Shown here: positions 1 through 64,000 of the stretch, piece by piece | How positions within the stretch are numbered: the stretch's first letter is position 1 | Layout: each line of letters starts with the position of its first letter | From: a virus | Strand: one strand, 5' to 3' | Length of the DNA: 64,000 bases | IMG/VR virus record: IMGVR_UViG_3300024261_000007 | Coordinates: 69,025-133,024 of that record | The notes under the pieces: generated by a model | The model's input: only the letters and a program-made list of their open reading frames with translations | What the model was told of the DNA's origin: nothing | The model's database searches: none | Made by a program: the position numbers and the translations under genes

Positions 1-75
1 TTTTGGATAAAGACACTTTCAGGCACAAGTGTAGGCCTATTATTAAGCTTATTAGTGTATCAAGCTGTAAAATAG
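1..75 (+). CDS. 3' end of a truncated gene; C-terminal hydrophobic helix (membrane protein)
   Basis: Frame 1 reads FWIKTLSGTSVGLLLSLLVYQAVK-TAG; start is outside the window. Confidence 0.45.
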   Translation, partial: FWIKTLSGTSVGLLLSLLVYQAVK

Positions 76-129
76 ATAATGCAGATCATATTTATTTTAT
101 TAAACATTAATTATTAGGAGTTAATTAGT

Positions 130-402
130 ATGGAACCAAACGTAGTGCTTTCAGTAGGTAGTTTAATTGGTTTGTTTGGGTTGTTTTACGCTTGGCATAA
201 AGACGCAAAGTCAACTTCAAATCAAATTACAGCTTTAGAAAACAAAGTTAAACATTTAGATGAAAAGTTAAAGCAACAAGACAGTGCAATTGAAAGAATA
301 AATCAGACCCTTATTAAAATGGATCTTAAGTTAACACGTATTGACACACAGCTTTCTCTTTTATTAGAAGAAAAAAGAGACAGACAACAAAATGTTTCTT
401 AA
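130..402 (+). CDS. Small membrane protein, N-terminal TM helix plus coiled coil (holin/XhlA-like shape)
   Basis: AGGAG RBS at 116-120; hydrophobic VVLSVGSLIGLFGLFYAW followed by heptad-rich segment. Confidence 0.6.
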   Translation: MEPNVVLSVGSLIGLFGLFYAWHKDAKSTSNQITALENKVKHLDEKLKQQDSAIERINQTLIKMDLKLTRIDTQLSLLLEEKRDRQQNVS

Positions 403-447
403 AAACAGATATATTTAGATAATAATATTAAAAACAGGAGAAATAAT

Positions 448-666
448 ATGCGTATTACACAAAAAGAGCTTCGAAATATGATTGCTGAAGAGATGAAAAA
501 TATCAAGGCAGAACGTCTTGTAGAAGGTTCACAATCAAACCCAGTTGTTGCAACACCAGAGCTTATTAATCAAATTATTAAAGAAGAGTTTGAAGCATTC
601 CAGACACGTCAAAAGCTTGCAGAAGCAAAAAAAAGAAGTAGAATTTTAAAAAATAGACGTCGTTAA
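448..666 (+). CDS. Hypothetical phage protein with repeated helical xLxxMIAEE / LINQIIKEE motif
   Basis: AGGAG RBS; MRITQKELRNMIAEE and ELINQIIKEE repeats. Confidence 0.7.
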   Translation: MRITQKELRNMIAEEMKNIKAERLVEGSQSNPVVATPELINQIIKEEFEAFQTRQKLAEAKKRSRILKNRRR

Positions 667-682
667 TTTTTTAAAAAAAGAT

Positions 683-711
683 TGAACAAATTCAATATTA
701 TGATTATAATT
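683..711 (+). promoter_or_regulatory. Candidate sigma70-like promoter upstream of ORF 758
   Basis: TTGAAC followed by TATAAT at sigma70-like spacing in the 667-757 intergenic gap. Confidence 0.4.
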
Positions 712-757
712 TGTATGCATTATTTAATTAATCACAATATTGAAAGGAATATAAAAT

Positions 758-1009
758 ATGCAATTAACACCTGAGCAAGTTCAATCTATCAACATTCTTC
801 TTTCTGCAGTACAAGTAGCACAACGACGTGGCGCATTTTCTTTGCAAGATGCATCTACTCTACAAGATGCAATTGATAAGCTAGTACCAAGAGAAGAGCA
901 AGAGAGACAAGCTGCAGAAGCACAAAAAGCTGGCGCAGAATCAGATGATGCTGAGGCAGCGGTAAGCATGCCTGAAGAAGATTCTGAACATTCATCTGAT
1001 TCCGAGTAA
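758..1009 (+). CDS. Hypothetical protein, acidic C-terminus
   Basis: AAGGA RBS, 83 aa ORF followed by terminator. Confidence 0.7.
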   Translation: MQLTPEQVQSINILLSAVQVAQRRGAFSLQDASTLQDAIDKLVPREEQERQAAEAQKAGAESDDAEAAVSMPEEDSEHSSDSE

Positions 1010-1030
1010 CAATTTTAAAAAATATATTTT

Positions 1031-1053
1031 AAGTGCATTAATGCACTTTTTTT
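1031..1053 (+). terminator. Rho-independent terminator
   Basis: AAGTGCA-TTAA-TGCACTT perfect hairpin followed by a T run, just after stop at 1009. Confidence 0.75.
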
Positions 1054-1077
1054 GTATTTACATAATATATAGTTTTA

Positions 1078-1132
1078 GGCCCGATGCAAACATAACAGCT
1101 GACCCCGCCAGTGCATCGGAATCATGCGGACA
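1078..1132 (+). ncRNA. Putative structured leader RNA (stem-loop with possible pseudoknot), family not recognised
   Basis: CCGATGCA(1081-1088)/TGCATCGG(1112-1119) stem, inner CTG/CAG, loop CCGC(1105-1108) complementary to GCGG(1126-1129); GC-rich island in AT-rich intergenic DNA. Confidence 0.5.
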
Positions 1133-1158
1133 AGTTTATCACAGAAAGTGAGGAAGTT

Positions 1159-1596
1159 ATGGCAACAAGAAGAAAGTCTACTTCTAAAAAGAAAAAAGAA
1201 GAACCAGTAGTAGAATCTCCTGTAGAAGTTGTTGAACCAGCAGTAGAAGAAAAGGCACCTGAGCCTCCACCCGTTGTTGAACCCGAACAGCCTCAAGCCG
1301 AAGAAGAACCACCTCCTGTGCCTGAAGAGCCGAAAGCAAAAATGTCAGCCAAAGTAGAGCCTGTTTCAGAAGCAGTTGCTGATGTTCCTGTAGAAGTTCC
1401 TGCACCAGTTGTAGAACAAAAGGCTGAGGTTGTAGAACTGCCTCGTATGAGTATTGGTTCTATTGTTATGACACCAACTGGCAAGCGTTGTCAAGTTGTA
1501 GGTCATGCAAAAGGTGGAAAGTTTAGAGTTCAAAATTTAAAAAATACGCGAAAGGTTTATGCATACGAACCTTCTCGTCTCTCATTGGTACAATAA
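1159..1596 (+). CDS. Pro/Glu/Val-rich low-complexity protein with small C-terminal beta (KOW/SH3-like) domain
   Basis: GAGGA RBS before ATG 1159 (MATRRKSTSKKKK), preferred to track start 1111; C-terminus SIGSIVMTPTGKRCQVVG. Confidence 0.7.
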   Translation: MATRRKSTSKKKKEEPVVESPVEVVEPAVEEKAPEPPPVVEPEQPQAEEEPPPVPEEPKAKMSAKVEPVSEAVADVPVEVPAPVVEQKAEVVELPRMSIGSIVMTPTGKRCQVVGHAKGGKFRVQNLKNTRKVYAYEPSRLSLVQ

Positions 1597-1627
1597 TTTT
1601 ATAAAATAAAAAAAAAGGAGATATGAT

Positions 1628-2143
1628 ATGCCGTTAGTAGAAATTAGTACAGATAAAGGTTTAGTTCAAAAGTCTGGTGCCGCAACAGATGGTGGTGCAG
1701 GTCTTAAATTACTTGCATTAAATGGTGCAGCTGCAGAGCTTAAAGTAATTCAAGCAGATGTGACAATTGCAGATGGCGCTGCAGGCAGTAAAGGAAAATC
1801 ATCAGCAGCGATTGTCCCAGCAGGCTTTGTAGCTTTAAGTTGTCATGTTCGATTTACAGTTGCCTCTACAGGTAATGTCAACTTGGTTGATATTGGAACT
1901 GAAGCAGACCCTGATTGCTTTGTCGACGGTGCTGGTTTGTTAGATTTAAGAACAATTGGTGATAAAGGATTTGTATCATGCAATGGTTTAGCTGCAGTCA
2001 ATGGTGATGCAGCGACAACTGGTAGAGCATTAGAAGCTGCAGCAGACGAACTTAGCGTTACTTTAAGCGGTGATCCTGGCGCAGGTGATGCAACAGTAAG
2101 AGTTACACTTGTAGGTCTTGTACTTACTCAAGCAACAGCATAA
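1628..2143 (+). CDS. Putative virion (head decoration-like) protein, paralog 1
   Basis: AGGAG RBS; Ala/Gly-rich beta protein; shares MPLVEIS, ADPDCFVDG, GDKGFVSCNGLAAVNG with the next ORF; directly upstream of neck genes. Confidence 0.6.
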   Translation: MPLVEISTDKGLVQKSGAATDGGAGLKLLALNGAAAELKVIQADVTIADGAAGSKGKSSAAIVPAGFVALSCHVRFTVASTGNVNLVDIGTEADPDCFVDGAGLLDLRTIGDKGFVSCNGLAAVNGDAATTGRALEAAADELSVTLSGDPGAGDATVRVTLVGLVLTQATA

Positions 2144-2154
2144 GGAGACTCAAA

Positions 2155-2667
2155 ATGCCATTAGTAGAAATTAGTAATGAAAAAGGTCTCGTACAGAAAA
2201 CCGGCACTTCTATTGGAGGCGGTGCTGCTATAAAGCTGTTAGCATCAAATAGCGCTGCGTCGGAATTAAAAATAATTCAAGCCGACATTACAGTTGGCGC
2301 TGCAGTAACTACAGCAAAGTCAGCTTCAGCAGTTGTCCCTGCAGGTTTTGTTGCACTTGCTGCAATGTTCCGCGTAACCGAAGCTGCAACTGAAGCTGTA
2401 GTAATTGAAGATATTGGAACTGATGCAGATCCTGATTGTTTTGTTGACGGTGCTGCTATTACTGCAGATGCGGCGGGCGACAAAGGATTTGTATCGTGTA
2501 ACGGTTTAGCTGCAGTTAATGGTGCTATAGCAACAACAGGACGCGCATTAGAAGCTGCTGCAGATGAACTTGAAATCGTATTGGATGGAGTTCCTGGAGG
2601 TGATGGGTGCACAGTAAGAGTTACTCTTGTAGGTCTTGTAATGACAGGCGCAATTGCTCCAGTTTAA
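2155..2667 (+). CDS. Putative virion (head decoration-like) protein, paralog 2
   Basis: Tandem paralog of 1628-2143; AGGAG RBS. Confidence 0.6.
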   Translation: MPLVEISNEKGLVQKTGTSIGGGAAIKLLASNSAASELKIIQADITVGAAVTTAKSASAVVPAGFVALAAMFRVTEAATEAVVIEDIGTDADPDCFVDGAAITADAAGDKGFVSCNGLAAVNGAIATTGRALEAAADELEIVLDGVPGGDGCTVRVTLVGLVMTGAIAPV

Positions 2668-2696
2668 TTGACTTTAAAGACTAAACTTTTTATTTT

Positions 2697-2735
2697 AAAA
2701 CCTCATTGTAGTAGAGATACTCTTTGGGGTTTTTT
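2697..2735 (+). terminator. Rho-independent terminator
   Basis: AAAACCTCA...AGTA-GAGA-TACT...TGGGGTTTT hairpin with T tail. Confidence 0.6.
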
Positions 2736-2821
2736 AGTATAAGTAGAAAGAAATAGCAAGTTAATTAGAGTATAGTCCTATATTTATATAATAAAGAAGT
2801 ATATAGATAGGAGAGACATAT

Positions 2822-4300
2822 ATGGCTTCATTTCTTGAGACAACGCAGCCAACAGCATTTGGTGTGTTTGATAAAGACTTGCATTTTCAAGAAGACGCAG
2901 TGGGTATTGTATTATACGTAAAACGTCGTCTTGGTGATGACATTATGTCTGTAGAATTAACAAATAGACAAATATGGACAAACTTTGAAGAAGCATGCTT
3001 AGAGTTTTCTAAAAACATCAACGCACACCAAGCTGAATCATACATGTCAAACTTGTTAGGTTTGCAAATAGGACCAAGCGAAACATTTAAAAAAAATGAC
3101 TTTGATCATTACTACTTCGGCGACGATGCTTTAAAAAACGAAAGTCCTTTACTCATACAAGACACGTTTGATCCTCGCTTTAAAATAAACAACAAACAAG
3201 GCCAATATAAAACAGACGAAAACGGTAATGTTATAACTCCAAGAGAAATTGTTGAATTATTGGATGGCGAAGTAAGAGTTGCTGCTTCTCCTATTGTTTT
3301 GGCCAGAATTGGTCCACATGGAAAAGAACAACAGTTTCCAAGAGAAACATTAGAATATTTAACACGTCGTGCAGAGCCATATGCATCAGAAGCAGGTGTA
3401 GGTGGTTCTACAGATTTTGTTAGGTCATTTATAAAACTTGAAGGCGGGAAGCAAGATTACGATATATATTCAGATCTTGTAGTTCCTGGGCCAAATGGTG
3501 AAGAGCTTAAGCTTGAAGAGTTTGATGGTAGTGATGGACACTTAAGTGCTTTTAATCCAAAGTTTGCAAGTAGCTTGCCTGCAAATATATTACCATCAAA
3601 AATTAAAATCCAAGAAGTATTTCACTTTTCCCCGCAGGCTGCTTACAGGTTTTTTGATACAACATCAGCAGTCAACTACTTAAACAACCAGTTTTCATTT
3701 GAATCTTTTACACCCGAAACAGTTTTTTATGTTTTACCTGTTTTTGAAGACTTGCTTCGTGCAGGACAGTTAGATATATCAAATAGAGTAAGAAGAAGTA
3801 ATTATTCGTATAGATTGCAAGGAAAAAATCTAAGAATATTTCCATCTCCATCAAAAGGAAATCCAATGAATCTTTTTGTTAAGTTTTCTTTTCCTCCAGA
3901 TCCTTATAAAACGACATTACCTTACGACGACAGCTCTATTACTGGCGTTTCAAACATATCTAATGTACCTTTTTCTAACATCAAGTACGAGAGCATTAAT
4001 TCTATGTGTAGAACGTGGATTAAGCAATATACTTTGGCATTGTGCAGAGAAACATTAGGTTTAGTAAGATCAAAGTTTTCTTCTGTGCCTATTCCAGGTA
4101 GTGATTTAAGCATGAACGGGAGCGAACTTTTAAGTCAAGGTCGAGAAGACAAAGTGAACTTAATTACTTCTTTAGGCGAGACATTAGATAAGCTAACTTA
4201 TCAAAAACTTTTAGAGAGTGATGCAGCCCAGTCTGAAACAATGACACAGATTCTTAAAAGAATACCTATTCCTAACGGAAGAGCAATTATTATAGGATAA
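2822..4300 (+). CDS. Neck protein, T4 gp13-like (head-tail adaptor)
   Basis: YVKRRLG..MSVEL N-terminus and WIKQYTLALCRETLGLVRSKF..PIPG..LSMNG..L C-terminus typical of gp13-like proteins; position before sheath genes. Confidence 0.75.
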   Translation: MASFLETTQPTAFGVFDKDLHFQEDAVGIVLYVKRRLGDDIMSVELTNRQIWTNFEEACLEFSKNINAHQAESYMSNLLGLQIGPSETFKKNDFDHYYFGDDALKNESPLLIQDTFDPRFKINNKQGQYKTDENGNVITPREIVELLDGEVRVAASPIVLARIGPHGKEQQFPRETLEYLTRRAEPYASEAGVGGSTDFVRSFIKLEGGKQDYDIYSDLVVPGPNGEELKLEEFDGSDGHLSAFNPKFASSLPANILPSKIKIQEVFHFSPQAAYRFFDTTSAVNYLNNQFSFESFTPETVFYVLPVFEDLLRAGQLDISNRVRRSNYSYRLQGKNLRIFPSPSKGNPMNLFVKFSFPPDPYKTTLPYDDSSITGVSNISNVPFSNIKYESINSMCRTWIKQYTLALCRETLGLVRSKFSSVPIPGSDLSMNGSELLSQGREDKVNLITSLGETLDKLTYQKLLESDAAQSETMTQILKRIPIPNGRAIIIG

Positions 4301-4305
4301 AGATT

Positions 4306-4962
4306 ATGGCACGTTTATTTGTAGGGCAGCGAGAAGTAGACTTCTTTTCAGACTTGACAAAAGAGTTGATTAAAGACGTAGCAGGTCAAAAAGTATACTA
4401 CTATACAATAAGAGAAGACTTGTCTAATATACATGAAGTGTACGAAGAGTCACCTCATAAGATATTTAATCCACCAGTTGAAATTGAATGCATGATTGAA
4501 TGGCAACCTTCAGAAGTTAAAACAACAAACTTTGGCTCTGAACATATTAAGACAATTACTTTGTATTTGCATTATAGAGACTTGCTTGATAGAGGTATTA
4601 CGTTTAACGAAGGTGACTATTTTTCTTATGGCACATACTTTTTTGAAGCAACTTCTGTTAAATACGACAAGCTTGCTTACGGACAGATAGATAGAGTTGT
4701 TTCTTTACAGGTAAATGGTAAACAAACTCGAATGGAGCAGATTGCATTTAAACCTCATGGTCCTTTAGGAGAAGAATATACAGACAAAGATGCAATACAA
4801 ACAACATTTGAGCAGCAGCGAGGATTTAATGAAAGCGACAAGCGTCAATTAAGAAGTGACGGTGTCATTGATGATCCAATTACAGGTCCTAAAAAAGTTG
4901 CACCTGATGGTACAACAAAGAGCGTAAACGGAGTAGGTTCTTCGTTTTATGGAGATGATTAA
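4306..4962 (+). CDS. Neck protein, T4 gp14-like (head closure)
   Basis: GQKVYYY, VYEE, FG, EGD pattern; follows gp13-like gene. Confidence 0.65.
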   Translation: MARLFVGQREVDFFSDLTKELIKDVAGQKVYYYTIREDLSNIHEVYEESPHKIFNPPVEIECMIEWQPSEVKTTNFGSEHIKTITLYLHYRDLLDRGITFNEGDYFSYGTYFFEATSVKYDKLAYGQIDRVVSLQVNGKQTRMEQIAFKPHGPLGEEYTDKDAIQTTFEQQRGFNESDKRQLRSDGVIDDPITGPKKVAPDGTTKSVNGVGSSFYGDD

Positions 4963-6188
4963 TGGCAACAAAGTATGACATAGATAACGCTAAAAGATAT
5001 GCACCTACTGGTTACGAAGGGACAAACGAGCCTGACTATGTCATTCCCTCTTGCGGCCTTGAAGACTTAGACAAGTCTGTTTTTAATCTTTTTGACAAAC
5101 AAATTCCTCTTTTTCATGAAATGCATGGCTCTGTAGAGAAGGTACCTGTTGTCTTTGCAACTGGTGAAAGGTTTGCTATATTAAGACGCAAAAAGCCACT
5201 TATAGATAAAAACGGTACACTTATTTTACCACTTATATCTATATCAAGAGGCGCAGTTGATGCAGTGCCACAAAAAGGTATTGCAAATAATCAAATGTTT
5301 CCTCATGTTGTAACTAAAAGAATTTCCAAAAAAGATTTAGAATATAGACAGCAACAAAATGTTGAAGGCTTGCGTAATGTTAAAGGTGAAGACCTTAATT
5401 TAGAGGATGGTGACTTTTCGCTTAAACCTAAAACAGTAAATAATATTATTGAAACAATAGAAATACCCCCTATTAAGTATTTTTCTGCAAGTTATGAGAT
5501 TACAATCTGGTCGTCTTTTACACAGCAAATGAACAAATTCTTGGAAAGTATTTTAAATGCTTACACACTTAATCCTGGGCAACAATTTAGATTAGAAAGT
5601 GATAAAGGTTATACTTTTTCTGCTTTTATGGAAAGTTCTTTTTCTCAAGATACAAGCTATGCAGATTTTACAGATGCTGAAAGGTATATTAAATATAGTA
5701 TGTCTTTAAATGCAACAGGTTATTTGATTGCACCAAACATATTAGGAGGAAAGACTGCTTTAAGATCTTTCTTGAGCGCACCTCAAATATCTTTCGATGT
5801 CTTAGATGAATATGAAAATATAGATCCACAACTTTCTGGTGCACCTGTTGATTCAAATCCTGACGCTCATATTTTTGATGATCTTGCAACTGAAGACTCT
5901 TTTGCACCTGCACAAGGTGTAGGCGTGAGAGGCGGACCAAATGCTGCTGCGCTTCGAGATGTTGATGCATCTGCAGGAGTTGCAGTAGGACTTAATTTAG
6001 AAAAGTACACAAGCGAATCAGTTGGTGCAAGAGGCTCTGATTGGAAAAAGACAAGAAAAACTTTTGTAAGAAATACCGAAGGCAAACTTATTCCTGTCAT
6101 GGCAAAAGCATCAAAAGGCAAAGGTGAGACAGTTTATGATGCTCGTCTGGCTGAAGTTTTGTTTAATATTTCAAACGACAAAGAATAA
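4962..6188 (+). CDS. Tail terminator / sheath stabiliser, T4 gp15-like
   Basis: KVPVVFATGERF, LILPLISISR, YEITIW..QQMNKFLE motifs; synteny neck-terminator-sheath. Confidence 0.65.
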   Translation: MATKYDIDNAKRYAPTGYEGTNEPDYVIPSCGLEDLDKSVFNLFDKQIPLFHEMHGSVEKVPVVFATGERFAILRRKKPLIDKNGTLILPLISISRGAVDAVPQKGIANNQMFPHVVTKRISKKDLEYRQQQNVEGLRNVKGEDLNLEDGDFSLKPKTVNNIIETIEIPPIKYFSASYEITIWSSFTQQMNKFLESILNAYTLNPGQQFRLESDKGYTFSAFMESSFSQDTSYADFTDAERYIKYSMSLNATGYLIAPNILGGKTALRSFLSAPQISFDVLDEYENIDPQLSGAPVDSNPDAHIFDDLATEDSFAPAQGVGVRGGPNAAALRDVDASAGVAVGLNLEKYTSESVGARGSDWKKTRKTFVRNTEGKLIPVMAKASKGKGETVYDARLAEVLFNISNDKE

Positions 6189-6247
6189 TTAAGAAGTATT
6201 ATAATAATTAAACATAGAACAAGAAATATTAGTAGGAGAATATAATC

Positions 6248-9200
6248 ATGGCAGAACAGACATTTAAGTCTCCAGGATTTTTCGAAAGAGAGATTGAGTT
6301 AGTTAGTCGTCCTCTTACACGAAATACAGCTACACCAGTGGGTGTAATTGGTCCTGCCCAAAAAGGACAAGCTTTCGTACCGAAAACAGTAACAAGCGTA
6401 GATGAATTTATCAGAGAATTCGGCATGCCCGACCAAGATACTTCAGCATCTCATGCTGTTGCTGAGTTTTTTGCAAATCGAGGTAAAGCAGCAACTTTCT
6501 GCCGTATTTTAGGTACTGGTAAAGGTTACGGCTCAGATCTTAAATTTGCAGGATTCAAACTAGATGGTGCAGACTTAGGGCAAAATCAAGCAAAAGGAGC
6601 AGTACAGTTTATTGTTGCAGAACACAAAGTTGATGACGCAGAACATGTTACATATGGTATTTTTAACGATAATGACTCAATCACAACAAACGCTGACGAA
6701 GACCCAAGTAATGGCTTAGTCGCTAACGACGACATAATACAGCTAGTTCGTGCAATGATTTTTATGCATAAGGATTATACGTTAAGAATCGTTTCAGGCG
6801 GTGGAACAGATCAATCTCAAGTGTCAGATGATGCTGATAAAACTTTTACTCTTTATATTCACGATGCAGTCAATAATTTGCTTGTAAAACAATATACAGT
6901 TTCTTTAGACCCAGCGTCTTCGCAATATATTTCAAAAGTTTTAAACACAGATTCTTTCAGTTTTACAAGCACAGGACACTTTCTTTATGCAGACTTTCCT
7001 GTAGAAGATCTTCTTGCATCAACTCGAGCACAAAGTGTTGCTGTAGTTAGAGGTAAAGATGACGGTAATTATTTGGATATGTATGGAGACTTTGTTTCTC
7101 GATTTGAAGCACCACGTACAACCTCGTTTATATCACAACCTTTTGGTGATAAAGAATATGACTTGTTTCACTTTGAATCTTTAGACGATGGAACATATGC
7201 AAGTGATGATTACAAGATTTCTATTGCAGATCTTCGTGCATCAACAGAGAAAAATTATAGATTTGGAACATTTACTGTTCAACTTCGTAAAATTGATGAT
7301 ACAGATGATGCGCCTATTATTTTAGAATCTTATGCAAGATGTTCTTTAGATCCAGATTCTCCAAATTATATCGCAAGACGAATTGGAGATCAAAAAGTTT
7401 ATTTAAATCTTGATACAAATGACGAAGATGAAAAGCGTCTGCTAAGAGAAGGTACTTTCCCGAGCCAGTCAACACGTATTCGAGTCGTAATGAATAAGTC
7501 AGTGACTCGCAACGAAATCCCAGAAGATTCTCTTCCTTTTGGTTATCGTGGTATTCCTACTTTAAGAACAACACCTAACGGTAAAGACGGAGGAGAAAAT
7601 CAAGTTTCTTTGCTTTCTGGTCGTGATGTTGTTTCCGGTGGTGCATCTGATGATTTAGGTTGTGCTGTATTGCCTCCTTTGCCTTTTAGATCAAAAGTAA
7701 CAAGAGGCAGTATGCAAAAAGACGGTACTTACTTTCAAACTTATTTTGGACAATCTTTAGAAGAGTCTAATGGCGTTGTACAAAAAGTAACTCAAGAAAA
7801 TGTTAAGTCTTATTTCTACTGGGGATTACATACACAAAAAGTAACAAATATTAACGAGCCTAATAGAGGTGGTTTAACTGATTTTAATCCGCTTATTATT
7901 AATTTAACAAAGTTCTTGACAAAGTCAGATGCACTTAAATTTAGTTCTGAAGAAGCAGACAGCTTTAACAATAACAAGTTTTCTTTATCGAAAGTTGCAT
8001 TCCCTTATGCTTCGATTACTGATATACCTAACGTATTGTCAGATGCCTTTTTAGAGGCAGCGTACATTCGAAATGCTGATGTTGGTTCAAATGCATACGA
8101 TTCTGTTGCACACACAATTAATATGGCAGCTGATAATATACAAGATGCATTTACAAATGAATTGCAAGGTCAAAGTCAGGCAATTCGTGCAACAATGGCT
8201 AAACTTTTAGCAGAAGATCCTGTTAAATTTAATAAGTACAGCTTGATGGCTAAGTTTACTGCTCCTTTTTATGGTGGTTTTGACGGTGTAAACATTTTAG
8301 ATAGAGATGACTTCTTCTTTACAGACAAATCATCGTCTATTGATGTAGATGGTCATGCTGGCGCTAATGGATATTTAAGTGGTCTATCAGGAACAAGTGA
8401 CATTAATGAGTCATTAGGTTTACCAATTCAAGGAACAAAGCTAAATAACAATGCAGTGTTATCTTATAGAGAAGCTATTCGTGTTATGACTGATGAAATG
8501 ATTGTAGATCATAATGTCTTGGTTGTTCCTGGTATTAGAGATTCATTAATTACAGACTTTGCTGCACGAAGAGTTAAAGATTTTGGCAAGGCAATATTCT
8601 TGATGGATATACCTCACTACGATGCAGCAGGAAATAGAATTTTTGTTTCTTCACGTGGCGTAGCAAGTGGTATTGCTGATGTTGATATGACTAGTCAGCA
8701 ATTTGATATTCGTGAACTTGATTCATCATATGTCGCAACATATTTTCCAGACGTTATGTTAAGAGATTCAGGAGATGTTGTAAGTGATGGCGCAACTCAA
8801 AATCAAAGAGTTGTAAGAACGCCTTCTTCAGTTGTAGCCCTTGGCGCACTTGCTCGAACAGACAATTTAGCAGGATCAGCACCCTGGTTTGCACCTGCAG
8901 GATTTTCTCGAGGTGCCCTTGGTAGAGTATCAAGTATTGATGTAAGATTAAACGCAGGTGATCGTGATACTCTTTACGAGGCAAGAATTAATCCGATTGC
9001 AAATTTCCCAAATAATCAGTTTGTTATCTTTGGTCAGAAGACAACACAAATTGCAAGAACAGCTTTGGACCGTGTAAACGTAAGAAGATTAATGATCAAT
9101 ATCAAGAGAAGAATTCAAAGAGTTGCACAAGGTCTTTTGTTTGAGCAAAATGATGCAGCAACAAGAAATAGATTTATTTCCCAGGCTTCTTCAATTCTTG

Positions 9201-9382
9201 CAGATGTTCGAGTAAGACAAGGTATTGAAGACTTTAGAGTTGTTATGGATGATACAAATAACTCTCAAGAAGACGTTGACAATAACAGACTGAATGGCCG
9301 AATTATTGTTGTTCCGACCAGAGCTGTTGAGTTTATTGCAATGGACTTTATTATTACAAATAGCGGCGTAGAATTCCCATAA
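6248..9382 (+). CDS. Contractile tail sheath protein 1
   Basis: SPGFFEREIE, GVIGPAQKG, PWFAPAGFSRG, INPIANF, GQKT, ALDRVNVRRL, PTRAVEFIAMDF. Confidence 0.92.
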   Translation: MAEQTFKSPGFFEREIELVSRPLTRNTATPVGVIGPAQKGQAFVPKTVTSVDEFIREFGMPDQDTSASHAVAEFFANRGKAATFCRILGTGKGYGSDLKFAGFKLDGADLGQNQAKGAVQFIVAEHKVDDAEHVTYGIFNDNDSITTNADEDPSNGLVANDDIIQLVRAMIFMHKDYTLRIVSGGGTDQSQVSDDADKTFTLYIHDAVNNLLVKQYTVSLDPASSQYISKVLNTDSFSFTSTGHFLYADFPVEDLLASTRAQSVAVVRGKDDGNYLDMYGDFVSRFEAPRTTSFISQPFGDKEYDLFHFESLDDGTYASDDYKISIADLRASTEKNYRFGTFTVQLRKIDDTDDAPIILESYARCSLDPDSPNYIARRIGDQKVYLNLDTNDEDEKRLLREGTFPSQSTRIRVVMNKSVTRNEIPEDSLPFGYRGIPTLRTTPNGKDGGENQVSLLSGRDVVSGGASDDLGCAVLPPLPFRSKVTRGSMQKDGTYFQTYFGQSLEESNGVVQKVTQENVKSYFYWGLHTQKVTNINEPNRGGLTDFNPLIINLTKFLTKSDALKFSSEEADSFNNNKFSLSKVAFPYASITDIPNVLSDAFLEAAYIRNADVGSNAYDSVAHTINMAADNIQDAFTNELQGQSQAIRATMAKLLAEDPVKFNKYSLMAKFTAPFYGGFDGVNILDRDDFFFTDKSSSIDVDGHAGANGYLSGLSGTSDINESLGLPIQGTKLNNNAVLSYREAIRVMTDEMIVDHNVLVVPGIRDSLITDFAARRVKDFGKAIFLMDIPHYDAAGNRIFVSSRGVASGIADVDMTSQQFDIRELDSSYVATYFPDVMLRDSGDVVSDGATQNQRVVRTPSSVVALGALARTDNLAGSAPWFAPAGFSRGALGRVSSIDVRLNAGDRDTLYEARINPIANFPNNQFVIFGQKTTQIARTALDRVNVRRLMINIKRRIQRVAQGLLFEQNDAATRNRFISQASSILADVRVRQGIEDFRVVMDDTNNSQEDVDNNRLNGRIIVVPTRAVEFIAMDFIITNSGVEFP

Positions 9383-9426
9383 GAAGTATAGTTATAATTA
9401 AATGAAATCAATAGGAGAAATATAAT

Positions 9427-12400
9427 ATGGCTGGACAAGGCTCAGCGAGAGTAACATTACGTGAAATCGACTTATCACAAGTTAGAAATCCGCAGCAACA
9501 ACCTCAAGGCGTTCCAGCTGCTGTTGTCGGCCCCGCGAGTAAAGGTCCAGCCTTTGTGCCTCGCACTTTTGCCAACATGCAGCAGTTCGAAGAAGTCTTT
9601 GGTTCTATGCGCGAAAGAGGATATCAAGGAAACGCCAACCTCTTCGGACCAATGGCTCTTAACGAATGGATGCGATCAGCAAGTGCTGGTACATATCTCC
9701 GCGTTTTAGGCGTTGGTGACGGTCTTAAATCAAGTGGCGGTAAAACAACAGATGCAGGCTTCGTAGTTGGTGCAAAACAAGTTCAAGAACAAAGTAATGA
9801 CTTGGGCAAAGTAGGTGATAACCCACACGCTACAATAGAGGATTCAAATGATGCTCTTGCTTTAGGTAGAACACAATTCCTTGGTTGCTTCATGAAAGAT
9901 TCAACAGGAAGCAATTTCTTAAAAGATGCTGGCATGGAAGCAGAAGGCTCAGCAGCATCTCTTGTTATAGAATTTGGTGCCTTGCCTCAATCAGGAGATA
10001 CAATCAAGCTTAACGCTGTTGATGAACAAGGTAATCTTAACGGTGACGTTACTTTTACTTTTGGTAACGGCGGAGTTGCAATCGGCGCTTCAGCTGTTGA
10101 AGCACTTGCAAATTTAAAAGCAGCAATAGAAGCAGATGGTCAATTAGGCGATAACGGTGACCATAGAATAGACGTTTCAGCTGTTGATGATGTTAATGGT
10201 TTAGCCGACGACAATCTTGCAAGAATAACTTTGACATCAGCATTCCCAGTAGCTTTAGATAGTACTAATGACTGTATTGCAAAGTTTAATTTAAATCCTG
10301 CAGGCGAAGGTAGCGATCTACTTATAAAAGTAGGTGACAAGACAGCTTCTGTTAAAGACGACACGTTTTCTTTTGCACAAGTAGGTGGAACTGCTGCTTT
10401 TGCTGATATTGTTTTAAGCGATCAACCTGCGGCTGGTGGAACTCTTTCAATAACAGCAATTACAAATGATGGTGATGGCACGTTCTCAGATCAGGATGTA
10501 GTATACACTTTTAAAGCCAATTTGGCTAATCCTGATGATGCTGCTGAACTTGCATCCGGTCAACAAGTTTCTGGTGTTTATAGAATTGCTAGCAATACAA
10601 GCGTTGAAGTCAAGATTGGTAATACTTTTGCAGATACGTCTTCAAACTTAAGAGCAGCATTTAGACGTGTTGCTTCTCAAGTTGGTGATGGTATCAGCAC
10701 TTCAACTAAACATGAAGGACTTTTTGTTGTTGGCGACTTAGACACTACTTCGTTTAGGCTTACACATGTCTTAAAAGGCGAAGCAAGTAGAAGTAAAAAT
10801 GACGGTGAAACAGCTCCAATTAGTGTTGATGCAACAAATCTTACTGTTAAAGGTGCTTCTGATATTAATAATACTCTTGATGATACTATTATTAACGATG
10901 ACACTGATGGTTTCTTTAAGAGTGGATCTGATGGTAGTGCAACAACATTGACAATGAAGCTATCAGACAACCCAAATTCAGGTGACAACTTAGAATTGCA
11001 AATGGTAGCTGCTGACGGTAGTATTAAAAAAGATAGTTTTGAGTTTGCTACACCTAATGTTTACTTAAATGGTAATGTAATCGTAGCTTCTTCAATTGCT
11101 GCTACTGCAGAATTAGTATATACTGGCAAGCCATTAGATACAGAAACACTTACATTAACAGACGCAAATGACGATTCTCTTGTCTTTGAGATAGATGAAG
11201 CAACAGACGACGTCGCTGGCGGAATAATGAGATCACGTCTACCAGCAGCACTTGGTGACGCTCTCGCAGATTCAGGCGCAGATATTGGACAAACAATAAC
11301 TTTAGAAGATACTGCAGGAACTTCAGAGACATATATTTTAACAGATACAGGAGCCGGTGGCCTTGCTACTGGTGCAGTTGTTGCATTAAATAATGATCTA
11401 GGCGATGGTAATTTAGCTGTCCAAGGGCAAGTAGGACATATTGCTGTAGGTGTTGATTTGACTAATGGCATATCAAAGCTTGTGCTAATAAGAGCATTGG
11501 CAGACGCAATTGCTTCTGCTGAGGGTCATGGTAATACTATTACAATAGAAGAAACAGACGTTGATGGTCAAGGTGGTAATGATAGTATTACCATATTCCA
11601 AAGCGTTGGTGATGCTGCTGGTAATACTGCAGTTACAACAGATATTGCGCCTATTGTTGCAATAAACAATACGAGCCTTACTCGAGGTATTGATCGAATT
11701 GCTGTAGGCATAAAGAGTGCAGCAGACGCAAATGCTGCAGCTGGTAGTCTTGTAAGCGCTATAAACAACTCAGCTTTAAGAATAACTGCAACAAGAGTAG
11801 GAAATGCATCTCCTGTTACATTAACGCAAGATGACGTAGGAACATTAGGCAATGACAAAGATATTGCTGAAACTTTGACAAACTATACAGCAGATGAAAC
11901 ATTTGCGGGTGGTGTAGATGTTATTGCAATAGAGCTAGGAGTTGACAAGCAAGAGACTTTGTATAATATGCGTCGTGCTTTAAGCGCAAACACAACAGCT
12001 TTTTCTCAAACTTTGTTATCATCAGCAGTTTCAGATTCAGCTGACAGTATTACGATTTCTATGTTGCAAGAGAAAGGTTCACTTAAATCTGCTTTAACAA
12101 ATGTAATTAATGTATCTGATGCAGCATTATTTTCAAATCCAGCTGGAGAAATTAAGCTTGGCAACTTTGGCGAAAAGCAAGAAAACTTTAGTGGCGGCGG
12201 TGGCGCTGCAACACCAGTAATTCGTGGCGTATTGATGACTCCTCAAGGTGTAAAGGCTGCAATGGACGTTGCTGCTGGACTTGATGATCTCGTAAATTCA
12301 GTTGAAGGTAGTGCTCACATAAGATCAGTTGCACATGGTAAAACTTTTGGTGTTACAGCAGGAACGAACTTAACAGGTTATACGATTGGTGAAGTTTCTG

Positions 12401-14778
12401 AAACGCAAGGTTTCAAGATTATTTTAAATGGTTATTCAAACACCCAGAACCCTGCGGTTTTAAATTGTTCGTTTAATCCTGATTCACCATCATATTTTGC
12501 AAAAGTGTTAAACACAGATTCAACAAAGATTGAAGAGTTAGGTCATTATTTATACGCATGGTGGGATGTAAAACCTGCTGTTGCAAGTCCATCCAATGTA
12601 GGTTTAAGACATTCAGGTGGACAATTAAGTGCTGAATATGAAAGAATGATTGGTTTCTTAACTGAAGGTGCTTCTGGAAGAGACGGATCTCTTGATGGTA
12701 GCAAGCCAAATTATGAAAACTTTGAATCAAAATTCCGAACATCATGTACTCCTTGGATTGTTTCTCAGTTCTACGGTTCTGAAGGTGATCAAGCAGTAAG
12801 ACCAGCTACAGCAAAAAGTGGTGATTCTTTAAGATTATTTAAACTTCATTCATTGGACGATGGATCTGCAAGTAATAATAAGTTTAGATTGTTAATTTCT
12901 AATTTAAGATATGTATCAGACACTGAATATGGTTCGTTTGATATGGCACTTGAGAGTTGGGATTCTGACCCAATTAAGGGCACTCCGCTTGCTGCTTGGA
13001 AAAATGCTTCATTAGATCCAATGAGCAATAACTTTGTTGGTCGTTTAGTTGGTGACAAGCATATTTATTTTGACTTTGAAAAAGATGCAGATAAGCAACG
13101 GTTAAGAGAAGAAGGTCAATATGCACAAAAAAATCCTTACGTTAGAATTGAACTTTCAGATGGCTTAAAGAAAGGAAATATTCCGGTTGATGCTTTACCA
13201 ACAGGTTTCCAAGGTCACTCTATTCTTTTCACAAATACATCAGGTAACTTTATTGAGCCTACCGACTTAGTAGAAAGCAAAAGAATATTTACAGATGCTG
13301 CCGATAACGTATCTTCAGTATTGTCTACAATGCAGGTTCTTCCAATGGACTATGTTATTTCTATTAATAGACAGCCTATTCAAGATATATTTGAAGCTGA
13401 TGATGACTTAGCTTGGGGTGTTAAGTTTGGTTTAAGAGAATCTCAAGTTGATTTTATAAGTGATTCAAATAGAGGACATAAAGAAAATCAAGAGCAAGTA
13501 TTTAATAAATCAATGTTATCTTGGGCCAAGTTCTTCCCGGACTTTGGTTCAAATCCAGCAATGTTGACTGACGGTGATGATACTGACTTGGCACAGAATT
13601 CTTTCTTCTCTCTTGAAAAGATTGAAATACCATCAAGTTCTTTGACTTCTGACAAAATTACTTCATGGGATGGATCAATGTATCGTAGAAATGCAGGTGC
13701 TGCACCATCAAATGGAAGTAGATTTGTTAATATTTCGAAAGATGCAAATGTAAAGAACTTAAGATATCTTAAATTCCGTTGTATGTTCCAAGGTGGATTT
13801 GATGGCGTTAATATCTTTGACGAGCAAAAAGCAGAATTTAGTGGAACAGCAACATTGCGTGAAGGTTTTGATGAGACTGATAGCAAGAAGTTTACTGGAC
13901 CGACAATTATGTCTTATCGTCGCGCAGTTGACGTTCTTTCTGACAAGTCTGCAGCAGAATTCCAACTTCTTGTTTTGCCTGGTCAAAGAGCTTCTGCAAT
14001 AACTGATTACGCAATTTCTGCTTGTGAAGATCGATTTGATGCATTGTACTTAATGGACATTGTTGAAAAGAATGATAGTGATATTGCAATTGAAGATGCA
14101 CAAGAAAAAGCAAACGTAAGAAATACAATTCGTGAGTTTAGTCAAAGATTGCTTGATACATCATTTGCAGCTGCTTACTTCCCAGACGTTTTGATGAGAA
14201 GACCTTCTGATAATGCACCAACATTGGTACCACCTTCAGTAGGTATGCTTGGTGCATTAAGTCGTAATGATTCAATTGCTGATCCATGGTTTGCACCTGC
14301 TGGTTTAAATCGAGGTCGTCTAAATGCTATTGATTCAAAGGTCCAAATGACTCGCGATTTACTTGATGAATTATACGATGCAGACATTAATCCAATTTAC
14401 GTTCCAGCAGGACGTAGTGGTGAGGTTTATGCCTTTGGTCAGAAGACATTATTACAAGATCAATCAGCACTTGATAGAATCAATGTGAGACGTCTTCTTA
14501 TCGATATACGTCGTAAGGTTCGCAAAGTTGGTGAGCAATTACTCTTTGAGCCAAATAGAGCATCTACTCTTTCAAGATTTTCTGGACTTGTAGAGCCAAT
14601 TATGGCAAACGTTCAAGCTCGTCGCGGCGTTGCTCGTTATAAGGTGCAAATTGATGCTTCAACAACAACTCAAGCAGATGTTGAAAACAATACAATAAGA
14701 GGAAAGATTTATTTACAACCTCTTAAGTCTGTAGAGTTTATTTCTCTTGATTTTGTTGTAGCAAACAATATTGAATAG
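9427..14778 (+). CDS. Contractile tail sheath protein 2 with large internal repeat-domain insertion
   Basis: REIDLS, VVGPASKGPAFVP, PWFAPAGLNRG, INPIY, GQKT, ALDRINVRRL, PLKSVEFISLDF; 1783 aa. Confidence 0.92.
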   Translation: MAGQGSARVTLREIDLSQVRNPQQQPQGVPAAVVGPASKGPAFVPRTFANMQQFEEVFGSMRERGYQGNANLFGPMALNEWMRSASAGTYLRVLGVGDGLKSSGGKTTDAGFVVGAKQVQEQSNDLGKVGDNPHATIEDSNDALALGRTQFLGCFMKDSTGSNFLKDAGMEAEGSAASLVIEFGALPQSGDTIKLNAVDEQGNLNGDVTFTFGNGGVAIGASAVEALANLKAAIEADGQLGDNGDHRIDVSAVDDVNGLADDNLARITLTSAFPVALDSTNDCIAKFNLNPAGEGSDLLIKVGDKTASVKDDTFSFAQVGGTAAFADIVLSDQPAAGGTLSITAITNDGDGTFSDQDVVYTFKANLANPDDAAELASGQQVSGVYRIASNTSVEVKIGNTFADTSSNLRAAFRRVASQVGDGISTSTKHEGLFVVGDLDTTSFRLTHVLKGEASRSKNDGETAPISVDATNLTVKGASDINNTLDDTIINDDTDGFFKSGSDGSATTLTMKLSDNPNSGDNLELQMVAADGSIKKDSFEFATPNVYLNGNVIVASSIAATAELVYTGKPLDTETLTLTDANDDSLVFEIDEATDDVAGGIMRSRLPAALGDALADSGADIGQTITLEDTAGTSETYILTDTGAGGLATGAVVALNNDLGDGNLAVQGQVGHIAVGVDLTNGISKLVLIRALADAIASAEGHGNTITIEETDVDGQGGNDSITIFQSVGDAAGNTAVTTDIAPIVAINNTSLTRGIDRIAVGIKSAADANAAAGSLVSAINNSALRITATRVGNASPVTLTQDDVGTLGNDKDIAETLTNYTADETFAGGVDVIAIELGVDKQETLYNMRRALSANTTAFSQTLLSSAVSDSADSITISMLQEKGSLKSALTNVINVSDAALFSNPAGEIKLGNFGEKQENFSGGGGAATPVIRGVLMTPQGVKAAMDVAAGLDDLVNSVEGSAHIRSVAHGKTFGVTAGTNLTGYTIGEVSETQGFKIILNGYSNTQNPAVLNCSFNPDSPSYFAKVLNTDSTKIEELGHYLYAWWDVKPAVASPSNVGLRHSGGQLSAEYERMIGFLTEGASGRDGSLDGSKPNYENFESKFRTSCTPWIVSQFYGSEGDQAVRPATAKSGDSLRLFKLHSLDDGSASNNKFRLLISNLRYVSDTEYGSFDMALESWDSDPIKGTPLAAWKNASLDPMSNNFVGRLVGDKHIYFDFEKDADKQRLREEGQYAQKNPYVRIELSDGLKKGNIPVDALPTGFQGHSILFTNTSGNFIEPTDLVESKRIFTDAADNVSSVLSTMQVLPMDYVISINRQPIQDIFEADDDLAWGVKFGLRESQVDFISDSNRGHKENQEQVFNKSMLSWAKFFPDFGSNPAMLTDGDDTDLAQNSFFSLEKIEIPSSSLTSDKITSWDGSMYRRNAGAAPSNGSRFVNISKDANVKNLRYLKFRCMFQGGFDGVNIFDEQKAEFSGTATLREGFDETDSKKFTGPTIMSYRRAVDVLSDKSAAEFQLLVLPGQRASAITDYAISACEDRFDALYLMDIVEKNDSDIAIEDAQEKANVRNTIREFSQRLLDTSFAAAYFPDVLMRRPSDNAPTLVPPSVGMLGALSRNDSIADPWFAPAGLNRGRLNAIDSKVQMTRDLLDELYDADINPIYVPAGRSGEVYAFGQKTLLQDQSALDRINVRRLLIDIRRKVRKVGEQLLFEPNRASTLSRFSGLVEPIMANVQARRGVARYKVQIDASTTTQADVENNTIRGKIYLQPLKSVEFISLDFVVANNIE

Positions 14779-14829
14779 ATAAAGTGATAGATATATATAA
14801 TTAAAGAAAGAATTTAGGAGTTATTAAAC

Positions 14830-15318
14830 ATGGCTGAGACACTATCCGTTACAGAAATGATACCCAATAAGTTTGAACCAAAGAGAAAGAATCGATGGGT
14901 CTTTGCTATTGAAGGTATCGACGCGTTTCTTATGAAGACTGCGAACCGTCCTTCGTATTCAACAAACGAAACAACAATCCCTTTTATAAATAGTACCCGC
15001 TACCTTGCTGGTAAGACAACTTTTGATACAATGTCTGTGACACTTCATGACCCAATTGCACCTTCAGGCGCACAACAGGTTATGGAATGGATCAGAACTC
15101 ACTTCGAGTCAGTATCAGGTCGCGCTGGTTACGCTGACTTTTATAAGAGAGACTGCCAACTCAAGATGCTTGATCCAGTTGGCACAGTTGTAGAACTTTG
15201 GGACATCAAAGGAGCTTTCTTGACAACAGCTTCCTTTGGTGACTTAAGTTATGACGGCGACGATCCACAAGAGATTTCTCTTACTCTTCGCTTTGACAAC
15301 TGTGTACTACAATACTAA
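14830..15318 (+). CDS. Tail tube protein, T4 gp19-like
   Basis: FEPKRKNRW, YLAGKTTF, QQVMEW, YKRDCQLKMLDPVG..VELWDIKGAF, LTLRFD; directly after sheath. Confidence 0.9.
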   Translation: MAETLSVTEMIPNKFEPKRKNRWVFAIEGIDAFLMKTANRPSYSTNETTIPFINSTRYLAGKTTFDTMSVTLHDPIAPSGAQQVMEWIRTHFESVSGRAGYADFYKRDCQLKMLDPVGTVVELWDIKGAFLTTASFGDLSYDGDDPQEISLTLRFDNCVLQY

Positions 15319-15358
15319 TTAAAAATATAGCAACACAGCTTGCCATCTTCTAAAGAAC

Positions 15359-15392
15359 CAAAAAAAGAGTATCTCTTGGTGCTCTTTTTTTG
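15359..15392. terminator. Rho-independent terminator, potentially bidirectional
   Basis: CAAAAAAAGAGTATC-TCTT-GGTGCTCTTTTTTTG hairpin with A and T tracts. Confidence 0.75.
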
Positions 15393-15472
15393 TATCTGTT
15401 AAACTATTTTTCTTTTAAAATATAATTTATCAATAATTAAATTAAAATAAAACAGAAACAACTAGGTAAACA

Positions 15473-18400
15473 ATGGCTGAAAATGACTTTGCTGAAATTG
15501 AATTAGGTAATATTCCTCGACCAAACTTGCAAGAGCAATATGCTGGATTATTAAGTACAACATTAGGTGTAGTAGGTCCTGCATTTAAAGGACAAGCATT
15601 TGTTCCTACTGTTATAACAAACGAAGACGGAGCAGACAATACTTTAATTAATAAGCTTGGAACAAACAGACAAAACCTGAATCAACACCTGTATGATGAA
15701 TTTCTAAACTATAAAAATAGTCAAGGCTACCTCGCAGCTAACGCATGGCTTTCAAATGGTGGTGAATATCTTTATTACACAAGAGTTCTTGGGATTGGCA
15801 GTGGCATTAAAAATGATCTAACAGGGAAAATGAAAGGCTCAGGCTTTCGTGTTGATCAAAATGTCAGTCATGGTACTCTTGACAATACAAGATCTGCATA
15901 TAGATTTTCTAATAATGACGTAGCAAAAGGTTCAACTGGGTTTGTTCTTCGAAAAATATCTCAAGCAAACTATACAGAAGTTAATAGAAACGCGGAAGAT
16001 GAATTTTCCAAACAAGGAGAATTGGAATACTATAAAGAGTTAGGTCTTGAAAATAATGATTATTATTTTATTACAAATGTTTTTGTTTTTAATCAAGGCG
16101 TTTTACCAACTTTTGATAATTCATTTAATAATACATACACTTTAGGTGATATAGAAGGAAACGAATCAGGAGGCATATCAAAGAATAATATTGTTGTAAA
16201 AAAAGCAAAATTTGTTATAACAAACATAAAACTTAATGGGTACAATCCTCTTTTTGTAGAAAAAATGCATGAAAACACCTTTTCAAAGTTTCGAAATGGC
16301 TTTACACTTGGTAACAATACGTATGAAAATTACAAAGAAAACTCAGCATTTTCAGACTCAAGAAAATCTTCAAATACTTTTGTGTCTAAGTTTTTTGAAA
16401 AAGGCTTTTTAAATTATGCTTCTTTTCCTCTTTTTAAGTTAAAAACCCAAGCGAGTTCTATATCAGATACAAAAATATTAATAAGTAAGTCGCTGTCCGA
16501 CAATGAAAAACTAACTAAGACTGACTATAATTCTTGGGAAAGTGAATACACAACAGCAAAAACACCTTGGGTTACATCACAACCTTTAGACAGATCAGGT
16601 TTTACAGAAAGCATAGCTGGCGTTGCATATGATAATAGAATCAATATTCATAAAAAAGTTTCAAATTTATTTAAATTCTTTTCTTTGGATGATGGTGAAA
16701 TAGGAAACAGATTTAGAATAAAAATAAACATTAAGAAAAAAGGCAATGAAAACATTTCTGATATTAGGTTTGTAAATAAAATATACAACAATAAAATTTT
16801 AGAAAACTACAGTTTTTATAGCAATTCTGCAAATGCTCAAAGCTTAATTAATGAATTAGATAATTTTTACGCTACTTTCGATGTACATGTTTTTGAATAT
16901 GATCCAAGGCTACATAAGTTTATAGACTTAGAAGATGAAACTACAAGTGCCATAACGTCAGTACAGTCGTTTAACGATTTAAATCTAAACCCATTAAGTT
17001 CAAACTATATAGGAAAAGTAATTGGAACAAAACATAGATACTATGATTTTGAAGCAGACTGTGTAGTTGAAAAAGGAAAGTATGAAAATACAAACAAATA
17101 CATAAGAGTAGAAATCTCAGATTTTATAGAAAAAATAGAATCAGCAAAACAACATATGCTTTTACCTTCTGGATTTAGATCTTATCCTCACATCGAATTA
17201 AACAAAGAATCTTTTGATCACTATCTCGATCAGCAAGGTAATGATGAATTTGAAAATTTTGATTTTAATGATATGTTTGACAATAACGAAATTAAACATT
17301 TACCTCCAATGTACAATCTTTGCTATTTAGAAGACTATACATTGCCTGAAACTTTTAGTATTAAAAATAGCTGGGGCCCTTTATTCTTTAATATTAAAAT
17401 GAAAAATCAAAATAATAATCTATTAAATATACATGATATAGACAGATATAGTGGCAGTAGTAGTGTAGAAGACGCAAAATTATTATCACCTCACTTATAT
17501 TATACAAAATATTTCCTTTCAGACTGCAAGTCAGAATATCAAAATGTGTGGAAAGAAGAAGATAACTATTTAAATTCATTTTTTCATTTGGAAAAAATAT
17601 GTACGACTTTTCATATTAATACTAATACTCGTCAAACAACAAGCGCAAGCGCAATTAGTGAAAAAAGAAATATAAATTATAAACATTCAGGTAAAAATCT
17701 TAAAACTTTCATCGAAAATTCCGCGGCTTTTTATATTAATTTAGATGACACAGAATCAGACACAAGTATTTGGAAAGATGATAGAACACTTAACGATTTA
17801 TTTGTAGATAGATTAAGTTTTGACATGTTTACTTATGGAGGATTTGATGGTGTTGATATAAGAGACAACGATAAAAGAAGTTTTACAAATACAGCAATTG
17901 CAAGAGAGGTGTTAGGAGAAGACGAAAAATCACCTGCAGAAGGTGCCACTTACAATTCGTATAAGAAAGCTATAAAAATAGCATATGATGATGCGTATTC
18001 TGATATTGATTTTTTTGTTGTACCTGATGCTTTTAATACACAAATTACAGAGCAATGTACTAAATTAAGTGATGATAGCAAAAAAACATTGTTTATAGGT
18101 GATGCAAAAGGTGCACTTGATAATATTAGAACACTTTTGTTTTATGACAATAACGAAGTTGGAGCAAATCGCGAAATTGTTAATTTTTATGAACAGTTAG
18201 GTTTGAATGCAAATTATTACGACATATCAAGTAAGATATCAAGTAGCTATTCAAGAAATGATAGCAATTTAATAATAAATGGAATTGATGCTACAGGAGA
18301 TGCAAAAACTCCTGTTTTTAAGTCAAACGATGAAGATGTTATAAGTTATGAAAATATTGCAAAAAGTCTGAATAGACAAATAGCAGATCAATGGTCGACA

Positions 18401-19153
18401 CAAAGTATACAAAGTAAATATTCTTTTATCGTACATGGAAATTTAGATTGTACGACAAACACAGATTCTTTTTACATGTCACCTGTAGTATATACTCTGG
18501 CACAATTTATAAAAAATTCAAATAGTATTACTGAATCAGGTAATATAAGTCTTTCAGGCTTAGACAGTATTAACTTAAACTTAATCGAAGGCATAGAGCT
18601 GACAAAGGGAACAACAGAAAATAAACAAGATTTTAAGTATTTAGAAAGACTTTCTTTAGATTACAAATTAAATCTTTTGGTCAAAAAAACTGCAAGTTCT
18701 TTATTTCCGACTTTAAACTCGCAGCTTCTTTCACATGAAGTTAATAAGTCTATATTTACAAGGCAGGATATTTTAAGAAGTATTTTGGTTATTAAAAAAA
18801 GAATTAAGTATGATTTATTTTTAAATCAGCGTTTAGTTGAAGGAGGATTTTTGTTTGCTCAGAATAGTAACTCTAAAAACTTAAATCAGTTATTAAAAAT
18901 CCAGCTCGATACTCTGTTAAGCCAGTTTGTAAGTGAAGGTTTAATAGCTGATTTTAGAGTTGTTACTAAAAACTTAAGTGACCCTGAAGCTATTATTGAT
19001 ATGCAAAGCTATATTTTAAGAGGAACAGTATTATTAAAGTTTAACACAGGATTTAATAATTCTATAATAAATTTAGGCTTAGATAGTATATTAAGTGATC
19101 TAAGTCTATTAAATAATGAAAGTACAGATGCGGTTTTAATACCGACAGTATAA
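15473..19153 (+). CDS. Divergent third tail-sheath-like protein
   Basis: Retains GVVGPAFKGQAFVP, YTRVLGIG, TPWVTSQ, LFKFFSLDDG, YGGFDGVDI shared with sheaths 1/2; C-terminal WFAPAG/GQKT/VRRL motifs eroded. Confidence 0.75.
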   Translation: MAENDFAEIELGNIPRPNLQEQYAGLLSTTLGVVGPAFKGQAFVPTVITNEDGADNTLINKLGTNRQNLNQHLYDEFLNYKNSQGYLAANAWLSNGGEYLYYTRVLGIGSGIKNDLTGKMKGSGFRVDQNVSHGTLDNTRSAYRFSNNDVAKGSTGFVLRKISQANYTEVNRNAEDEFSKQGELEYYKELGLENNDYYFITNVFVFNQGVLPTFDNSFNNTYTLGDIEGNESGGISKNNIVVKKAKFVITNIKLNGYNPLFVEKMHENTFSKFRNGFTLGNNTYENYKENSAFSDSRKSSNTFVSKFFEKGFLNYASFPLFKLKTQASSISDTKILISKSLSDNEKLTKTDYNSWESEYTTAKTPWVTSQPLDRSGFTESIAGVAYDNRINIHKKVSNLFKFFSLDDGEIGNRFRIKINIKKKGNENISDIRFVNKIYNNKILENYSFYSNSANAQSLINELDNFYATFDVHVFEYDPRLHKFIDLEDETTSAITSVQSFNDLNLNPLSSNYIGKVIGTKHRYYDFEADCVVEKGKYENTNKYIRVEISDFIEKIESAKQHMLLPSGFRSYPHIELNKESFDHYLDQQGNDEFENFDFNDMFDNNEIKHLPPMYNLCYLEDYTLPETFSIKNSWGPLFFNIKMKNQNNNLLNIHDIDRYSGSSSVEDAKLLSPHLYYTKYFLSDCKSEYQNVWKEEDNYLNSFFHLEKICTTFHINTNTRQTTSASAISEKRNINYKHSGKNLKTFIENSAAFYINLDDTESDTSIWKDDRTLNDLFVDRLSFDMFTYGGFDGVDIRDNDKRSFTNTAIAREVLGEDEKSPAEGATYNSYKKAIKIAYDDAYSDIDFFVVPDAFNTQITEQCTKLSDDSKKTLFIGDAKGALDNIRTLLFYDNNEVGANREIVNFYEQLGLNANYYDISSKISSSYSRNDSNLIINGIDATGDAKTPVFKSNDEDVISYENIAKSLNRQIADQWSTQSIQSKYSFIVHGNLDCTTNTDSFYMSPVVYTLAQFIKNSNSITESGNISLSGLDSINLNLIEGIELTKGTTENKQDFKYLERLSLDYKLNLLVKKTASSLFPTLNSQLLSHEVNKSIFTRQDILRSILVIKKRIKYDLFLNQRLVEGGFLFAQNSNSKNLNQLLKIQLDTLLSQFVSEGLIADFRVVTKNLSDPEAIIDMQSYILRGTVLLKFNTGFNNSIINLGLDSILSDLSLLNNESTDAVLIPTV

Positions 19154-19164
19154 CAGGAGAATAA

Positions 19165-20010
19165 ATGAGCAATTCGCTAGATACACCAATTAATCCGCAG
19201 ACTATCAAAAAAGATGGTCCTATTCAAGTTTCAAATGTTATGAAAGACGATTTTGGATTTGATATTCCACAAGAGAGTGTTCCTCTGCCATCACGAGGAA
19301 TTATTTATAGCGTTGACGGACCTTTGCATAATCAAGAAACAATTGATATTAAGCCAATGACAGCAAGAGAAGAAGATATTTTAACAAGTAGAGCTTATAT
19401 TAAAAGCGGAACTGTTTTAACAAAACTTTTACAATCTTGTATCACAAACAAGTCAATAAATCCAGATCATCTAATCAGTGGAGATAGAAATGCGCTTTTA
19501 GTTTCTTTAAGGATTACAGGTTATGGCGCTGATTATGATGTTGAAGTAGACTGTCCTGAGTGTGGTTCAAGAAGCAAGCAAACATTTGATTTATCAAAAC
19601 TTGAAATTAAAAGGCTTGAAATTGAACCAGTTACAATTGGAGAAAATTTATTTGAAGTCATGTTGCCTGTAACAAAAAAGTCAGTTAAAGTTAAGTTTTT
19701 AACTGGTTCTGATGAAAGAGACATGATGATAACTAGCGAAAGAAGAAAAAAGAGTGGTATGAAGGTAGAAACAACAATTACTGATCGGTTGATGAGGTCA
19801 ATTGTTGCAGTAGATAGTATTGCAGATAAAAACAAAATTGGATTTTTTGTTAAAAACATGCCTGCTCGAGACTCTTTAGCACTTCGAAGATTTTTAGACC
19901 AGAACGAGCCAGGAATTGTCATGAAGTCTTGGATGAATTGTTCAAGCTGTCACGAGCAAAGCGAGGTAGGTCTTCCTATGGGTGCCTCGTTTTTTTGGCC
20001 TGACACCTAA
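19165..20010 (+). CDS. Tail assembly chaperone / T4 gp26-like hub assembly protein
   Basis: VPLPSRG, MTAREEDILT, GDRNALLVSLRITGYG, CPECG and CSSC Zn motifs, ends FFWP. Confidence 0.8.
   Translation: MSNSLDTPINPQTIKKDGPIQVSNVMKDDFGFDIPQESVPLPSRGIIYSVDGPLHNQETIDIKPMTAREEDILTSRAYIKSGTVLTKLLQSCITNKSINPDHLISGDRNALLVSLRITGYGADYDVEVDCPECGSRSKQTFDLSKLEIKRLEIEPVTIGENLFEVMLPVTKKSVKVKFLTGSDERDMMITSERRKKSGMKVETTITDRLMRSIVAVDSIADKNKIGFFVKNMPARDSLALRRFLDQNEPGIVMKSWMNCSSCHEQSEVGLPMGASFFWPDT
19987..20001 (+). other. Candidate programmed ribosomal frameshift site (T7 run, +1/-2)
   Basis: TCG TTT TTT TGG CCT; +1 frame continues FGLTPN... to 20227 with no obvious RBS/ATG of its own. Confidence 0.6.
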
Positions 20011-20227
20011 CAACAAAGACTTATACTTGGACCAGATATTTGCGCTTATATATCATCTTGGCTTTACCTATAGCGATGCATATAATTGCCCAGTTTGGCA
20101 AAGATTCTGGTTTTTAAATAGATTAAAACACTATTTAAAAGAGTCAAAACAGAATAATTCTCCTACCCCAGAAGGGGCTAAAAGATCAAATAGCGGAATT
20201 AGAGGAATTAGTAAGTCTTTTACATAG
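19991..20227 (+). CDS. Frameshift extension of tail chaperone (gpT / gp51-like helical domain)
   Basis: LDQIFALIYHLGFTYSDAYNCPVWQRFWFLNRL resembles chaperone extension domains; overlaps upstream stop in +1 frame. Confidence 0.6.
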   Translation, partial: FFGLTPNNKDLYLDQIFALIYHLGFTYSDAYNCPVWQRFWFLNRLKHYLKESKQNNSPTPEGAKRSNSGIRGISKSFT

Positions 20228-20256
20228 ATAATTATTAAAAAGCTTTGAGGATCGCT

Positions 20257-20511
20257 ATGATAAACAAAAGAGAAAAATTTATACATAACATTGCAGCAAA
20301 ATACATTTCAGGTAAAAGTCTTGACATCGAATTGTCAGGAAACAAGCATGAAATAGAATGTTTTGCAAGTCTTTTAGAAGTTTCAAAAAAACTTTATGAT
20401 ATTTTAAATGATAATAAATCGTCACTAACTGAGGCGAACGATTTACTAAGGCAAAAAAAAGAAGCAACTAAGCATTTTGAGAGTCTAACAGGAATTACCT
20501 GGAGATTGTAA
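20257..20511 (+). CDS. Hypothetical protein
   Basis: GAGGA RBS before ATG 20257; stop overlaps next ATG. Confidence 0.65.
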   Translation: MINKREKFIHNIAAKYISGKSLDIELSGNKHEIECFASLLEVSKKLYDILNDNKSSLTEANDLLRQKKEATKHFESLTGITWRL

Positions 20512-23500
20512 TGGACTCCTTAACACAGTCGCTAAATTTGCAGGTTGATATTACTGCAAGCCTATACGAAACTCTTAGCGATATGGCTGGAGGTTTGCGT
20601 GAATTTAATTCAAAAATGGCTAAAAAAACAGATGCTGCTACACAATTAGCAAATTCATTGCAAACACTTAAGCTTAATTTTGATTCTAATTCTACTATTC
20701 TTAAGTCACAAAGTATTGCAGGACGAGACCAATCAAGAGCATTAGTTGATGTAAGCAAAAAAATAATACAAAATAATAACCAGAATATAAAACTTATAAA
20801 TGAAAGTATAAATTCAGTAAATATAAAGTCAGACGTTGCAAGCCTTAGACAAATTAGTAATAATTTAAAAATTGCTGTTGAAGACAACAGTATAAATTTT
20901 ATAGACAGCAGCGAAATATTAGAAATAGTTGCTAATATCGATCAAAACGCTTTAAAATCAGCAGCTGAACATTTATTAGAGGTTAGTAATACAAAAACAA
21001 TCCCACAAAAACTAGCTGATCCTAATCAAGTTGACTCACTAAACAGCGCAACGCAAAACATTTCAGACAACGCAAAAGATTTAAACGATTCAACAATTGA
21101 TTTAGACTTACTTTTAAATGACACAGAAGACAATATTTCCAGTTTAAAAGAAGCAACTGATAATATGCTTTTAATTGCTGAAGAAAGTGAAAGAAATTCT
21201 TTTATAACAAGTGCTCTTACAAAAGCAGTAACTCTCCTATCAGAAATAACAGACACAATTATGACTGGTGGTTTATCACTTCTTAAGTCACTCCCTTCAT
21301 TAGCTTTTTCAATTTTAAAATATTTAGCAACTCTTAGCTTGAATATGACTACAATGATGGGTAAAGCAGTCGCACTTACAATGTCTTTACCTTTTACACT
21401 CGCTCAGGTTGCTGCAAAGTGGGGAAATAAAATTAGATCTGATTTAGCTACAATTCGAGAAGGAGGAGAAGAAGCAAAAGAATCTTTTGATTTAAGTTCT
21501 CGAATCGGTCAAGGTGCAGAAATATTAACAAAAAAAGCGCAAGGAATGCTTAAACTATTTCAAAATCCAGAAAGCAAAATGGTTAAACTTTTTGGAATGG
21601 GTACAGCTGGTATAAATACATTTCAAAAAGAAATATTTACTGCAACTGATGCTATGGGTCACTTTGCTGAGTATTTTGGTCGACCTATTATGGAAAATAT
21701 TAAATTAGGCGTTGCATTTATACAAGCCCAAAAGGCATTAGGTGTTAGTACACAAGACATAGGATATTATGCGCTCCAAGCATATCTTTCAGGCAAAGAT
21801 CCTACAACTACATTACTTGAAGTTAAAGATGCAATTAAAAGTGCTTCTGACAGGTCCGGTTTTGATTTTAAAGCTTTGGCATTGCAATTTCATAAATTAA
21901 GAACCAACATTGTTGAATTTGGTCACTTAACAAATTATGAAATTGCAAATTTAACTGCAAAGCTCCGCGGCATGAAAGTCAAAACAGAAGATGCTGTTAA
22001 CGTATTTAAAAAATTTAGCACTTTCGAAGAAGCAGCAAAGTCATCAGCTCAACTATATCAATCATTTAAAATGAATATTGATGCATTAGATTTGTTAACT
22101 GCAAAAGATCCAGGAGAAATGTTGCAACAATTTAGAGATGCAATGTTTGAAACAGGAAAAGCATTTAAAGACCTAAACAGACATGAAAAATCTTTAATGT
22201 CATCTATAACAGGAATTTCAGCAGAGTCGCTCAAGTCTTTAATGAATTATATGGACTTAGGATATACGCAAGACGAAGCTATGCAAAAAATGGAGAAAGA
22301 AGATCCAGCAAAAGAGCAGCTAAAGTTAATAAAAGGTTTAACTTCAGCTGTTAAACAATACCAGAAAATATTACAGTTTGAAAGTCCTTTTCAAGCTTTC
22401 TATGAAGGTTTAATTAATAATGCTATGGGTCACAAAGAACTGGATCAAACTTTAATAGATTTTAGCAAAGTTTACCAGTCATTGTGGAAGTTAGGTTTTT
22501 CTTTAGATCTTGAGGTAATTTCCGGTCTTTTAGGGCCAGTAAATTCTATACTTGGTAGAATTAGAGACTTATTAACAAACCGGAATTTTTTTAGTCTTCT
22601 AAGAAACGGATTAAACGCAGTTTCTGACTTTATGAAAGGCGTGTCATACGACTTAAAGGAAGAAGGTTTAAATAAAGATCTTGCTGCGTTTGAAGAAATG
22701 ATAAAAGGATTTGATTATGCAGCAAAAAGAAGAACAGATTCGAATTCGTTACTCTTAGGAATGAGTACAGACTTAATAACATCATTCAAAACATCAGTTG
22801 GAAATATAAACAATTTAGACTTAAACGTTCAAAAGCTTCTTTTAGATGCAAAGATAATTTATAAAGACAAAAAAACTAAACTTTTTAAGTATACAAAAAA
22901 CTTTACTCTTCAAGGTGTGATTGATGCTTTAAGCTTAGGCGCTGATGTATTTTCGTCAAATCCTAAACTTTTAGCTAAAATTCAAAATATTTTTGATAAA
23001 TTAAATATTACTTATGACAAAAAAGTAAAAAATGTATTTAACAGTGATGAAATTAAAGATGCAAAAGTAAAAGGTGGATCATTTACAACATCAGAAGGTA
23101 GAACAGAAAATCTTTATACACATTTAGAAAACTTATTTACAAAAGGCTCTCCTCATTTTAATGCAACTTTAGATGTAGGTAGAGATCTTATGCATGCAAT
23201 AGTTACAAGTTTATTTAAAGGTGCAACTATGTTTTTTAAGCTTGCAAGTGGACAAATTGATATGACAGTCAAGTCGCTTGGCCTTGTAGTTACAGATGAA
23301 ATGAAGGCAGTTGCTGCTAAAAAAGGCATTCCAGTAAAACAACTAACTATTTTAGATGTAATTGGTTTAAATAAAAAAGAGCTTTCAACAGTAACTAATA
23401 ATTTAAGTAAGGAAGTAATAGACTTTACAGCAAGTCTACCTTCTCTTGTAACTATGGTTGGTGGTTTACTTGCTGATATGATGGGTGTATTTGGAAAAAT

Positions 23501-24983
23501 TGCTGGTGGTATTGCAGATGGTATTGCAGAAATTATCCTGGATTATTATGATGGAATAGATCGAGATCCTAAACTTGACTTTTTTGATAAAATAATGATG
23601 AAAAATATAATAAGATCGTTTTTTAGTAATGAAAAAATGGTTAAAGCTAAAAAAAGCTCAGCCTCAAAAGTAATTCAAAGCCAAGGAATGCTGCAAGGCA
23701 TAAATACATTTGAGTCTCAATACTTGAGTAAAGGAATGTTAGACCCGTCTAATGATAAAGCTTCAAGTAAAGAAAAAGTTAATCAATTTAATGAGTTTAT
23801 ATCAAGGTCAGCGTTAGGATTACAAAATGAATTTGACAATATTATAAATAGTAATTTAAAAAACAAAAAGAGCCCTTTAACTTCTTTTCTAAAAGCTGTT
23901 CAAACCAATCTTAGAAGTAGTAATGCATTAAATCCTGGTGACATTTTAAACTCAAAAAATATAATGGGTAGAGTTTCTCATATAAAAAAGATTTTAGAAG
24001 CAATAGGGCATTACAATTATCTCAAAACACAAGATATTGACGAGTCAAAATTTATTAGTTATTCAAATGATCCAAATTATCAAAATTTTATAAAATTTTA
24101 TAGAAAAACTTTAAATAAAAAAGTAAATAACTATGCAAAAAACTTATCTGTTTTGTTTGACAAGTATGACAATGACGATGAGAAATTTCGTCGTGATCAC
24201 GCAGTAGATAAGTTTGACTTTAAAAGTAGACCTATAGGTGGTTTAAAAGATGCAGAATTAGAAAAAAATTATATAAATAATAATATAAAATTTTTAGAAA
24301 CTCAAAATAAAAAGAAATTATCACCTGAGAATTTTATACAACAATACAATAAGAAAAATAGAAGTAAATCTATAAGCTTAACAAAAGACTTTGAGCTCTT
24401 AAATGGAAAAGATACATACGTTGTTGTAGGAAATAAAAAAGTATATAAATTACATCCAGACGATTCTTTATTTGCTACAAAAGAAAAAGGTTATTGGAAT
24501 AAAATGTTGATTAGATTTGCAAATGTTTACGAAGATGTAATTGCAAAAATTTCTTCTAAATCAAATAAATCTTTTAATGACTTAAAAATAAAAAGTAGCA
24601 TTTTAAAAGAAAATATAAATAGTTTGACTTTAAACATACAAAAATATTCTAAAGAAATATTAAATAGTGCAAGTGATAAATTAAACAATCACGTGGATAT
24701 TTTTAGTACAAATTTAAAAAGCATACTTAAAAGTTATAGTGAAATAAACAATAGTCTTGAAAAACAAAACAAAGAAATTATAGTTGCTAATAATAATTTT
24801 AAAAATGTAAGTATTGTTAAAAGTAAAATTGAAAATGTTCTTAAAGAAGCAACAGACAATTTAAATATTGAAGAAAATGCATCTGAAGATGATATAAATG
24901 ATCTGTATGATTTATGTAAAGACATAATTATGATTGCTGTAAACAAAAAGATAAATATAAACACTCAGGTCGTTGTAGGCTAA
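20511..24983 (+). CDS. Tape-measure-like protein 1
   Basis: 1490 aa helical protein downstream of chaperone; FSTFEEAAKSSAQL..FKMNIDALDLL core shared with next gene. Confidence 0.75.
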   Translation: MDSLTQSLNLQVDITASLYETLSDMAGGLREFNSKMAKKTDAATQLANSLQTLKLNFDSNSTILKSQSIAGRDQSRALVDVSKKIIQNNNQNIKLINESINSVNIKSDVASLRQISNNLKIAVEDNSINFIDSSEILEIVANIDQNALKSAAEHLLEVSNTKTIPQKLADPNQVDSLNSATQNISDNAKDLNDSTIDLDLLLNDTEDNISSLKEATDNMLLIAEESERNSFITSALTKAVTLLSEITDTIMTGGLSLLKSLPSLAFSILKYLATLSLNMTTMMGKAVALTMSLPFTLAQVAAKWGNKIRSDLATIREGGEEAKESFDLSSRIGQGAEILTKKAQGMLKLFQNPESKMVKLFGMGTAGINTFQKEIFTATDAMGHFAEYFGRPIMENIKLGVAFIQAQKALGVSTQDIGYYALQAYLSGKDPTTTLLEVKDAIKSASDRSGFDFKALALQFHKLRTNIVEFGHLTNYEIANLTAKLRGMKVKTEDAVNVFKKFSTFEEAAKSSAQLYQSFKMNIDALDLLTAKDPGEMLQQFRDAMFETGKAFKDLNRHEKSLMSSITGISAESLKSLMNYMDLGYTQDEAMQKMEKEDPAKEQLKLIKGLTSAVKQYQKILQFESPFQAFYEGLINNAMGHKELDQTLIDFSKVYQSLWKLGFSLDLEVISGLLGPVNSILGRIRDLLTNRNFFSLLRNGLNAVSDFMKGVSYDLKEEGLNKDLAAFEEMIKGFDYAAKRRTDSNSLLLGMSTDLITSFKTSVGNINNLDLNVQKLLLDAKIIYKDKKTKLFKYTKNFTLQGVIDALSLGADVFSSNPKLLAKIQNIFDKLNITYDKKVKNVFNSDEIKDAKVKGGSFTTSEGRTENLYTHLENLFTKGSPHFNATLDVGRDLMHAIVTSLFKGATMFFKLASGQIDMTVKSLGLVVTDEMKAVAAKKGIPVKQLTILDVIGLNKKELSTVTNNLSKEVIDFTASLPSLVTMVGGLLADMMGVFGKIAGGIADGIAEIILDYYDGIDRDPKLDFFDKIMMKNIIRSFFSNEKMVKAKKSSASKVIQSQGMLQGINTFESQYLSKGMLDPSNDKASSKEKVNQFNEFISRSALGLQNEFDNIINSNLKNKKSPLTSFLKAVQTNLRSSNALNPGDILNSKNIMGRVSHIKKILEAIGHYNYLKTQDIDESKFISYSNDPNYQNFIKFYRKTLNKKVNNYAKNLSVLFDKYDNDDEKFRRDHAVDKFDFKSRPIGGLKDAELEKNYINNNIKFLETQNKKKLSPENFIQQYNKKNRSKSISLTKDFELLNGKDTYVVVGNKKVYKLHPDDSLFATKEKGYWNKMLIRFANVYEDVIAKISSKSNKSFNDLKIKSSILKENINSLTLNIQKYSKEILNSASDKLNNHVDIFSTNLKSILKSYSEINNSLEKQNKEIIVANNNFKNVSIVKSKIENVLKEATDNLNIEENASEDDINDLYDLCKDIIMIAVNKKININTQVVVG

Positions 24984-25005
24984 AATTTTGAAAGTGATAA
25001 TTTAA

Positions 25006-28000
25006 ATGGCAATTGATGATCAAAACAACCCAAGTGATACTGGACAAAGTAAAGAAAATAAACCAGTAGTTTCTCAAGAAGACATAAAAGCAGTTGCTCA
25101 AATTAAAAAAAATCTTAGAGAATCCAGTTCAGCATTGAACAGTATTAGTGAGGCAATTGCTGCACAGACAGACTGGGCCTTACAACTAAATAGATCTTTT
25201 GAAAATTATCAAAATGAAATGATTAAAAATTCTAACAACATCGTTTCAAATACTCAAGATATGTTAGAAGTACTTAGTGAAACTTCAGAAAATATTAGTC
25301 AAAGTTATAACCCTCATTTATTTGGAAGCTTTCAGAAAGCAAACACTTCAACTGTTAGAGGTATTAAAGCTCAAGCACAAATATTTCAAGAAATGTCGGA
25401 CGTATCAACAACAGTTATTTCTGAAATACAGACAGCGCATAAAAACATAAACAGTACTGCCATTAAGTCAGCAACAAACAGTGTTAATAGTATACAGGTT
25501 GCTAAAGAAATAGTTGAAAGTTTAGGACAAACATCTGAAGGTGTGCAAACAGTTAATGAAACAGTTGTCAGAGATCAACTTGATATCTTAGCGACACAAA
25601 AAGGCATAAACGAAGTAATTATACAGCAGACAAAAGATATAAACACAGTAAATACGCAATCTGAAAAAATTACTGGAGATCTTCTTGAAGGGTTGTCAAA
25701 TACTACTGAGGGCTTAACAGCAGTTACTCATGGCGTAAGTGATATTGTTGATAACGTCCAATATCATGACGATATTATGGATGACTTTCTTTTAAATATT
25801 TACGAAGCTAACGAAGGATTGCAGGATTTGTCTACGACGACTGAAGAGCTTAATGACGCTGTTTCTTCGTTTGGCGGCGGCGCAATGAATATTTTAAAAA
25901 CAGCCGGGTCAGCTCTTACTAGCGTATTTAAACTTGTCAGTGGCGTTGTTTTAAATACGTTAACTTTGGTCTCAACATTTGTAAAACTTGTTGCAACACT
26001 TCCTTTTACAGTAATGAAAGTTGCTGCTAAAATTGGTAATAAACTCAGACAGGATATAGTTGAAGTTATAGGCATGGCTTCAGAAGAGCTTAAAGAAAAG
26101 TTTGACATGAACTCTACAATTGGTGAAGGCATTATGGCTATGACTAATAGAGGTAAAGGAATGTTAAAAGCTTTTCAAAATCCTTCCTCATATTTAGTAA
26201 AACTTTTTGGAATGGGTGCAGCAGGCATTGCAAACATGATTAAAGAGTTGGGAACTCAAGTCGAAAGTATGGGACACTTCTCAGAATTGTTTGGAAAAAG
26301 CTTAGGAAAAAATGGTAAACTCTTTGAAGAATATATTACAATGGTAAGAGGTTTAGGCTTAACAGCTGAGGATGTAGGTTATCTTGCAATGGATGCAGGA
26401 AACCAATTAATGCATGTCAATGTAAGAATGAGAAATCTAACAGCAACAATAACAAATGTTTCAGAAGAATATGGCTTAGATAGAAAACGTCTTTCTAAAA
26501 ACTTTATGATGATGCGAAAAAATATCATTCAATTTGGACATTTAACCGATGAGGAGTTGGCAAGAACTACAGCTAATATGACTCAATTAAAAGTTAAAAT
26601 GGAAGACGCTACTGCGGTTTTTGATAAGTTTAGCACTTTTGAAGATGCAGCAAACTCTGTTGCAATGCTTTCACAAACTTTTGGTATGAATTTAAATGCG
26701 ATGGATATGATTCAAGCAAAAAATCCAGAAGATATTATTGAAATGTTTAGAAACTCAATGTTTGAAACTGGCAGAGCATTTCAAGATTTAAATCGATTTG
26801 AAAAAGACTTGATGTCACAGCACACAGGAATGTCAGCAGAAAGCCTGTCGGCACTTATGAATTACAGGGACATGGGACTGACTTACGAAGAAGCAAGAAA
26901 AAAAATGGAGTCACAAAGACCAGAAGCTAAGCAAATGGCTGCCATTAAAGATTTAAACTCTGCTATTAAACAATTTCAAAAGGTTCTGACTTTTGACAGC
27001 CCTTTTCAAGCTTTCATGGAAGGTATAATTAACAATACAACACTCACTGGTGATCTTAAAAACGTATTAGTTTCTGTAAGTGAAGGGTACCAAGGTATTT
27101 ATGATTTTGCGTCAAGCTTAAAAACTACAGAGTGGTATGAAATTGCTAGACCACTTAAAATGATTATTGATATAATGTCAAGTATTCTAAAAAGTGAAGA
27201 GTTTAGAAAAGGTTTACAAACTGGTTTAGAAGTTGCATCAACGTTTGTATCAACTGTTTTTGGCGTGTCTACAGGAGAAAGAGCTTTATCAGCTCTTGAA
27301 ATAAAAATAAAATCTGCAACTTCTAAGGGCGGAGTTCTTGATGCAAGAAGCAAAGACCCGGTTGTTGTAAAAAATAGAGCATTATTTCTTGACGCATTTC
27401 AAGGTTTAGGTAATAGTGTAATTTCTCCTTTTATTGCAAAAGCTGGATTTACTTCAACAGAATTCTCAAACGTCAAAACTGATAAGGACATGTTTAGTTT
27501 ACTAAGTAAATTGCAAAATGCTGTCGATGCAGATTCTAGCTTAAAGCCTGCTTTAAATGATTTAATGTTTAAAATAAGTGAAAGAGCAAAGCTTATTCCA
27601 GAACAACTTAAACAAACGTTTGGTCAAAAGATAAAAGGAAAAGAAAAAGCTGTTGATTTTAAAGCATATGAGAGTTATGTTGAAGAACTAGACGATATGA
27701 TGATGACAATGATCAGGTCAAACGATAAAAACACAGCTAAGTTTGGCAATTTAATTGCAAGAATAACAAGAGCATTAATTGTTGGTGGCGCAATTGCTGC
27801 TACTGCTTTGTTAAGAATGGCAAACAAGATGATCAAAAAAGGAAAAGCTGAATATGATAAAATGCCTGATGATTATAACATGATTGAAGGCTTTTTAAAG
27901 ATGAAAAAGGGTGAACTTGGAAATCTTACTTCTGACTTGACTAAAGCTTTTTCTGAGTTTATGTCCAATTCAACAGCAATGTTTTCTTTGACAAAGTGGT

Positions 28001-29700
28001 TTTTAGGAGGATTTTTAGAAATATTTGGTACTATTTCCGGAACATTTTTAATGACCTTTAAAGATAAAATGGCAGAATATTTTCCGACAATTTTTGGCAA
28101 CAATGGCGCAAAACCAAAGCTTAATGCACGAGCACTTGGCGACTCTGCAATAAAGGCAAACAAAGGAAATCTTGATGCAAGTAGTACTTTAGCTTCAGCT
28201 AAGGCACAAAATGCTGTAACGGGTAAAACTGGAATTCAAATTGGTGCTGATCTTGTTACAGGAATGAGACAGCAATCTGGATCAATTAAAGACACAAGTC
28301 AAAGATCTACAATGTTAAGCTTTAGTCAAAACTTGTCTGAAAGTTTTGGACAAGCGTATGTTCCTGAAAAACATACAGATATTGCTCCAAAGATGGAAAA
28401 ATTATTAGGTACTGTTAAGGATGGGCAATTTACAGGTAACATTAAAAAAATCGAGCTTTTAAATAAACTTTATAAAGAAGGTACGCTTAATCAAGAAAGC
28501 TTACTTGGAATATTGTTTGGAAATAGTGATACAAGGTCTGATGCTACATTTTCAATTGGCAAAAACATGAATGAGGAAGATATGTCTGAGATCATGGCTA
28601 GCGTTGACAAAGCTTCACCATTAGGCGCAGGTCCTCAATTTACTCCGACTACTCCGACTACTCCGACTATTTTAGACTTGGACGAATATTTTAATAATGG
28701 TGCGATTTTAAATGATATTGAAGTACCTTTTGTTGAAAAAAATAGTTTTAATAGCATGTTAAGTCAAGCTGGATTAGATATACCTAAATTACTTGCAGCG
28801 CAAAGAGGAAAAAGTCCAGACGAATTAACACCTAAGCAAGTAGGTTCGATTGTTGATACATTAAGATCACATCCTAAATTTATTAATATGCAAGAAGAGC
28901 TAAAACAAACACCTTTAAGACTTCGAAATCAAAAAGTTCAAAATGAATTAAAAGGACTTATAGTTTCAACTATTAAAGATATGAGAAATCAAGCTTTTCC
29001 AGACCAAAACAATGCAGTACTTTCAGCGAATGCTCCGGCTATGACAAGCGCACAACCAACAAAAGATTTTATGTTAACAGCGATTGCTGGAATGACAAAG
29101 ATTCCTGACGTTATAAAGAAAGCAACTGCTGGAATAAAAAGACCTTCTTTGAAAAGCTTTTCTGGAAATATTGCGGATAAAAGTATTGTTGCTTTTAATG
29201 AAATAAATAGATCTGTTAATGATTTATCTTCCAATATGATGTATAAGGTACCTTCTGAAGATTTGTTTAAACAGACAGCAATCAGTGAATCTTCTGTTAT
29301 ATTAGAGAAGTATGACAAAGAATCAGTAGGCGTCGTAGAATTTAGTGGTAATGTTAATATGAGTGATTTGTATAATACAGCTAAAATAGTAAAAGACAAT
29401 AGTAAAAATAAGATTAGCAAAAAGAAAGTTGAAGAAATGAAGTTAGCTTTGACTGAACATAAAAAAGGTTATGAGGATAAAGAGCATAGTATTGATTCAA
29501 AACTTGTCTTAAACAAGGAAATAATAGACTTACTCGCTGCAGAATTAACTGGTCCTTTAGTGACAAAGAATTTAGCTCGAGCATTTACAGATCCAAGATT
29601 TACACAAGGTGTTATGTCAATGAAAGAAGACGTCTTTACGTCTCCTACTTTAAATACAGGCTCAGACTCTGGTGGTTATTCTGAAAAGTTGCGTCAATAA
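25006..29700 (+). CDS. Tape-measure-like protein 2 (paralog)
   Basis: 1564 aa; FSTFEDAANSVAML..FGMNLNAMDMI, GMLKAFQNP, LVKLFGMGAAGI match TMP1. Confidence 0.75.
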   Translation: MAIDDQNNPSDTGQSKENKPVVSQEDIKAVAQIKKNLRESSSALNSISEAIAAQTDWALQLNRSFENYQNEMIKNSNNIVSNTQDMLEVLSETSENISQSYNPHLFGSFQKANTSTVRGIKAQAQIFQEMSDVSTTVISEIQTAHKNINSTAIKSATNSVNSIQVAKEIVESLGQTSEGVQTVNETVVRDQLDILATQKGINEVIIQQTKDINTVNTQSEKITGDLLEGLSNTTEGLTAVTHGVSDIVDNVQYHDDIMDDFLLNIYEANEGLQDLSTTTEELNDAVSSFGGGAMNILKTAGSALTSVFKLVSGVVLNTLTLVSTFVKLVATLPFTVMKVAAKIGNKLRQDIVEVIGMASEELKEKFDMNSTIGEGIMAMTNRGKGMLKAFQNPSSYLVKLFGMGAAGIANMIKELGTQVESMGHFSELFGKSLGKNGKLFEEYITMVRGLGLTAEDVGYLAMDAGNQLMHVNVRMRNLTATITNVSEEYGLDRKRLSKNFMMMRKNIIQFGHLTDEELARTTANMTQLKVKMEDATAVFDKFSTFEDAANSVAMLSQTFGMNLNAMDMIQAKNPEDIIEMFRNSMFETGRAFQDLNRFEKDLMSQHTGMSAESLSALMNYRDMGLTYEEARKKMESQRPEAKQMAAIKDLNSAIKQFQKVLTFDSPFQAFMEGIINNTTLTGDLKNVLVSVSEGYQGIYDFASSLKTTEWYEIARPLKMIIDIMSSILKSEEFRKGLQTGLEVASTFVSTVFGVSTGERALSALEIKIKSATSKGGVLDARSKDPVVVKNRALFLDAFQGLGNSVISPFIAKAGFTSTEFSNVKTDKDMFSLLSKLQNAVDADSSLKPALNDLMFKISERAKLIPEQLKQTFGQKIKGKEKAVDFKAYESYVEELDDMMMTMIRSNDKNTAKFGNLIARITRALIVGGAIAATALLRMANKMIKKGKAEYDKMPDDYNMIEGFLKMKKGELGNLTSDLTKAFSEFMSNSTAMFSLTKWFLGGFLEIFGTISGTFLMTFKDKMAEYFPTIFGNNGAKPKLNARALGDSAIKANKGNLDASSTLASAKAQNAVTGKTGIQIGADLVTGMRQQSGSIKDTSQRSTMLSFSQNLSESFGQAYVPEKHTDIAPKMEKLLGTVKDGQFTGNIKKIELLNKLYKEGTLNQESLLGILFGNSDTRSDATFSIGKNMNEEDMSEIMASVDKASPLGAGPQFTPTTPTTPTILDLDEYFNNGAILNDIEVPFVEKNSFNSMLSQAGLDIPKLLAAQRGKSPDELTPKQVGSIVDTLRSHPKFINMQEELKQTPLRLRNQKVQNELKGLIVSTIKDMRNQAFPDQNNAVLSANAPAMTSAQPTKDFMLTAIAGMTKIPDVIKKATAGIKRPSLKSFSGNIADKSIVAFNEINRSVNDLSSNMMYKVPSEDLFKQTAISESSVILEKYDKESVGVVEFSGNVNMSDLYNTAKIVKDNSKNKISKKKVEEMKLALTEHKKGYEDKEHSIDSKLVLNKEIIDLLAAELTGPLVTKNLARAFTDPRFTQGVMSMKEDVFTSPTLNTGSDSGGYSEKLRQ
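28642..28668 (+). repeat. In-frame tandem repeat (ACTCCGACT)x3 encoding TPT x3
   Basis: Three exact 9-bp copies. Confidence 0.9.
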
Positions 29701-29727
29701 ATAGTTATATTTAAACAGGAATTTAAA

Positions 29728-29997
29728 ATGAACAAAATAAATGTTGAAGACATAATAAACGAAGCTAAACTAAAAGAAACTATAGTTAATGCTTTTTCGA
29801 AAAAACTTAATTGTAGTCCAGAAATAATATCAAATATTTTTGATAGACAAATGAGCGTAGAAATAGACAAAATTAGCAGTTCAATAGATTCTGAATTAAA
29901 AGAAAATAAAAAGCTAACAAAAAAAGATATATCGAAATTAAAGGACTTATCTTTGAATGACTTTTTAAAAGATAATAAAGTTATCAAGGATAATTAA
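29728..29997 (+). CDS. Hypothetical protein
   Basis: AGGA RBS; 89 aa between TMP2 and baseplate genes. Confidence 0.6.
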   Translation: MNKINVEDIINEAKLKETIVNAFSKKLNCSPEIISNIFDRQMSVEIDKISSSIDSELKENKKLTKKDISKLKDLSLNDFLKDNKVIKDN

Positions 29998-29999
29998 AA

Positions 30000-32807
30000 A
30001 TGGCTAAAAAATATATACTTGATCCTTCAGGATCTATTATTGAATACACAACAGGCTCGAGGTCTAAATTACAAAATAAACCTCTTTACGAAAATATATC
30101 ACAAGTCAATAATAATTCCCCAGAAAGTATGACTGCAGATCTTGTTTCTATTGACGGCATTGAAATTGTAAATGCATCTGTAAATACAAGTTATCAAAAT
30201 AAACGTGCAGATTATTTTATGCAAGAAGCGTTATCTTTTGAAGGCAAAGAAGGTGAGTCTAATATCACTAGCCCAGAGCTTAAGGATTTGTTAAACTCAG
30301 GAGAAGACTTTTTAGCTAATGATATTTTTTTAGAAATAGAAAAAAACAAAAGTTTTGATTTTAAAAATGAAAGTACAACCGGCACTTTAAGCTATAAACC
30401 TTTTACTTATATTGGCGACGCATCAGAAATAGATATGGCTTCTGAGTTTGAAATATTAACAGGCGTAAACATATCAGCAGGATTTACAGCATCACCAGAA
30501 GTTTTTAGAACTTCTTTAATGGTTTTAGAATATTTTGTAAAAATAATAGCACGATGGGGAGTAATGGAAGCACTTGTAGCCTTAAATAAAGCAACAAACA
30601 ATATTTCGTCAGGAACAAATAATAAAATTGAAAGCTTTCACTTAACAATAGGAAGATATGATTTTACTACTTTTGATATTTTTAGCAATTACGTTTTTGA
30701 TGTTTTAAATTATCCTTATAAAAATTCAACTTTAATTGAAAGAATAACAGCTTATTTTATTGGCTTTACTGCATGGTGTGCACCAAACTCAGTCTTAAAC
30801 TTGGATCAAATAGTAAGAAACGGATCAGACAATGAATTTAAAAACTTTTTAGATGCAAGCTTAATATCAAAAGAAAAACACTTTTTGCTTTTTGGCACAG
30901 AATTACCTTCTATGCTTTTAGTAATGGCTTCTTCATCTATTGAATTAATCTTAGACAGCTTAGCTAATAGTCAACACGTAAAAAACAGAGTCAAACTGCT
31001 CACAAGAAAGTTTAAACAAGAAGCACATTGGAAAAACAACATTGTTTATAAATCAAAATTAGAAAATCTTAATTTTACAAATAATTCTATGAATAGTTTT
31101 GACAAGTTTATGTCAGATTTAAACTACTACTATATTAAGTTTTACATAGAAAGAGTTCAAATAGGACTTAAAATACTTAAAAAGTATTACAACGAAGAAA
31201 CTTACCAAAACAAAAAAAATAACAAGTCTTTTGTAGGCAAAGATTTAGCTGCAATTAGTAAAGAAAATTCTGCTGATAAAAATTTATCTGTATATGAAAA
31301 AGGAAATGGTCAGACCTCCACCGATGACGAAAGGTTGCATTTTAATTCTTTTAAATATTTTTGGAGAAAAGACTTAGCAAAGAGCAAAAACAACGAAAGC
31401 TTAAACTCTTTGCCTCAATTATTTAAATTTGGAAGTTCTTTAGCAAGCGATATAAGTGCGTTTGGAGGAAAGTTATCAATACAAGATTCTATTAGACAGA
31501 ATTTTGCTACCAAGTCAACCAAAGCAGGTTTGGATGAAAAGAGTGATAGGATAAGACTTCCTAAAGAGCTGGTAGAAACAATAGAAAACTATTTAGAGTC
31601 TGAGTATATGCCTTTTTATTTTCATGATGTAAGGACAAATGAAATTATTTCTTTCCACGCTTTTATTGAAAGTATATCAGATTCCTTTAATCCAGAATAT
31701 AATTCAGCAAGCGGCTTTGGTCGAATAGACGATGTCAGATCTTATATTAAGACTACACGAAATATTAATTTAAGTTTTACTGTTGCAGCAATGAATCCAG
31801 ATGATCATGACCTAATGTGGTATCAAATTAACAAGATTGTTGCAATGGTCTATCCTCAATGGTCAGATGGATTTCCAGCAAGACCTGTTGGAGCAGGTCA
31901 ACCTTTTAAATACCCGTTTTCACAAGTACCAACAGCATCACCTTTAATTAGACTAAGAGTTGGCGATGTAATTAAAAACAATTATAGCAGACTAAATCTT
32001 TTAAGACTTCACGGCGATGATCCAACTTTTGCGGAGAAAGCTTTCTATGATAATATTACAAACAAAAATGATGATACAAACAAAAACAAAGAAGAATGTT
32101 ATTTAAAGCCAGGTCTTTATAAGTTAGCTGATAGTACTGGAGGTCTTGATCTAGGTGTTTTTGATTATAACTTTGAAACATTGTCAAAAACATATAATGT
32201 GAATACAGAAACTAAAATAACTAAAATTGTAAGTGAATCAAAAAATACACTTGTTGTTGAAATACCAAATTATTTTAAGCCTAAAACAGAAAAAGACACC
32301 GGAGATTTTTTTAGCACTGACGTAGGAGACAATTTTATTCAATTGGTAGTCGATTCAATGGCAGTTATAAAAACAAGAGCAACTTTTGATGCTGTTGATA
32401 ATAATAATACAGCCCGAACTGGGTTAGTAAGTTTTAAAAATAATCCTTTGACAAGTTCTTATGAAAGTGGAATGAGTAGAGGTTTAGCAGGATTTATAAC
32501 ACAACTTGATGTAAACTATAACGAAGTTAATTGGGATGTTACAAGAATTGGATCAAAAGCGCCGATGATGGTAAAGATAACAGTTAACTTTGCACCAATA
32601 CATGATATACCACCTGGATTAGATCATAATGGCATGTTAAGAGCACCTGTATATAATGTGGGTAGAGTAAATAATCAAATGTTTGGTGATTCACAAGGCC
32701 CAGCTAATTCTGGAGGTGAAAGAGATAGCGGTTACAATATATCAACAGGGTTTAATAATGCAACAAAAGCAAGTGCAATTAAAAAGTTTATGAACGAAAA
32801 TAGTTAA
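30000..32807 (+). CDS. Baseplate tube-initiator-like protein (gp48/gp54-like domain in C-terminal half)
   Basis: PFYFHDVRTNEIISFHAFIESISDSF..GFGRIDDV.SY..TTRNINLSF, SPLIRLRVGD, GFITQLDV..W..APMMVKITVNF. Confidence 0.65.
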   Translation: MAKKYILDPSGSIIEYTTGSRSKLQNKPLYENISQVNNNSPESMTADLVSIDGIEIVNASVNTSYQNKRADYFMQEALSFEGKEGESNITSPELKDLLNSGEDFLANDIFLEIEKNKSFDFKNESTTGTLSYKPFTYIGDASEIDMASEFEILTGVNISAGFTASPEVFRTSLMVLEYFVKIIARWGVMEALVALNKATNNISSGTNNKIESFHLTIGRYDFTTFDIFSNYVFDVLNYPYKNSTLIERITAYFIGFTAWCAPNSVLNLDQIVRNGSDNEFKNFLDASLISKEKHFLLFGTELPSMLLVMASSSIELILDSLANSQHVKNRVKLLTRKFKQEAHWKNNIVYKSKLENLNFTNNSMNSFDKFMSDLNYYYIKFYIERVQIGLKILKKYYNEETYQNKKNNKSFVGKDLAAISKENSADKNLSVYEKGNGQTSTDDERLHFNSFKYFWRKDLAKSKNNESLNSLPQLFKFGSSLASDISAFGGKLSIQDSIRQNFATKSTKAGLDEKSDRIRLPKELVETIENYLESEYMPFYFHDVRTNEIISFHAFIESISDSFNPEYNSASGFGRIDDVRSYIKTTRNINLSFTVAAMNPDDHDLMWYQINKIVAMVYPQWSDGFPARPVGAGQPFKYPFSQVPTASPLIRLRVGDVIKNNYSRLNLLRLHGDDPTFAEKAFYDNITNKNDDTNKNKEECYLKPGLYKLADSTGGLDLGVFDYNFETLSKTYNVNTETKITKIVSESKNTLVVEIPNYFKPKTEKDTGDFFSTDVGDNFIQLVVDSMAVIKTRATFDAVDNNNTARTGLVSFKNNPLTSSYESGMSRGLAGFITQLDVNYNEVNWDVTRIGSKAPMMVKITVNFAPIHDIPPGLDHNGMLRAPVYNVGRVNNQMFGDSQGPANSGGERDSGYNISTGFNNATKASAIKKFMNENS

Positions 32808-32820
32808 AAAGGAGAATTTC

Positions 32821-33117
32821 ATGGCAGTAATAAGTAGATTTAACAGTAAAGGGAAAAGTGTTGCTAATGATCTTTATCGAGGTGTTGAAAACGGGACCAT
32901 TAGAATTACAGATGCTGTAGAAGCTAACGGTTTAAGGTTAGATCACTTAGCTTATGAATATTATGGTGATGGTTTAAACTGGTGGATAATAGCTGCTGCA
33001 AATGGTATTAGGTGGCCGTTAGGAATAGGATCTGGAAACGCTAACAGGGAAAGCCCGGGAGAAAAAATAATATTGTTTATACCTAACGTTAACGATGTAT
33101 TAAACTTATTAAAATAA
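32821..33117 (+). CDS. LysM-like baseplate wedge protein (gp53 / tail X-like)
   Basis: RLDHLAYEYYGDGLNWWIIAAANGI...LFIP. Confidence 0.75.
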   Translation: MAVISRFNSKGKSVANDLYRGVENGTIRITDAVEANGLRLDHLAYEYYGDGLNWWIIAAANGIRWPLGIGSGNANRESPGEKIILFIPNVNDVLNLLK

Positions 33118-33135
33118 AATATAAAAGAGAAAAAC

Positions 33136-36100
33136 ATGTCAATAATTGATGTAATAAAAGAGTCAAAGCTACACAACTATACAGACATAATGTCTGATCA
33201 GGAAGTTATTCAAACAATACTTTCAGGTGTTAAGCCTACAGGAACAAGTGGTAATAGAGAATTTATTCAAGAACTATCAAGTTTAAAAGATCCAGATAGT
33301 CAAGAAATAATAAATGTAGCTGCTGATATGTTTCAATCAATTACAAATTCAGCAAGAACAACACGTGAAATACTGGAACATTTATACGCAAACTATTCTA
33401 ATGAATCTATTAATTTGCTTTCTAATTTTATAAAAATAGTTCATGCTAAAGACTATACTCTTAAAATTGATAATCCGAATGATACAGCTTTGTCTAAAAT
33501 TAAAAATAAACAACAGAAATTAAGTCAGTTACCTTTTTCTGTTAAAAAAGAAAAACTAAGTACAAAAGAAAAAGATGGCGCGTCAATTGAATCTGGTTTA
33601 TTTAGATTTGAAGAAACTTATGGCTTATATAGACAAAAAGCAGAAAAAGAAGATGAACTCTATTCTGTAGAAGAAATTTTATTTTCAAAAGCTAATATTG
33701 ACAAAGCAAAAAAAGATGAAACGGAAGGTAAATCAACAAAAAATATTATTGTTAACAATTGCAAAATAAGCGATGAAAAACAAGAAATTATTGAAAGTAA
33801 GCTTGATACAAGCATGTCTTTTATTTTAATAGATAGTCCTGATATTAAAATCGGGACAAGAAATTCTATAGAATTAGCTACTTTTTTTAATTTATTAAGC
33901 ACTATAGAATTAAGTAAATGTATGCCTTATTTTGATGCGACATTTTTAATTCCAAGCTTGACGCCTTCAAGCCCAGGATCTACGTCAAGATTTAGATCAG
34001 CTTCTATTACTCAGTTTTTAAAAGGAACGCCTGAAAATCCTGGAAACGAGTCTTATGTTTATAAAACGTTAAATAAGACATATGAAAAGTCTGTTGGTAG
34101 TAAAAAAGTTGATGGAGTTGAAACAAACATGTCAATTTTTACAACGCCACAAACATTGAACTTTTTTGATGAAATAATGATTGGTCATCATGAAAATGTA
34201 GAAGATTATCTTTTTAATCAAAGAGTTGAAAGAAGACCTACTACTATACATGATATTACAAGACCTTTTATGACAATAAAAAGTTTTAGTATTGATGTTG
34301 CTCCAACGCAAGGTTTAATGTCTTTTAAGACAGGTAAAATAAGTCTTGTTATTCATGATAGAACAAGAATACAAGACATTGCTCCTTTTGTTAAACCAGA
34401 CATGTTTGGTTCTTACGGTTCGGAAATTGTTGTTGAATACGGATGGGCAAATATTGATGCTATTAATGAAGACGAAAAAGATAAAAATTACTTAGGCGAC
34501 TTTTTAAATCAGTCAAGAGTTGTTGAAAAATATATAATTACAAATTCATCTTTTTCAATGGACAATAACGGTCAAGTCAATGTAGACTTGTCAATTGCTG
34601 CAAGAGGCCCTATTGACATTAGAAACGTAGTTTTTAAGACTGATGCTTTGGAGGCAATGAATTTAAAGGCAGCCCAAAAGCACGAAGTTAATTATAAAAA
34701 TAAAAATGTTGAGTTTACAGAAAAATATAAAATTGAAGTAAACTCAGGAATATTTTCAGCTATTTATGGTGAAGTATCGCGAGACTATAGAGATACAAAA
34801 AACATGAACAGTATGTTTACTTCTTCAGCAAAACTTTTTACTCAACCACATCCAAGCGCAAGAAATACTAAGGGTGTTAAACTAACAAAATACAAGTATT
34901 TAGTAAATAATTTTATAAAAAAGAAAAGTAAATTAAATCTTGATACAAAGTTAGCAGATATTATAAACGAATTTAACAAATTTACAAGAAAAAAAGATGA
35001 CAAAGAAGTACTGACGGACATGCCTTCTGTAGCAATTGGTTTTACTATTAACGGAAATGATCCTTCAGGTACAATAGGAACAAAGAGTAAAAATTCTAAA
35101 GTCAAATTTGCAGATATGACTGTACGTAATCTCTGGGAAAGATCTGTGTACGAAAAAGCTAAAGAAGCTACAGCTTTAAAACAAACAAATCCTTCTGCGA
35201 CAACCAAGCAAACTCAAGCTCAAACTACACCTGCTGCTCCTTCTTTACAAGCTGATCATCAGTTTTTAATAGATTTTAAAGATTCTTTGCTTAACATATT
35301 AGAAAGTTCTAATAAAGTTTACGGTAGATATAGTAATGTTAAACGCCGCAGACTAGATGAAGTTAAAGATGTTATAAAAAAAATAATAGGTGGCTTGAGT
35401 GAAGCTGATCCTTTTTATAATAAAGAGTTTACTGAAAGATATAATAGAATAATTCTTAACAAAAACACTGGCGGAAATAAGATACCTATTAATACTATAA
35501 GTTCAAAACTTAATGGTCCATCACTGCAGCCTAAAGGAACACAATATGTTTCACTTGGTTCATTTATAACAGGATTAATAGGTTCTCACCTTGTAAGCAC
35601 AGGCAAGTTTAATGAAATACAAATTGTTTCTTATACAACAAATCACTACGCCGGTTTATTTTCAAATCTAAATGTTGCTTCTTTGCTAATAGATAGAGCT
35701 GATTTATATGATTATTTAGAAAATCTTTTTTTGGAAGGTGGAGAGTTTACTGTTGAAAGCATAATTTCTCAAGTCGTAAATGAATTTTTAATAACAAGAT
35801 CTTCTATAAATTATGGTCTTAACAAGTTCTACGTAAAAGATAAAAATAAAACAACAAAAGCAAGAAGAGGTAAAATTAAGATTTTTGACGAAAGAACAAC
35901 TTTAAATACTCAAACCGTAGCTCTACAGCAAGAAAGCGTTTCAAAAATAATTAAATTAATATCTTTAGGACTTGAGCAAGGAAATTTAAAAGAGAAAGGC
36001 AAAGATTTATATCTTGAGATGAATAAAAATCCTGATGATTACAAATATTTAGATACTACAAAATTTGTTATGCCTAAGATAAAGTTAACTTTTGACACAT

Positions 36101-39033
36101 TAACAAGCAGAGAAGATAACGAAAAAACTATATGCAGAATTTCTTTATACGACCAGTCAAATAACCCGTTTGGCTCTGTAAGTGACATTATGGAAAACAT
36201 CTATGACAAAGACATGTCAACACTTACTCATAGAATTAACTTAGCACAAAGAGCATATAATTCAAAAGCATCTGACGCAAAAAAGAAGAATAGATCTGTT
36301 AGTGAAAAAGTAAAAATAGCGCATCAACAAAAGCTTTCTGAAATTGTTGAAGAGTTTGTTTTTGACAAAGCAAAAACTGATGAGGTTTATGGCCCAGAGG
36401 GTGTGCCTAGCCCTTTAAACACTCAAAATGGAGTCAGTCCTTTAGCCGGCTTTGATATGTTATCTAATGGAAAATTTATTGACAATTTACTTTCAAATAC
36501 AGGAATTTCAAATACAAAAATTTCAAATACAAAAAGAATTCCTTTGACTAAAAAAGGTAATAGAGCAATATTAGAATTAGACAAAGATTCAACCGGTAAA
36601 GTTACAAGTGTAAAGATAATAAGTTCTTCACCTATTTCAAATTTAAAAGCAAGATATAAGAGTATTATGCCTTCAATTACGTACGGTTCTCAAAACTCTG
36701 CAATAATTGAAGCATCTGTTACAACTGTAAACGAGTCAAAATTAAATACAGTTTACTTAACAAGAAATTATCAGTCTAAGACTTCTGAAAACAATAAAGT
36801 AAAAGCTATATTTGAAGATGAACTTCCTTTAAGAATAGTTCCTGCGCAAGCAAGTATAACAATGTTTGGTTGTCCTTTTGTTAATTTTGCACAATATTTG
36901 TTTTTGGACTTTGAAACTGGTACAACTTTAGATAATACATACTTTGTTACTGGCATTAAACATGATTTGACACCTGGCAAGTTTACGACACAATTGACTT
37001 TATCATATGGCGATATTTACGGTAAATATGAAAATATGGCTTCAACCATACAAAAGGCTGTAAATCAATTTGCAGGATTTGCTTCTTTACCTTCCCAAGA
37101 CGGTACACCTTCGTCTGAGGCTACCCCATCAGAAGGTGCAACTGTAGAAGAAGTTGCCAAAGATCCAAGTAAAGAGAACACTGGTGCTAAAAAGGCTGTT
37201 AAAAATCAAAAAAGAAAGAAGCTTTTAAGCAAAGACAAAGCATCACAAAATATTTATGCGACAAACGTTTTTACTGTTTACTTTTTTTCTACGTCTGGAC
37301 AAAACAAGACGACGTCAATATATCCTCTTGAAGCTTCTAATAATCAACGTATTGATGAAAATAGTGTTTCTTCAAGCAATAAAGATCAGCAACGTCAAAG
37401 AGTAACAATAAAAAATAACAAAAACATTCTTCAATTTACATCAGCAAATGGTCAAAAAAATAGTGATTCATTAAAGCCTGATTACATGGCAACGGCAAAG
37501 TTTAATAAATTTTACACTAACTTGACATATCTTACTAAACAAGATATTTTAGGTGGTATACAAGTAAAAAATAATAATGTAATATCAGTTAATAATCCTG
37601 TAAAAGATGATATTTCCGGGAGAGTTTCGTTAATAGATTTTAGAGATCCTATTTACAACGATAATTTTTTCAATAAAGCTTTTTCAATCTATAAAAATCT
37701 AATAGATGATACTCCACTAGGTGATCTAAATAAACCAGAAAAACCACATTCAAAAGAAGTGAGTTTTTCTTACGAAGTTAGTCAATATGATATTTCTGTT
37801 AATGTGAAGAATACAAATACAGATGACGTAGTGCAAATACAATATTCAGAGCCACAAAGAAAGATTAATCTAACTGGAAAAGAAAGTTTATCTTATTCTG
37901 AAAATTGTAAAGTCGCTATTGATATAAGCATTAAACCAAATAAATTAAACACAGGAAGTTTTAACTATTTGTATTTTGACCTATTATCTTCACCTTTTTT
38001 TATTAATAGACGAGATAAAAAAACAAATAATTTGCATGTTAATTTAGATAAAGCTATAATAGAATCAATAAAAGACTTTAAAACCGATATACAACTTTTA
38101 AACAAGTATAAATTGTTTAGATATATTACAATGACTGATTCTCTTGGAGTTAAGTTTAAACTTAATAATTTCTTTTATAAAAAAGGATCAAAATCTGCAG
38201 CTGAAAATAGCATGAAAGCTTTAATATTAAGGGATGATTCTTCAAATCTTTACAAGAAAAAATGGGCTAACTCTGACATGGATTCTTTGTTTTCTTTTGA
38301 ATTTAACGCCGGAAATGATCAAGAAGAATTTGAACAAAGAATAAACGGATTAAAACATGAATTAATAAATGCTCAAAACATTTTTTTAAAAGAACTTGCT
38401 TTAGGGAGCTATTCAAACAAAAGTGTAAACTGTTGTTATAGACAAGAAATAGGAATAAAAAAAAAAATATCTGTTCAAAGTACAATTAAATCTGAAGTTG
38501 GTAAAAAAATATTATACTTTAAAAATTATAAAAAATTTGAAGATTTAGTAAAAAAATATGTAATACTCGACATATTTGATTTTAACACACAAAAAGAATT
38601 ATATTCTCATTCAATTAGTGCTGATGGTGTTACAAACACATCACTGCTTACTAATCTTGATACTTTTACTGCGGGAATAAATAAAGAACATATATTTGAT
38701 AATAAATATAAAAGTATAAAAATAAATCAAATATTTTCAGATGTTGATTCTTTGCTTCTTAGAGAATTTAAATTTAATACAACACATAGCATGTCATGGA
38801 AAGATCATAAAATTAATCTGGTTGATAATGGTGGAGCTATAATAAATAATAAAAAAAACAAGTCAAACAAGGTTGTAGAATTTTCTGTAATGAGAAAAGC
38901 TGCTAAAAAAATTGCGCATATAAATTTTGATAGATGTATGGTAAAAATTTTAGAATTGTTTGTTCCTTTAGATTGGGATGAATTATATTTTGAAGACAAA
39001 AAATTTACAATTAAAAAAGAAGAGCATAAATGA
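33136..39033 (+). CDS. Giant baseplate hub protein (gp27/gpD-like) with long C-terminal extension
   Basis: IVVEYGW, ITNSSFSM..GQVNVDLSI and ITMFGCP..Y.VTGIKHDLTPGKFTTQLTL hub-type motifs; follows LysM-like gene. Confidence 0.6.
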   Translation: MSIIDVIKESKLHNYTDIMSDQEVIQTILSGVKPTGTSGNREFIQELSSLKDPDSQEIINVAADMFQSITNSARTTREILEHLYANYSNESINLLSNFIKIVHAKDYTLKIDNPNDTALSKIKNKQQKLSQLPFSVKKEKLSTKEKDGASIESGLFRFEETYGLYRQKAEKEDELYSVEEILFSKANIDKAKKDETEGKSTKNIIVNNCKISDEKQEIIESKLDTSMSFILIDSPDIKIGTRNSIELATFFNLLSTIELSKCMPYFDATFLIPSLTPSSPGSTSRFRSASITQFLKGTPENPGNESYVYKTLNKTYEKSVGSKKVDGVETNMSIFTTPQTLNFFDEIMIGHHENVEDYLFNQRVERRPTTIHDITRPFMTIKSFSIDVAPTQGLMSFKTGKISLVIHDRTRIQDIAPFVKPDMFGSYGSEIVVEYGWANIDAINEDEKDKNYLGDFLNQSRVVEKYIITNSSFSMDNNGQVNVDLSIAARGPIDIRNVVFKTDALEAMNLKAAQKHEVNYKNKNVEFTEKYKIEVNSGIFSAIYGEVSRDYRDTKNMNSMFTSSAKLFTQPHPSARNTKGVKLTKYKYLVNNFIKKKSKLNLDTKLADIINEFNKFTRKKDDKEVLTDMPSVAIGFTINGNDPSGTIGTKSKNSKVKFADMTVRNLWERSVYEKAKEATALKQTNPSATTKQTQAQTTPAAPSLQADHQFLIDFKDSLLNILESSNKVYGRYSNVKRRRLDEVKDVIKKIIGGLSEADPFYNKEFTERYNRIILNKNTGGNKIPINTISSKLNGPSLQPKGTQYVSLGSFITGLIGSHLVSTGKFNEIQIVSYTTNHYAGLFSNLNVASLLIDRADLYDYLENLFLEGGEFTVESIISQVVNEFLITRSSINYGLNKFYVKDKNKTTKARRGKIKIFDERTTLNTQTVALQQESVSKIIKLISLGLEQGNLKEKGKDLYLEMNKNPDDYKYLDTTKFVMPKIKLTFDTLTSREDNEKTICRISLYDQSNNPFGSVSDIMENIYDKDMSTLTHRINLAQRAYNSKASDAKKKNRSVSEKVKIAHQQKLSEIVEEFVFDKAKTDEVYGPEGVPSPLNTQNGVSPLAGFDMLSNGKFIDNLLSNTGISNTKISNTKRIPLTKKGNRAILELDKDSTGKVTSVKIISSSPISNLKARYKSIMPSITYGSQNSAIIEASVTTVNESKLNTVYLTRNYQSKTSENNKVKAIFEDELPLRIVPAQASITMFGCPFVNFAQYLFLDFETGTTLDNTYFVTGIKHDLTPGKFTTQLTLSYGDIYGKYENMASTIQKAVNQFAGFASLPSQDGTPSSEATPSEGATVEEVAKDPSKENTGAKKAVKNQKRKKLLSKDKASQNIYATNVFTVYFFSTSGQNKTTSIYPLEASNNQRIDENSVSSSNKDQQRQRVTIKNNKNILQFTSANGQKNSDSLKPDYMATAKFNKFYTNLTYLTKQDILGGIQVKNNNVISVNNPVKDDISGRVSLIDFRDPIYNDNFFNKAFSIYKNLIDDTPLGDLNKPEKPHSKEVSFSYEVSQYDISVNVKNTNTDDVVQIQYSEPQRKINLTGKESLSYSENCKVAIDISIKPNKLNTGSFNYLYFDLLSSPFFINRRDKKTNNLHVNLDKAIIESIKDFKTDIQLLNKYKLFRYITMTDSLGVKFKLNNFFYKKGSKSAAENSMKALILRDDSSNLYKKKWANSDMDSLFSFEFNAGNDQEEFEQRINGLKHELINAQNIFLKELALGSYSNKSVNCCYRQEIGIKKKISVQSTIKSEVGKKILYFKNYKKFEDLVKKYVILDIFDFNTQKELYSHSISADGVTNTSLLTNLDTFTAGINKEHIFDNKYKSIKINQIFSDVDSLLLREFKFNTTHSMSWKDHKINLVDNGGAIINNKKNKSNKVVEFSVMRKAAKKIAHINFDRCMVKILELFVPLDWDELYFEDKKFTIKKEEHK
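36491..36535 (+). repeat. In-frame 15-bp tandem repeat x3 (TTTCAAATACAxxAA)
   Basis: TTTCAAATACAGGAA, TTTCAAATACAAAAA, TTTCAAATACAAAAA. Confidence 0.85.
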
Positions 39034-39034
39034 C

Positions 39035-39063
39035 GTGTAAATATTTTAAATAGATTATACAAT
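39035..39063 (+). promoter_or_regulatory. Early/middle-type promoter (GTGTAA-17-TACAAT)
   Basis: Same motif and spacing as the other copies in the replication region. Confidence 0.6.
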
Positions 39064-39069
39064 ATAGGT

Positions 39070-40110
39070 ATGAGTAATATATACAATCTGTTTAAAATAA
39101 ATAATTTAAGTCAATATGACAAGTATACGAAGATGTTTAACAATAAAGTGGTAGACATGAATCTTCTTTTGCCTGAGCATATTACAAGTGATTATGAAGC
39201 TGACTTAGAAAATACTTTAGCTATCTTAAAAAAGAAAGATATATCATGTTATAGTGATAAAGTAAAAAATTATAAAGAGTTGTTTAAAGCCTTGAAAAGA
39301 GCAAAAATAAATTTGCTTTACTATAAGACCATATTAAGCATAGAAAAAAATAGCACAGTAAAATCTACATTATTGTCATTTAAACCTGTTAATGGTTATG
39401 CTAATTTAGCTAAATATGAAATGTTCAAAACAATTACAGGTAGACTTGTAAACAAAGAAAGTTCAAGAATATTAACACTTCCTTCAAAGTATAGAAAAAT
39501 TTTTGAAAGTCTCTGGGGAAATGAAGGAAAAATTATTAGTATAGACTTTAAAACATTAGAGCCAAGGATTGCAAGAAAGTTAAACGGGCAAAAATCAAGT
39601 AATGATATATACGAAGAACTTTCTAATGACTTAGACTACAAGGTAGATCGATCAATTATTAAAAGAGCAGTAATATCTATATTGTACGGATCAAATGCAC
39701 CTTTAAAAGAACTAAGTAAAGAAAGAAGTGATGCAGTTTTATCAGCAGTGAAAGATTATTTTAATCTTGATAGTTTGTTAAGAATTGCAGATAATTGTGA
39801 AAACAGAGAATATAGAATAAACTATTTTGGAAGACCGTTACATAATTTAGATGAAACAAACAATAACAAGATAATAAATAATTTGATACAATCATCAGCA
39901 GTTGATGTTGCATTGACTTATTTTTATAATTTAGTTAAAACATTAGACACTGATATGTGTAGACCTTTATTTATTATACACGATGCAATTGTATTTGATG
40001 TTAAATTAGATTATTTAGAAAAATTAAAAATAGAAGTAGAAAAAGGATATGATTGTCAAAAACTTGGTAATTTTCCTTTAGAATTAACTAACCTTTTTAA
40101 GGAACAATAA
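39070..40110 (+). CDS. Family A DNA polymerase domain only (no exonuclease domains)
   Basis: TITGRL, motif A ISIDFKTLEPRI, motif B RSIIKRAVISILYG, NNLIQSSAVD, motif C IIHDAIVFD; 346 aa. Confidence 0.8.
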   Translation: MSNIYNLFKINNLSQYDKYTKMFNNKVVDMNLLLPEHITSDYEADLENTLAILKKKDISCYSDKVKNYKELFKALKRAKINLLYYKTILSIEKNSTVKSTLLSFKPVNGYANLAKYEMFKTITGRLVNKESSRILTLPSKYRKIFESLWGNEGKIISIDFKTLEPRIARKLNGQKSSNDIYEELSNDLDYKVDRSIIKRAVISILYGSNAPLKELSKERSDAVLSAVKDYFNLDSLLRIADNCENREYRINYFGRPLHNLDETNNNKIINNLIQSSAVDVALTYFYNLVKTLDTDMCRPLFIIHDAIVFDVKLDYLEKLKIEVEKGYDCQKLGNFPLELTNLFKEQ

Positions 40111-40111
40111 A

Positions 40112-40717
40112 ATGTATAAAGAGAGAGATATTGAAAACCTTTGGCTAAAATATGAAAAGCTTTTAAGCAACGTTAAATCTGTAGGTATTGATAAGTTGCT
40201 TGAAGAGTTTGGACAAAGAATAATAGAGTCATCTTATTCGCAAAGAGACAAAGAAGTGTTTTGTGGAATTGCTGGAAACGTAGAGTATTCTTTGACTTTA
40301 GCAAAAAATGCAAATGCTATATGCAAAGCTTTAAACTATGATATTAATAGCAGTTCAATTATAAAATGTGCTTTATTGTCAATTTTAGGTAGAGTAGGAA
40401 CTCAATTTGAAGACAGACTTAAAGAATCAGAATCTGAGTGGCATAGAGAAAAGCTTGGTCAATACTATGAATGGAACGAATCTTGTCCTAAGTATTCTAT
40501 TAATCACATGACGTTATATCACCTACAGCGATTTGGCGTTAACTTGTTATGGGATGAATTTGAAGCTTTATCTCTTTTAAAAGACATGTCAAGTGAAGAC
40601 AACAAGTTTTACGGTATGCACAAATCAAGATTATCAGTTGTCTTAAATTTAGCACATGAAGCGACTATTAAAGACGAGTTAGATAAAATTAAAGGTGTAT
40701 ATACTGTACCATTCTAA
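40112..40717 (+). CDS. HD-fold-like protein with degenerate metal-binding motif
   Basis: CALLSILGRVG where LLHDLGKIG is expected; SEWHREKLGQYY; YHLQRFGVNL..DEF. Confidence 0.55.
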   Translation: MYKERDIENLWLKYEKLLSNVKSVGIDKLLEEFGQRIIESSYSQRDKEVFCGIAGNVEYSLTLAKNANAICKALNYDINSSSIIKCALLSILGRVGTQFEDRLKESESEWHREKLGQYYEWNESCPKYSINHMTLYHLQRFGVNLLWDEFEALSLLKDMSSEDNKFYGMHKSRLSVVLNLAHEATIKDELDKIKGVYTVPF

Positions 40718-40741
40718 TAATTACGTTAAAGGAGAAGTTAT

Positions 40742-40951
40742 ATGTATATAGATCTTTATTATAACGTTCTTGAAAAGTTAAGTCAACTTTCTGAAACAAA
40801 TAAACATGTTGAACCTGACGATGAAGTTCAAGAGCACGCAATTGCAGGTATGGCTTTGCCTCTTGGTCATTCTCCAGAAACTATTAATAACAAATCTAAC
40901 AAGAAGAAAAAGAAGAAAAAGAGAACAAAATCTCCATCTGATCATTTATAA
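40742..40951 (+). CDS. Small hypothetical protein with basic tail
   Basis: AGGAG RBS; EHAIAGMALPLG then poly-Lys. Confidence 0.6.
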   Translation: MYIDLYYNVLEKLSQLSETNKHVEPDDEVQEHAIAGMALPLGHSPETINNKSNKKKKKKKRTKSPSDHL

Positions 40952-40991
40952 GTTATTAAAATTATTAAAATAAAATTAAAAATTAAATTAT

Positions 40992-41020
40992 GTGTAAATT
41001 TGGTCCATTCATGGTATAAT
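40992..41020 (+). promoter_or_regulatory. Early/middle-type promoter (GTGTAA-17-TATAAT, extended -10)
   Basis: GTGTAA 40992-40997, TGG-TATAAT ending 41020. Confidence 0.75.
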
Positions 41021-41103
41021 ATGAAACATGATTGGCCAACAAAACAAACAAAAAATAAATATTGCCAATTAAAAATTAAACAATTAGGAAGGAAAATTTA
41101 ACT

Positions 41104-41904
41104 ATGGCTATTGATCTCGCAGCAATCCGAAAGAAACTTGGACAACTTAGTGGACAGAATTCTAAGAAAAACGTTATGTGGCGACCAGAGGAAGGTGCAG
41201 AAACAACTGTTCGACTTATGGCTTACCCCGATAATGACGGACAGCCTTTTAAGGAACTAATGTTCTATTATAACATTGGTACAAATCGTGGTCTTCTTTC
41301 ACCTTACCAATTTGGCAAACCGGATCCTATCCAAGAGCTTATTACAAAGCTTCGTGATGAAGGTTCTAAAGAGTCTTACGAGTTGGCAAAGAAATTATAT
41401 CCAAAGATGAGATGTTATGCACCAGTTGTTGTGCGTGGTGAAGAAGAAAAAGGTGTAAGACTTTGGGCATTTGGAAAAACTGTTTACCAGTCGCTTCTTA
41501 ATTACATGCTTGACGAAGACTATGGCGATATTACAGATCCTCTCGAAGGAAGAGATGTAAGAGTTAGTTGTCAAAAAAATCCTGGCCAGCAATGGGCAAC
41601 AACAGACGTAAGACCTCGAGGAAAAGACACAGCATTATCAGGAGATTCTGCAAAGTCAAAACAGTGGTTAGATAGCATTCCAGATGTCAATGACTTGTTT
41701 GAGCTTAAGTCTTACGAAGAGCTTGAAGGAATTATTAACGAGTGGTTAAATGGAGACGACGAAGATGATCAAAAAGAAACAACCCGAGGTGGCAGTAGCT
41801 TTAAGAACAATTCTACACAGTCAAAGAGTGATGATTCACCAGATGCTATTGCAGGTAAATATAGTTCTATTGATGACGCATTTGCTGATCTTGAAGGACT
41901 ATAA
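41104..41904 (+). CDS. Single-stranded DNA-binding protein, T4 gp32-like
   Basis: WRP..TVRLM, GVRLWAFGKTVY, DYGDITDPLEGRD, acidic tail IDDAFADLEGL. Confidence 0.8.
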   Translation: MAIDLAAIRKKLGQLSGQNSKKNVMWRPEEGAETTVRLMAYPDNDGQPFKELMFYYNIGTNRGLLSPYQFGKPDPIQELITKLRDEGSKESYELAKKLYPKMRCYAPVVVRGEEEKGVRLWAFGKTVYQSLLNYMLDEDYGDITDPLEGRDVRVSCQKNPGQQWATTDVRPRGKDTALSGDSAKSKQWLDSIPDVNDLFELKSYEELEGIINEWLNGDDEDDQKETTRGGSSFKNNSTQSKSDDSPDAIAGKYSSIDDAFADLEGL

Positions 41905-41914
41905 GGAGTAGACT

Positions 41915-43123
41915 GTGGCAAAGAAGAAAGAAGTTAAAAAGGAAAAAGCACCTTTAGATGACTTTACTTCTGATCTTATTAAGTCACTTAATAAAGAAAG
42001 AGGTAATAGAGTTGCTTATAATCTGAGTACAGACGATTCACCTACACATGTTAAAAGATGGATAAGTACAGGATCAAAACAGTTAGACTATATTATTGCT
42101 AATCAAAAGAATGGAGGTCTACCTGAAGGTAGAATTGTAGAAATATTTGGGCCTCCTTCTATTGGAAAGTCACATATTGCAACACAGATTGCAAGATCAA
42201 CTCAACAAATGGGTGGAATTGTAGTTTATATAGATACCGAAAATGCAACGTCTGTTGAAAACTTAAGAATGCTTGGTGTAGACATATCAAGAAGATTTGT
42301 TTATGTTGACACGCATTGTACAGAAGAAGTATTGTCAATTGCAGAAAGCACTGTTATTAAAGCGAAAGCAATGGATAAAGATGTACCAGTTACAATCATA
42401 TGGGACTCAGTTGCAGCAACATCTCCAAAAGCTGAGCTTATAGGTGATTATGATAAAGAAAGCATTGGTCTTCAAGCACGTGCTATTTCTAAAGGAATGA
42501 GAAAGATTACTGGAGTTATTGCAAACGAAAAAGTTCTTATGGTTTGTTTAAATCAAATTAGAACTAAAGTAGGCGTAATGTACGGTGATCCTACTACTAC
42601 TCCTGGCGGAATGGCAATACCTTTTCACAGTTCTGTTAGAATTAAGTTAGGAGCAGGTTCTCAAATCTTAAACAAAGACAAAGAGCCCATTGGAATTAAT
42701 GTATCTGCAAAGACAATTAAAAATAAAGTTTCAGCACCTTTTAGAACATGTAATTTTGAAATTCACTTTGGCAAAGGTATTAAAGAACATGAACAAATAT
42801 TCGATTTGCTTCGAAAACATGGCTCTGAAGTTTGTAATGGTTATACAGTAGAAGTAGGAGGTAATGGTGCATGGAAGCATTTAGAAGTTTATGACTCTCA
42901 AGGTGAACAAATTATAGAAAAGAAATTCTATAAAGCAGACTTTGGTGAAATAATTTCACATCCAGAGTACGGAAATTATATTGACATGTTGCTTGAAAAA
43001 GCGATGATTAGAAAAAACGAAGTAGAAGAACCTAATATTGATCCTGAAAGTTATACAGATATACAAGCAATAGCTGATCACTTAATGGACAATGATGATA
43101 ATGCGTTTGAAGAATTAAAGTAA
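41915..43123 (+). CDS. uvsX: RecA/UvsX recombinase
   Basis: ISTGS, GGLPEGRIVEIFGPPSIGKS, YIDTE, WDSVAA, NQIRTKVGVMYGDP.TTPGG.A..F..SVR, KNKV..PF. Confidence 0.92.
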   Translation: MAKKKEVKKEKAPLDDFTSDLIKSLNKERGNRVAYNLSTDDSPTHVKRWISTGSKQLDYIIANQKNGGLPEGRIVEIFGPPSIGKSHIATQIARSTQQMGGIVVYIDTENATSVENLRMLGVDISRRFVYVDTHCTEEVLSIAESTVIKAKAMDKDVPVTIIWDSVAATSPKAELIGDYDKESIGLQARAISKGMRKITGVIANEKVLMVCLNQIRTKVGVMYGDPTTTPGGMAIPFHSSVRIKLGAGSQILNKDKEPIGINVSAKTIKNKVSAPFRTCNFEIHFGKGIKEHEQIFDLLRKHGSEVCNGYTVEVGGNGAWKHLEVYDSQGEQIIEKKFYKADFGEIISHPEYGNYIDMLLEKAMIRKNEVEEPNIDPESYTDIQAIADHLMDNDDNAFEELK

Positions 43124-43130
43124 TAACATT

Positions 43131-44090
43131 ATGAACGAGCCTGTCATTTACATTGACGGCTTAAATGTATTTATGAGACACTTTGCTGCCAATCCAGCTA
43201 AGTCATTAAATGGACAGCTGTGTGGTGGCATTTTTGGTATGTTAAGAAATATACAACATCTCTCTGAAAGATTTAAGCCACAAAAAATAATAGTTGTTTG
43301 GGAAGGTGGCGGTTCTTTTAGAAGAAGAGCTGTTGACCCAGATTATAAAAACAGGAGAAGACCTGTACGTTTAAATAGAAGTGAATATCATGATGACATT
43401 CCTGATACTACTAACAATAGAGACTGGCAACTTAAGACTCTTGTAAAGATTTTATATAAAACACCTGTTACACAAGTTTATGTAAATGATTGTGAAGCTG
43501 ATGATGTTATTTCTTATTTAACAAAAACAAAAAAAGTAATATTTCAAAAAATAATTGCTACATCTGACAAAGATTATTATCAGTTAATTGATGAACAAAC
43601 AAAAATCTGGTCACCTAATAAAAAAATATTGATTGATGAAAAATATGTATTAGAAAAGTGGGGAATTACTCCACAAAATTTTTGTACAGCAAGATGTTTC
43701 GCAGGAGATCAGAGTGACGGTATTAAAGGTGTCAAAGGAGCAGGCTTAAAAGTAATGCTTAAAAGATTTCCAGATTTAGGTGTGTGTAAATTTTTATCTC
43801 ATCATGATATAATAAATGAAGCCAAAGATAATATTCAAAACGGCAGCAATTTAAAGTTATTTGAAAATATTATTGCAGGACAAAACGATATTGATAAAAA
43901 CTGGAAGCTAATGTATTTAGATTCTGCGATGTTAAGTGCTGATCAAATCAAAAAAATAAACTTTCAAATAGAACAAAAAGAAGAAAAACTAAATAAATTT
44001 GAATTGCTTAAGTTACTAAATAAAAATGGTTTAAACGGATTTGATATTCACACGTTTTTATTAACAATTAAATCAACACTAAGGACATAA
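43131..44090 (+). CDS. 5'-3' exonuclease / flap endonuclease (Pol I N-terminal or T4 RNase H-like)
   Basis: YIDGLN, YKNRR, CEADDVI, TSDKDYYQL, GDQSDGIKGVKGAG. Confidence 0.9.
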   Translation: MNEPVIYIDGLNVFMRHFAANPAKSLNGQLCGGIFGMLRNIQHLSERFKPQKIIVVWEGGGSFRRRAVDPDYKNRRRPVRLNRSEYHDDIPDTTNNRDWQLKTLVKILYKTPVTQVYVNDCEADDVISYLTKTKKVIFQKIIATSDKDYYQLIDEQTKIWSPNKKILIDEKYVLEKWGITPQNFCTARCFAGDQSDGIKGVKGAGLKVMLKRFPDLGVCKFLSHHDIINEAKDNIQNGSNLKLFENIIAGQNDIDKNWKLMYLDSAMLSADQIKKINFQIEQKEEKLNKFELLKLLNKNGLNGFDIHTFLLTIKSTLRT

Positions 44091-44096
44091 AATTAA

Positions 44097-45473
44097 ATGA
44101 GTTTAAATACAAACTTTTCAAAATTTGGAAAGCCTTTTCAAGAAAAAGTTTTTCAATCAATGTTGTCAGATCAACTCTGGGCTGGACAAATGATCGAGGT
44201 TGTCAATCCTGAATACTTTGATCTTAAGTATTTGTCTTTTTTATGTGGAAAATATTTTTCATACTATAAGAAATACAAAACATTTCCAACACTTACAATT
44301 CTTATTACAATTATCAAAGAAGATTTAACTAACTCAAAAGATCACGTTTTGAGAGACCAAATTATTGAATATCTTCATCGTATGAAAACAAATCCAGACA
44401 TGGGTGATCTACAATATGTTAAAGATAAATCACTTGAATTTTGTAAAAGGCAAGCTTTTCGTGAAGCTTTAGAACAAAGTGTTGAATTAATCCAAACAGA
44501 GAAATATGAATCTGTTTTAAATATCATGAAAGAAGCAATCTCTGTAGGCATGCCAAACTCTTCAGGTCACAATTTCTTTGATGATATCGAAGCAAGATTT
44601 GTTCAAATCAACAGACAAGTCTGCCCTACTGGTTTAGATAGACTTGATGCGCAAGATATTTTAAGAGGTGGTTTAGGCAGAGGTGAACTTGGCGTTATTG
44701 CAGCTAATACAGGTGTAGGTAAATCACACTTCTTAGTTGCAATGGGATGTGCAGCTATGAGAGCTGGCAAAAATGTAATACACTATACATTCGAGCTATC
44801 AGAACATGATACTGGAAAAAGGTATGACTCTAATTTGTGTAACATTCCTTCAAATGAAATTATTGAACGTAAGAAAGAAGTCATTAATAAATATGAAGGA
44901 ATGGACTTAGGTAGACTTATTATTAAAGAATACCCAAGTGGTTCTGCTTCTGTTCTTACAATAAGAAATCATATTGAAAAACTAACACTTAAAGGATTTA
45001 AACCAAGTGTAGTTATTATTGACTACGCTGATGTTATGAAGTCTACGAGAGCTTATGACTCTTTAAGACATGAATTAAAGTTGATATACACAGAATTAAG
45101 AAATCTTGCAGGTGAACTAAACATTCCAGTCTGGACAGCTTCTCAAGCAAACAAAGAATCTTCAAAGGCAGACGTTGTAGGATTAGAAAATCTAGGCGAG
45201 TCATACGCTAAAGCACAAGTTGCTGATATTGTACTTTCAATTAGCAGAAAGCCTATGGAAAAGTCTGAAGGTACTGGACGAATTTTTGTTGCTAAGAACC
45301 GTGCCGGCCGTGATGGCTTATTATTTCCTATTAATATTGATACTGCAAAATCTAAGTTTGCAATTTTAGATGAAAGCTCGTTAACATTAAATGAAGCAAT
45401 ATCACAAGATAATAATTCTATGAAAGAAAAATTAAGAGAAAAGTGGAAAGAGGTAAATAAAAAAGATGATTAA
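44097..45473 (+). CDS. Replicative DNA helicase, DnaB / T4 gp41-like
   Basis: GLGRGELGVIAANTGVGKS, YTFELSE, IIDYAD, WTASQAN, VAKNRAG. Confidence 0.92.
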   Translation: MSLNTNFSKFGKPFQEKVFQSMLSDQLWAGQMIEVVNPEYFDLKYLSFLCGKYFSYYKKYKTFPTLTILITIIKEDLTNSKDHVLRDQIIEYLHRMKTNPDMGDLQYVKDKSLEFCKRQAFREALEQSVELIQTEKYESVLNIMKEAISVGMPNSSGHNFFDDIEARFVQINRQVCPTGLDRLDAQDILRGGLGRGELGVIAANTGVGKSHFLVAMGCAAMRAGKNVIHYTFELSEHDTGKRYDSNLCNIPSNEIIERKKEVINKYEGMDLGRLIIKEYPSGSASVLTIRNHIEKLTLKGFKPSVVIIDYADVMKSTRAYDSLRHELKLIYTELRNLAGELNIPVWTASQANKESSKADVVGLENLGESYAKAQVADIVLSISRKPMEKSEGTGRIFVAKNRAGRDGLLFPINIDTAKSKFAILDESSLTLNEAISQDNNSMKEKLREKWKEVNKKDD

Positions 45474-45939
45474 GATTTATTGCAATGAAAAGTTAGATGA
45501 AGCATTAGATGACAATGATGTTAAAGATTATGTTCCTGCTTATGGGGGCGAAAGTGCGGGATTAGACCTTTACAACTCAGGAGAAAATATTTCTGTGATG
45601 CCTTCATCTTCTGATCCTAAAGGTGTAATGATAAGCACGGGTCTTCATGTTTTTACGCCAAAAGGATACGTTTCTCTAATAAAAGAGCGAGGATCTATTA
45701 CAAAGACACCGCTAAAGTATAGAGCAGGAGTAGTTGATGAAGGATATACAGGAGAAATATTTGTTAATCTTGTAAACATTAGCAGTGAAGAGTATATTAT
45801 TAAAAAAGGGCAGAAACTTCCTGTGCAAATTATAGTTGTTAAATGTGATAATGAGTATTCTGAAATTGGAGAAAAAGAATACTTAACCCTATCCAAATTT
45901 TCTAAGAGAAGCACCGGAAAAGTAGGAAGTTCAGATTGA
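45466..45939 (+). CDS. dut: Trimeric dUTPase
   Basis: SAGLDL, ERGS, AGVVDEGYTGEI, KLPVQ, RSTGKVGSS. Confidence 0.85.
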   Translation: MIKIYCNEKLDEALDDNDVKDYVPAYGGESAGLDLYNSGENISVMPSSSDPKGVMISTGLHVFTPKGYVSLIKERGSITKTPLKYRAGVVDEGYTGEIFVNLVNISSEEYIIKKGQKLPVQIIVVKCDNEYSEIGEKEYLTLSKFSKRSTGKVGSSD

Positions 45940-45956
45940 CAGTAACAAGGAGGAAC

Positions 45957-48374
45957 ATGAAAGTTATAAAAAAAAATACAGTTAAACAGAAAACAATAGA
46001 ATATTTTGATAATGATGAATTAGCTGTAAACGTATGGATGTCAAAGTATGCGTTAAAAGATAAACGTGGCTGTTTTTTAGAGGAGACGCCTGATGATATG
46101 CATGTAAGGCTTGCAACAGAATTTGCAAGAATAGAGGACAAGTTCAAGACAAATGCAATGTCTAAAAAAGAGATTTATGATTACTTAAAAAACTTTAAAT
46201 ATATCGTCCCGCAAGGTTCACCAATGTCAGGAATTGGTAATGATTATATGAATATTTCATTATCAAACTGTGTTGTTGTAGAATCGCCAAAAGATACAAT
46301 ATCATCTATAATGAATAGTGGCAAAGATCTTGCAAATCTATTCAAGAGAAGATGTGGCGTAGGGCTAGACATAAGTGAATTACGACCTGAAGGTGCGTAT
46401 GTCAACAATTCAGCAATAACAACTTCTGGCGCTTGGAGTTTTGCTGATTATTTTAGTAATGTGTGCAGAATGATTGGTCAAAACGGACGTCGTGGTGCAC
46501 TTATGATATCTATGGATATTAGACATCCTGATATTGAAAAGTTTGTCGTTATGAAAAACGATTTAACAAAAGTGACTGGCGCAAATGTATCTGTTAAAAT
46601 AACAGATGAGTTTATGGAAGCTGTTGATAATGATAAAGACTTTAGACTGCATTTCCCAATCGGTTCAGAAAGCCCTGAATACGAAAAAGTCATTAAAGCT
46701 AAAGACTTATGGGATTTAATAGTTAACTCAGCAACGACAACTGCAGAGCCTGGTTTACTTATGTGGGACAATATAACAAAAATGTTACCTGCTGAGAGTT
46801 ACAAAGATGTAGGATTTAAAACTGTATGTACAAATCCATGTGCAGAGATACCTTTGTCTTCATATGATAGCTGTAGATTAATATCTATAAATCTTAAGCA
46901 TATGGTAGAAAACCCATTTACAGAAAATGCAATATTTGACTTTGAGAAACTTAAAGAAGTTTCTCGTGTAGCAATGAGATTATCTGACGACTTGGTAGAG
47001 TTAGAAATAGAAAAGTTAGAGAGCATTCTCAACGTATCAGATACTGACGATGAAAAAGAAATGTGGGAAAAACTTTTAGTTGCTTGTAAGAATGGTAGAA
47101 GAACTGGGTTAGGAACACATGGATTAGCTGATGTCTTGTCAAGATTAAACTTACCATATGATGATGAAAATGCAATAGAAATAACAGCAAATATTTATAG
47201 GACTTTAAAAGAATCAGCGTATGGTGAGAGTGTTTTGCTTTCAAAAGAAAGAGGATCATTTCCAGTCTATGACTTTGAAAAAGAAATAGATCATCCTTAT
47301 TTAAGTCAACTTCCAGATGAGATGTTAAAAGAAATGTCTGAGTATGGAAGAAGAAACATTTCAATATTAACTAATGCGCCAACAGGTAGTGTATCAATAC
47401 TATCACAGACTAGTTCCGGCTTAGAGCCTGTTTTTAGAAACTCTTATATACGAAGAAGAAAACTTGGTGACGATTCTAGTGAAAAAGTCGATTTTGTTGA
47501 TGATTTAGGTGATAAGTGGCATGAATTTGAAGTCTTTCATCATAATGCTAAAGAGTGGCGACAGTTAAACCCAGGAAAAGATCTGCCAGCATTTTTTACA
47601 GAAAGTGATCAGATCAATTGGGAAAAAAGAGTTGAGATACAATCAAAAATTCAACAACACATTGATCACGCAATAAGCTCAACTATTAATCTACCTTCAG
47701 ATACAACGTCAGAAACAGTAAGTAAAATATATCTTGAGTCTTGGAAAAAAGGTCTCAAAGGTGTAACTGTTTACGTTGATGGTTCTAGATCTGGTGTATT
47801 AGTTACAAGTAGTGAAGAGAAAGAGACGTTTCCTCAAACTCAAGCGCCAAAAAGACCCGAAACGTTGATTTGTGATATACACCATACAAAAGTTAGAGGA
47901 GAAAAATGGGTAATATTGATTGGGTTGTTAGAGAACAAGCCATATGAGGTCTTTGGTGGTAAAGCTTCTTTTGTTGAAATCCCTAAAAAGATTAGCAAAG
48001 CAACATTAGTTAAGAGGACATTTAAAACAAAAATAAGCAAATATGATCTTTGTTTTGGAGATCAAGATGATCCTACAATCATTAAAGACGTAGTTAAGGC
48101 GTTTAACAATCCAAACAACTTAGCTTTTGCAAGAATGATATCACTTAGTTTAAGACACGGATCAAAAGTCAAGTTTATGGTTGAGCAGTTGCAGAAAGAC
48201 AAAGATAGTGATATGTTTAGCTTTAACAAGTCTATTGCTAGAATTCTTAAGAACTATATCAAAGATGGCGAAGTTCCTACTGATAAGCAATGTGATGATT
48301 GTGGTGTAGAAGCTTTAGTATATCAAGACGGCTGTGTAATATGCAGTTCTTGCGGATATTCAAAATGTTCTTGA
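45957..48374 (+). CDS. nrdJ: Class II (adenosylcobalamin-dependent) ribonucleotide reductase
   Basis: AGGAGG before ATG 45957; SLSNC, RRGALM, TNPCAE, APTGS, KGVTVYVDGSR, C-terminal CDDCG..CSSCGYSKC; no adjacent nrdB. Confidence 0.88.
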   Translation: MKVIKKNTVKQKTIEYFDNDELAVNVWMSKYALKDKRGCFLEETPDDMHVRLATEFARIEDKFKTNAMSKKEIYDYLKNFKYIVPQGSPMSGIGNDYMNISLSNCVVVESPKDTISSIMNSGKDLANLFKRRCGVGLDISELRPEGAYVNNSAITTSGAWSFADYFSNVCRMIGQNGRRGALMISMDIRHPDIEKFVVMKNDLTKVTGANVSVKITDEFMEAVDNDKDFRLHFPIGSESPEYEKVIKAKDLWDLIVNSATTTAEPGLLMWDNITKMLPAESYKDVGFKTVCTNPCAEIPLSSYDSCRLISINLKHMVENPFTENAIFDFEKLKEVSRVAMRLSDDLVELEIEKLESILNVSDTDDEKEMWEKLLVACKNGRRTGLGTHGLADVLSRLNLPYDDENAIEITANIYRTLKESAYGESVLLSKERGSFPVYDFEKEIDHPYLSQLPDEMLKEMSEYGRRNISILTNAPTGSVSILSQTSSGLEPVFRNSYIRRRKLGDDSSEKVDFVDDLGDKWHEFEVFHHNAKEWRQLNPGKDLPAFFTESDQINWEKRVEIQSKIQQHIDHAISSTINLPSDTTSETVSKIYLESWKKGLKGVTVYVDGSRSGVLVTSSEEKETFPQTQAPKRPETLICDIHHTKVRGEKWVILIGLLENKPYEVFGGKASFVEIPKKISKATLVKRTFKTKISKYDLCFGDQDDPTIIKDVVKAFNNPNNLAFARMISLSLRHGSKVKFMVEQLQKDKDSDMFSFNKSIARILKNYIKDGEVPTDKQCDDCGVEALVYQDGCVICSSCGYSKCS

Positions 48375-48407
48375 TATATTAAAACTAGAAGTCAGGGTTT
48401 TAAAATC

Positions 48408-48436
48408 CTGTAAAATTTATAAATCTATGATATAAT
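48408..48436 (+). promoter_or_regulatory. Early/middle-type promoter (CTGTAA-17-TATAAT)
   Basis: Same motif and 17-nt spacer. Confidence 0.65.
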
Positions 48437-48465
48437 AATAAAAACACAAAACAAGGAAGTATTTA

Positions 48466-49071
48466 ATGATTAATTTTTTAACTGAGATTTCACCGCTAAT
48501 TAAAGAGATAGAGCTACATCATGATCCAATCATCATTACAGTAAATGAGTTTAATGAAGAAACAGCTAATGAATTTGCTACTTTAATGAGTGCAGCACAA
48601 AATACAGGACAAAAAGTTGTTCCTGTAGTTATTGATTCGTTTGGGGGACAAGCTTACGCTTTATTGTCAATGATATCATCAATTAAATCTTCAAAAATAC
48701 CGGTTGCAACAATAGTAAAAGGAAAAGCTATGTCTTGCGGAGCACTATTGTCTTCTTTTGGGGAAGATGGTTTAAGATTTATGGATAAAGATGCGACAAT
48801 GATGATACATGACGTTTCGTCGATGGCATTTGGAAAAGTAGAAGAGTTAAAGTCTGATGCAAGAGAAGCTGAACGATTGAATAAAAAAGTTTTTACTATG
48901 ATGTCAAGGAATTGTGGTAAACCTGATGACTATTTTGTAAACTTAATTCATGATAAAGGACACGCTGACTGGTATCTAGATGCGGTCGAAGCTAAAGAAC
49001 ACAATATCACACAACATCTTAGAGTGCCTAGTTTAAAAGGAAAAGTAACTGTATCTTTTGATCTAGAATAG
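48466..49071 (+). CDS. clpP: ClpP-like serine protease
   Basis: IDSFGG, GKAMSCG (catalytic Ser), MMIHD (His), DWYLDAVEAKE. Confidence 0.85.
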   Translation: MINFLTEISPLIKEIELHHDPIIITVNEFNEETANEFATLMSAAQNTGQKVVPVVIDSFGGQAYALLSMISSIKSSKIPVATIVKGKAMSCGALLSSFGEDGLRFMDKDATMMIHDVSSMAFGKVEELKSDAREAERLNKKVFTMMSRNCGKPDDYFVNLIHDKGHADWYLDAVEAKEHNITQHLRVPSLKGKVTVSFDLE

Positions 49072-49179
49072 AGCTTTTTGTTTAATTGAAATCTTTAAAG
49101 CACTTCAAAACGCTAATGAAGAAGTCAAAGGAATTGTCAATACATACATAAGTAAGAAAAGTTAAAAAAGGAATTTATA

Positions 49180-49974
49180 ATGGAACAATTTTCAACTTTA
49201 AATAAAGATAAAGAATATGTTGTATCTTTACAACAAGAAGTAGGCGTTGTAGCTGATGGTGTATACGGTCCTAACACACATAGAGCAGTTAGACAATACT
49301 ACGGTATGCCTATTATGATGCATATGGGTAAAGTAGTGCCTATTGATTCTCCGCTGGAGATTGATTGGTCAGCACCTTTATATGAGCTTGATGATGGAAC
49401 AAAAAACTGGTATAAAAGAAAAGCAGACCCATCAACAATATGTGTTCACTGGGGAGGATTAAATACAAGGCACTGTTATAACGTATTTAATCTTGCTAGG
49501 GGTCGACACGTTTCGTCTCACTTCTTAATTGGGCGAAATCATAAGACAGGAGAATATGAAATCTTACAGTGTTTAGATACAGGACTAGCTGCGTATCATG
49601 CTGGAAAGTTTAATAAATATTCTATTGGAATTGATATTTGTATGCATCCAGATGACAAGTATTGGGAAAAAACTAAAGGTTGGTACCCAGATGCTGAACT
49701 TCAAGTATGCAAAATACCTGATAGAAGAGTTAGAGGTCGTAAACTTGTAATGATTGGTGATGATTTTGCAGATGTTTGCAGAGAGTTTTTACAGTCGTTA
49801 AGAGAATCAACAGGTTTGCTTGATAAGCCTATATGCGAAACATTAGATGTAATGTCTGTTAAAGAAGCATCACAATATAGCATTGTTGGTCACCATAACA
49901 TTTCAGCAAAAAAATGGGATGTTATACCTTGGGCAGAAAAACTATATTACGGGCTCGATGAAGAAATTGTTTAA
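49180..49974 (+). CDS. N-acetylmuramoyl-L-alanine amidase (Amidase_2) with N-terminal peptidoglycan-binding segment; endolysin candidate
   Basis: LQ..VGVVADGVYGPNT; ICVHW, SSHFLI, AYHAG..NKYSIGIDI, IVGHH..K.D. Confidence 0.8.
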   Translation: MEQFSTLNKDKEYVVSLQQEVGVVADGVYGPNTHRAVRQYYGMPIMMHMGKVVPIDSPLEIDWSAPLYELDDGTKNWYKRKADPSTICVHWGGLNTRHCYNVFNLARGRHVSSHFLIGRNHKTGEYEILQCLDTGLAAYHAGKFNKYSIGIDICMHPDDKYWEKTKGWYPDAELQVCKIPDRRVRGRKLVMIGDDFADVCREFLQSLRESTGLLDKPICETLDVMSVKEASQYSIVGHHNISAKKWDVIPWAEKLYYGLDEEIV

Positions 49975-49978
49975 TTGT

Positions 49979-50007
49979 GTGTAAATTATAATTTTTGTTT
50001 TTATAAT
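49979..50007 (+). promoter_or_regulatory. Early/middle-type promoter (GTGTAA-17-TATAAT)
   Basis: GTGTAA 49979-49984, TATAAT 50002-50007. Confidence 0.75.
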
Positions 50008-50030
50008 ATTCACACAATCAAAGGAATAAA

Positions 50031-50732
50031 ATGAACAAACAAAATTTTTTATATGATGATAAAATTGGACAAATTGAGTTAGTTCAAAGTATGGGTAAAG
50101 ATATAACAGTTGTAAACTCAGCAAGAGTTTCTTTCGGAGTGCATAAACAAGAAATGGATGACAAAGACAAAAAGCTTGTAAACTATCTTGTTGCTCATAA
50201 GCATACTTCTACTTTAGAACATAATATTGCAACTTTTAGAATAAAAGTTCCTCTCTTCGTCAGATCACAACATCATAGACACAGGACGTGGTCTTATAAC
50301 GAAATTTCAAGAAGATATACAGATTCTGTTTTACAATTTTATATACCTAAGGCTTATAGAACGCAGCATAAGTCAAACAGACAAGCTTCTAATATAAGTG
50401 AGTTAATAAATCCTCAAATGGGTTGTTATCCTATTGACTTAGAAAGCAGGCTTTGCAATGATGCTGTTGAGCATCATGTTCGTCTTTCTTTAGACTTATA
50501 TCATGATATGACGAATAAAGGCGTTGCAAGAGAGCAAGCACGCATGATTCTACCTCAAAATCTTTACACAGAATATTATGCAACTGCAAATTTAAATAAT
50601 ATTCTTAAGTTTATTGATTTAAGAACACATGAAGGTGCACAATGGGAAATTCAAAAACTTGCTGAAGGTATGCTAAGAATAATTTCAGATTTGTGGCCAG
50701 AAACAGTCAATTCTTATAAAAGAAATAAATAA
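50031..50732 (+). CDS. thyX: FAD-dependent thymidylate synthase
   Basis: NSARVS, HTSTLEH, RHRTWSYNEISRRY, REQARMILP, AQWEI. Confidence 0.95.
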   Translation: MNKQNFLYDDKIGQIELVQSMGKDITVVNSARVSFGVHKQEMDDKDKKLVNYLVAHKHTSTLEHNIATFRIKVPLFVRSQHHRHRTWSYNEISRRYTDSVLQFYIPKAYRTQHKSNRQASNISELINPQMGCYPIDLESRLCNDAVEHHVRLSLDLYHDMTNKGVAREQARMILPQNLYTEYYATANLNNILKFIDLRTHEGAQWEIQKLAEGMLRIISDLWPETVNSYKRNK

Positions 50733-50787
50733 ATAAAAATTATTTATGTAGCTCATAATTATCCTATACTTCTTTGTAAGGATAATT

Positions 50788-51168
50788 ATGAATTTAAGCA
50801 ACAAAAAAAGACTTCTCCTTGAAAGACACAAGGATCTAATCAACGCGCTCATGAGGTGTAGAATTATGATTGAGGATAGAGAAGACCCAACAGTACTTGA
50901 TATTATGACAGATATGAGAGCTTTGCCGGGCATTGTCACAGTTAGACAAACTAGACCGATTAGTGAACCTGTGACTAATAACGGTCATAGAATCGTAGAA
51001 CTTAATGTTTCTTATATGGAAAAATACTTAACTGTGACAAAAAGCGATGTCTTGAAAGAAGTTGCTAAATCACTTAAAACTATCGAAGGCGTTGACATGA
51101 TTAAAGTAATGGAACATGATAATGATATAGTCAATGCAAAACTTCAAAAAAGACCAATGATTATTTAG
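50788..51168 (+). CDS. Hypothetical protein
   Basis: AGGA RBS; DMRALPGIVTV and LKTIEGV repeats suggest a small ferredoxin-like alpha/beta fold. Confidence 0.65.
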   Translation: MNLSNKKRLLLERHKDLINALMRCRIMIEDREDPTVLDIMTDMRALPGIVTVRQTRPISEPVTNNGHRIVELNVSYMEKYLTVTKSDVLKEVAKSLKTIEGVDMIKVMEHDNDIVNAKLQKRPMII

Positions 51169-51181
51169 TAAAGGAAAAAAA

Positions 51182-51442
51182 ATGACACTAGACGACAATG
51201 CAATTAGCCACATTGCAAAAATTATTCAGATGGCCATCATTACTGGCACTGACATTGTAGATCATTTAAGAATGATGAAACTTGATACTAATCCTAATGA
51301 TTCACTAAAATTGATTTTAAATGATGAATACAAAGAAATTCATGATAATTCTATAAGTGTAATGGTTAAAAATTCGTTATCAAGAAGAGACGAAGAGTTA
51401 GGTTTAAACCAAGCACAAGAGGTAAATATTGACAATGAATAA
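51182..51442 (+). CDS. Hypothetical protein
   Basis: AAGGA RBS; 86 aa. Confidence 0.65.
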   Translation: MTLDDNAISHIAKIIQMAIITGTDIVDHLRMMKLDTNPNDSLKLILNDEYKEIHDNSISVMVKNSLSRRDEELGLNQAQEVNIDNE

Positions 51443-51812
51443 AGATATGTTAAAAGATGTTTTTGAAAAAAGACAAACTTTTATGGAAATGATTAAAGAA
51501 AAGTTTCCAGACTCATATCCAGAGTGGCCAGTAAATCTTTCAGAAAAGCAAGCTCAGACTACATGCAGAGAAACAGCTCTTAAAGGCGTCGAAGAAATGT
51601 TTGAGGCATTACAGCATCTTAAAAATTGGAAACCACATCGAGAAACAGAAATGCCTGATATTGATAGAGAAGAATTTTTAGAGGAAATTGTTGATGCTTT
51701 TAATTACTTTTTTTCTTTAATGATTTTAATTGGAGTAGATGTTGAAGAGTTTTATGACGCTTTCAATAAAAAAGACAGAATAATCAGAGAAAGACTTACA
51801 CAAGGATATTAG
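51435..51812 (+). CDS. All-alpha NTP pyrophosphatase (dimeric dUTPase / MazG / T4 gp56-like)
   Basis: GVEEMFEAL..NWKPH and EFLEEIVDAFNYF acidic metal-binding helices; NxKxxxxxxR..GY C-terminus. Confidence 0.8.
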   Translation: MNKDMLKDVFEKRQTFMEMIKEKFPDSYPEWPVNLSEKQAQTTCRETALKGVEEMFEALQHLKNWKPHRETEMPDIDREEFLEEIVDAFNYFFSLMILIGVDVEEFYDAFNKKDRIIRERLTQGY

Positions 51813-51813
51813 T

Positions 51814-52461
51814 GTGTACGAAATCGACGATGAATTGTTGATCTATAAAGATAGTTTTTACAGATCATCAGAATTTTCTTTACACTTGTGGAATGTTATT
51901 GAAAGCAAAATTCTTTATATACTTGGAATATTTGATACAGGAATTGTAACAGTATACTTTGACAATGAGAACATATCAATATCAGCAAGTTCAGAATTTT
52001 TTATTGTTGTAAATGAAAGCTATCGCTTTTTTTTGAACAACTGTCTATGCAATATGCCAGACTTTACAGCGTGTATTTTAATAACCTTTGAAAAAAAACA
52101 AGAGTTTAAATTAAATTACGACAAATGCTTTTTTTATTATGAAGAAGATAATAGTGAAGATGAAGGCGATATAGAAGCTCAAGTAGACATATCAGGAGAC
52201 ATTTCTTCTTTCACTGAGATCAAAGCAAGTATTCTTTCCAAAATAACAAAAGAACTCCAGTACTTAGTACATAAAAACGCGCTTCAATATAAAATTGAAA
52301 AGTCAAAAATTACCAAATTAGACGTAGAATACGAATATTATGTTTTACTTTCTAAAGTTTATAATAAAGGCTTGAAAGAAGTTATGATTAAAAAAAACGT
52401 AAACTCTGTATTACAAAAGTATATTTTAGAGATACAAGAAAGAACAAGAAATGAAAAATAA
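51814..52461 (+). CDS. Hypothetical protein
   Basis: 215 aa ORF tightly packed in operon. Confidence 0.6.
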   Translation: MYEIDDELLIYKDSFYRSSEFSLHLWNVIESKILYILGIFDTGIVTVYFDNENISISASSEFFIVVNESYRFFLNNCLCNMPDFTACILITFEKKQEFKLNYDKCFFYYEEDNSEDEGDIEAQVDISGDISSFTEIKASILSKITKELQYLVHKNALQYKIEKSKITKLDVEYEYYVLLSKVYNKGLKEVMIKKNVNSVLQKYILEIQERTRNEK

Positions 52462-52852
52462 AAACAGGTATTATTTACAAGAAGAATATCATCTTGATAT
52501 AGAAGAAGAAAAAGAAGAAATTGAAAATCTGACTACAAGTGAAGTACAGCAAGAAGCACTTAGACTACTACGGACATTTCTTAAGAAACCTGTTAAATGG
52601 AACAACATGTTTTCACTTATAGAAAAAGTAAGAAGAGAAATGCAGTCTGGAAGAGATAACTATGACAGCTCTGCAAATGATACGCAACTTTCTCTTATCA
52701 CACCTTTGCTTGTTTTTTTTAGCTTAACAATCAAGACTTCAATGCAAATGCAACCTATAGATAGCGAAATAATTATTAATATACTGGCAGATAATTTTAA
52801 AAGTCAAGAACATTTAGATGAGCTAGGAATAATGATTGATGAAATCTACTGA
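52451..52852 (+). CDS. Hypothetical protein
   Basis: 133 aa ORF overlapping neighbours. Confidence 0.6.
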   Translation: MKNKNRYYLQEEYHLDIEEEKEEIENLTTSEVQQEALRLLRTFLKKPVKWNNMFSLIEKVRREMQSGRDNYDSSANDTQLSLITPLLVFFSLTIKTSMQMQPIDSEIIINILADNFKSQEHLDELGIMIDEIY

Positions 52853-53744
52853 AAATACTTTGAAAGATTTTTTTGTAAAACAACATATCTTTTCTAAAAA
52901 GTTTTACAATTCAGAAATATTAAGCGAAAAAGAAAAAGAAGAGCTTCTTAAAACTTTATCTTTAGCAATGCACAACGAAATATCAGAAATTTTATCTTCG
53001 ACAAATTTTAAAGTTTTTGACAAAACGGACTATTCTGTTGATAAAAACAAGCTCCTTTACAACTCTGTTGATGTCTTTAGGTACATGATAGCAATAATGA
53101 ATCTTTATAATATTACAGATCACGAATTTACTTCTGCTTTTGACGAAAGAGACAAACACTTAGATATTATTAACGAAATAAAAAGTCCTAACAGGAATCA
53201 AAAAGTAGTCGTCGTTGACATAGATGACGTTTTATGCACTTTTAGAAGCCATTTTAATAACTACTTATACAAAAAGTATGATATATTTGTTGACCCAGAA
53301 AATACCTCTTATTACTCTTCAAAAGAAGTTAAAAGTGTAGGATTAAGTCCCGAAAGAGTTTTTGAAACTTTTATTGAAGAAGATGGATTTCTAGACATAC
53401 CTGTAGTACCTGAAATGGTTGATCTCTTACACGACATGAAAAGACAAGGTGTATACGTACAACTACTTACTTCGAGGCCAGAACATAATTTGAAATGCAA
53501 GTATCAAACTTTTGTTTGGCTTGAAAACAACAATATTCCTTTTGATAACATTAACTTTGCAGCAGAAAAGTATATATGGCTCGCTAAGAAAGACTTTTAT
53601 ATAAATAACAACTTGTTATCAGCAATTGATGATAGTCCAAAACATGCAATGGAATACGCAACACATGGTATTAAAGTTTTAGTTCCTCGAATGCCTTACA
53701 ATAAAAACTTAGATCACGCAAATATAACTTACTTTAGTTTATAG
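52839..53744 (+). CDS. Fusion: degenerate all-alpha NTP pyrophosphatase domain + HAD 5'(3')-deoxyribonucleotidase-like domain
   Basis: N-term MHNEISEIL..NFK..LLYNSVDVFRY; C-term HAD motifs VVDIDDVL, LLTSRP, K, AIDDSPKH. Confidence 0.75.
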   Translation: MKSTENTLKDFFVKQHIFSKKFYNSEILSEKEKEELLKTLSLAMHNEISEILSSTNFKVFDKTDYSVDKNKLLYNSVDVFRYMIAIMNLYNITDHEFTSAFDERDKHLDIINEIKSPNRNQKVVVVDIDDVLCTFRSHFNNYLYKKYDIFVDPENTSYYSSKEVKSVGLSPERVFETFIEEDGFLDIPVVPEMVDLLHDMKRQGVYVQLLTSRPEHNLKCKYQTFVWLENNNIPFDNINFAAEKYIWLAKKDFYINNNLLSAIDDSPKHAMEYATHGIKVLVPRMPYNKNLDHANITYFSL

Positions 53745-53766
53745 GTTTAATTTAAAATATAATTGT

Positions 53767-53795
53767 GTGTAAATTATACAACATCATTGTATAAT
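53767..53795 (+). promoter_or_regulatory. Early/middle-type promoter (GTGTAA-17-TATAAT)
   Basis: GTGTAA 53767-53772, TATAAT 53790-53795. Confidence 0.75.
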
Positions 53796-53838
53796 ATAAA
53801 AGTAATTAACAAAACAATATTGATAAATGGAGTAATAA

Positions 53839-54810
53839 ATGCCTATTAATAATAATCTTGAACCTGTTACTTTGCCTATGGATCTTAAATTCGGGCAAGA
53901 GCCAGTTACAAATTATATTAACAACTTAGAATCACTTAACATTGAGTTAATTGATGGTCCGACAAGAGAACAAGCACAAAAAATTGCATGGCACATGACA
54001 AAAGCAACTTGGGCTGATTCACCTAACGAGACCTCTTTTGAAAATGCTTCTGTTAAAGAAGCTTCCCAAAATCTTCAAGACGTCTTAAACTTTAGAGCTT
54101 TGCCTACGCCAATGGAGTGTTTAGGTTTTACGTTTAAGATTAGTGGGATTGATACGCAAACTGTAACTCATCTAATCAGACATCGAGCTGGATCATTTGC
54201 AGCACAATGTACAGGTGACAGAGATTTACGTAATGATAACATTCTTGTACCAGAGTCTGTAGAAAATTCTGACTTTCATGATAGATTTATTAATGTTGCG
54301 ATGCAAGCAAAGCAACTTTATTCTGATATGGTTGATTCTCGTGTTGTGTCGCTAATGGATGCACGAGTTATTTTGCCTAAGTCACTTGAGACTTTTTACA
54401 TTGCAAGATTTAATCTTAAAGATTTAATTGGTTTTATTAAGCAAAGACAAGACGTGCAGATTCAACCAGAAGTTGATAACATTATGGCAACTCGAATTGC
54501 AAGAATTGTTTGTGATGCTATTCCAGAAGTTGCATCATGTCTTGACTTTAGCAAACCAGACATGCATTATGTAAGAACATTTAGAGTCGAGCAAGCAGAT
54601 GGTTCTTATACTTCTAAGGGTACTAACTTATATTATCCTGAGCCTAAAAACGATATGTTTGACTTTAACGCACAAGATGCTATTTATCCATGTCGTCGTG
54701 AAGAGATTAATGGCAATAAGTCCGGTGAAGAAAAAATCTTTACGAGAATGTGGAATGATGATGTAAATGCTGTAAATGAAATTAAGCAGCAACTCGATAA
54801 TGAATTTTAA
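53839..54810 (+). CDS. Divergent ThyX-fold flavoprotein (motif Ser replaced by Cys)
   Basis: FTFKISGI..THLIRHRAGSFAAQCTGDR and DARVILP..ET ThyX-like motifs. Confidence 0.8.
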   Translation: MPINNNLEPVTLPMDLKFGQEPVTNYINNLESLNIELIDGPTREQAQKIAWHMTKATWADSPNETSFENASVKEASQNLQDVLNFRALPTPMECLGFTFKISGIDTQTVTHLIRHRAGSFAAQCTGDRDLRNDNILVPESVENSDFHDRFINVAMQAKQLYSDMVDSRVVSLMDARVILPKSLETFYIARFNLKDLIGFIKQRQDVQIQPEVDNIMATRIARIVCDAIPEVASCLDFSKPDMHYVRTFRVEQADGSYTSKGTNLYYPEPKNDMFDFNAQDAIYPCRREEINGNKSGEEKIFTRMWNDDVNAVNEIKQQLDNEF

Positions 54811-54886
54811 AACAGAGTTACAGATAGAAAACTTTGTTGCAAAACAATTAAAAACATAAAAAAATAATTACATAAGGAACATTTTA

Positions 54887-55336
54887 ATGAAAAAGATTTA
54901 TTTAGCTAGCGGTTGGTTTAATCCTACACAAGATGCAGAACTTACACAACTTGAAAAGATTTTTGACGAGCGCGCTGACTCTTTTGAACTAGCTTCACCT
55001 CGTCGTATCTTTGTTTGTCCTCCTAATGCACCAAAAAGTGTGCAAGATGAAACATTTACAGGAAATTTACATCATATTCAAACAGCAGATTTTTTACTTG
55101 TTAATACACGTGACAAGGATATCGGGACTATTTGGGAAACTGGTTACGCATATGCATTTGATAAGCCTATTATTTATTTTTGCGCAGGCTTGCCTAAAGG
55201 AGCTAAGTTTAATCTTATGTTAGCAAGAAGTGGTATTAAAGTTTGTACGTCTTTTAAACAGTTAGAAGATTATCTGGACAGAGCAATTAAGTCTGGTGAA
55301 CTTCCAAACGAGCCTTACGCAGATGCAATTGAATAA
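54887..55336 (+). CDS. Nucleoside 2-deoxyribosyltransferase / nucleotide N-glycosidase family protein
   Basis: KIYLASGWF, SPR, ADFLL, DIGTIWETGYAYAFDKPI, NLML. Confidence 0.85.
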   Translation: MKKIYLASGWFNPTQDAELTQLEKIFDERADSFELASPRRIFVCPPNAPKSVQDETFTGNLHHIQTADFLLVNTRDKDIGTIWETGYAYAFDKPIIYFCAGLPKGAKFNLMLARSGIKVCTSFKQLEDYLDRAIKSGELPNEPYADAIE

Positions 55337-55607
55337 AGATACTTTAAAGTTTTGGTCTTTTAAAGATACTAAAGACTATAAGAGCGCAAAGTATAAACAT
55401 ATATGTAATTCAAACGTATATCGAAGATTTACGTTTGTTAAGTCTTTTTTGTTAAAAGTAGAGTTGACAAACAATAAGTTTTCTTACGTAACACCTTTAT
55501 GCTTTATGTCTTACGGGTCTTTTCCTGACGGTAACTACGAAGGAATTGATGATAGCGGCCAGAAAATATTTTTTAACGAAGAACAAATTAATGAGGTATA
55601 CAGGTGA
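55323..55607 (+). CDS. Hypothetical protein
   Basis: ORF overlapping upstream stop; start uncertain. Confidence 0.5.
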   Translation: MQLNKDTLKFWSFKDTKDYKSAKYKHICNSNVYRRFTFVKSFLLKVELTNNKFSYVTPLCFMSYGSFPDGNYEGIDDSGQKIFFNEEQINEVYR

Positions 55608-55816
55608 ATTTTAAATACAAAAAAATTTTTAAAACATATGCTTTCCATAATATAGTTGCTCATCCTCTAATGCAAGTTTTAAATTGGGTAGGCAAAGAAA
55701 AGTGGGCTAATGAAGTTCATGATAAAACATTACCTAAAAAAGGTGTTCATGAAAAAGAAACAGCAAACACAGGAAATGATGTGCCTGAAGCAAACAGAAC
55801 AATCTTAAAAGATTAA
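55604..55816 (+). CDS. Small hypothetical protein
   Basis: GAGG RBS, GTG start; FHNIVAHPLM..VHDKTLP. Confidence 0.6.
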   Translation: MNFKYKKIFKTYAFHNIVAHPLMQVLNWVGKEKWANEVHDKTLPKKGVHEKETANTGNDVPEANRTILKD

Positions 55817-55817
55817 A

Positions 55818-56018
55818 ATGATCAATAAAATACCTGAATCTTTTAGGATTGGGAGTTGTATAAAATACAGCTACTTGTATTTAAACGATACAGATAGTAT
55901 AGGTGTAATTCTTAAAATAAAAGAAGATGCAAACTTTACTTGCATGGTTACGATTTTAACAGAACTCTCTAAAATAGAAATTATTCCTTATAATGTTATG
56001 GAATACAATATATTATGA
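55818..56018 (+). CDS. Small hypothetical protein (SH3/KOW-like)
   Basis: FRIGSCIKY...IGVILKI pattern. Confidence 0.5.
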   Translation: MINKIPESFRIGSCIKYSYLYLNDTDSIGVILKIKEDANFTCMVTILTELSKIEIIPYNVMEYNIL

Positions 56019-56216
56019 ATATTTTCATTCTCGATAAATTTTCTAAAAAAGTCACGGCGTATCACTGTGACAATCACGTAGTGAAAATGATGTTAAAATC
56101 TGACTAAATAAAATACACAGCTACATTTACTTTGGAACAAAAACAAAACGCTCAAATACTTTAAAAGAGTAAGATTTGTAAAATGCAAGTATTCAAAAAA
56201 GCTTAAATGGTTTTAA
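56015..56216 (+). pseudogene. Remnant of pyrimidine-dimer DNA glycosylase / DenV-like gene
   Basis: ATG 56015 reads MNIFILDKFSKKVTAYHCDNHVVKMMLKSD-stop(56107)-IKYTA, matching family N-terminus MNIFxLD..YHCDKHVVKMILESAQLLxTA; possible C-terminal KWF-stop at 56216. Confidence 0.7.
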
Positions 56217-56221
56217 AGTGC

Positions 56222-56253
56222 ATGTAAATTACATTTAAAAAATATATTATAAT
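56222..56253 (+). promoter_or_regulatory. Early/middle-type promoter variant (ATGTAA-17-TATTAT)
   Basis: TGTAAAT core with AT-rich -10 at matching spacing. Confidence 0.5.
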
Positions 56254-56279
56254 TTATAATCTCATATTAAGGATGATCT

Positions 56280-56549
56280 ATGCAAAAAACATACAATTCA
56301 TATAAAAATGGCTTACAAGTTTCTGACTTAGTAACTTTTATGCACAATGTATTTAAAAACCAATTTTCAGGGCCAAGAACAGCTTTGGTTATAGATAGAA
56401 GTTTCTTGTTTGACAATAAAACAAAGTATGGAATTAAAAAATTTTTTAGTTATAAAATGCTTGACTTAAATAGCAATAAAATATATGTCATAAAAACTCG
56501 TGACATAAAAGTAGTTAAAGTTTTTAAATCAATGAAAGAAGAAAAATAA
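56280..56549 (+). CDS. Hypothetical protein
   Basis: AGGA RBS; 89 aa. Confidence 0.55.
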   Translation: MQKTYNSYKNGLQVSDLVTFMHNVFKNQFSGPRTALVIDRSFLFDNKTKYGIKKFFSYKMLDLNSNKIYVIKTRDIKVVKVFKSMKEEK

Positions 56550-57536
56550 ATGAGAATAGGAATTACTGGAGAAAAAGGCTTTATTGCAACCAACTTAGCA
56601 CAAAAAATTATTAAACAAGGACATGAATTTGTATCACTTGACAATGCTGACTTTGCAAAAAGAGTTATGGATTACACACTATCAGGTGAAGTTTGTGTAT
56701 ATAAAAATAGTGTCAAAAGATGGACCAGCTTATTTGAGTTGTTAGGCTTAGACTGTATTGTTCATAATGCAGCAGTTGTTGGGACTGATGTTGTTGCTTT
56801 AAACCCAAGACATGCTATTAATACAAACGTGTTAGGCACACAGACAATCGTTGAGGCAGCAAATAATTGTAAAATGTTAATTGTATATACTGGTACAACA
56901 GTAATTTATGATACATACAAATATCAAGAAACTGACATTTTAGAAAACAGCGAAATATTTCCAAGAACAAACTATGCAGTGCAAAAGTACGCTGGTGAAA
57001 TGATTGTAAGAAATAATGCAAAAGAATGGCTTGTTACAAGACCACTATTTGCCTACGGTGGTGTAGGTGATATGAATTCTTTAATTGCTAAGTCTTTGTT
57101 TGGAGTTAAAAACAGCATAGAAAGTATTGATATGTTTTTAAATCCAGAAAAAATTAAAGACTACATGCATGTTGAAGACTTTTGTGAAAACGTCATGAGA
57201 CTTGTAGATGATGGAGTTAGAAACGAGGATTTTAATATTACAGCAGAAAATCCTCATACAACTTTGGAAATTATTAGTTTAATTGAAGAAGTTTCTGAAA
57301 GCTCTTTAGAAGGAATAATAAAGTGGCACCCAGAAACTGACTATCTTGGAAATCATAGACTTTCTAACCAAAAGTTTTTAGACTTTATGAAGACTTCAGC
57401 TACAAAAACTTTAAAAGAAGGTATTAAAGAATCTTGGAATACTATTAAAAATGATAAAAGCAATTACAATCCTTTAAAATATTTAGATCAAGCAAAAGAA
57501 AACAAAGTTGATCTTAAAAAATTCTTTCCAAAATGA
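56550..57536 (+). CDS. NAD-dependent nucleotide-sugar epimerase/dehydratase (extended SDR)
   Basis: GITGEKGFIA Rossmann motif, HNAA, TNVLGT, YAVQK catalytic YxxxK, DYMHVED. Confidence 0.88.
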   Translation: MRIGITGEKGFIATNLAQKIIKQGHEFVSLDNADFAKRVMDYTLSGEVCVYKNSVKRWTSLFELLGLDCIVHNAAVVGTDVVALNPRHAINTNVLGTQTIVEAANNCKMLIVYTGTTVIYDTYKYQETDILENSEIFPRTNYAVQKYAGEMIVRNNAKEWLVTRPLFAYGGVGDMNSLIAKSLFGVKNSIESIDMFLNPEKIKDYMHVEDFCENVMRLVDDGVRNEDFNITAENPHTTLEIISLIEEVSESSLEGIIKWHPETDYLGNHRLSNQKFLDFMKTSATKTLKEGIKESWNTIKNDKSNYNPLKYLDQAKENKVDLKKFFPK

Positions 57537-57597
57537 CTTGCCTTGTTTAGATTCTGTATTGTAAGATATTTATCTGTTGTATACAGGAGTAAATATC

Positions 57598-58371
57598 ATG
57601 CCAAGAGAATCAAAAAAAATTGACTTAGTTTGTCAAGAGTGTGGTGTAACGTATCAAAAGGCACCTTCAAAAGCAAAAAATTCTAAATTTTGTTCAAAAC
57701 CTTGCAAAGATAAATCAACCTCAAAACATAAAACAGCAAAGTGTTTGAGTTGTAAAAAAGAGTTTAAATCAACAAGAGGAAAAAAATATTGTTCAAGAAA
57801 ATGTTACATGGACGACAACAAGAAAAAAAGAGTAAGTCTTATATGCGACAATTGTGGCATAAAATATGAAAAGCCTTTTGATGAAGTAACTAAATATTGT
57901 AGTAAAACATGCCAGCATACAGCACAAAGTAGCGGTCTGCATGAGATACCTTCTAATGGAAGAATGGGTTTTAGAAAAGACTTACCTCCAAAATATTTTT
58001 TTAAGTCATCTTTAGAAGCTGATTACGCAAGATGGTGTGAGGCAACTAATAAACCTTACATATATGAGCATAAAACATTTACAGTTCAGTACGACGGAAG
58101 AGACAAACAATATACACCTGACTTTTATCATCCGGATAACGATAAGTATGTTGAACTTAAAGCTATTCGTAGAGATAGAAAGTTTAATTCAAATTTACTA
58201 GCTGCTGACATTTTAAAACAGCAAGGTTTAGACATAGATGTTTTGCTTATGCATGAATTCTATACTCAAATTAAACAAAGCGGACATTATTGGTTAGTAG
58301 ACAATATAGAAAATAAAAATTATCATGGAACAAGACACCTTATATATCTCAAAGCTAGCTCAAAAAAATAA
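57598..58371 (+). CDS. Zn-finger repeats fused to PD-(D/E)xK endonuclease (homing-endonuclease-like)
   Basis: AGGAG before ATG 57598; three CxxC...(F/Y)CSxxC repeats; SSLEADYA..YIYE..YTPDFY..YVELK. Confidence 0.75.
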   Translation: MPRESKKIDLVCQECGVTYQKAPSKAKNSKFCSKPCKDKSTSKHKTAKCLSCKKEFKSTRGKKYCSRKCYMDDNKKKRVSLICDNCGIKYEKPFDEVTKYCSKTCQHTAQSSGLHEIPSNGRMGFRKDLPPKYFFKSSLEADYARWCEATNKPYIYEHKTFTVQYDGRDKQYTPDFYHPDNDKYVELKAIRRDRKFNSNLLAADILKQQGLDIDVLLMHEFYTQIKQSGHYWLVDNIENKNYHGTRHLIYLKASSKK

Positions 58372-59545
58372 AGGGTTTGCAGCTTTAACAATAATATCGC
58401 TCGCAGCTGTGATGTCATTAATATCATTTATTGTAATTCAATACGGGCGTATATCCTTAAACGTAATGGAAGAAAAACAAATACTTGATTCGTGCAGCAT
58501 TGACTTAGGGACTTCTATAATAAAAACAAACAAAGTAGATGAAATATGTGACGTAAGATTTCTTAACGAATGTGCAACCACACTTTCAGAAAACGTAAAT
58601 CCAAACTTTCAATGTGTTGATTTAGGTTTAGAATGTGACTTAAATAATGTTTGTGAAAGAAATTTTGGCATTACTTCGAGTTATAATCCGGGAAGAGGAA
58701 ACACGTCTAAGTTTGTAACTATAACTGTTCCCGAAGAGGTTCATGACGTTAACTTAATAGATGCAGCAGTAATAATGTTGCTTGATTACAGCGGCTCTAT
58801 GAGTGGCAATAGAATTGTCCAGTTAAAAGACTCAGTCAGGCAATTTATTAACTCTGACTTTAATCTAAGTTACTCTGTTATCTTGTATAATAGTGACGTA
58901 ATAGTTTACTCAGATATTGGGAAAGGTCAGCAACACAAACAATCTGTAAACTCAATGGTTACAAACAATAACCCTTCAGGCGGGACAAGTTTTATTAAAC
59001 CACTTGACAAGGCAATACAACAAATAGCACAAACAGACTACGAAGCTTACTACGTGCTACTAATATCAGATGGATCGCCTAATGAAGGCATTAGCGCCTC
59101 ACAAAATTTTGTGCAAAGCAATGTCATGAATATTAACGACAACAGTTGTATTTTTTCTACTAATACAAGTCCGTGTATTACAGTATATACATTAGGTGTA
59201 GACAATGCAGATGTAAATGCTTTAACTTCAATAAGTGGTAATACTTTAAATACGTCACCTAACGAGTTTTCATTTACTGTCAATGCAAACCAAGTTTCTG
59301 CGGCTTTTAATGCTATTATTGCAGAAATTATGTGTAGAATTGGTCCAGTCATTGCTGAAGGTAATCTAAATGTTTTTAACAATACGCAAGTCTTAGAAGA
59401 AGGTATTGATTATTTACATGATAATTTATATAAGATTTTAAAGTTTTATGATACAGAACCCTTTAATATATGTACAAACATGTTAAACAACAATGCACAA
59501 ATTACTTTAAGATGGGGAAAGCCTAAATTAAATGTCGGACAATAA
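58325..59545 (+). CDS. TadG-like membrane-anchored vWA domain protein
   Basis: KNKG/FAALTII hydrophobic N-terminus; MIDAS DYSGSMS, GGT, LLISDG; Cys-rich region. Confidence 0.75.
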   Translation: MEQDTLYISKLAQKNKGFAALTIISLAAVMSLISFIVIQYGRISLNVMEEKQILDSCSIDLGTSIIKTNKVDEICDVRFLNECATTLSENVNPNFQCVDLGLECDLNNVCERNFGITSSYNPGRGNTSKFVTITVPEEVHDVNLIDAAVIMLLDYSGSMSGNRIVQLKDSVRQFINSDFNLSYSVILYNSDVIVYSDIGKGQQHKQSVNSMVTNNNPSGGTSFIKPLDKAIQQIAQTDYEAYYVLLISDGSPNEGISASQNFVQSNVMNINDNSCIFSTNTSPCITVYTLGVDNADVNALTSISGNTLNTSPNEFSFTVNANQVSAAFNAIIAEIMCRIGPVIAEGNLNVFNNTQVLEEGIDYLHDNLYKILKFYDTEPFNICTNMLNNNAQITLRWGKPKLNVGQ

Positions 59546-59756
59546 TAAAGAAGAAATAAGATTTGTTTCTCAACTAAACAAAGGTGACATGATTGATATT
59601 TTTTATTACGGAAAAAAAATAAAAAACAATTGTTTAGTTGTAGAAATTATACAAGATCACTACTTTACAAAAGGTTTAATAATTTATTTAAACGGTACTT
59701 CTCGCGAGACAATGGATCTTGAAAATCAAGAAGGCCTTTGGGTAGAAAAAGCTTAA
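59532..59756 (+). CDS. Small hypothetical protein (SH3-like)
   Basis: LNKGDMIDI..CLVVEI pattern. Confidence 0.5.
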   Translation: MSDNNKEEIRFVSQLNKGDMIDIFYYGKKIKNNCLVVEIIQDHYFTKGLIIYLNGTSRETMDLENQEGLWVEKA

Positions 59757-59757
59757 T

Positions 59758-60675
59758 TTAATATGATAATATAACGCAATCTTTAAAAACATTTTTTAAT
59801 TCATTAAATGCATTTTGAGTTATATTATATACTTCACTTCTAAAAAAGTTTAAAAGCCATGTTTTTTCTTCGTTAGTAAAACTTGAATCTAAATTTTCTA
59901 TTTCATCAATTTTTATATTTTTCAACTTATCTTTATCAAGTTCAGACATTTTACTATAACAAAAAGCCATAACTGATGCATGTTGATCACCAAATTCAGC
60001 AGTCTCAGTAAAATTAATAGCTTTAAAAAATTTTTCAACCAAATAAGCTTCATTTCCTCTTAAAAAGCTATTACTCATTGTTCCTGAATTTAAAAATGTA
60101 GTTGTTGTAATATTATTACTTCTTATATTTTTTTCTTTAACTGCATTTTTAAAGCTAGGTCTTTTTAAAACGCTATTACAAAAATAAAATGGCTGTACTG
60201 ATATGCCTGATAGTAAATTATGTTCCATATCGTGCAATGTCCAATGATAGATTTCAGCTTCTGACTGAGACTTAAAATCTTTAGTAAAGTCTCCACTACC
60301 TGAATGTATAATAACACATTCGTCATCATTGCTTTTTAAAATATTTTCCATTACTTTTGCTTTATTTACATCACCAGACTCAACAAAGTAGTTTTTAAAC
60401 ATGTTTAAAACTTTACTTGTCTTAGGAAAAACAATTCCTCCTTCAATGTAATCTTGATTTGTAACATCCATGAGCTCTGTTATATTATTATTTTTAATAT
60501 AACTTATAACATATTTTTCAATTTTTCCTAATTGAGAATGAGGAAAAGTAGCTAAATACCCAGTTTGATTTACTTTATCTTTGTTATATTTTAAATACTC
60601 ACCTTTTTCATTTAAAAAATTTTGATGCCATTCATTTAATAACTCTTTAAATTCTTTTCTATTTAGTTTACTCAT
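59758..60675 (-). CDS. Hypothetical protein with conserved N-terminal leader (internal virion protein candidate)
   Basis: AAGGA RBS on minus strand; MSKLNRKEFKELLNEWHQNFLNE; WTLHDMEH. Confidence 0.7.
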   Translation of the reverse strand: MSKLNRKEFKELLNEWHQNFLNEKGEYLKYNKDKVNQTGYLATFPHSQLGKIEKYVISYIKNNNITELMDVTNQDYIEGGIVFPKTSKVLNMFKNYFVESGDVNKAKVMENILKSNDDECVIIHSGSGDFTKDFKSQSEAEIYHWTLHDMEHNLLSGISVQPFYFCNSVLKRPSFKNAVKEKNIRSNNITTTTFLNSGTMSNSFLRGNEAYLVEKFFKAINFTETAEFGDQHASVMAFCYSKMSELDKDKLKNIKIDEIENLDSSFTNEEKTWLLNFFRSEVYNITQNAFNELKNVFKDCVILSY

Positions 60676-60733
60676 TTATAATCCTTTTATTTTTTTCGCG
60701 TAAATTAAATATTAACTATATTATGTAATCTTT

Positions 60734-62194
60734 TTAACCCTTATAATATAAGTCTTCTTTATCTTTCCAATAACCAGATTCTCTATCATCTTTTTTAAGT
60801 TCGTTATAGTAATGAGTTGCAGTATCTTTAAGAACTGGACAATTATCTATTACATATTTTAATAATAAAAGACCAGTATCTTTATCTTCGTGCTCAGAAA
60901 AAGCCCATAATGCGCCTTCCATAGAATCAGTCCAGAAATACCAGCTACCGTTATCTTTATCCCAGTTAGTAGGTCTAACCGGTTTATTTAATTTTAAAGC
61001 TTTTTTTAAATGTTTTAAATCCCAATCTCTAGGATCAGATATTTCATCAAACTTTTTAGTAACTATGTTAAAATCCCAATTTACATTTTCATGATTAATA
61101 ATATCAACAAACATGTTATAGTATTGACCTATAGGTGGGTATTTGAAATAATTTTTAAATGTTCCAATTGACTCTAATGAGTCACCTGAAAAATCAAAAG
61201 ATACAGCTTGCGACAATTCATTTCCATGAATAAAACCAGTTCCTTGATCATCTATGTTTTCTACACCTAACATATGCCAAAGTAAACTGCCATATTGAGC
61301 TGATGTCGTGTTGTTTATATAACCTACAACATAAGAAATCAAGCCTACATAATAGTTAATAATAAAAAGAAATTTAGCTTCATTATTTTTTAAGTAATAA
61401 TTATATTTCTTTTTCTTTTCATGATCAAATACTTCTTTTTTTACACCTAATTCTATATGTTTTGCTATTGTTGGAATAAAGCTATTAAAATCTTTAGACT
61501 CTATCGCTTGTAAATATAGTTTTATTATTTTACTTTTTAATGTTGAATATTTTAAAATAAACTCATTCTCATTTTCTATTTTATTTTTTGATATCAAGTA
61601 AAAAGATTCTTTTATTATATGTTTTAATTTATTTTGCAAACTTCTAGTTGTAATCGGATAAAGAGAAATTGGCAATGTGACATTTACATGATCATCTATT
61701 TCAAATATTTTTATAGTTCTTGCATCATCAATTTTAAATACTTGAAAATAATCAGCTGCAACTCCATAATCTCCACTTGCAGGTTTTCCTCTTTGTATTA
61801 AATTAACCAATCCTTGTTTGTTAAGCTTGTAACTAAATATTCCTTGCTGATCACCCCAATTAACTTTAGGGTTTACTGAAAGTGTTTTTATTTCATTACT
61901 AGAAACTTTGCTTCTATCTAGCTTATCTGATTTAGTTAAAAAATGAATAAATACATTTTCATCTGCAATATTTATTAGTTTTTTTAATGTATCTTCTACA
62001 CTTAAATGTGTCATATCTTCTATTTCTTTAGTCATAAGACTACTTTGAACACGCGAAGCTTGTGATCCTTTTTCGCCATCTATTCCTATAAAATCTTCAG
62101 GTTCTGACATGATAACTCTATTAGCTTCATTAACAAAGTTTTGTTTCCATTCAGTTAACAACTCGTTAAATTCTTTTCTATTCATCTTACTCAT
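60734..62194 (-). CDS. Hypothetical protein with the same N-terminal leader
   Basis: AAGG RBS on minus strand; MSKMNRKEFNELLTEWKQNFVNE; DDQGTGFIHGNELSQAV. Confidence 0.7.
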   Translation of the reverse strand: MSKMNRKEFNELLTEWKQNFVNEANRVIMSEPEDFIGIDGEKGSQASRVQSSLMTKEIEDMTHLSVEDTLKKLINIADENVFIHFLTKSDKLDRSKVSSNEIKTLSVNPKVNWGDQQGIFSYKLNKQGLVNLIQRGKPASGDYGVAADYFQVFKIDDARTIKIFEIDDHVNVTLPISLYPITTRSLQNKLKHIIKESFYLISKNKIENENEFILKYSTLKSKIIKLYLQAIESKDFNSFIPTIAKHIELGVKKEVFDHEKKKKYNYYLKNNEAKFLFIINYYVGLISYVVGYINNTTSAQYGSLLWHMLGVENIDDQGTGFIHGNELSQAVSFDFSGDSLESIGTFKNYFKYPPIGQYYNMFVDIINHENVNWDFNIVTKKFDEISDPRDWDLKHLKKALKLNKPVRPTNWDKDNGSWYFWTDSMEGALWAFSEHEDKDTGLLLLKYVIDNCPVLKDTATHYYNELKKDDRESGYWKDKEDLYYKG

Positions 62195-62220
62195 TAATTA
62201 AACCTTATTATATCTTTTGC

Positions 62221-62250
62221 GTGTAAATATAAATATAATGTTGTTATAAT
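62221..62250 (+). promoter_or_regulatory. Early/middle-type promoter (GTGTAA-18-TATAAT) upstream of dnaE
   Basis: GTGTAA 62221-62226, TGT-TATAAT ending 62250. Confidence 0.7.
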
Positions 62251-62276
62251 AAATAAAAACAAGAAAGGTATAAAAT

Positions 62277-64000
62277 TTGTCTATTGATTTAATAACTCCA
62301 CCAGACAGGTTTGTTTCTCTTCATTCTCACTCAACTTTTAGCACTTTTGATGGATTAGGTTACCCATCAGATCATATAGACTTTGTGCTTTCTGAATCAC
62401 AAGGCATGGATGCTTGGGCACTAACAGACCACGGCAATGGTAACGGCCTCGCTCATGCACGCTCGCACGCTGTCAAAATGCAAAAGGCTGGGAAAAAGTT
62501 TAGACAAATCTACGGGGTCGAATTCTATTTTGTTCCCTCACTAGATCAATGGACTAATGACTACGCAGCTCATAAGCAAGCAATTAAAGATGCAAAAACT
62601 GCTGCTGCTGCTGAAAGGAAAAGTAAAGAAAAAATCATCATTGATGCTGATGATGAAAGCGGTGGTCTTGTCATAGAGGACGAAGATGAATCCAAAAAGA
62701 TTGATATCCTTAAAGACGAATGGAAACGTCGCTATCACTTAGTCGTCACAGCAAGAAATAGAAAAGGCCTTAATAACCTATTCACTCTTGTAAAGAAGTC
62801 ATACAAAGACGGCTTCTATAGATACCCTCGCATTGACTTTAAAATGCTTAAAGAACATGGCGAAGGCTTACACGTAAATACTGCATGTTTAGGCGGGATT
62901 TTTAGCAATAGAATACTCCGCGGCGTTGCACATGATAAGTCACGTGATGAAATCCAAAAAGATCTTTTAAACCTTACAGACAGATTTACAGACGCAGTAG
63001 GTATTGAAAACTTCAAATTAGAACTGCAGTTTAACAAGCTAAACAAGCAGCACGTTGTTAATGACTATCTCATAGAACATCATAAACTAACTGGTATTCC
63101 GTTGATCTCAACGGCAGATTCTCATTACCCGAGCAACGATAAATGGCAAGCAAGAGAGCTATACAAGAAACTTGGCTGGCTCGGTAAGAAAGACAACCTA
63201 ACACTACCAGCATTTGAAGATCTTAAATGTGAGTTGTATCCAAAAAATGCACAACAAATGTGGGACGAGTTCCTTGAAGGATACAAAGAGCATGACTTCT
63301 ATAAAGGTAATGAACAGTTAGTTAAAGAGTCAATAGAAAGAACTCATGATATTGTTTGGAATGATTTTGAAGATACATGGATAGATGTAAGTGCTAAACT
63401 CCCAACAATATCAATACCTAACAAAACACCTTTTAAACACCTATCAGACTTAGTTAAAAATGCTTTAATTAGCGAAGGGTTGCATACTAACAAAGAATAT
63501 GTAGATAGAGCTAAGTATGAATTGTCTGACATTAAGTATCTTGGTCATGAAGCTTACTTCATTACAATGTATGAGATCTTTAAGAAGGCTGAAACAAAGA
63601 CACTATTTGGTCCGGCTAGAGGAAGTGGAGGTGGAAGTTTAGTTAACTACTTGTTAGGTATTACACAGCTTGATCCTATTCCTTATAACTTGCTTTGGAG
63701 TAGATTCTTAGGTAGACACAGAGTTTCGTGGCCAGATATCGACACAGATGCTGGAGACCGAGATGAGCTGATCAATGCAGCAAAAGAGTTATATGGCGAC
63801 GATGCTGTTATCCCAGTATCAAACTTCAACACGCTTAAGCTTAAATCACTTGTAAAAGACATTGCAAAGTTTTATGATATTCCATTTGACGAAGTCAATA
63901 AGGTAACTGGTCCTCTTCAAGATCAAGTTATGCAGAAAGCAATGGATAAAAATCAAGAAAAGTCTGTATTTGTTCTTAAGCATGAAGACTGCATGAAATA
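62277..64000 (+). CDS. dnaE: DNA polymerase III alpha subunit (family C), 5' part; runs off window end
   Basis: Absent from ORF track (no stop in window). TTG start after AAGG; PHP motifs SLHSHSTFSTFDG, ALTDHG, GVEFY, HL, TADSHY; GPARGSGGGSLVNYLLGIT..DPI, WPDIDTD. Confidence 0.93.
   Translation, partial: MSIDLITPPDRFVSLHSHSTFSTFDGLGYPSDHIDFVLSESQGMDAWALTDHGNGNGLAHARSHAVKMQKAGKKFRQIYGVEFYFVPSLDQWTNDYAAHKQAIKDAKTAAAAERKSKEKIIIDADDESGGLVIEDEDESKKIDILKDEWKRRYHLVVTARNRKGLNNLFTLVKKSYKDGFYRYPRIDFKMLKEHGEGLHVNTACLGGIFSNRILRGVAHDKSRDEIQKDLLNLTDRFTDAVGIENFKLELQFNKLNKQHVVNDYLIEHHKLTGIPLISTADSHYPSNDKWQARELYKKLGWLGKKDNLTLPAFEDLKCELYPKNAQQMWDEFLEGYKEHDFYKGNEQLVKESIERTHDIVWNDFEDTWIDVSAKLPTISIPNKTPFKHLSDLVKNALISEGLHTNKEYVDRAKYELSDIKYLGHEAYFITMYEIFKKAETKTLFGPARGSGGGSLVNYLLGITQLDPIPYNLLWSRFLGRHRVSWPDIDTDAGDRDELINAAKELYGDDAVIPVSNFNTLKLKSLVKDIAKFYDIPFDEVNKVTGPLQDQVMQKAMDKNQEKSVFVLKHEDCMK

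Follow-up and report, generated by a model that had tools for sequence, protein, structure and literature searches.

How a single phage tail accommodates three sheath paralogs and two tape-measure-like paralogs around one tube gene is the question raised by this locus; in T4 there is a single gene for each of sheath and tape measure. The window, i.e. the whole stretch of 64,000 nucleotides analyzed here, comprises the final 64 kb of a 133-kb seawater contig from an uncultured phage, and the virus also encodes terminase, portal, protease and capsid genes. Its gene order is T4-like (Table 1). As in T4 (gp18 sheath, gp19 tube, gp15 terminator, gp29 tape measure), the neck genes are followed by the gp15-like gene, sheath, tube, and hub plus ruler. 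Moreover, the tube, hub and gp15-like genes match T4 families and S1 matches gp18. Unlike in T4, the proteins are two to three times longer, and no sequence similarity between the ruler and any library family was detected. Since diverged sheath and ruler copies surround a single tube gene, the tail is probably a mixed assembly of subunits.

Table 1. Tail genes and signals in the window (positions count from the first letter of the window).
Feature	Position	Strand	Evidence
Neck/adaptor protein, 492 aa, probably gp13-like	2822..4300	+	phrog_211 'head-tail adaptor Ad2' E 1.9e-07; upstream of sheath genes in related loci
Conserved neck-module protein, 218 aa	4306..4962	+	in relatives always between 492-aa and gp15-like genes
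gp15-like tail sheath stabiliser / tail terminator, 408 aa	4962..6188	+	Pfam T4-gp15_tss E 6.5e-04, under gathering score
S1, sheath paralog 1, 1044 aa, lattice-competent	6248..9382	+	Phage_sheath_1C 33.6 bits (cut-off 26.9); phrog_23 'tail sheath' E 2.2e-54
S2, sheath paralog 2, 1783 aa, lattice-competent	9427..14778	+	Phage_sheath_1C 27.7 bits (cut-off 26.9); phrog_23 E 6.6e-44
Tail tube protein, gp19-like, 162 aa	14830..15318	+	phrog_4542 E 2.2e-29; Pfam Phage_T4_gp19 E 1.5e-04
Terminator-like hairpin then T-run, tube/S3 spacer	15359..15392	+	15-pair stem, loop 4, -13.6 kcal/mol
S3, degenerate third sheath paralog, 1226 aa, full-length	15473..19153	+	hhalign E 1.6e-90 to S2 family; AlphaFold/Foldseek sheath fold
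Baseplate hub protein, 281 aa	19165..20010	+	Pfam T4_baseplate E 2.1e-18 (above cut-off); phrog_150 'baseplate hub' E 3.5e-22
T1, upstream tape-measure-like paralog, 1490 aa	20511..24983	+	36% identity to T2; upstream copies one clade, support 100
T2, downstream tape-measure-like paralog, 1564 aa	25006..29700	+	helical core, Foldseek BFVD, language-model clusters; downstream copies one clade, support 98
Two large conserved genes, 935 + 1965 aa	30000..39033	+	always 3' of T gene(s)

The open reading frames of S1, S2, the tube, S3, T1 and T2 agreed exactly with the first-pass annotation in all coordinates and lengths. The paralogs are genuine, intact genes of old origin and are conserved across related loci, and this rules out that the extra copies are decaying in relatives. 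An assembly artefact is excluded as well, since the junctions S1/S2, S2/tube/S3, S3/hub/T1 and T1/T2 were all bridged by contigs from four other seawater runs; positions 9222-23522 were covered by one 14,301-base contig from another seawater run. Within the 133-kb contig a profile of 33 tube orthologs, which is blind to distant gp48/gp54-type tube-fold proteins, found one tube gene (E 1.4e-101, next best E 0.59). The contig is ~53% complete according to CheckV and the genome size of the phage is estimated at ~250 kb. Therefore, the single tube gene and the single neck set claimed earlier hold only for the sequence in hand, and further tube, sheath or ruler genes may lie elsewhere. The gp15-like gene is located directly 5' of the sheath genes, a placement that is conserved in relatives, and the 218-aa neck-module protein had no match in the Pfam or PHROGs scans. 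Downstream, the order of hub, T, 935-aa and 1965-aa genes is also conserved in relatives, which places the T gene between the hub and the distal tail genes. The two large genes gave no match in Pfam, PHROGs or NCBIfam and are probably baseplate or spike parts.

Homology of the three sheath proteins was confirmed for the pairs S1/S2, S2/S3 and S1/S3 by BLASTP and profile-profile alignment, and the blocks GPAxKGxAFVP, RVLGxG, LFxxxSLDDG and GGFDGVxI were found in all three in the alignments. A sheath-core profile detected exactly three ORFs in the contig (E 1.8e-167, 2.1e-166 and 9.3e-19). Both S1 and S2 pass the cut-off of Phage_sheath_1C, which is the Pfam gathering score. S1 also matches the T4 gp18 chain 9mkb_1 (E 6.6e-34) and, by sequence, the Pvc3, Pvc2 and Afp3 chains. 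Judged by their family matches, S1 and S2 are true gp18-type sheath proteins. They share 29% identity over 882 columns (BLASTP, E 2e-91) and are arranged in tandem, with S2 after S1, in 47 of 47 distinct related loci. The phylogeny across related contigs that the first-pass annotation had proposed placed S1 (34 rows, support 100) and S2 (36 rows, support 96) in separate old clades, and by inspection the same subclades recur within both subtrees. S2 carries an insertion of ~730 aa (residues ~200-930) that appears as an alignment gap. In one relative (L052) S1 is broken into ORFs of 282 and 642 aa. The GC3 values of S1, S2 and S3 are alike (0.20, 0.21 and 0.19), so that codon use is uninformative on abundance. 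We propose that S1 and S2 most likely co-assemble into one two-component contractile sheath on the single tube, in alternating or mixed rings, with S2 bearing a large, lineage-variable outer insertion.

The title of the earlier description presented the sheath genes as three equivalents, which does not apply to S3. On its own S3 had no match in any library scanned (Pfam, PHROGs and NCBIfam among them). In BLASTP it aligned with S2 in the middle domain (E 1e-28) and at the N-terminus (E 8e-10) and with S1 at the N-terminus (E 2e-10). The profile-profile alignment matched the S3 family end-to-end with the S1 family (E 2.5e-63) and the S2 family (E 1.6e-90), each with a probability of 100. An AlphaFold model built from 32 S3-only sequences (pTM 0.79) was best matched by T4 gp18 (Foldseek E 2.4e-09); there were 44 matches at E <=0.001, and only sheath chains, including PVC and AFP sheaths, were among the matches listed. 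GxAxKGxAFVP, RVLG and GGFDG are retained, and the C-terminal lattice motifs are gone. In the sheath tree the S3 branches are several-fold longer (0.18-1.83 versus a median of 0.15). Compared with the L025/L026 orthologs S3 showed 37% identity, S1 67%, the hub 82% and the tube 98%. A topology with S3 nested in S2 of the S3-bearing genomes had a logL 17.4 higher and was not rejected (p-AU 0.81). By these alignments and trees S3 is a younger copy of S2, degenerate and fast-evolving.

Copied from S2, S3 still has the sheath fold, the N-terminal handshake arm and the middle domain that it shares with its paralogs, but no longer the C-terminal lattice motifs. Its most likely role is that of a specialised ring, present in few copies, at one of the two sheath ends. 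We favour the baseplate end, as the S3 gene lies beyond a terminator-like hairpin, on the side of the hub and ruler genes. Of 33 distinct S3-bearing loci, 10 have such a hairpin (<=-11 kcal/mol) 3' of the tube gene, and in 23 it is weak or absent; in S3-less loci it is present in 13 of 13 short tube-hub spacers. Since S3-less relatives also have it, the hairpin marks the end of the sheath-tube unit and not S3 in particular. Alternatively, S3 could lie outside the sheath lattice and have been reused, for example as an outer decoration, to dock fibres, as an assembly factor, or in contact with the host under diversifying selection, which we consider somewhat unlikely. The loss of every C-terminal lattice motif would suit a place outside the sheath just as well, and so would the fast evolution with a strain-variable patch at residues 714-748, where paired indels occur between seawater runs. 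The best-conserved part of S3, judged by invariant columns, is moreover not the lattice core but the middle domain, which probably faces outward, and tails are evidently functional in the 14 of 44 distinct loci without S3. Against these observations stand the retained N-terminal arm motif and sheath fold and the position of the gene, as an intact S3 ORF of >1000 aa is present in 30 of 44 distinct loci, always between tube and hub. In addition, a divergent paralog that forms a single ring has a precedent in Pvc4, the sheath initiator of the Photorhabdus virulence cassette PlPVC1 (PMC12546770).

For S1 and S2 it is also conceivable, but unlikely, that one of them alone forms the helical sheath, while the other (S2 is the likelier candidate) occurs only in a few rings, a collar or a decoration zone. 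The lattice motifs PWFAPAG, FGQKT, LDRxNVRRL, INPI and EFIxxDF are conserved at >=90% in the orthologs of both, the two are equal in score against the sheath-core profile, and their branches are similarly short. In distant relatives they are of equal size (~1000 aa), and here only 44 nt separate the two genes within a tight operon. All this argues against a minor role of either protein, whereas the S2 insertion, which ranges from none to ~790 aa across relatives (ortholog lengths 993-1590 aa versus 1783 aa here), would be more tolerable in a minor component. The layers of Pvc3 in PlPVC1 likewise end short of the apical end (PMC12546770).

The two tape-measure-like genes were described earlier as collinear paralogs, and local blastp bore this out with 394 bits (E 1e-117, 36% over 745 columns). 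T1 residues 11-711 align to T2 residues 24-751; the only common part of the C-terminal halves is a 75-residue hydrophobic stretch at matching positions (E 0.007). The gene pair is confined to the nearest subclade of the window. In the phylogeny the upstream (11 rows) and downstream copies (8 rows) are sister clades nested among single-copy relatives, and by this topology the pair is the product of one duplication. Neither protein matched a tail-protein family (PHROGs gave none, Pfam and NCBIfam only chance-level matches at relaxed E-values), and a PDB profile search gave coiled-coil noise only. The core of T2 (residues 280-760) is predicted to be all-helical with a pLDDT of 72. Named Foldseek BFVD matches of T2 are tape measure or minor tail proteins with low TM-scores (0.23-0.45). 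Among named language-model clusters, those closest to T2 carry PF10145 (score 0.92); this family was matched by 0 of 14 T family members. On the helical core, the Foldseek matches, these clusters and the gene position between hub and distal tail genes, T1 and T2 are likely tape-measure-type proteins.

We suggest that the ruler most likely consists of T1 and T2 lying together inside the tube lumen. Their lengths co-vary (r 0.97 in 8 related pairs, kinship not factored in), the downstream copy is longer by 34-125 aa (3-11%) in every pair, and the window has the longest T1 and T2, the relative L086 the shortest. A protein freed from the ruler role need not track length in this way. It is therefore rather doubtful that only one of the two is the ruler and the other a lumen or ejection protein, e.g. 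a membrane- or wall-acting pilot, with the ancestral N-terminal half, although the similarity over the first ~750 residues only and the C-terminal halves with little more than the 75-residue stretch in common would fit such a division. The Staphylococcus jumbo phage MarsHill likewise has, in one myovirus genome, two helical tape-measure-like proteins with hydrophobic segments, one of them annotated as tail lysin (bioRxiv 10.1101/2020.12.14.422802). However, that member has peptidoglycan-degrading domains, whereas the copies described here are clear paralogs and Pfam and NCBIfam scans found an enzymatic domain in neither T1 nor T2.

Two tail types from one genome, with particles sheathed by S1 or S2 and measured by T1 or T2, were an earlier suggestion that is logically possible wherever structural paralogs occur but has nothing direct in its favour and is very improbable. 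The tail genes are tightly packed in one orientation, and the contig has only a single tube gene, neck set and hub gene. The spacers are 44 nt (S1-S2) and 22 nt (T1-T2) with no separate regulatory spacer in either, and the rulers differ little and co-variably in length. The sheath duplication is also far older and wider than that of the ruler, so that the sheath pair and the ruler pair did not originate together as an alternative set.

The primary paper on the two-component tail sheath of the Pseudomonas jumbo phage PaBG is reportedly that of Kurochkina et al. (2018, Virology). PaBG and its group have two sheath paralogs from a gene duplication, and both sheath proteins of PaBG are listed in the virion band table (PMC7412058). 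The PaBG paralogs are ~58 kDa and 38% identical, whereas in our case there are three of 115-195 kDa, S1 and S2 are 29% identical, the genes are in tandem and the third paralog is degenerate.

The other suggestion of the first-pass annotation, position-specific sheath layers with a heteromeric ruler, fits the retention of S1 and S2, the fold and arm of S3 and the length co-variation of T1 and T2; the positions of the subunits are the part that goes beyond these data. Three successive gene duplications would have led to a composite tail. As a whole, the reading of a two-component sheath of S1 and S2, a low-copy S3 ring and a two-protein ruler has in our view about an even chance of being correct, its positions and copy numbers being deduced from the genes alone.

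The sheath of the Serratia antifeeding prophage is composed of Afp2, Afp3 and Afp4 (PMC12961389). In PlPVC1 the Pvc4 initiator ring is followed by alternating Pvc2/Pvc3 layers and Pvc3 has an extra knob (PMC12546770). As in these systems, three paralogous gp18-fold sheath proteins are encoded here around one main tube protein; an additional domain on the outside is present in one paralog (the knob of Pvc3, here the insertion of S2), and a divergent paralog makes up one specialised ring in PVC (the initiator Pvc4), as S3 might do here. Unlike this virus with sheath proteins of 1044-1783 aa, PVC and Afp are headless bacterial injection devices with sheaths of 350-470 aa, and their layers are ordered, whereas any layering of the phage tail would be a prediction from its genes. 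In a tree of phage sequences only, with two outgroup phages, the duplications fell inside the phage clade with the outgroup phages outside, and we therefore judge them to be independent of the eCIS ones. Three sheath paralogs around one tube are a layout that has so far been solved only in bacterial injection devices.

Contractile tails are usually taught as consisting of a homopolymer of one sheath protein and one ruler. In the window we found three sheath paralogs (S1, S2 and S3) and two paralogs resembling tape measures or rulers (T1 and T2), all of them at the positions reported in the first-pass annotation. The best reading of these genes, to which we give about even chances on the basis of sequence comparisons, is that they encode a composite tail. 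S1 and S2 would form a two-component sheath, S3 would be a specialised ring of low copy number, more likely located at the baseplate end, and T1 and T2 would make up a two-protein ruler.

The gene order of the contig is T4-like. Completeness was estimated by CheckV at about 53%, which for a contig of 133,024 bases corresponds to a genome of about 250 kb. Since genes for terminase, portal, prohead protease and major capsid protein are located on the same contig, its source is a virus and not a headless injection device. The runs containing window DNA were seawater, marine and viral metagenomes, and the group of uncultured seawater phages to which the window belongs is evidently large and common. 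Its closest cultured phage was Microcystis phage Mel-JY01, with about 30% protein identity and a single sheath gene.

An assembly chimera, which would make the paralogs artefacts as considered in the first-pass annotation, was ruled out by an even GC3 across the three sheath genes together with independent contigs bridging the junctions. Logan contigs from four other seawater runs matched the region with 95-100% identity and bridged every junction; one of 14,301 bases covers the end of S1, S2, the tube gene, S3, the hub gene and most of T1. At S3 the GC content, about 0.38 before it, falls to about 0.29. As this fall is due to codon positions 1 and 2, it reflects the amino-acid make-up of the protein. 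GC3 was 0.19-0.21 in S1, S2 and S3 alike and was therefore uninformative as a proxy for abundance.

Features of the contig and of related loci (window positions unless another frame is named; tail genes in window order)
Feature	Position	Remark
gp25-like and gp6-like wedge genes, then very large genes without assigned function	near contig start	
Terminase, portal, prohead protease, major capsid protein	contig 47-60 kb	
Two phrog_36974 ORFs	1628-2143, 2155-2667	just upstream of neck genes
Neck genes		
gp15-like gene		
S1	6248-9382	1044 aa
S2	9427-14778	1783 aa
S2 extra stretch	10000-12200	residues ~200-930
Tube gene (gp19-like)	14830-15318	162 aa
Hairpin with T-run	15359-15392	between tube stop and S3 start
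S3	15473-19153	1226 aa
S3 variable patch	17612-17716	residues 714-748
Baseplate hub gene	19165-20010	281 aa
Small ORFs filling hub-T1 gap	19982-20227, 20245-20511	81 and 88 aa
T1	20511-24983	
T2	25006-29700	
X935	30000-32807	935 aa
Y1965	33136-39033	1965 aa
Replication and nucleotide-metabolism genes	downstream of tail genes	
Second protease gene and two thymidylate-synthase-like genes	48466-49071, 50031-50732, 53839-54810	
14,301-base Logan contig	9222-23522	
Further bridging Logan contigs	7019-10044, 13752-16943, 17006-24449, 24420-25999	
Split S1 of locus L052	L052 10001-12888	ORFs of 282 and 642 aa
Sheath genes of LR756508.1 (L008)	16512-18986, 20001-22475 of LR756508.1	824 aa each
Tube-hub DNA of locus L065	L065 19269-22630	3.3 kb

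S1 and S2 were assigned by reference to the T4 gp18 sheath family (Pfam PF17482 Phage_sheath_1C and PF04984). Both exceeded the cut-off of 26.9 bits for the C-terminal domain Phage_sheath_1C in Pfam (S1 33.6 bits, S2 27.7 bits) and both matched phrog_23 in PHROGs (E 2.2e-54 and 6.6e-44). S1 also matched T4 gp18 itself (E 6.6e-34) as well as Pvc3, Pvc2 and Afp3, and it shares 29% identity with S2 over 882 columns (E 2e-91). Moreover, the four sheath motifs quoted in the first-pass annotation were recovered in S1, S2 and S3, and a profile of the sheath core found exactly these three genes in the contig, with equal scores for S1 and S2. The C-terminal blocks PWFAPAG, FGQKT, LDRxNVRRL, INPI and EFIxxDF, which may mark strand-exchange or lattice contacts, are at least 90% conserved within the S1 family and within the S2 family and are also found in the Mel-JY01 sheath. 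Because these blocks are conserved in both families and the core-profile scores are equal, we read S1 and S2 as structural lattice subunits and consider this quite likely for both. S2 contains about 730 additional residues without a counterpart in S3. The length of this insertion differs widely, with orthologs of 993-1590 aa vs 1783 aa in the window. It showed no significant internal repeats and no detectable family, and its language-model neighbours scored below 0.9, none of them with an informative family. It may serve as an outer domain for decoration or docking.

For S3, sequence homology to sheaths was seen only via the window's own paralogs. As a single query it had no match in Pfam, PHROGs, NCBIfam or the PDB sequences, and the sole match of its family profile in the PDB was one chain, a sheath, at E 0.25. 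Likewise, neither S3 nor T2 matched the cultured and deposited phages of INPHARED, and single-query patterns of both had no match in IMG/VR. S3 matches S2 (E 1e-28 and 8e-10) as well as S1, and in end-to-end profile alignments its family matched the S1 family with E 2.5e-63 and the S2 family with E 1.6e-90. A structural model of residues 27-1226, built from 32 sequences that were all S3 orthologs, reached a pLDDT of 69.6 and a pTM of 0.79. Foldseek against the PDB gave 44 matches at E <=0.001, and all those listed were sheath chains or sheath-bearing entries; the best was T4 gp18 (9mkb; E 2.4e-09, TM 0.50 on the target). The fold predicted for S3 is of the gp18 type.

S3 has retained two N-terminal motifs (GxAxKGxAFVP and RVLG) as well as the GGFDG block and the middle domain, in which most of its invariant columns fall. 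At none of the five C-terminal blocks did the S3 orthologs show a consensus. Its evolution is several-fold faster: identity between the window and the loci L025/L026 was 37% for S3, 67% for S1, 82% for the hub and 98% for the tube. A patch of S3 varies between strains of different seawater runs; its substitutions are clustered, and one-base insertions are paired with one-base deletions so that the frame is kept. In the same runs S1 had no listed differences and S2 three. A strong, terminator-like hairpin with a 15-pair stem (-13.6 kcal/mol) directly follows the tube gene. Comparable hairpins were found in 10 of 33 distinct loci with S3 and, among loci lacking it, in each of the 13 short spacers between tube and hub; the hairpin is kept in the window's nearest relatives and missing in many other S3-bearing loci. 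From these hairpins it seems that the sheath-tube unit ends at the tube gene and that the S3 gene goes together with those of the hub and the rulers. That S3 is a specialised ring of low copy number is, in our view, slightly less than an even bet. The rapid change of S3 and the absence of a C-terminal consensus could also be seen in a sheath-derived protein reused outside the lattice; given the retained N-terminal motifs and the predicted fold, we regard such a reuse as rather unlikely.

Relatives were collected by IMG/VR searches with S1, S2 and an alignment of T proteins, which yielded 60 and 40 loci before duplicate removal; the T relatives were found with a seven-sequence alignment. S2 lies directly after S1 in all 47 distinct loci. 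A third sheath paralog between tube and hub is present in 30 of 44 distinct loci and absent from 14. Among the latter is L065, whose DNA between tube and hub contains G+C-rich hairpins and has no similarity to any tail protein of the window. Between the hub and X935, a large gene following the rulers, 22 loci have one T gene and 6 have two. Complete T pairs amount to eight when the window and L086, whose contig ends before X935, are counted, and in three further loci the second copy is cut by the contig end. S3 is present in all loci with two T genes.

The sheath tree was calculated under LG+G4 in a quick search, using both ends of the proteins (the first 115 residues and the last 420; 84 rows and 492 columns) and no rows shorter than 900 aa, among them the split S1 of L052. 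This split is a frameshift or sequencing error, the gene being intact (1005 aa) in the near-identical L051. Each of S1 (34 rows, support 100), S2 (36 rows, 96) and S3 (11 rows, 100) formed a clade of its own, and S1 and S2 are divided into the same subclades. The Mel-JY01 sheath and both sheath genes of LR756508.1, a 484-kb uncultured phage, fell outside the clade of S1, S2 and S3. Therefore, the duplication that separated S1 and S2 is older than the whole sampled clade. About 1 kb separates the two sheath genes of LR756508.1, and the tube gene follows after another 7 kb; as both sheath genes lie outside the clade, they may stem from a separate duplication. In the quick tree S3 stood on very long branches as sister of all S2. 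We treated this placement as a long-branch effect, since a tree in which S3 is nested with the S2 of S3-bearing genomes scores better (log-likelihood 17.4 higher, p-AU 0.81) and was not rejected. The nested position fits a single gain of S3, as a copy of S2 that arose at the base of the subclade with S3. A confinement of either S1 or S2 to one zone of the tail is unlikely in our estimation, S1 and S2 having the C-terminal blocks in common and scoring alike against the core profile.

T1 and T2, which share a collinear core according to the first-pass annotation, are collinear from their N-termini, with 36% identity over 745 columns in local BLASTP (394 bits, E 1e-117) and a further pairwise match of 75 residues (28 bits). 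In Pfam, PHROGs and NCBIfam neither protein matched a tape-measure or tail family; PHROGs gave no match at all, and T2 had one chance-level match in NCBIfam (E 0.12). None of 14 family members matched the TP901-type core PF10145 in Pfam at E up to 1, and the family profile found only chance coiled-coil matches in the PDB sequences (E 0.01 or worse). The order hub, T, X935, Y1965 is conserved in every relative, and the T proteins contain N-terminal heptad-like sequence and hydrophobic stretches. The core was modelled as all-helical (pLDDT 72). Foldseek against BFVD gave nine matches at E <=0.001 with low TM-scores (0.23-0.45); those that carry a name are tape measure or minor tail proteins. The language-model neighbours of T carry PF10145 at a score of 0.92, to be taken as a lead only. 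Because of this position, sequence make-up, helical core and set of structural and language-model neighbours, we consider the T proteins to be of the tape-measure type.

In the T tree (45 rows, 743 columns) the upstream copies (11 rows, support 100) were sister to the downstream copies (8 rows, 98) with a support of 97. Both clades are nested among single-copy relatives and contain the same subclades, which points to one later duplication with both copies retained since. T proteins range from 683 to 1564 aa. The lengths of T1/T2 in the eight pairs were 1490/1564, 1298/1387, 1161/1286, 1315/1383, 1271/1318, 1279/1331, 1248/1292 and 1077/1111 aa, correlating with r = 0.97 (n=8 related pairs, a statistic that ignores shared descent). 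The downstream copy was longer in all eight, by 34-125 aa. Both copies lengthen in the lineage of the window, the shortest being those of L073 within this group and of L086 overall. Such in-step lengths are what would be expected of two proteins measuring the same tube, and a joint ruler of T1 and T2 is nearly as probable as not. It is improbable that one copy has turned into another protein of the tube lumen.

According to both trees, a first duplication of the sheath gene took place in the common ancestor and a second one in a subclade, and the ruler gene was duplicated later in a sub-subclade. Decay of the additional copies in relatives, an outcome weighed in the first-pass annotation, was not observed, every duplicate having been kept intact since its origin. 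That annotation had proposed either a layered composite tail with a heteromeric ruler or two tail types from one genome. The composite tail is partly supported; alternative tails are highly improbable, and the tube gene is single as annotated, with one match of the tube profile in the roughly half-complete contig.

Further genes lie close to the tail module. X935 and Y1965, for which no family was assigned, always follow the ruler gene or genes in relatives and probably belong to the hub, spike or baseplate; a 2255-aa protein of Mel-JY01 matches X935 weakly. The two small ORFs before T1 might be ruler chaperones, and Mel-JY01 has two small genes at their position. Upstream, the adjacent ORFs of about 170 aa that both match phrog_36974, a family of unknown function (E 1.5e-20 and 4.3e-21), are another tandem duplication. 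The second protease gene, of the head-maturation or Clp type, is surrounded by replication genes, a long way from the head module with its prohead protease.

To our knowledge, two-component sheaths have been documented in one phage group, that of PaBG, and ordered three-paralog sheaths only in bacterial injection devices. A phage with three sheath paralogs or tandem tape-measure paralogs was not found in the literature searched, most subscription journals lying outside its scope. PaBG and its group are reported to have two sheath proteins originating from a duplication, both among the virion bands (PMC7412058). Similarly, the clade of the window has kept two duplicated sheath paralogs across its relatives. 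Two possible tape measures, one of them annotated as a lysin, are reported for Staphylococcus jumbo phages such as MarsHill (bioRxiv 10.1101/2020.12.14.422802). In PlPVC1, the initiator Pvc4 forms the first ring, after which Pvc2 and Pvc3 alternate, and Pvc3 alone has a knob that is thought to dock fibres (PMC12546770). PlPVC1 is the closest working analogue, but it is a headless bacterial device, whereas ours is a virus. The window does not belong to the headless extracellular contractile injection systems (eCIS), and the likeness proposed is one of working principle. Fixed sheath layers like those of eCIS, with an initiator ring below alternating layers, may be present, with indirect support from the motif pattern, the position of the S3 gene and the hairpin.

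A more specific version, which we put forward tentatively and hold to be doubtful, is that this widespread marine clade has, independently of the bacterial devices, a tail with fixed layers of S3 and S1/S2 and a ruler of T1/T2 hetero-oligomers in its youngest subclade. The sheath would begin with, or be capped by, a ring of S3 and would otherwise consist of S1 alternating with S2, the latter exposing a rapidly changing outer domain. The tail length set by T1 and T2 would be well above 200 nm; roughly 230-260 nm would follow from the T4 ratio of about 590 residues per 100 nm. If true, position-specific sheath layers and a tape measure made of two proteins would be seen in a virus for the first time. 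The clade offers a natural series from two sheath genes to three and to three with two rulers, which could help in studying how helical machines take in additional kinds of subunit and how length would be measured by a ruler of two proteins.

Follow-up and report, generated by a model that had tools for sequence, protein, structure and literature searches.

A divergent ThyX-fold protein in a marine jumbo phage belongs to a conserved gene module that may make an unusual DNA pyrimidine

Architecture of the locus

The window analysed here, a stretch of 64,000 nt with ~31% GC, comes from an uncultured marine giant (jumbo) phage and holds a gene module within the replication gene block, where DNA polymerase, helicase, nuclease and ligase genes are its neighbours. 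The gene cluster is real: seven gene calls of an earlier sequence-only reading are confirmed in the sequence, with starts that are exact or at most 6 bases off, and all family assignments made there are upheld by Pfam, PHROG and fold matches. All features described below lie on the + strand. The canonical flavin-dependent thymidylate synthase and the dUTPase named in that reading are both present; the former, ThyX1 (50031..50732; Pfam Thy1, 4.2e-50, 170.6 bits), carries the RHR-x7-S-x-R-Y motif, and the latter is of the trimeric type (45466..45939; Pfam dUTPase, 3.4e-10) and provides a context of dUMP supply.

An all-alpha MazG-like (d)NTP pyrophosphohydrolase is encoded at 51429..51812 (ATG at 51435). 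It matches PHROG 12184 ('nucleotide pyrophosphohydrolase') at 2.9e-16, scores below the Pfam cut-offs (PRA-PH, 18.5 versus 21.3; dUTPase_2, 16.9 versus 22.9) and conserves the EExxE...ExxD acid motif across the query and 52 distinct homologues. Invariably 5' of this gene lies a small conserved ORF of 86 aa (51182..51442), which has no match in Pfam or NCBIfam and accompanies MazG in jumbo-lineage loci, the distant L067-L083 group included. Two further ORFs, of 215 aa (51814..52461) and 133 aa (52451..52852), are variable among relatives, the first being faint or missing in many and the second present in a minority; neither has a significant family, the best matches being AAA_6 (E 0.035, far under the cut-off) and DUF87 (E 0.066, under the cut-off), respectively. 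The next gene (52836..53744) encodes a fusion of an N-terminal MazG/dUTPase_2-like domain (dUTPase_2, 2.5e-5) and a C-terminal HAD domain of the NT5C 5'-deoxynucleotidase type (1.7e-8). This domain make-up agrees with the earlier description, whereas the claim that the pyrophosphatase domain is dead is plausible only, judging by an acid motif that is degenerate and poorly conserved across the query and 35 distinct homologues; the four HAD motifs are conserved in the same set.

Downstream of ThyX2 (53839..54810), the divergent ThyX-fold protein at the core of the module, follow a nucleoside 2-deoxyribosyltransferase-like protein (NDT; 54887..55336; Nuc_deoxyrib_tr PF05014, 1.7e-12), an 89-aa ORF with no family match (56280..56549) and, immediately 3' of it, an extended SDR of the NDP-sugar epimerase/dehydratase/reductase family (56550..57536; Epimerase 4.5e-26, RmlD_sub_bind 1.1e-17), with which the 89-aa ORF co-varies across relatives. 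The upstream regions of ThyX1, ThyX2 and the operon of the 89-aa ORF and SDR have a promoter-like motif in common, TGTAAATTAYA-N-TATAAT, at 49980..50007, 53768..53795 and 56223..56253, respectively. With a spacer of N8-16 the pattern has three matches in place of zero expected; it was built from two of the three, the copy at ThyX1 being outside the derivation. The motif does occur at the putative early-type promoters proposed earlier (53767 and 56222), but a generic sigma-70 scan lists neither site and gives no enrichment (48 found versus 42.3 expected).

ThyX2 carries a rebuilt substrate loop

ThyX2 combines a ThyX fold with extensions at both termini and a substrate loop that has been rebuilt. 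It matches Pfam Thy1 (6.4e-20, 72 bits) and falls under the NCBIfam thyX equivalog cut-off (51.2 versus 87.9); its AF2 model has a pLDDT of 95.4, the PDB fold matches listed for this model are all ThyX or PolB, and a quick tree places ThyX2 in a separate clade (SH-aLRT 98-99). In a profile alignment to M. tuberculosis ThyX, the positions of Ser88, Arg90 and Tyr91 are occupied by Cys, Gly and Asp, the last two being followed by an Arg. Ser88 and Tyr91 of ThyX are described as 'strictly conserved' and 'critical for activity', and Arg90 as 'another conserved residue', in PMC11940539 (2025). Its catalytic loop sets ThyX2 apart from standard thymidylate synthases, in agreement with its description as divergent in the sequence-only reading. 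The RHR motif and the equivalents of Arg147 and Arg174, the two nucleotide-binding arginines, are retained, so ThyX2 may conceivably still methylate in the manner of ThyX through a variant mechanism.

The Ser88 position varies within the ThyX2 family (n=81: Val 39, Cys 30, Thr 10, Ser 1, Ala 1). A conserved Cys at this position might have spoken for new chemistry, but the residue is not conserved (30/81).

A conserved core shared by unrelated phages

Co-occurrence was counted with identical query sets (tblastn, E<=1e-3) at 80 loci in each of three groups, namely the jumbo lineage, unrelated ~40-kb phages and a canonical-ThyX control. NDT was found within 10 kb at 78/80, 78/80 and 0/80 loci, respectively, so that the cluster genes co-occur far beyond the source genome. 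The MazG-like gene is linked at 67/80 jumbo-lineage loci, all those without it having an upstream flank of <1.8 kb, at 21/80 loci of the ~40-kb phages and at none of the 80 controls. The phosphohydrolase counterpart in the small phages is an HD hydrolase, DatZ/YfbR-like, present at 79 of their 80 loci and at 0/80 in both other groups, while the SDR is linked at 63/80, 9/80 and 0/80. Gene order varies by lineage, with NDT upstream or downstream of ThyX2, and in the L067-L083 group the module is kept among different surrounding genes; the ThyX2 trio also occurs in the cultured Geobacillus phage GR1 and in three MAG contigs. The cluster of five genes put forward earlier therefore co-occurs, but its conserved core is smaller, consisting of ThyX2 and NDT, mostly accompanied by a (d)NTP/(d)NMP phosphohydrolase. 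The HAD fusion is accessory (45/80 jumbo-lineage loci), with NT5C matched in 3/6 whole records.

The jumbo lineage is present in very many metagenomes (1077 proteins at E<=0.001 among 1582 candidates, the best 120 having 85-95% identity). That it has been assembled so widely would argue against a bulky modification of the kind carried by phages YerA41 and Carin-5, which blocks standard library preparation.

One or two thymidylate synthases

Each of the five ~40-kb phage records, of which 4 are >=96% complete, has ThyX2 as its sole Thy1 match and lacks ThyA, which is absent from all 11 records searched; GR1 likewise has a single Thy1 match, and its annotation contains no second thymidylate synthase. 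ThyX2 could thus simply be the thymidylate synthase of these phages. Extended to the whole family, this becomes the main alternative explanation, possible though less likely than the one favoured below, in which ThyX2 would be a genuine divergent flavin-dependent thymidylate synthase and the module a salvage or pool-rebalancing unit for AT-rich phages. Phosphohydrolases would turn surplus dNTPs and dNMPs into deoxynucleosides, NDT would pass deoxyribose to uracil or thymine, kinases would re-phosphorylate the products and ThyX2 would methylate dUMP. The low GC content of the window and of GR1 (given as 32%, versus 52% for its host, in PMC10969951) is consistent with such a unit, as are the retained RHR motif and substrate arginines, the normal sequencing and assembly of the lineage, the resemblance of NDT to true nucleoside transferases, a dCMP deaminase within ~1.1 kb of ThyX2 in three small-phage records (G007, G008, G009) and a thymidine kinase in G001-G004 and GR1. 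However, thymidine kinase is unmatched in 4/5 small-phage records and weak (18.6 bits) in the fifth, and the replacement of Ser88, Arg90 and Tyr91 speaks against an ordinary synthase. Redundancy is also a hard fit, as canonical ThyX and ThyX2 occur together in 6/6 jumbo records (including a 100% complete one and one in which 78 kb separate the two genes), with ThyX2 the more constrained (dN/dS ~0.08 versus 0.17). Moreover, canonical phage ThyX shows no linkage to NDT, HD or MazG (0/80), although the salvage logic should apply there too.

Substrate and sugar

The dCMP deaminase that often neighbours ThyX2 in small phages makes dUMP a likelier substrate than dCMP, which leaves the T4 analogy of the sequence-only reading loose. 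A T4-like replacement of cytosine, in which the MazG-like protein would be a dCTPase, ThyX2 would (hydroxy)methylate dCMP and a sugar would be added later with the help of the SDR, is improbable: the deaminase would drain dCMP, and the universal NDT would have no role because dCMP is directly modifiable. A conserved MazG-like all-alpha pyrophosphatase does adjoin ThyX2, and the Asp in the ThyX2 loop, the region where PMC11940539 places active-site residues of ThyX, could suit the amino group of cytosine, by analogy with ThyA-family dCMP hydroxymethylases.

The best PDB matches of the SDR are dTDP-glucose 4,6-dehydratases and UDP-glucose 4-epimerases, and in 6 distant loci the gene directly adjoins the stop codon of ThyX2. 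Together with its linkage counts, a weak GT2-ThyX2 fusion (P0131; 22.1 bits versus a cut-off of 23.3) and a glycosyltransferase three genes upstream of ThyX2 in GR1 would fit a T4-like sugar transfer. Yet among the loci compared, homologues of the GR1 glycosyltransferase are confined to two, GR1 itself and its relative, and the close relative G001 (239.5 kb, 100% complete) keeps MazG-ThyX2-NDT while having no HAD fusion, HD, SDR or glycosyltransferase of the three families tested (GT1, GT1_4, GT2); the SDR is also missing from G002. A sugar-bearing product, as suggested earlier, is therefore weakly founded and not a general property, and the 'exclusion' and 'tailoring' steps are not universal. 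The earlier remark that the window has no glycosyltransferase or kinase agrees with the window proteins scanned, a set that leaves out some small ORFs.

NDT resembles transferases

The assignment of NDT to its family stands, whereas the proposed likeness to DNPH1 and MilB finds little support. The best PDB match is 6evs (8.6e-9), with DNPH1 entries at 0.12-0.95 and no MilB entry at E <= 1; 21 sequences share an invariant Tyr, Asp, Glu, Asn and C-terminal Glu. NDT thus seems closer to genuine nucleoside deoxyribosyltransferases than to the hydrolase DNPH1. Substrate specificity is not readable from sequence for NDT, nor for the MazG and HAD proteins.

In nucleoside-antibiotic pathways, MilA/MilB and BcmA/BcmB pair a C5-modifying enzyme with an NDT-fold N-glycosidase. 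The strict pairing of ThyX2 and NDT mirrors this logic, and PolB, found among the ThyX2 fold matches, is described as a ThyX paralogue acting in polyoxin synthesis (PMC5954106). The module might accordingly yield a modified pyrimidine as the free base or nucleoside, for instance against host nucleotide metabolism or for defence, and make no DNA building block. We regard this as the least probable of the explanations considered, given the transferase-like NDT sequence, the position in the replication block and the fact that no downstream antibiotic-type genes were seen.

A proposed route to a C5-substituted pyrimidine

The co-occurrence, the ThyX2 loop and the retained canonical ThyX all support part of the pathway proposed in the sequence-only reading, and suggest that the module probably makes an unusual DNA pyrimidine. 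We tentatively favour a route through the nucleotide pool that ends in a non-canonical C5-substituted pyrimidine. The dCMP deaminase near ThyX2 in small phages, the promoter-like motif common to ThyX1, ThyX2 and the SDR operon and the parallel with hypermodified phages described below also count in its favour. The phosphohydrolases, here the MazG-like pyrophosphatase and the MazG-like/HAD 5'-deoxynucleotidase fusion, would strip canonical dNTPs to dNMPs or deoxynucleosides, thereby lowering the competing pool and supplying substrate. NDT would transfer deoxyribose from one base to another, for instance with thymidine or deoxycytidine as donor and uracil as acceptor, and so redirect deoxyribose locked in canonical nucleosides to the new pathway. 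ThyX2 would add a one-carbon or other C5 substituent to a pyrimidine deoxynucleotide, most likely dUMP, and stop short of the last step, in which the substituent is reduced to methyl; 5-hydroxymethyl-dUMP or a similar compound would result. The SDR, and glycosyltransferases where present, would represent lineage-specific tailoring.

Comparison with phages containing hypermodified thymine

Phages SP-15, YerA41 and Carin-5 are described as having hypermodified thymidine, shown by mass spectrometry (PMC13697223, PMC12686479). Each of the three phages encodes a divergent Thy1-like ORF, an NDT and a YfbR-like HD protein; immediately upstream of gp130, SP-15 carries its NDT together with a classical SDR. 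For SP-15, Kropinski et al. 2018 assigned, as a hypothesis, the role of thymidylate synthase to gp9 and that of hydroxymethyluridylate synthase to gp130 (PMC5977210). ThyX2 has no detectable relation to gp130 beyond the fold (hhalign probability ~5%), and the tie to measured hypermodification is therefore by analogy only, the sets of SP-15, YerA41 and Carin-5 being analogous, not orthologous, to the ThyX2 module. As ThyX1 would still supply dTMP, thymine in this jumbo phage would be replaced only partly, which can be likened to the partial replacement of thymine in SP-15 and phiW-14.

ThyX2 is a divergent protein of the ThyX fold

The 323-residue protein encoded at 53839-54810 (ThyX2) matches the Pfam Thy1 profile with 72.2 bits (cut-off 24.8), compared with 171 bits for the canonical ThyX encoded at 50031-50732 (ThyX1), and with 51.2 bits it falls below the 87.9-bit cut-off of the NCBIfam thyX equivalog TIGR02170. 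The AlphaFold2 model of ThyX2, computed from 51 diverse homologues, has a mean pLDDT of 95.4, and a Foldseek search with this model returned only ThyX and PolB among the matches listed, with target TM-scores of approximately 0.65-0.78. The RHR motif, which has a role in FAD binding in ThyX, is present in ThyX2, as are the arginine motifs DAR and QR. Across the wider family, conservation is complete at R114 and at least 90% at R116, R176 and R203, positions matching the RHR, DAR and LR motifs of canonical ThyX, while the His of RHR varies.

The catalytic loop of ThyX2 is distinct. In a profile alignment, Cys, Gly and Asp occupy the positions of Ser105, Arg107 and Tyr108 of M. tuberculosis ThyX, equivalent to Ser88, Arg90 and Tyr91 of T. 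maritima, and the Ser88/Arg90/Tyr91 catalytic loop that characterizes ThyX/FDTS is absent from ThyX2. A 2025 study describes Ser88 and Tyr91 as strictly conserved and critical for ThyX activity, with Arg90 conserved too (PMC11940539). Such loss of catalytic residues argues against the main rival explanation, namely that ThyX2 acts as a thymidylate synthase, using a variant loop, within a salvage module of AT-rich phages, which we consider rather unlikely overall. Among 81 ThyX2 members of a second locus set, the Ser88 position is occupied by Val (39), Cys (30), Thr (10), Ser (1) or Ala (1), followed by a conserved Asp-Arg pair. The Cys noticed in the sequence-only reading is thus not a feature of the family, and a family-wide role for it as a new nucleophile was rejected, the residue being present at this position in only 30 of the 81 members.

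On sequence grounds, ThyX2 is a family and not a one-off. An exhaustive HMMER search yielded 690 clusters (50% identity) at E<=1e-3, 145 at E<=1e-10 and 40 at E<=1e-30; many members are 290-350 residues long, and the alignment spans both N- and C-terminal extensions. ENA, JGI, Tara and Logan data contain very many close relatives (85-95% identity). A quick maximum-likelihood tree places 51 ThyX2 members, together with one row labelled canonical by motif, on a single branch (SH-aLRT 98) apart from the 12 other canonical rows (11 library sequences and ThyX1), with ThyX2 of the window in a 42-row clade (support 99). The members P0150, P0254 and P0131 have mobile or fused parts: an HNH endonuclease domain, an intein and, at the N terminus, a domain that matches GT2 below threshold.

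The gene neighbourhood of ThyX2

The window has a GC content of approximately 31% and forms the final 64 kb of a 133,024-base IMG/VR virus record (CheckV completeness 53%), of which the first 69 kb consist mostly of large, structural-looking ORFs. ThyX2 lies in a replication and nucleotide block with a PolA-like fragment, a gp32-like protein, RecA, dUTPase and ribonucleotide reductase, and a Pol III alpha gene of the same block runs off the end of the record. Sequence and profile searches recovered all of the genes named in the sequence-only reading, each in the family assigned to it.

Upstream of ThyX2, the all-alpha, MazG-like NTP pyrophosphohydrolase (MazG, 51429-51812) matches phrog_12184 (2.9e-16), with Pfam matches under the cut-off, and its metal-binding motif EExxE...ExxD is at least 90% conserved across the query and 52 distinct homologues. 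The fusion of a MazG/dUTPase_2-like domain with a HAD NT5C-type 5'(3')-deoxyribonucleotidase (HAD fusion, 52836-53744) matches Pfam NT5C (35 bits, cut-off 24.8); the DxDxV, T/S, K and DD motifs are all conserved (query and 35 distinct homologues), and the acid motif of the N-terminal MazG-like domain is degenerate and poorly conserved. Downstream, the deoxyribosyltransferase-family protein NDT (54887-55336) matches Pfam Nuc_deoxyrib_tr (48 bits, cut-off 28.8). Five of its residues (Y5, D78, E84, N109 and, at the C terminus, E149) do not vary across 21 sequences, and we take their catalytic roles to follow Lactobacillus NDT, in which Glu is the nucleophile and acts together with Tyr, Asp and Asn (NLM). 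Against the PDB, NDT matches the N-deoxyribosyltransferase 6evs over its full length (8.6e-9), compared with 0.12-0.95 for DNPH1 entries, and its sequence leans towards a nucleoside transferase rather than a dNMP hydrolase. The extended SDR (56550-57536), of the NDP-sugar epimerase/dehydratase/reductase family, matches Pfam Epimerase above its cut-off (92.2 bits), with GxxGxxG and YxxxK motifs visible in the translation, where the Thr-Asp-Glu triad of SDR dehydratases was not seen by eye.

The two promoters placed by the sequence-only reading in front of ThyX2 and the SDR were not listed by a generic sigma-70 scan, and the sigma-70 and terminator scan gave no enrichment; a shared motif nevertheless sits at both places. 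This motif, TGTAAATTAYA-N8-16-TATAAT, occurs three times in the window, always on the + strand and with no copy expected by chance, the pattern having been derived from two of the three: directly upstream of ThyX1 (49980-50007), of ThyX2 (53768-53795) and of the SDR operon (56223-56253). It appears to be a phage-specific promoter-like motif.

Conservation of the module

Two sets of ThyX2 loci, retrieved with two narrow alignments of the family (A2 and A5) and drawn from outside its groups A3, A4 and A6, were compared with canonical ThyX loci. The first comprises 80 IMG/VR loci of the jumbo lineage with ThyX2 57-89% identical to that of the window. With the window proteins as queries, NDT is found in 78/80, MazG in 67/80, the SDR in 63/80, ThyX1 in 56/80 and the HAD fusion in 45/80, loci within each set being mutually related, such that these and the following counts are not independent events. 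Both loci lacking NDT end less than 1 kb past ThyX2, and those lacking MazG have an upstream flank of less than 1.8 kb. In a distant group of the lineage (L067-L083) the RNR/ClpP/ThyX1 surroundings are lost, yet a small ORF, MazG, the HAD fusion, ThyX2 and NDT still occur together. One member of this group (L070, from record G003) carries an Fpg/Nei-type DNA glycosylase gene (L070:7083-7892) directly upstream of the small ORF and MazG, a gene uncommon in phages that may have a bearing on modified bases. The dN/dS values, computed against the window's copies and rough, with dS near saturation, are about 0.08 for ThyX2, about 0.10 for NDT, 0.12 for MazG, 0.15 for the SDR and 0.17 for ThyX1, so that ThyX2 and NDT show the tightest constraint among the five genes compared.

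The second set, seeded with a different ThyX2 subgroup, comprises 80 loci of unrelated phages, mostly on contigs of approximately 10-80 kb, with ThyX2 33-42% identical to that of the window. NDT is present in 78/80 with a broad query set (74/80 with the window NDT alone), either upstream or downstream of ThyX2 and usually within 2 kb. An HD protein (Pfam YfbR-like, 5.6e-17; PHROG 7076 'dATP triphosphohydrolase', 5.7e-21) is found in 79/80 loci, with a single HD cluster spanning 77/80. Further neighbours include DUF6378 (36 loci), PolA (36 loci), dCMP deaminase (15 loci), a MazG-like protein directly 3' of ThyX2 (13 loci in one cluster) and, also frequently, an SNF2 helicase, a PD-(D/E)XK nuclease and a ligase. 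Six loci have an extended SDR (44-48% identity to the window's) that abuts or overlaps the ThyX2 stop codon. The DUF6378 protein, of approximately 96 residues, lies immediately 5' of ThyX2 in 36 of the 80 small-phage loci (L086-L165), and its PHROG label 'phosphofructokinase' looks wrong. The arrangement MazG-NDT-HD-ThyX2 is also seen on three MAG contigs, assigned to Clostridia, Ruminococcus and Bacteroidales.

At canonical phage ThyX loci, the same query sets detected NDT, HD, MazG and SDR in 0/80 each; this control consists of the best 80 of 539 canonical ThyX loci, which belong to one clade and, with a mean of 17.1 kb, are longer than the test loci. Because of this control, the linkage to NDT, HD, MazG and SDR is specific to ThyX2, as judged with related loci and a one-clade control. 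That canonical ThyX shows no such linkage is a second point against a mere thymidylate synthase.

Whole-record context

Canonical and divergent Thy1 genes occur together in the record of the window and in 5/5 further jumbo records, one of which is complete with terminal repeats (G001, 239,550 bp) and another of which has its two Thy1 genes 78 kb apart. The retention of ThyX1 likewise speaks against thymidylate synthase activity of ThyX2. By contrast, ThyX2 is the only Thy1 match in 5/5 records of approximately 40 kb (four at least 96% complete); this distribution, shared by the cultured Geobacillus phage GR1, speaks in favour of ThyX2 making dTMP, and the normal sequencing of the lineage's DNA points in the same direction. 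ThyA (PF00303) is absent from 11/11 records, that of the window included, dCMP deaminase is present in 8/11 and thymidine kinase is present in four jumbo relatives (G001-G004).

The complete relative G001 lacks Epimerase, NT5C, YfbR-like HD, GT1, GT1_4 and GT2, but keeps MazG, ThyX2 and NDT; therefore, the SDR, the HAD fusion and the glycosyltransferases are accessory. Thymidine kinase, an AAA_28 P-loop protein and dCMP deaminase are encoded 16-18 kb beyond ThyX2 in G001, a region that lies past the end of the window's record. In the same region (L180, G001:C1:34000-50000) a DUF559/ROS-MucR-like ORF interrupts the Pol III alpha gene, and the cluster of thymidine kinase, AAA_28, dCMP deaminase and an Fe/Mn superoxide-dismutase-like protein comes after the split gene.

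YfbR-like HD was found in 0/6 jumbo-lineage records. The idea that HAD acts there as a non-homologous replacement of HD holds only in part, with NT5C missing from 3/6 jumbo records, G001 included. The glycosyltransferase searches covered GT1, GT1_4 and GT2. In the record of the window they gave a GT1 and GT1_4 match (G000:C1:4251-4559, within a gene at ~3573-4805) in the structural half, far upstream of the window, and relatives carry 0-3 GT1-family genes. A link between ThyX2 and glycosyltransferases was rejected: the GT2-ThyX2 fusion of P0131 is below the Pfam cut-off, GT1, GT1_4, GT2 and Epimerase are all absent from G001, and the glycosyltransferase gene of GR1 finds its only homologue among the other loci in L153, a relative of GR1.

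Possible function and significance

Our preferred, although tentative, reading is of a nucleotide-pool module in which the product of ThyX2 is a dUMP-derived, C5-substituted pyrimidine deoxynucleotide other than dTMP that replaces part of the thymine. ThyX2 would form the C5-substituted deoxynucleotide, the phosphohydrolases would convert canonical dNTPs to dNMPs or deoxynucleosides, and NDT would redistribute deoxyribose. We lean towards a product that derives from dUMP and partially replaces thymine because dCMP deaminase neighbours the module, because canonical ThyX1 is retained in the jumbo lineage and because SP-15 and phiW-14 set a precedent, combining two synthase paralogues and partial replacement. 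A free base or nucleoside could instead be the product, which we hold to be very improbable.

It is also conceivable, but improbable, that NDT builds a side chain, by a route free of glycosyltransferases, rather than swapping bases for salvage. Hydrolysis by MazG, HAD or HD would then free deoxynucleosides or dNMPs, whose deoxyribose NDT would pass on to the C5 substituent, or to C5 itself, of a pyrimidine activated by the ThyX-fold partner, and the SDR, where present, would reduce the product. If true, this would be a sugar-derived thymine hypermodification that needs neither an NDP-sugar nor a glycosyltransferase, and it could explain both the origin of the five-carbon, 5'-phosphorylated dihydroxypentyl chain in SP-15-type DNA and the pairing of a ThyX-derived enzyme with NDT in both families.

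To our knowledge, phage base replacement at the pool stage is known only with ThyA-fold enzymes (T4, SPO1, phiW-14, XP12) and PurZ. A ThyX-fold counterpart has been hypothesized once, for SP-15 gp130. The literature searched contained this hypothesis but described neither the ThyX2 family nor ThyX-NDT linkage, supplements and most subscription papers lying outside that search. The ThyX2 family is large, occurs at very high abundance in ocean metagenomes and is linked specifically to a deoxyribosyltransferase. Should it make a modified pyrimidine, a flavin enzyme with new chemistry would be added, and non-canonical DNA would be present in a considerable proportion of the uncultured phages of marine, freshwater and gut habitats, with consequences for the evasion of restriction and CRISPR, for sequencing bias in viromes and for base-calling of nanopore reads. 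Should it be only a thymidylate synthase, ThyX would work without residues now thought to be essential.

Comparison with known systems

ThyX2 shares its fold, the Thy1 match and the RHR motif with canonical ThyX/FDTS (EC 2.1.1.148; T. maritima TM0449, M. tuberculosis ThyX). It differs in that a conserved AQ-x-x-[GA]-D-[RK] loop replaces the equivalents of Ser88, Arg90 and Tyr91, the canonical HxSxxEH motif reads LPTxxE, and extra segments of approximately 45 (N-terminal) and 80 (C-terminal) residues are present. Moreover, the NDT gene is linked to ThyX2 and not to canonical ThyX.

The T4 hydroxymethylcytosine pathway employs gp56 dCTPase, gp42 dCMP hydroxymethylase, gp1 kinase and glucosyltransferases. 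As in the window, where ThyX2 would be the C5-modifying enzyme, an all-alpha pyrophosphatase adjoins such an enzyme and, as proposed here, modification takes place at the nucleotide-pool stage, a likeness on which the sequence-only reading had drawn. The key enzyme of T4 is, however, of a different fold, and a T4-type ThyA-fold dCMP hydroxymethylase is not found here; no NDT counterpart is known in T4, and the complete relative G001 has no DNA glucosyltransferase (GT1, GT1_4, GT2). Unlike in T4, the module evidence leans towards dUMP over dCMP, and we regard a T4-like cytosine pathway as improbable.

SPO1/phi-e and phiW-14, with hmU or partial thymine replacement, have a ThyA-fold dUMP hydroxymethylase, a dTTP/dUTP pyrophosphatase and a dTMP nucleotidase. 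PMC5977210 treats phiW-14 along with SP-15. The logic is shared with that proposed for the ThyX2 module: a synthase-like enzyme yields the modified dNMP, phosphohydrolases clear canonical nucleotides and dCMP deaminase supplies dUMP. The fold is ThyA in those phages and ThyX here, where none of the 11 records encodes ThyA, and we know of no NDT in any SPO1/phi-e or phiW-14 hmU pathway.

SP-15, YerA41 and Carin-5, phages with hypermodified thymidine of the dihydroxypentyl-uracil type, are described as the cases in which heavy modification of T in the DNA, through a long glycosylated linker, has been confirmed by experiment (PMC13697223, PMC12686479), and for SP-15, which has two Thy1-type genes, gp9 has been hypothesized to be the thymidylate synthase and gp130 a hydroxymethyluridylate synthase (Kropinski et al. 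2018, PMC5977210). Each of the three genomes encodes a weak Thy1-like ORF of 387-413 residues, an NDT and a YfbR-like HD protein. Like the window, SP-15 keeps a canonical Thy1 (gp9) besides the divergent copy, and an SDR adjoins the latter: gp130 is immediately preceded by a double NDT together with a classical SDR, and HD is 27 kb away. The gp130-type proteins (387-413 residues) belong to a different subfamily, that of SP-15 lacking RHR, and HD lies tens of kb away in all three genomes. Large blocks of sugar-modification genes are reported for these phages (PMC12686479), whereas G001 has no such glycosyltransferases among GT1, GT1_4 and GT2. Orthology of ThyX2 with SP-15 gp130 and the YerA41 protein is not supported (hhalign probabilities of 5.0% and 4.4%); the link is one of parallel rather than membership, ThyX2 being related to these proteins by fold only, as far as detectable. 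A 179-residue ORF beside the ThyX-like gene of Carin-5 had looked MazG-like by eye but gave no Pfam match.

Geobacillus phage GR1 (OK896991, ~23.9-29.7 kb) holds the sole strong full-length ThyX2 match among 50,697 phage records (41.8% identity, 98% coverage, 2e-76), and again gave the best E-value with other family members as queries. Unlike the window, it has an HD hydrolase in place of MazG/HAD, a single Thy1 match without canonical ThyX and, as extras, a glycosyltransferase, a nitroreductase, an amidoligase and a gamma-glutamylcyclotransferase; in all, two NDTs, the glycosyltransferase, the nitroreductase and a thymidine kinase are found. GR1 also encodes a NUDIX protein, a guanylate kinase and a ThiF-like adenylyltransferase besides the amidoligase and gamma-glutamylcyclotransferase, and some of these five gene types occur in thymidine-hypermodification clusters described in PMC8989533. 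The genome is given as 32% GC versus 52% for the host (PMC10969951). GR1 is a siphovirus of a Gram-positive thermophile and its HD protein is homologous to the small-phage HD cluster (37-39% identity); with the window this cultured phage shares, besides ThyX2, an NDT 37% identical to that of the window, a nearby Pol III alpha-type polymerase and a low GC content.

Follow-up and report, generated by a model that had tools for sequence, protein, structure and literature searches.

Introduction

Flavin-dependent thymidylate synthases (ThyX or FDTS, EC 2.1.1.148, PF02511) are homotetramers with the active sites located between the subunits. The residues S88, R90 and Y91 (T. maritima numbering) have been reported as strictly conserved in ThyX, the carbinolamine is consumed much more slowly in the mutants S88A, R90A and Y91A (PMC8316439, PMC11940539), and the uracil is activated by R174 (PMC8316439). 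PolB, the UMP/dUMP C5-methylase of polyoxin biosynthesis (4P5A/4P5B), has the ThyX fold and an altered substrate range. According to the PolB report, the pyrimidine O4 is bonded by R98' (R90 in T. maritima) and the O2 by R193 (R174 in T. maritima); the peptide Ser-Ala-Arg-Tyr (Ser96, Arg98, Tyr99) is kept and the product is a methyl group (PMC5003785).

The phage pathways for modified pyrimidines described in two reports start from enzymes of the ThyA family (PMC8989533, PMC13326640), which has a fold unrelated to that of ThyX. Such dNMP modifiers include the T4 dCMP hydroxymethylase and the 5-hydroxy-dCMP synthases RB69 gp48 and DLP3 gp80, and the non-canonical pyrimidine dNMP is passed by a cognate dNMP kinase to the polymerase (PMC13326640). 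In phages with Z-genomes, MazG-like, YfbR-like HD and NDT-family enzymes are described to clear dATP/dAMP and to feed dZTP synthesis (PMC12884076). Bacillus phage SP-15 encodes with gp130 a second Thy1-family protein, for which the authors propose a function as hydroxymethyl-dUMP synthase (PMC5977210).

Here we analysed a window of 64,000 nucleotides from a large, uncultured marine phage (positions 69,025 to 133,024 of the IMG/VR virus record IMGVR_UViG_3300024261_000007), which like SP-15 encodes two Thy1-family proteins, one of them proposed not to make dTMP. The chances are about even that this second protein, here termed the paralog, is a flavin enzyme whose function is the modification of a pyrimidine dNMP and not the synthesis of dTMP.

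Results

Two ThyX-fold proteins are encoded in the window

The gene located at 53839..54810 (plus strand) is an open ORF of 323 aa that carries RHRAGSFAAQCTGDR; its translation also contains the peptides THLIRHRAGSFAAQCTGDRDLRND, ALPTPMECLG and RQDVQIQPEVDN and a rewired substrate loop, AQCTGDR (residues 122-128). An earlier note on this DNA had called it a ThyX paralog with RHRx7C, and this identification holds: the ORF is confirmed, and in the profile alignment to solved ThyX chains, on which the residue mapping is based, the Cys aligns to the motif Ser (S105 in M. tuberculosis, S88 in T. maritima). Pfam Thy1 (PF02511) matches residues 44-230 (6.4e-20; 72.2 bits, cut-off 24.8). Beyond this match there are about 30 additional N-terminal residues and a C-terminal extension, which had been put at roughly 80 aa and measures 93 aa (231-323). 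The AF2 model has a pLDDT of 94.4, and the best Foldseek matches of this model were all ThyX or PolB, with a target-normalised TM of 0.65-0.78; the rmsd to PolB is 3.0 Å over 235 columns. In the NCBIfam thyX equivalog model (TIGR02170), the paralog reaches 51.2 bits, below the cut-off of 87.9. A search for the ThyA fold (PF00303) in the records G000-G003 gave no match; with this result, the ThyX fold and the replacement of the Cys in nested lineages, a ThyA-fold enzyme with a Cys nucleophile is ruled out.

The canonical ThyX is encoded on the same strand at 50031..50732 (233 aa), with RHRx7S, R90 and Y91 intact. It reads RHRTWSYNEISRRY, HTSTLEH and AQWEI, and the reported exchange of HTSTLEH for LPTPMEC in the paralog can be read directly from the two ORFs. 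It matches Thy1 with 2.1e-51, is above the TIGR02170 cut-off with 172.5 bits and aligns over its full length to T. maritima ThyX chains (5e-38). BLASTP between the two copies covered just 80 residues with 35% identity, and both belong to separate old branches; thus, a recent duplication of the canonical ThyX in this genome is ruled out.

A two-copy model of the paralog had a median score of 0.66 (best of three controls 0.00) and thereby passed a mark that was attained for 20 of 30 proteins known as pairs from their structures and for one of 23 known as single chains, a result that may merely reflect likeness to solved ThyX, since solved ThyX tetramers exist. The contacts agree to at least 95% among three runs, with a partner pLDDT of 90 or higher. 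The predicted interface takes in residues 113-118, 125-127, 167-183 and 248-293. The predicted homo-oligomer would, as in ThyX, bring the substrate loop to the contact between the subunits; in contrast to ThyX, the additional N- and C-terminal residues would join the interface.

Conservation of active site residues

The fold and the RHR motif are common to the paralog, T. maritima TM0449 and M. tuberculosis ThyX, and the paralog has retained the residues that correspond to T. maritima E58, R78, R80, R147, R174 and Q180. In contrast, the stretch E86-L87-S88-G89-R90-Y91 of T. maritima aligns to A-Q-C-T-G-D, followed by R/K, with Gly at R90 and Asp at Y91 next to the exchanges of Glu86 for Ala and Ser88 for Cys. 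Further exchanges are His53 to Leu88 and Gln75 to His111, the latter position being occupied by His83 in PolB. The recognition peptide of PolB (Glu94-Ser96-Arg98-Tyr99), which PolB retains and the paralog lacks, corresponds to A122, C124, G126 and D127.

Conservation was counted in 48 lineages (at most 60% identity) and loop variants in 271 ORFs. R114 (R78), R176 (R147) and R203 (R174) are present in 48/48 lineages and R116 (R80) in 44/48. The exchanges are conserved to a similar extent: S88 to C (C124) in 44/48, R90 to G/A (position 126) in 45/48, Y91 to D (D127) in 46/48 and H53 to L/M/I (position 88) in 48/48 lineages. Because they are conserved in lineages sharing at most 60% identity, these changes are not due to chance. 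The anchors for flavin, phosphate and pyrimidine O2 are kept, and the peptide for substrate recognition has been replaced, as has the folate-stacking His. His53 is reportedly located at the folate/NADPH site, and Koehn and colleagues are said to have described its role in folate stacking in 2012.

The earlier note had laid emphasis on the Cys as a ThyA-like nucleophile and had suggested examining its conservation. Cys is indeed found in 44/48 lineages; the motif-Ser position in the 271 ORFs, however, is occupied by C in 205, V in 39, G in 16, T in 10 and A in one, and the 66 non-Cys ORFs fall in lineages that are nested within Cys clades. The Asp at the Y91 position is retained in 265/271 ORFs. 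A ThyA-like nucleophile is therefore rejected, and the Cys is not the key residue.

The same residues can be read in two other ways. One is that the paralog is a divergent yet genuine flavin-dependent thymidylate synthase, in which Cys or small residues replace the Ser, R/K128 replaces R90 from two places along the chain and the Asp acts as the acid. The invariant equivalents of R78, R147 and R174 would agree with this, as would work of Koehn and colleagues from 2009, in which T. maritima ThyX reportedly remained active with the exchange S88A or S88C. Against it stand the failed equivalog cut-off and the replacement of three residues reported as strictly conserved and kinetically critical, plus His53. 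Taken together with the genomic evidence presented below, we regard this explanation as the main rival and give it a minor though substantial share of the probability.

The other is that one-carbon transfer has been abandoned and that the flavin alone acts on the stacked pyrimidine nucleotide, either by C5-hydroxylation with O2, yielding a 5-hydroxy-pyrimidine, or by reduction of C5-C6, with the Cys or Asp as proton donor. The residues that are lost serve folate stacking (H53) or help to activate the flavin carbinolamine (S88, R90, Y91), and the anchors for FAD and nucleotide are retained. A switch in the reverse direction, from folate to flavin/O2, is described for phage ThyA homologues and gives 5-hydroxy-dCMP (PMC13326640), and a gene for an epimerase/dehydratase of the short-chain dehydrogenase (SDR) type, located 1-2.7 kb from the paralog in 5/51 lineages, would be consistent with a hydroxyl group that is glycosylated later. 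However, the complete sister genome G001 has neither a PF00534 nor a PF00535 glycosyltransferase, and the Cys is dispensable in several lineages. In lineage L086, moreover, the paralog is already adjoined by a ThyA-like protein that has, with N at position 169 and D at 177, the 5-hydroxy signature described in the literature. We regard this flavin-only reaction as unlikely.

Distribution of the CxGD clade

In the tree, the 48 paralog lineages group together on a single branch (SH-aLRT 99), separated from the 30 canonical ThyX. The family comprises 690 representatives in a 50%-clustered library (E<=1e-3), and a database search returned 1077 relatives, Tara entries among them; a scan of 185,579 species genomes with two peptide patterns revealed three cellular relatives, all on MAG contigs. 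On this evidence the CxGD clade, as we call it, is large, old, almost restricted to viruses and sister to canonical ThyX. When cultured relatives of known DNA chemistry were sought, only Geobacillus phage GR1 appeared among the matches listed; SP-15 gp130 is not among these matches. A megablast search with positions 48000-60000 of the window against phage records gave no match.

Both ThyX types are kept in 5/5 genomes of the jumbo-phage clade to which the window belongs, the paralogs being 58-95% identical. Among the smaller genomes that are at least 90% complete, the paralog is the sole thymidylate-synthase-like gene in 15/22, is accompanied by a canonical ThyX in 5/22 and by a full ThyA in one more; in the complete genome of the cultured phage GR1 it is again the sole such gene. 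The 15 genomes and GR1 count against a modifier of pyrimidine dNMPs and favour a genuine thymidylate synthase. The coexistence of both types in all jumbo-clade and five of the small genomes argues in the other direction. In addition, a canonical ThyX or full ThyA is present beside the paralog in 7/24 complete genomes (the 22, G001 and GR1), so that the distribution of the paralog is not complementary to that of ordinary thymidylate synthases. Record G006, in which a cytosine-type ThyA-like protein occurs in addition to a canonical ThyX and the paralog and which thus encodes three pyrimidine-C5 enzymes, also speaks against the thymidylate synthase explanation.

It might also be possible that nucleotides are not modified at all, and that the paralog is a nucleotide-binding regulator, a flavin reductase for another enzyme or a decaying duplicate. 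The classical catalytic residues are gone, and the nitroreductase gene of GR1 (see below) places flavin/redox partners nearby. On the other hand, the fold is confident (AF2), more than 1000 close relatives have intact frames, and a strong purifying pattern is seen across the 48 lineages at the pocket positions R114, R176, R203, D127, Y161 and P267. Moreover, a mere reductase would not need the arginines that bind phosphate and base. Such a role without modification is very improbable.

Genes in the neighbourhood of the paralog

The paralog travels with genes for nucleotide-pool editing beside a replicative polymerase. In the window, these are located on the plus strand. A small all-alpha NTP pyrophosphatase (MazG/dimeric-dUTPase-like, 127 aa, 51429..51812) matches the Pfam families PRA-PH and dUTPase_2 weakly and belongs to a neighbour cluster found in 34-35/51 lineages. 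The gene at 52836..53744 encodes, according to Pfam and PHROG matches, a fusion of a dUTPase/MazG-like domain (dUTPase_2, 25.1 bits, residues 9-113, N-terminal) with an NT5C-type HAD 5'(3')-deoxyribonucleotidase (35 bits, residues 123-277, C-terminal). Directly downstream of the paralog follows a nucleoside 2-deoxyribosyltransferase (NDT)-family protein of 149 aa (54887..55336; PF05014 1.7e-12; phrog_7995), a family present in 30/51 lineages. The membership of an NAD-dependent epimerase/dehydratase of the SDR type (56550..57536, 328 aa; PF01370 4.5e-26) in this cassette is uncertain; its best NCBIfam match is dTDP-glucose 4,6-dehydratase with 90.7 bits, compared with a cut-off of 365. At 62277..63998 begins a DNA polymerase III alpha/PHP-domain replicative polymerase (PF07733 7.9e-43; PF02811 1.1e-24), the ORF of which exits the window.

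Within 10 kb of the paralog in 51 lineages we found MazG-like genes in 35, dNMP-kinase-like genes in 31, NDT in 30 and YfbR-like HD genes in 27, these counts being lower bounds because some of the 51 loci have only short flanking sequences. The NDT and kinase-like neighbours were counted with separate seed profiles; four kinase-NDT fusions occur among the loci. A polymerase with PHP domain is located near the paralog in 17/51 and one of family A in 21/51 lineages. The window has an NT5C-type HAD domain in place of the HD enzyme of other lineages, and neither a kinase-like nor an HD gene was found in its 133-kb contig, which covers 53% of the genome as estimated. Directly upstream of its paralog, GR1 encodes an NfsB-like nitroreductase.

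These neighbours also allow the explanation that the cassette is a dTTP-supply and salvage module of an AT-rich phage with its own divergent thymidylate synthase. The dCMP deaminase (9/51), thymidylate-kinase-like (31/51) and dUTPase-superfamily (35/51) genes form the classical set for dTTP supply, which argues against the modification of a dNMP by the paralog, and the G+C content of the window is about 31%. The nearest solved chain to the NDT of the window is the N-deoxyribosyltransferase 6EVS (8.6e-9, full length), and DNPH1-type chains have E values of 0.1 or worse; the protein thus resembles a nucleoside-level transferase, as used in salvage, and not a dNMP hydrolase, so that a plain salvage role is possible for the cassette.

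The three accessory families likewise lie together with the polymerase and an enzyme that makes a base in the Z-genome cluster (PurZ with MazZ, DatZ and DmtZ; PMC12884076). The core enzyme there is PurZ and here it is ThyX-like. PF00709 was matched in none of the G000 proteins and in just 2/44 records, where both proteins contain GDEGKG, have cellular PurA as their nearest relatives and look like ordinary PurA; a Z-genome cluster is therefore rejected. A general link to DNA glycosylation is unsupported as well, with one GT1 gene in G000 located about 118 kb away and none in G001 (PF00534, PF00535). A gene of GR1 annotated as glycosyltransferase had no Pfam match.

Discussion

The earlier note had proposed that the paralog differs from ThyX in substrate and/or chemistry. 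Without the ThyA-like role of the Cys, this proposal gains from the conserved rewiring of the active site, the score below the TIGR02170 cut-off, the coexistence with canonical ThyX in 5/5 genomes and the linkage to nucleotide-pool genes. As a modifier of pyrimidine dNMPs, the paralog would act as a predicted oligomeric, flavin-binding ThyX-fold enzyme on a free pyrimidine deoxynucleoside monophosphate, which would receive a C5 group other than the methyl of thymine. The all-alpha NTP pyrophosphatases would convert dNTP to dNMP, the 5'-deoxynucleotidase and the deoxyribosyltransferase might drain or re-route the canonical nucleotide, and in other lineages the thymidylate-kinase-like dNMP kinase would hand the product to the phage polymerase. 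Ordinary dTMP would be supplied by the canonical ThyX at 50031. The role would be similar to that of the phage ThyA-family dNMP modifiers, and a switch of the Arg/Asn-to-Asp type at the base-recognition position is common to these enzymes and the paralog.

A cytosine base is plausible as substrate, as the equivalent of PolB R98' is a Gly located beside a nearly invariant new Asp. We chose dCMP in view of the loss of the Arg that binds O4 and the gain of this Asp; the carbon might come from methylene-tetrahydrofolate via the flavin N5, giving 5-hydroxymethyl- or 5-methyl-dCMP. This particular route is less likely than not. In some lineages, a separate cytosine-type ThyA-like enzyme is located beside the paralog, which argues against dCMP as its substrate there, and the equivalent of R174 is invariant, which would fit uracil too.

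The probability falls somewhat short of even that the CxGD clade constitutes a new class of ThyX-derived flavoenzymes, making a C5-modified cytosine or uracil dNMP, possibly by chemistry undescribed for this fold, that would be built into the DNA of abundant jumbo phages of marine origin, of numerous uncultured small phages and of GR1. Our literature search found no published description of the clade, supplementary annotations aside, and the sole related idea in print was the proposal for SP-15 gp130 in the source cited above (PMC5977210). A modifier derived from ThyX would represent a second, independent origin of modified pyrimidines in phages, and a widespread pathway of DNA base modification would have been overlooked. 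Members of this large clade abound in ocean viromes, and a new base in these phages would affect how marine viral DNA is sequenced and restricted and how hosts defend themselves against it. It would also offer a natural experiment on the ThyX residues that control one-carbon transfer, and with the cultured member Geobacillus phage GR1 the question is directly testable.

A divergent ThyX paralog beside a canonical ThyX

Two Thy1-family genes were found on this uncultured 133-kb virus record, which is estimated to be 53% complete, has about 31% G+C and carries nearly all of its genes on the + strand. The canonical ThyX (50031..50732; 233 amino acids) contains RHRTWSYNEISRRY, HTSTLEH and AQWEI, aligns end to end with the T. 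maritima ThyX chains (5e-38) and reaches 172.5 bits with the NCBI thyX equivalog model, above the cut-off of 87.9. The paralog, an open reading frame of 323 amino acids (53839..54810 (+)), scores 51.2 bits, under this cut-off, and shares just 35% identity with the canonical protein across 80 residues. Pfam Thy1 matches residues 44-230 (6.4e-20), and the protein has about 30 extra residues at its N-terminus. The reading of this protein in the earlier note was matched exactly, since THLIRHRAGSFAAQCTGDRDLRND, ALPTPMEC and VQIQPEV are all present in the translated frame, and the C-terminal extension it described was found as a 93-aa tail beyond the Thy1 match.

The AlphaFold2 model of the paralog, computed from a 51-row alignment, has a pLDDT of 94.4 and a pTM of 0.91. 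A Foldseek search against the PDB gave exclusively ThyX and PolB as top matches (E ~1e-11, target-normalised TM 0.65-0.78, 16-21% identity), and the predicted fold can be assigned to ThyX with confidence. A two-copy model with two FAD obtained a median score of 0.66 compared to 0.00 for the best of three controls; among proteins of solved structure, 20 of the 30 pairs and 1 of the 23 single chains attained this mark. At least 95% of the contacts agreed between runs, with a partner pLDDT of at least 90. The modelled interface comprises residues 1-13 at the N-terminus, 113-118, 125-127 and 167-183, together with a large part of the tail (248-293). The model is compatible with an assembly like that of ThyX in which the rebuilt loop lies at a subunit interface, but since ThyX tetramers have already been solved, this result may only mirror the likeness to them.

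A rebuilt substrate pocket

The pocket residues were mapped with two alignments, one of the canonical ThyX with the T. maritima chains (chain index minus 12) and one of the family profile with M. tuberculosis and C. glutamicum ThyX. Kept are T. maritima E58 (paralog E93), R78-H79-R80 (R114-H115-R116), R147 (R176), R174 (R203) and Q180 (Q209). Changed are H53, which we take to be the folate-stacking residue, to L88, H59 to C94, Q75 to H111 and the complete stretch E86 to A122, L87 to Q123, S88 to C124, G89 to T125, R90 to G126, Y91 to D127 and S92 to R128. In ThyX, S88 and Y91 are strictly conserved and R90 is conserved, the exchanges S88A, R90A and Y91A greatly reduce the rates, and R174 activates dUMP (PMC8316439, PMC11940539). 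The equivalent peptide of PolB has been called the substrate-recognition peptide; here Arg98' (R90) bonds the phosphate and the pyrimidine O4, Arg193 (R174) bonds O2 and Glu94' (E86) bonds the ribose O3' (PMC5003785).

The main alternative to a changed activity is that the paralog is a divergent but true thymidylate synthase, which we consider possible but rather doubtful. The retained R174 equivalent would agree with it, whereas the replacement of the critical triad S88, R90 and Y91 and the score under the equivalog cut-off argue against it.

An old viral clade

Searching 5.8 billion proteins yielded 1,077 relatives of the paralog at E<=0.001 among 1,582 candidates. The best 120 of these 1,077 are 85-95% identical to the paralog, many were recovered in marine metagenomes, Tara among them, and none has a name beyond "thymidylate synthase ThyX/(FAD)". 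In a library clustered at 50%, 690, 145 and 40 representatives were found at E<=1e-3, 1e-10 and 1e-30, respectively. With five sub-family alignments 324 viral loci were retrieved; 273 of the 6,920 ORFs called reached 100 bits or more with a family profile and were counted as family members. They were grouped greedily at 60% identity into 53 lineages, two of which have a canonical S-x-R-Y loop and were excluded, leaving 51. In a quick maximum-likelihood tree of 84 rows (the 51 lineages, the two S-x-R-Y lineages and 31 canonical ThyX encoded at these viral loci), based on an alignment including the motif columns, 48 paralog lineages form one branch (SH-aLRT 99) with a small GGRDN group as sister, and 30 canonical ThyX form their own branch (support 99).

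Within these 48 lineages, R114, R176, R203 and Y161 are present in all, P267 of the C-terminal tail in 47, D127 in 46, G/A126 in 45 and C124, E93 and Q209 in 44 each; position 88 is always L, M or I. Across 271 ORFs, the position of the Cys is occupied by C in 205, V in 39, G in 16, T in 10 and A in one, while the Asp at D127 is retained in 265 and R203 in all 271. The non-Cys lineages (THADR, TQADR, ALGDR, GTGDG) are nested within Cys clades, indicating an ancestral Cys with several independent replacements. What characterises the clade is thus not the Cys but a small residue followed by Asp and a basic or polar position. The earlier note had proposed a changed substrate or chemistry with the Cys as key residue; the conserved, altered pocket in 48 lineages favours the first part, and the emphasis on the Cys has to be given up.

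Scanning cellular genomes for two patterns revealed three relatives, all on MAG contigs. The clade is old and virus-restricted, with a conserved but different pocket. A literature search covering the articles themselves found no published description of it; the nearest printed idea we encountered is SP-15 gp130, a second Thy1-family protein proposed to be a hydroxymethyl-dUMP synthase (PMC5977210).

Genes surrounding the paralog

In the window, the canonical ThyX follows a head protease and lysin (48466..49974). Further downstream are a small MazG-like protein (51429..51812), a dimeric-dUTPase/MazG-like domain fused to an NT5C-type 5'(3')-deoxyribonucleotidase (52836..53744), the paralog itself, a nucleoside 2-deoxyribosyltransferase-family gene (NDT; 54887..55336), an SDR epimerase/dehydratase (56550..57536) and a PHP/Pol III-alpha polymerase (from 62277). 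The whole NDT can be aligned with 6EVS, an enzyme acting at the nucleoside level (8.6e-9), and DNPH1-type dNMP hydrolases give weak matches only (E 0.1 or worse). Shortly after the epimerase comes an HNH-endonuclease-like ORF (57577-58371; phrog_1271, 4.8e-13), which overlaps with the beginning of a VWA-domain protein (58325-59545; PF00092, 1.2e-10). Very large + strand ORFs are located at 6248-39033 (1044, 1783, 1226, 1490, 1564, 935 and 1965 aa), with one of 2483 aa farther upstream in the contig; they presumably encode virion or injected proteins.

Neighbours within 10 kb were counted for the 51 lineages, and because some flanks are short these counts are lower bounds: MazG/dUTPase_2-like proteins in 35, thymidylate-kinase-like P-loop kinases in 31, NDT in 30, YfbR-like HD 5'-deoxynucleotidases in 27, family A polymerases in 21, PHP/Pol III-alpha polymerases in 17, DUF6378 in 11, dCMP deaminases in nine and SDR epimerases in five. 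Other recurrent neighbours are ligase, SNF2 helicase, an MCM-like protein and RecA. The paralog is tightly linked to enzymes leading from dNTPs to dNMPs and nucleosides, to a dedicated kinase and to a replicative polymerase. A true thymidylate synthase could likewise have dCMP deaminase and thymidylate-kinase-like genes nearby, and NDT and nucleotidase could be plain salvage for an AT-rich phage.

At four viral loci, a thymidylate-kinase-like P-loop domain is fused to an NDT domain directly adjoining the paralog (L206:8513-9448, L207:8485-9429, L197:8569-9486, L170:6269-7204; about 305-314 aa), suggesting that both activities work on one and the same nucleotide. Four loci encode divergent, shortened ThyA-like proteins directly beside it (L086:11050-11562, L093:11037-11555, L195:11039-11947, L169:9597-10340; 170-302 aa), which match the PF00303 core only and retain the catalytic Cys. 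At the positions described as diagnostic (PMC13326640), three of these proteins carry Asp in place of E. coli N177, the dCMP type, and that of L086 additionally has Asn at D169, the published signature of 5-hydroxy-dCMP synthases.

A protein with an N-terminal dinucleotide-binding motif, GGGISGL, and a main body without Pfam or NCBIfam match lies just upstream of epimerase and paralog (L086:8091-9056, L093:7967-8902, L095:8641-9948); the L095 protein includes a fused dUTPase_2-like domain, and a radical-SAM gene comes after it. The L195 cassette also encodes a protein with a dATP/dGTP diphosphohydrolase N-terminal domain (L195:6246-6620; PF18909, 6.4e-28) and a UDG-superfamily protein (L195:8296-9012; PF03167, 1.4e-17).

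Potential product of the paralog

Z-genome phages use MazG-like, YfbR-like HD and NDT proteins to deplete a canonical nucleotide and feed in the modified one (PMC12884076), and the paralog cassette shares these three accessory families. ThyA-type modifiers require a cognate dNMP kinase (PMC13326640). By analogy with both, the paralog would most likely make a non-thymine pyrimidine dNMP, to which we give an even chance: the accessory enzymes would take dNTPs down to dNMPs and nucleosides, depleting the canonical nucleotide, and the dedicated kinase would hand the modified dNMP on toward the replicative polymerase.

Three features would, judged from sequence, point to a cytosine base: the Arg that binds O4 is lost, an invariant Asp has appeared next to it, and the O2-binding Arg is retained; the Asp gain mirrors the Asn-to-Asp switch of ThyA-type dCMP enzymes (PMC13326640). 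Tentatively, dCMP might be the substrate and the product carry an added one-carbon unit. The residues lost are those for folate stacking and carbinolamine activation, which makes hydroxylation or reduction by the flavin alone a live but improbable alternative.

PurZ, a known explanation for the trio of MazG, HD and NDT, was searched as a control. PF00709 matched in 2 of 44 records, both jumbo relatives (L333:366-1574 (-), which is G001:C1:11365-12573, 402 aa and about 315 bits; and G003:C1:135346-136356), and had no counterpart in the incomplete contig to which the window belongs. Both proteins have an ordinary GDEGKG loop and are nearest to cellular PurA (35-38% identity; 25-28% to actinophage PurZ-like proteins). 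With matches in 2 of 44 records, a Z-genome cluster was rejected as an account of the trio. The homolog is probably a PurA auxiliary gene; a Z-type role is a conceivable alternative.

Distribution in complete genomes and in phage GR1

Canonical ThyX and paralog are both encoded in each of the five jumbo-clade records (G000-G004) and thus stably coexist in this phage group; PF00303 had no match in G000-G003. The 22 other records estimated to be at least 90% complete have the paralog alone in 15, together with canonical ThyX in five, with full ThyA in one and with a mini ThyA-like protein as sole addition in one. Most small complete genomes thus have no TS-like gene other than the paralog, which would speak for a true thymidylate synthase. 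However, the distribution is not complementary to that of ordinary synthases: 7 of 24 complete genomes (these 22, the jumbo genome G001 and Geobacillus phage GR1) carry canonical ThyX or full ThyA beside it, and G006 has three pyrimidine-C5 enzymes.

Among cultured phages, GR1 alone has a member (98% of the query aligned at 42% identity), and no other TS-like gene was found in it. Its paralog lies among NDT, YfbR-like HD, kinase-like, dUTPase, NUDIX and PolC-like genes, directly downstream of an NfsB-like NAD(P)H nitroreductase/flavin-reductase-type gene (L001:8286-8885), which could possibly supply reductant to an enzyme without His53.

Far from the cassette and outside the window, the record encodes a GT1-family glycosyltransferase (G000:C1:3573-4805; PF00534, 38.7 bits). 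Glycosyltransferase clusters occur in the sister genomes G002 and G003 and neither PF00534 nor PF00535 was found in the complete G001, so glycosyltransferases are variable in the jumbo phage group.
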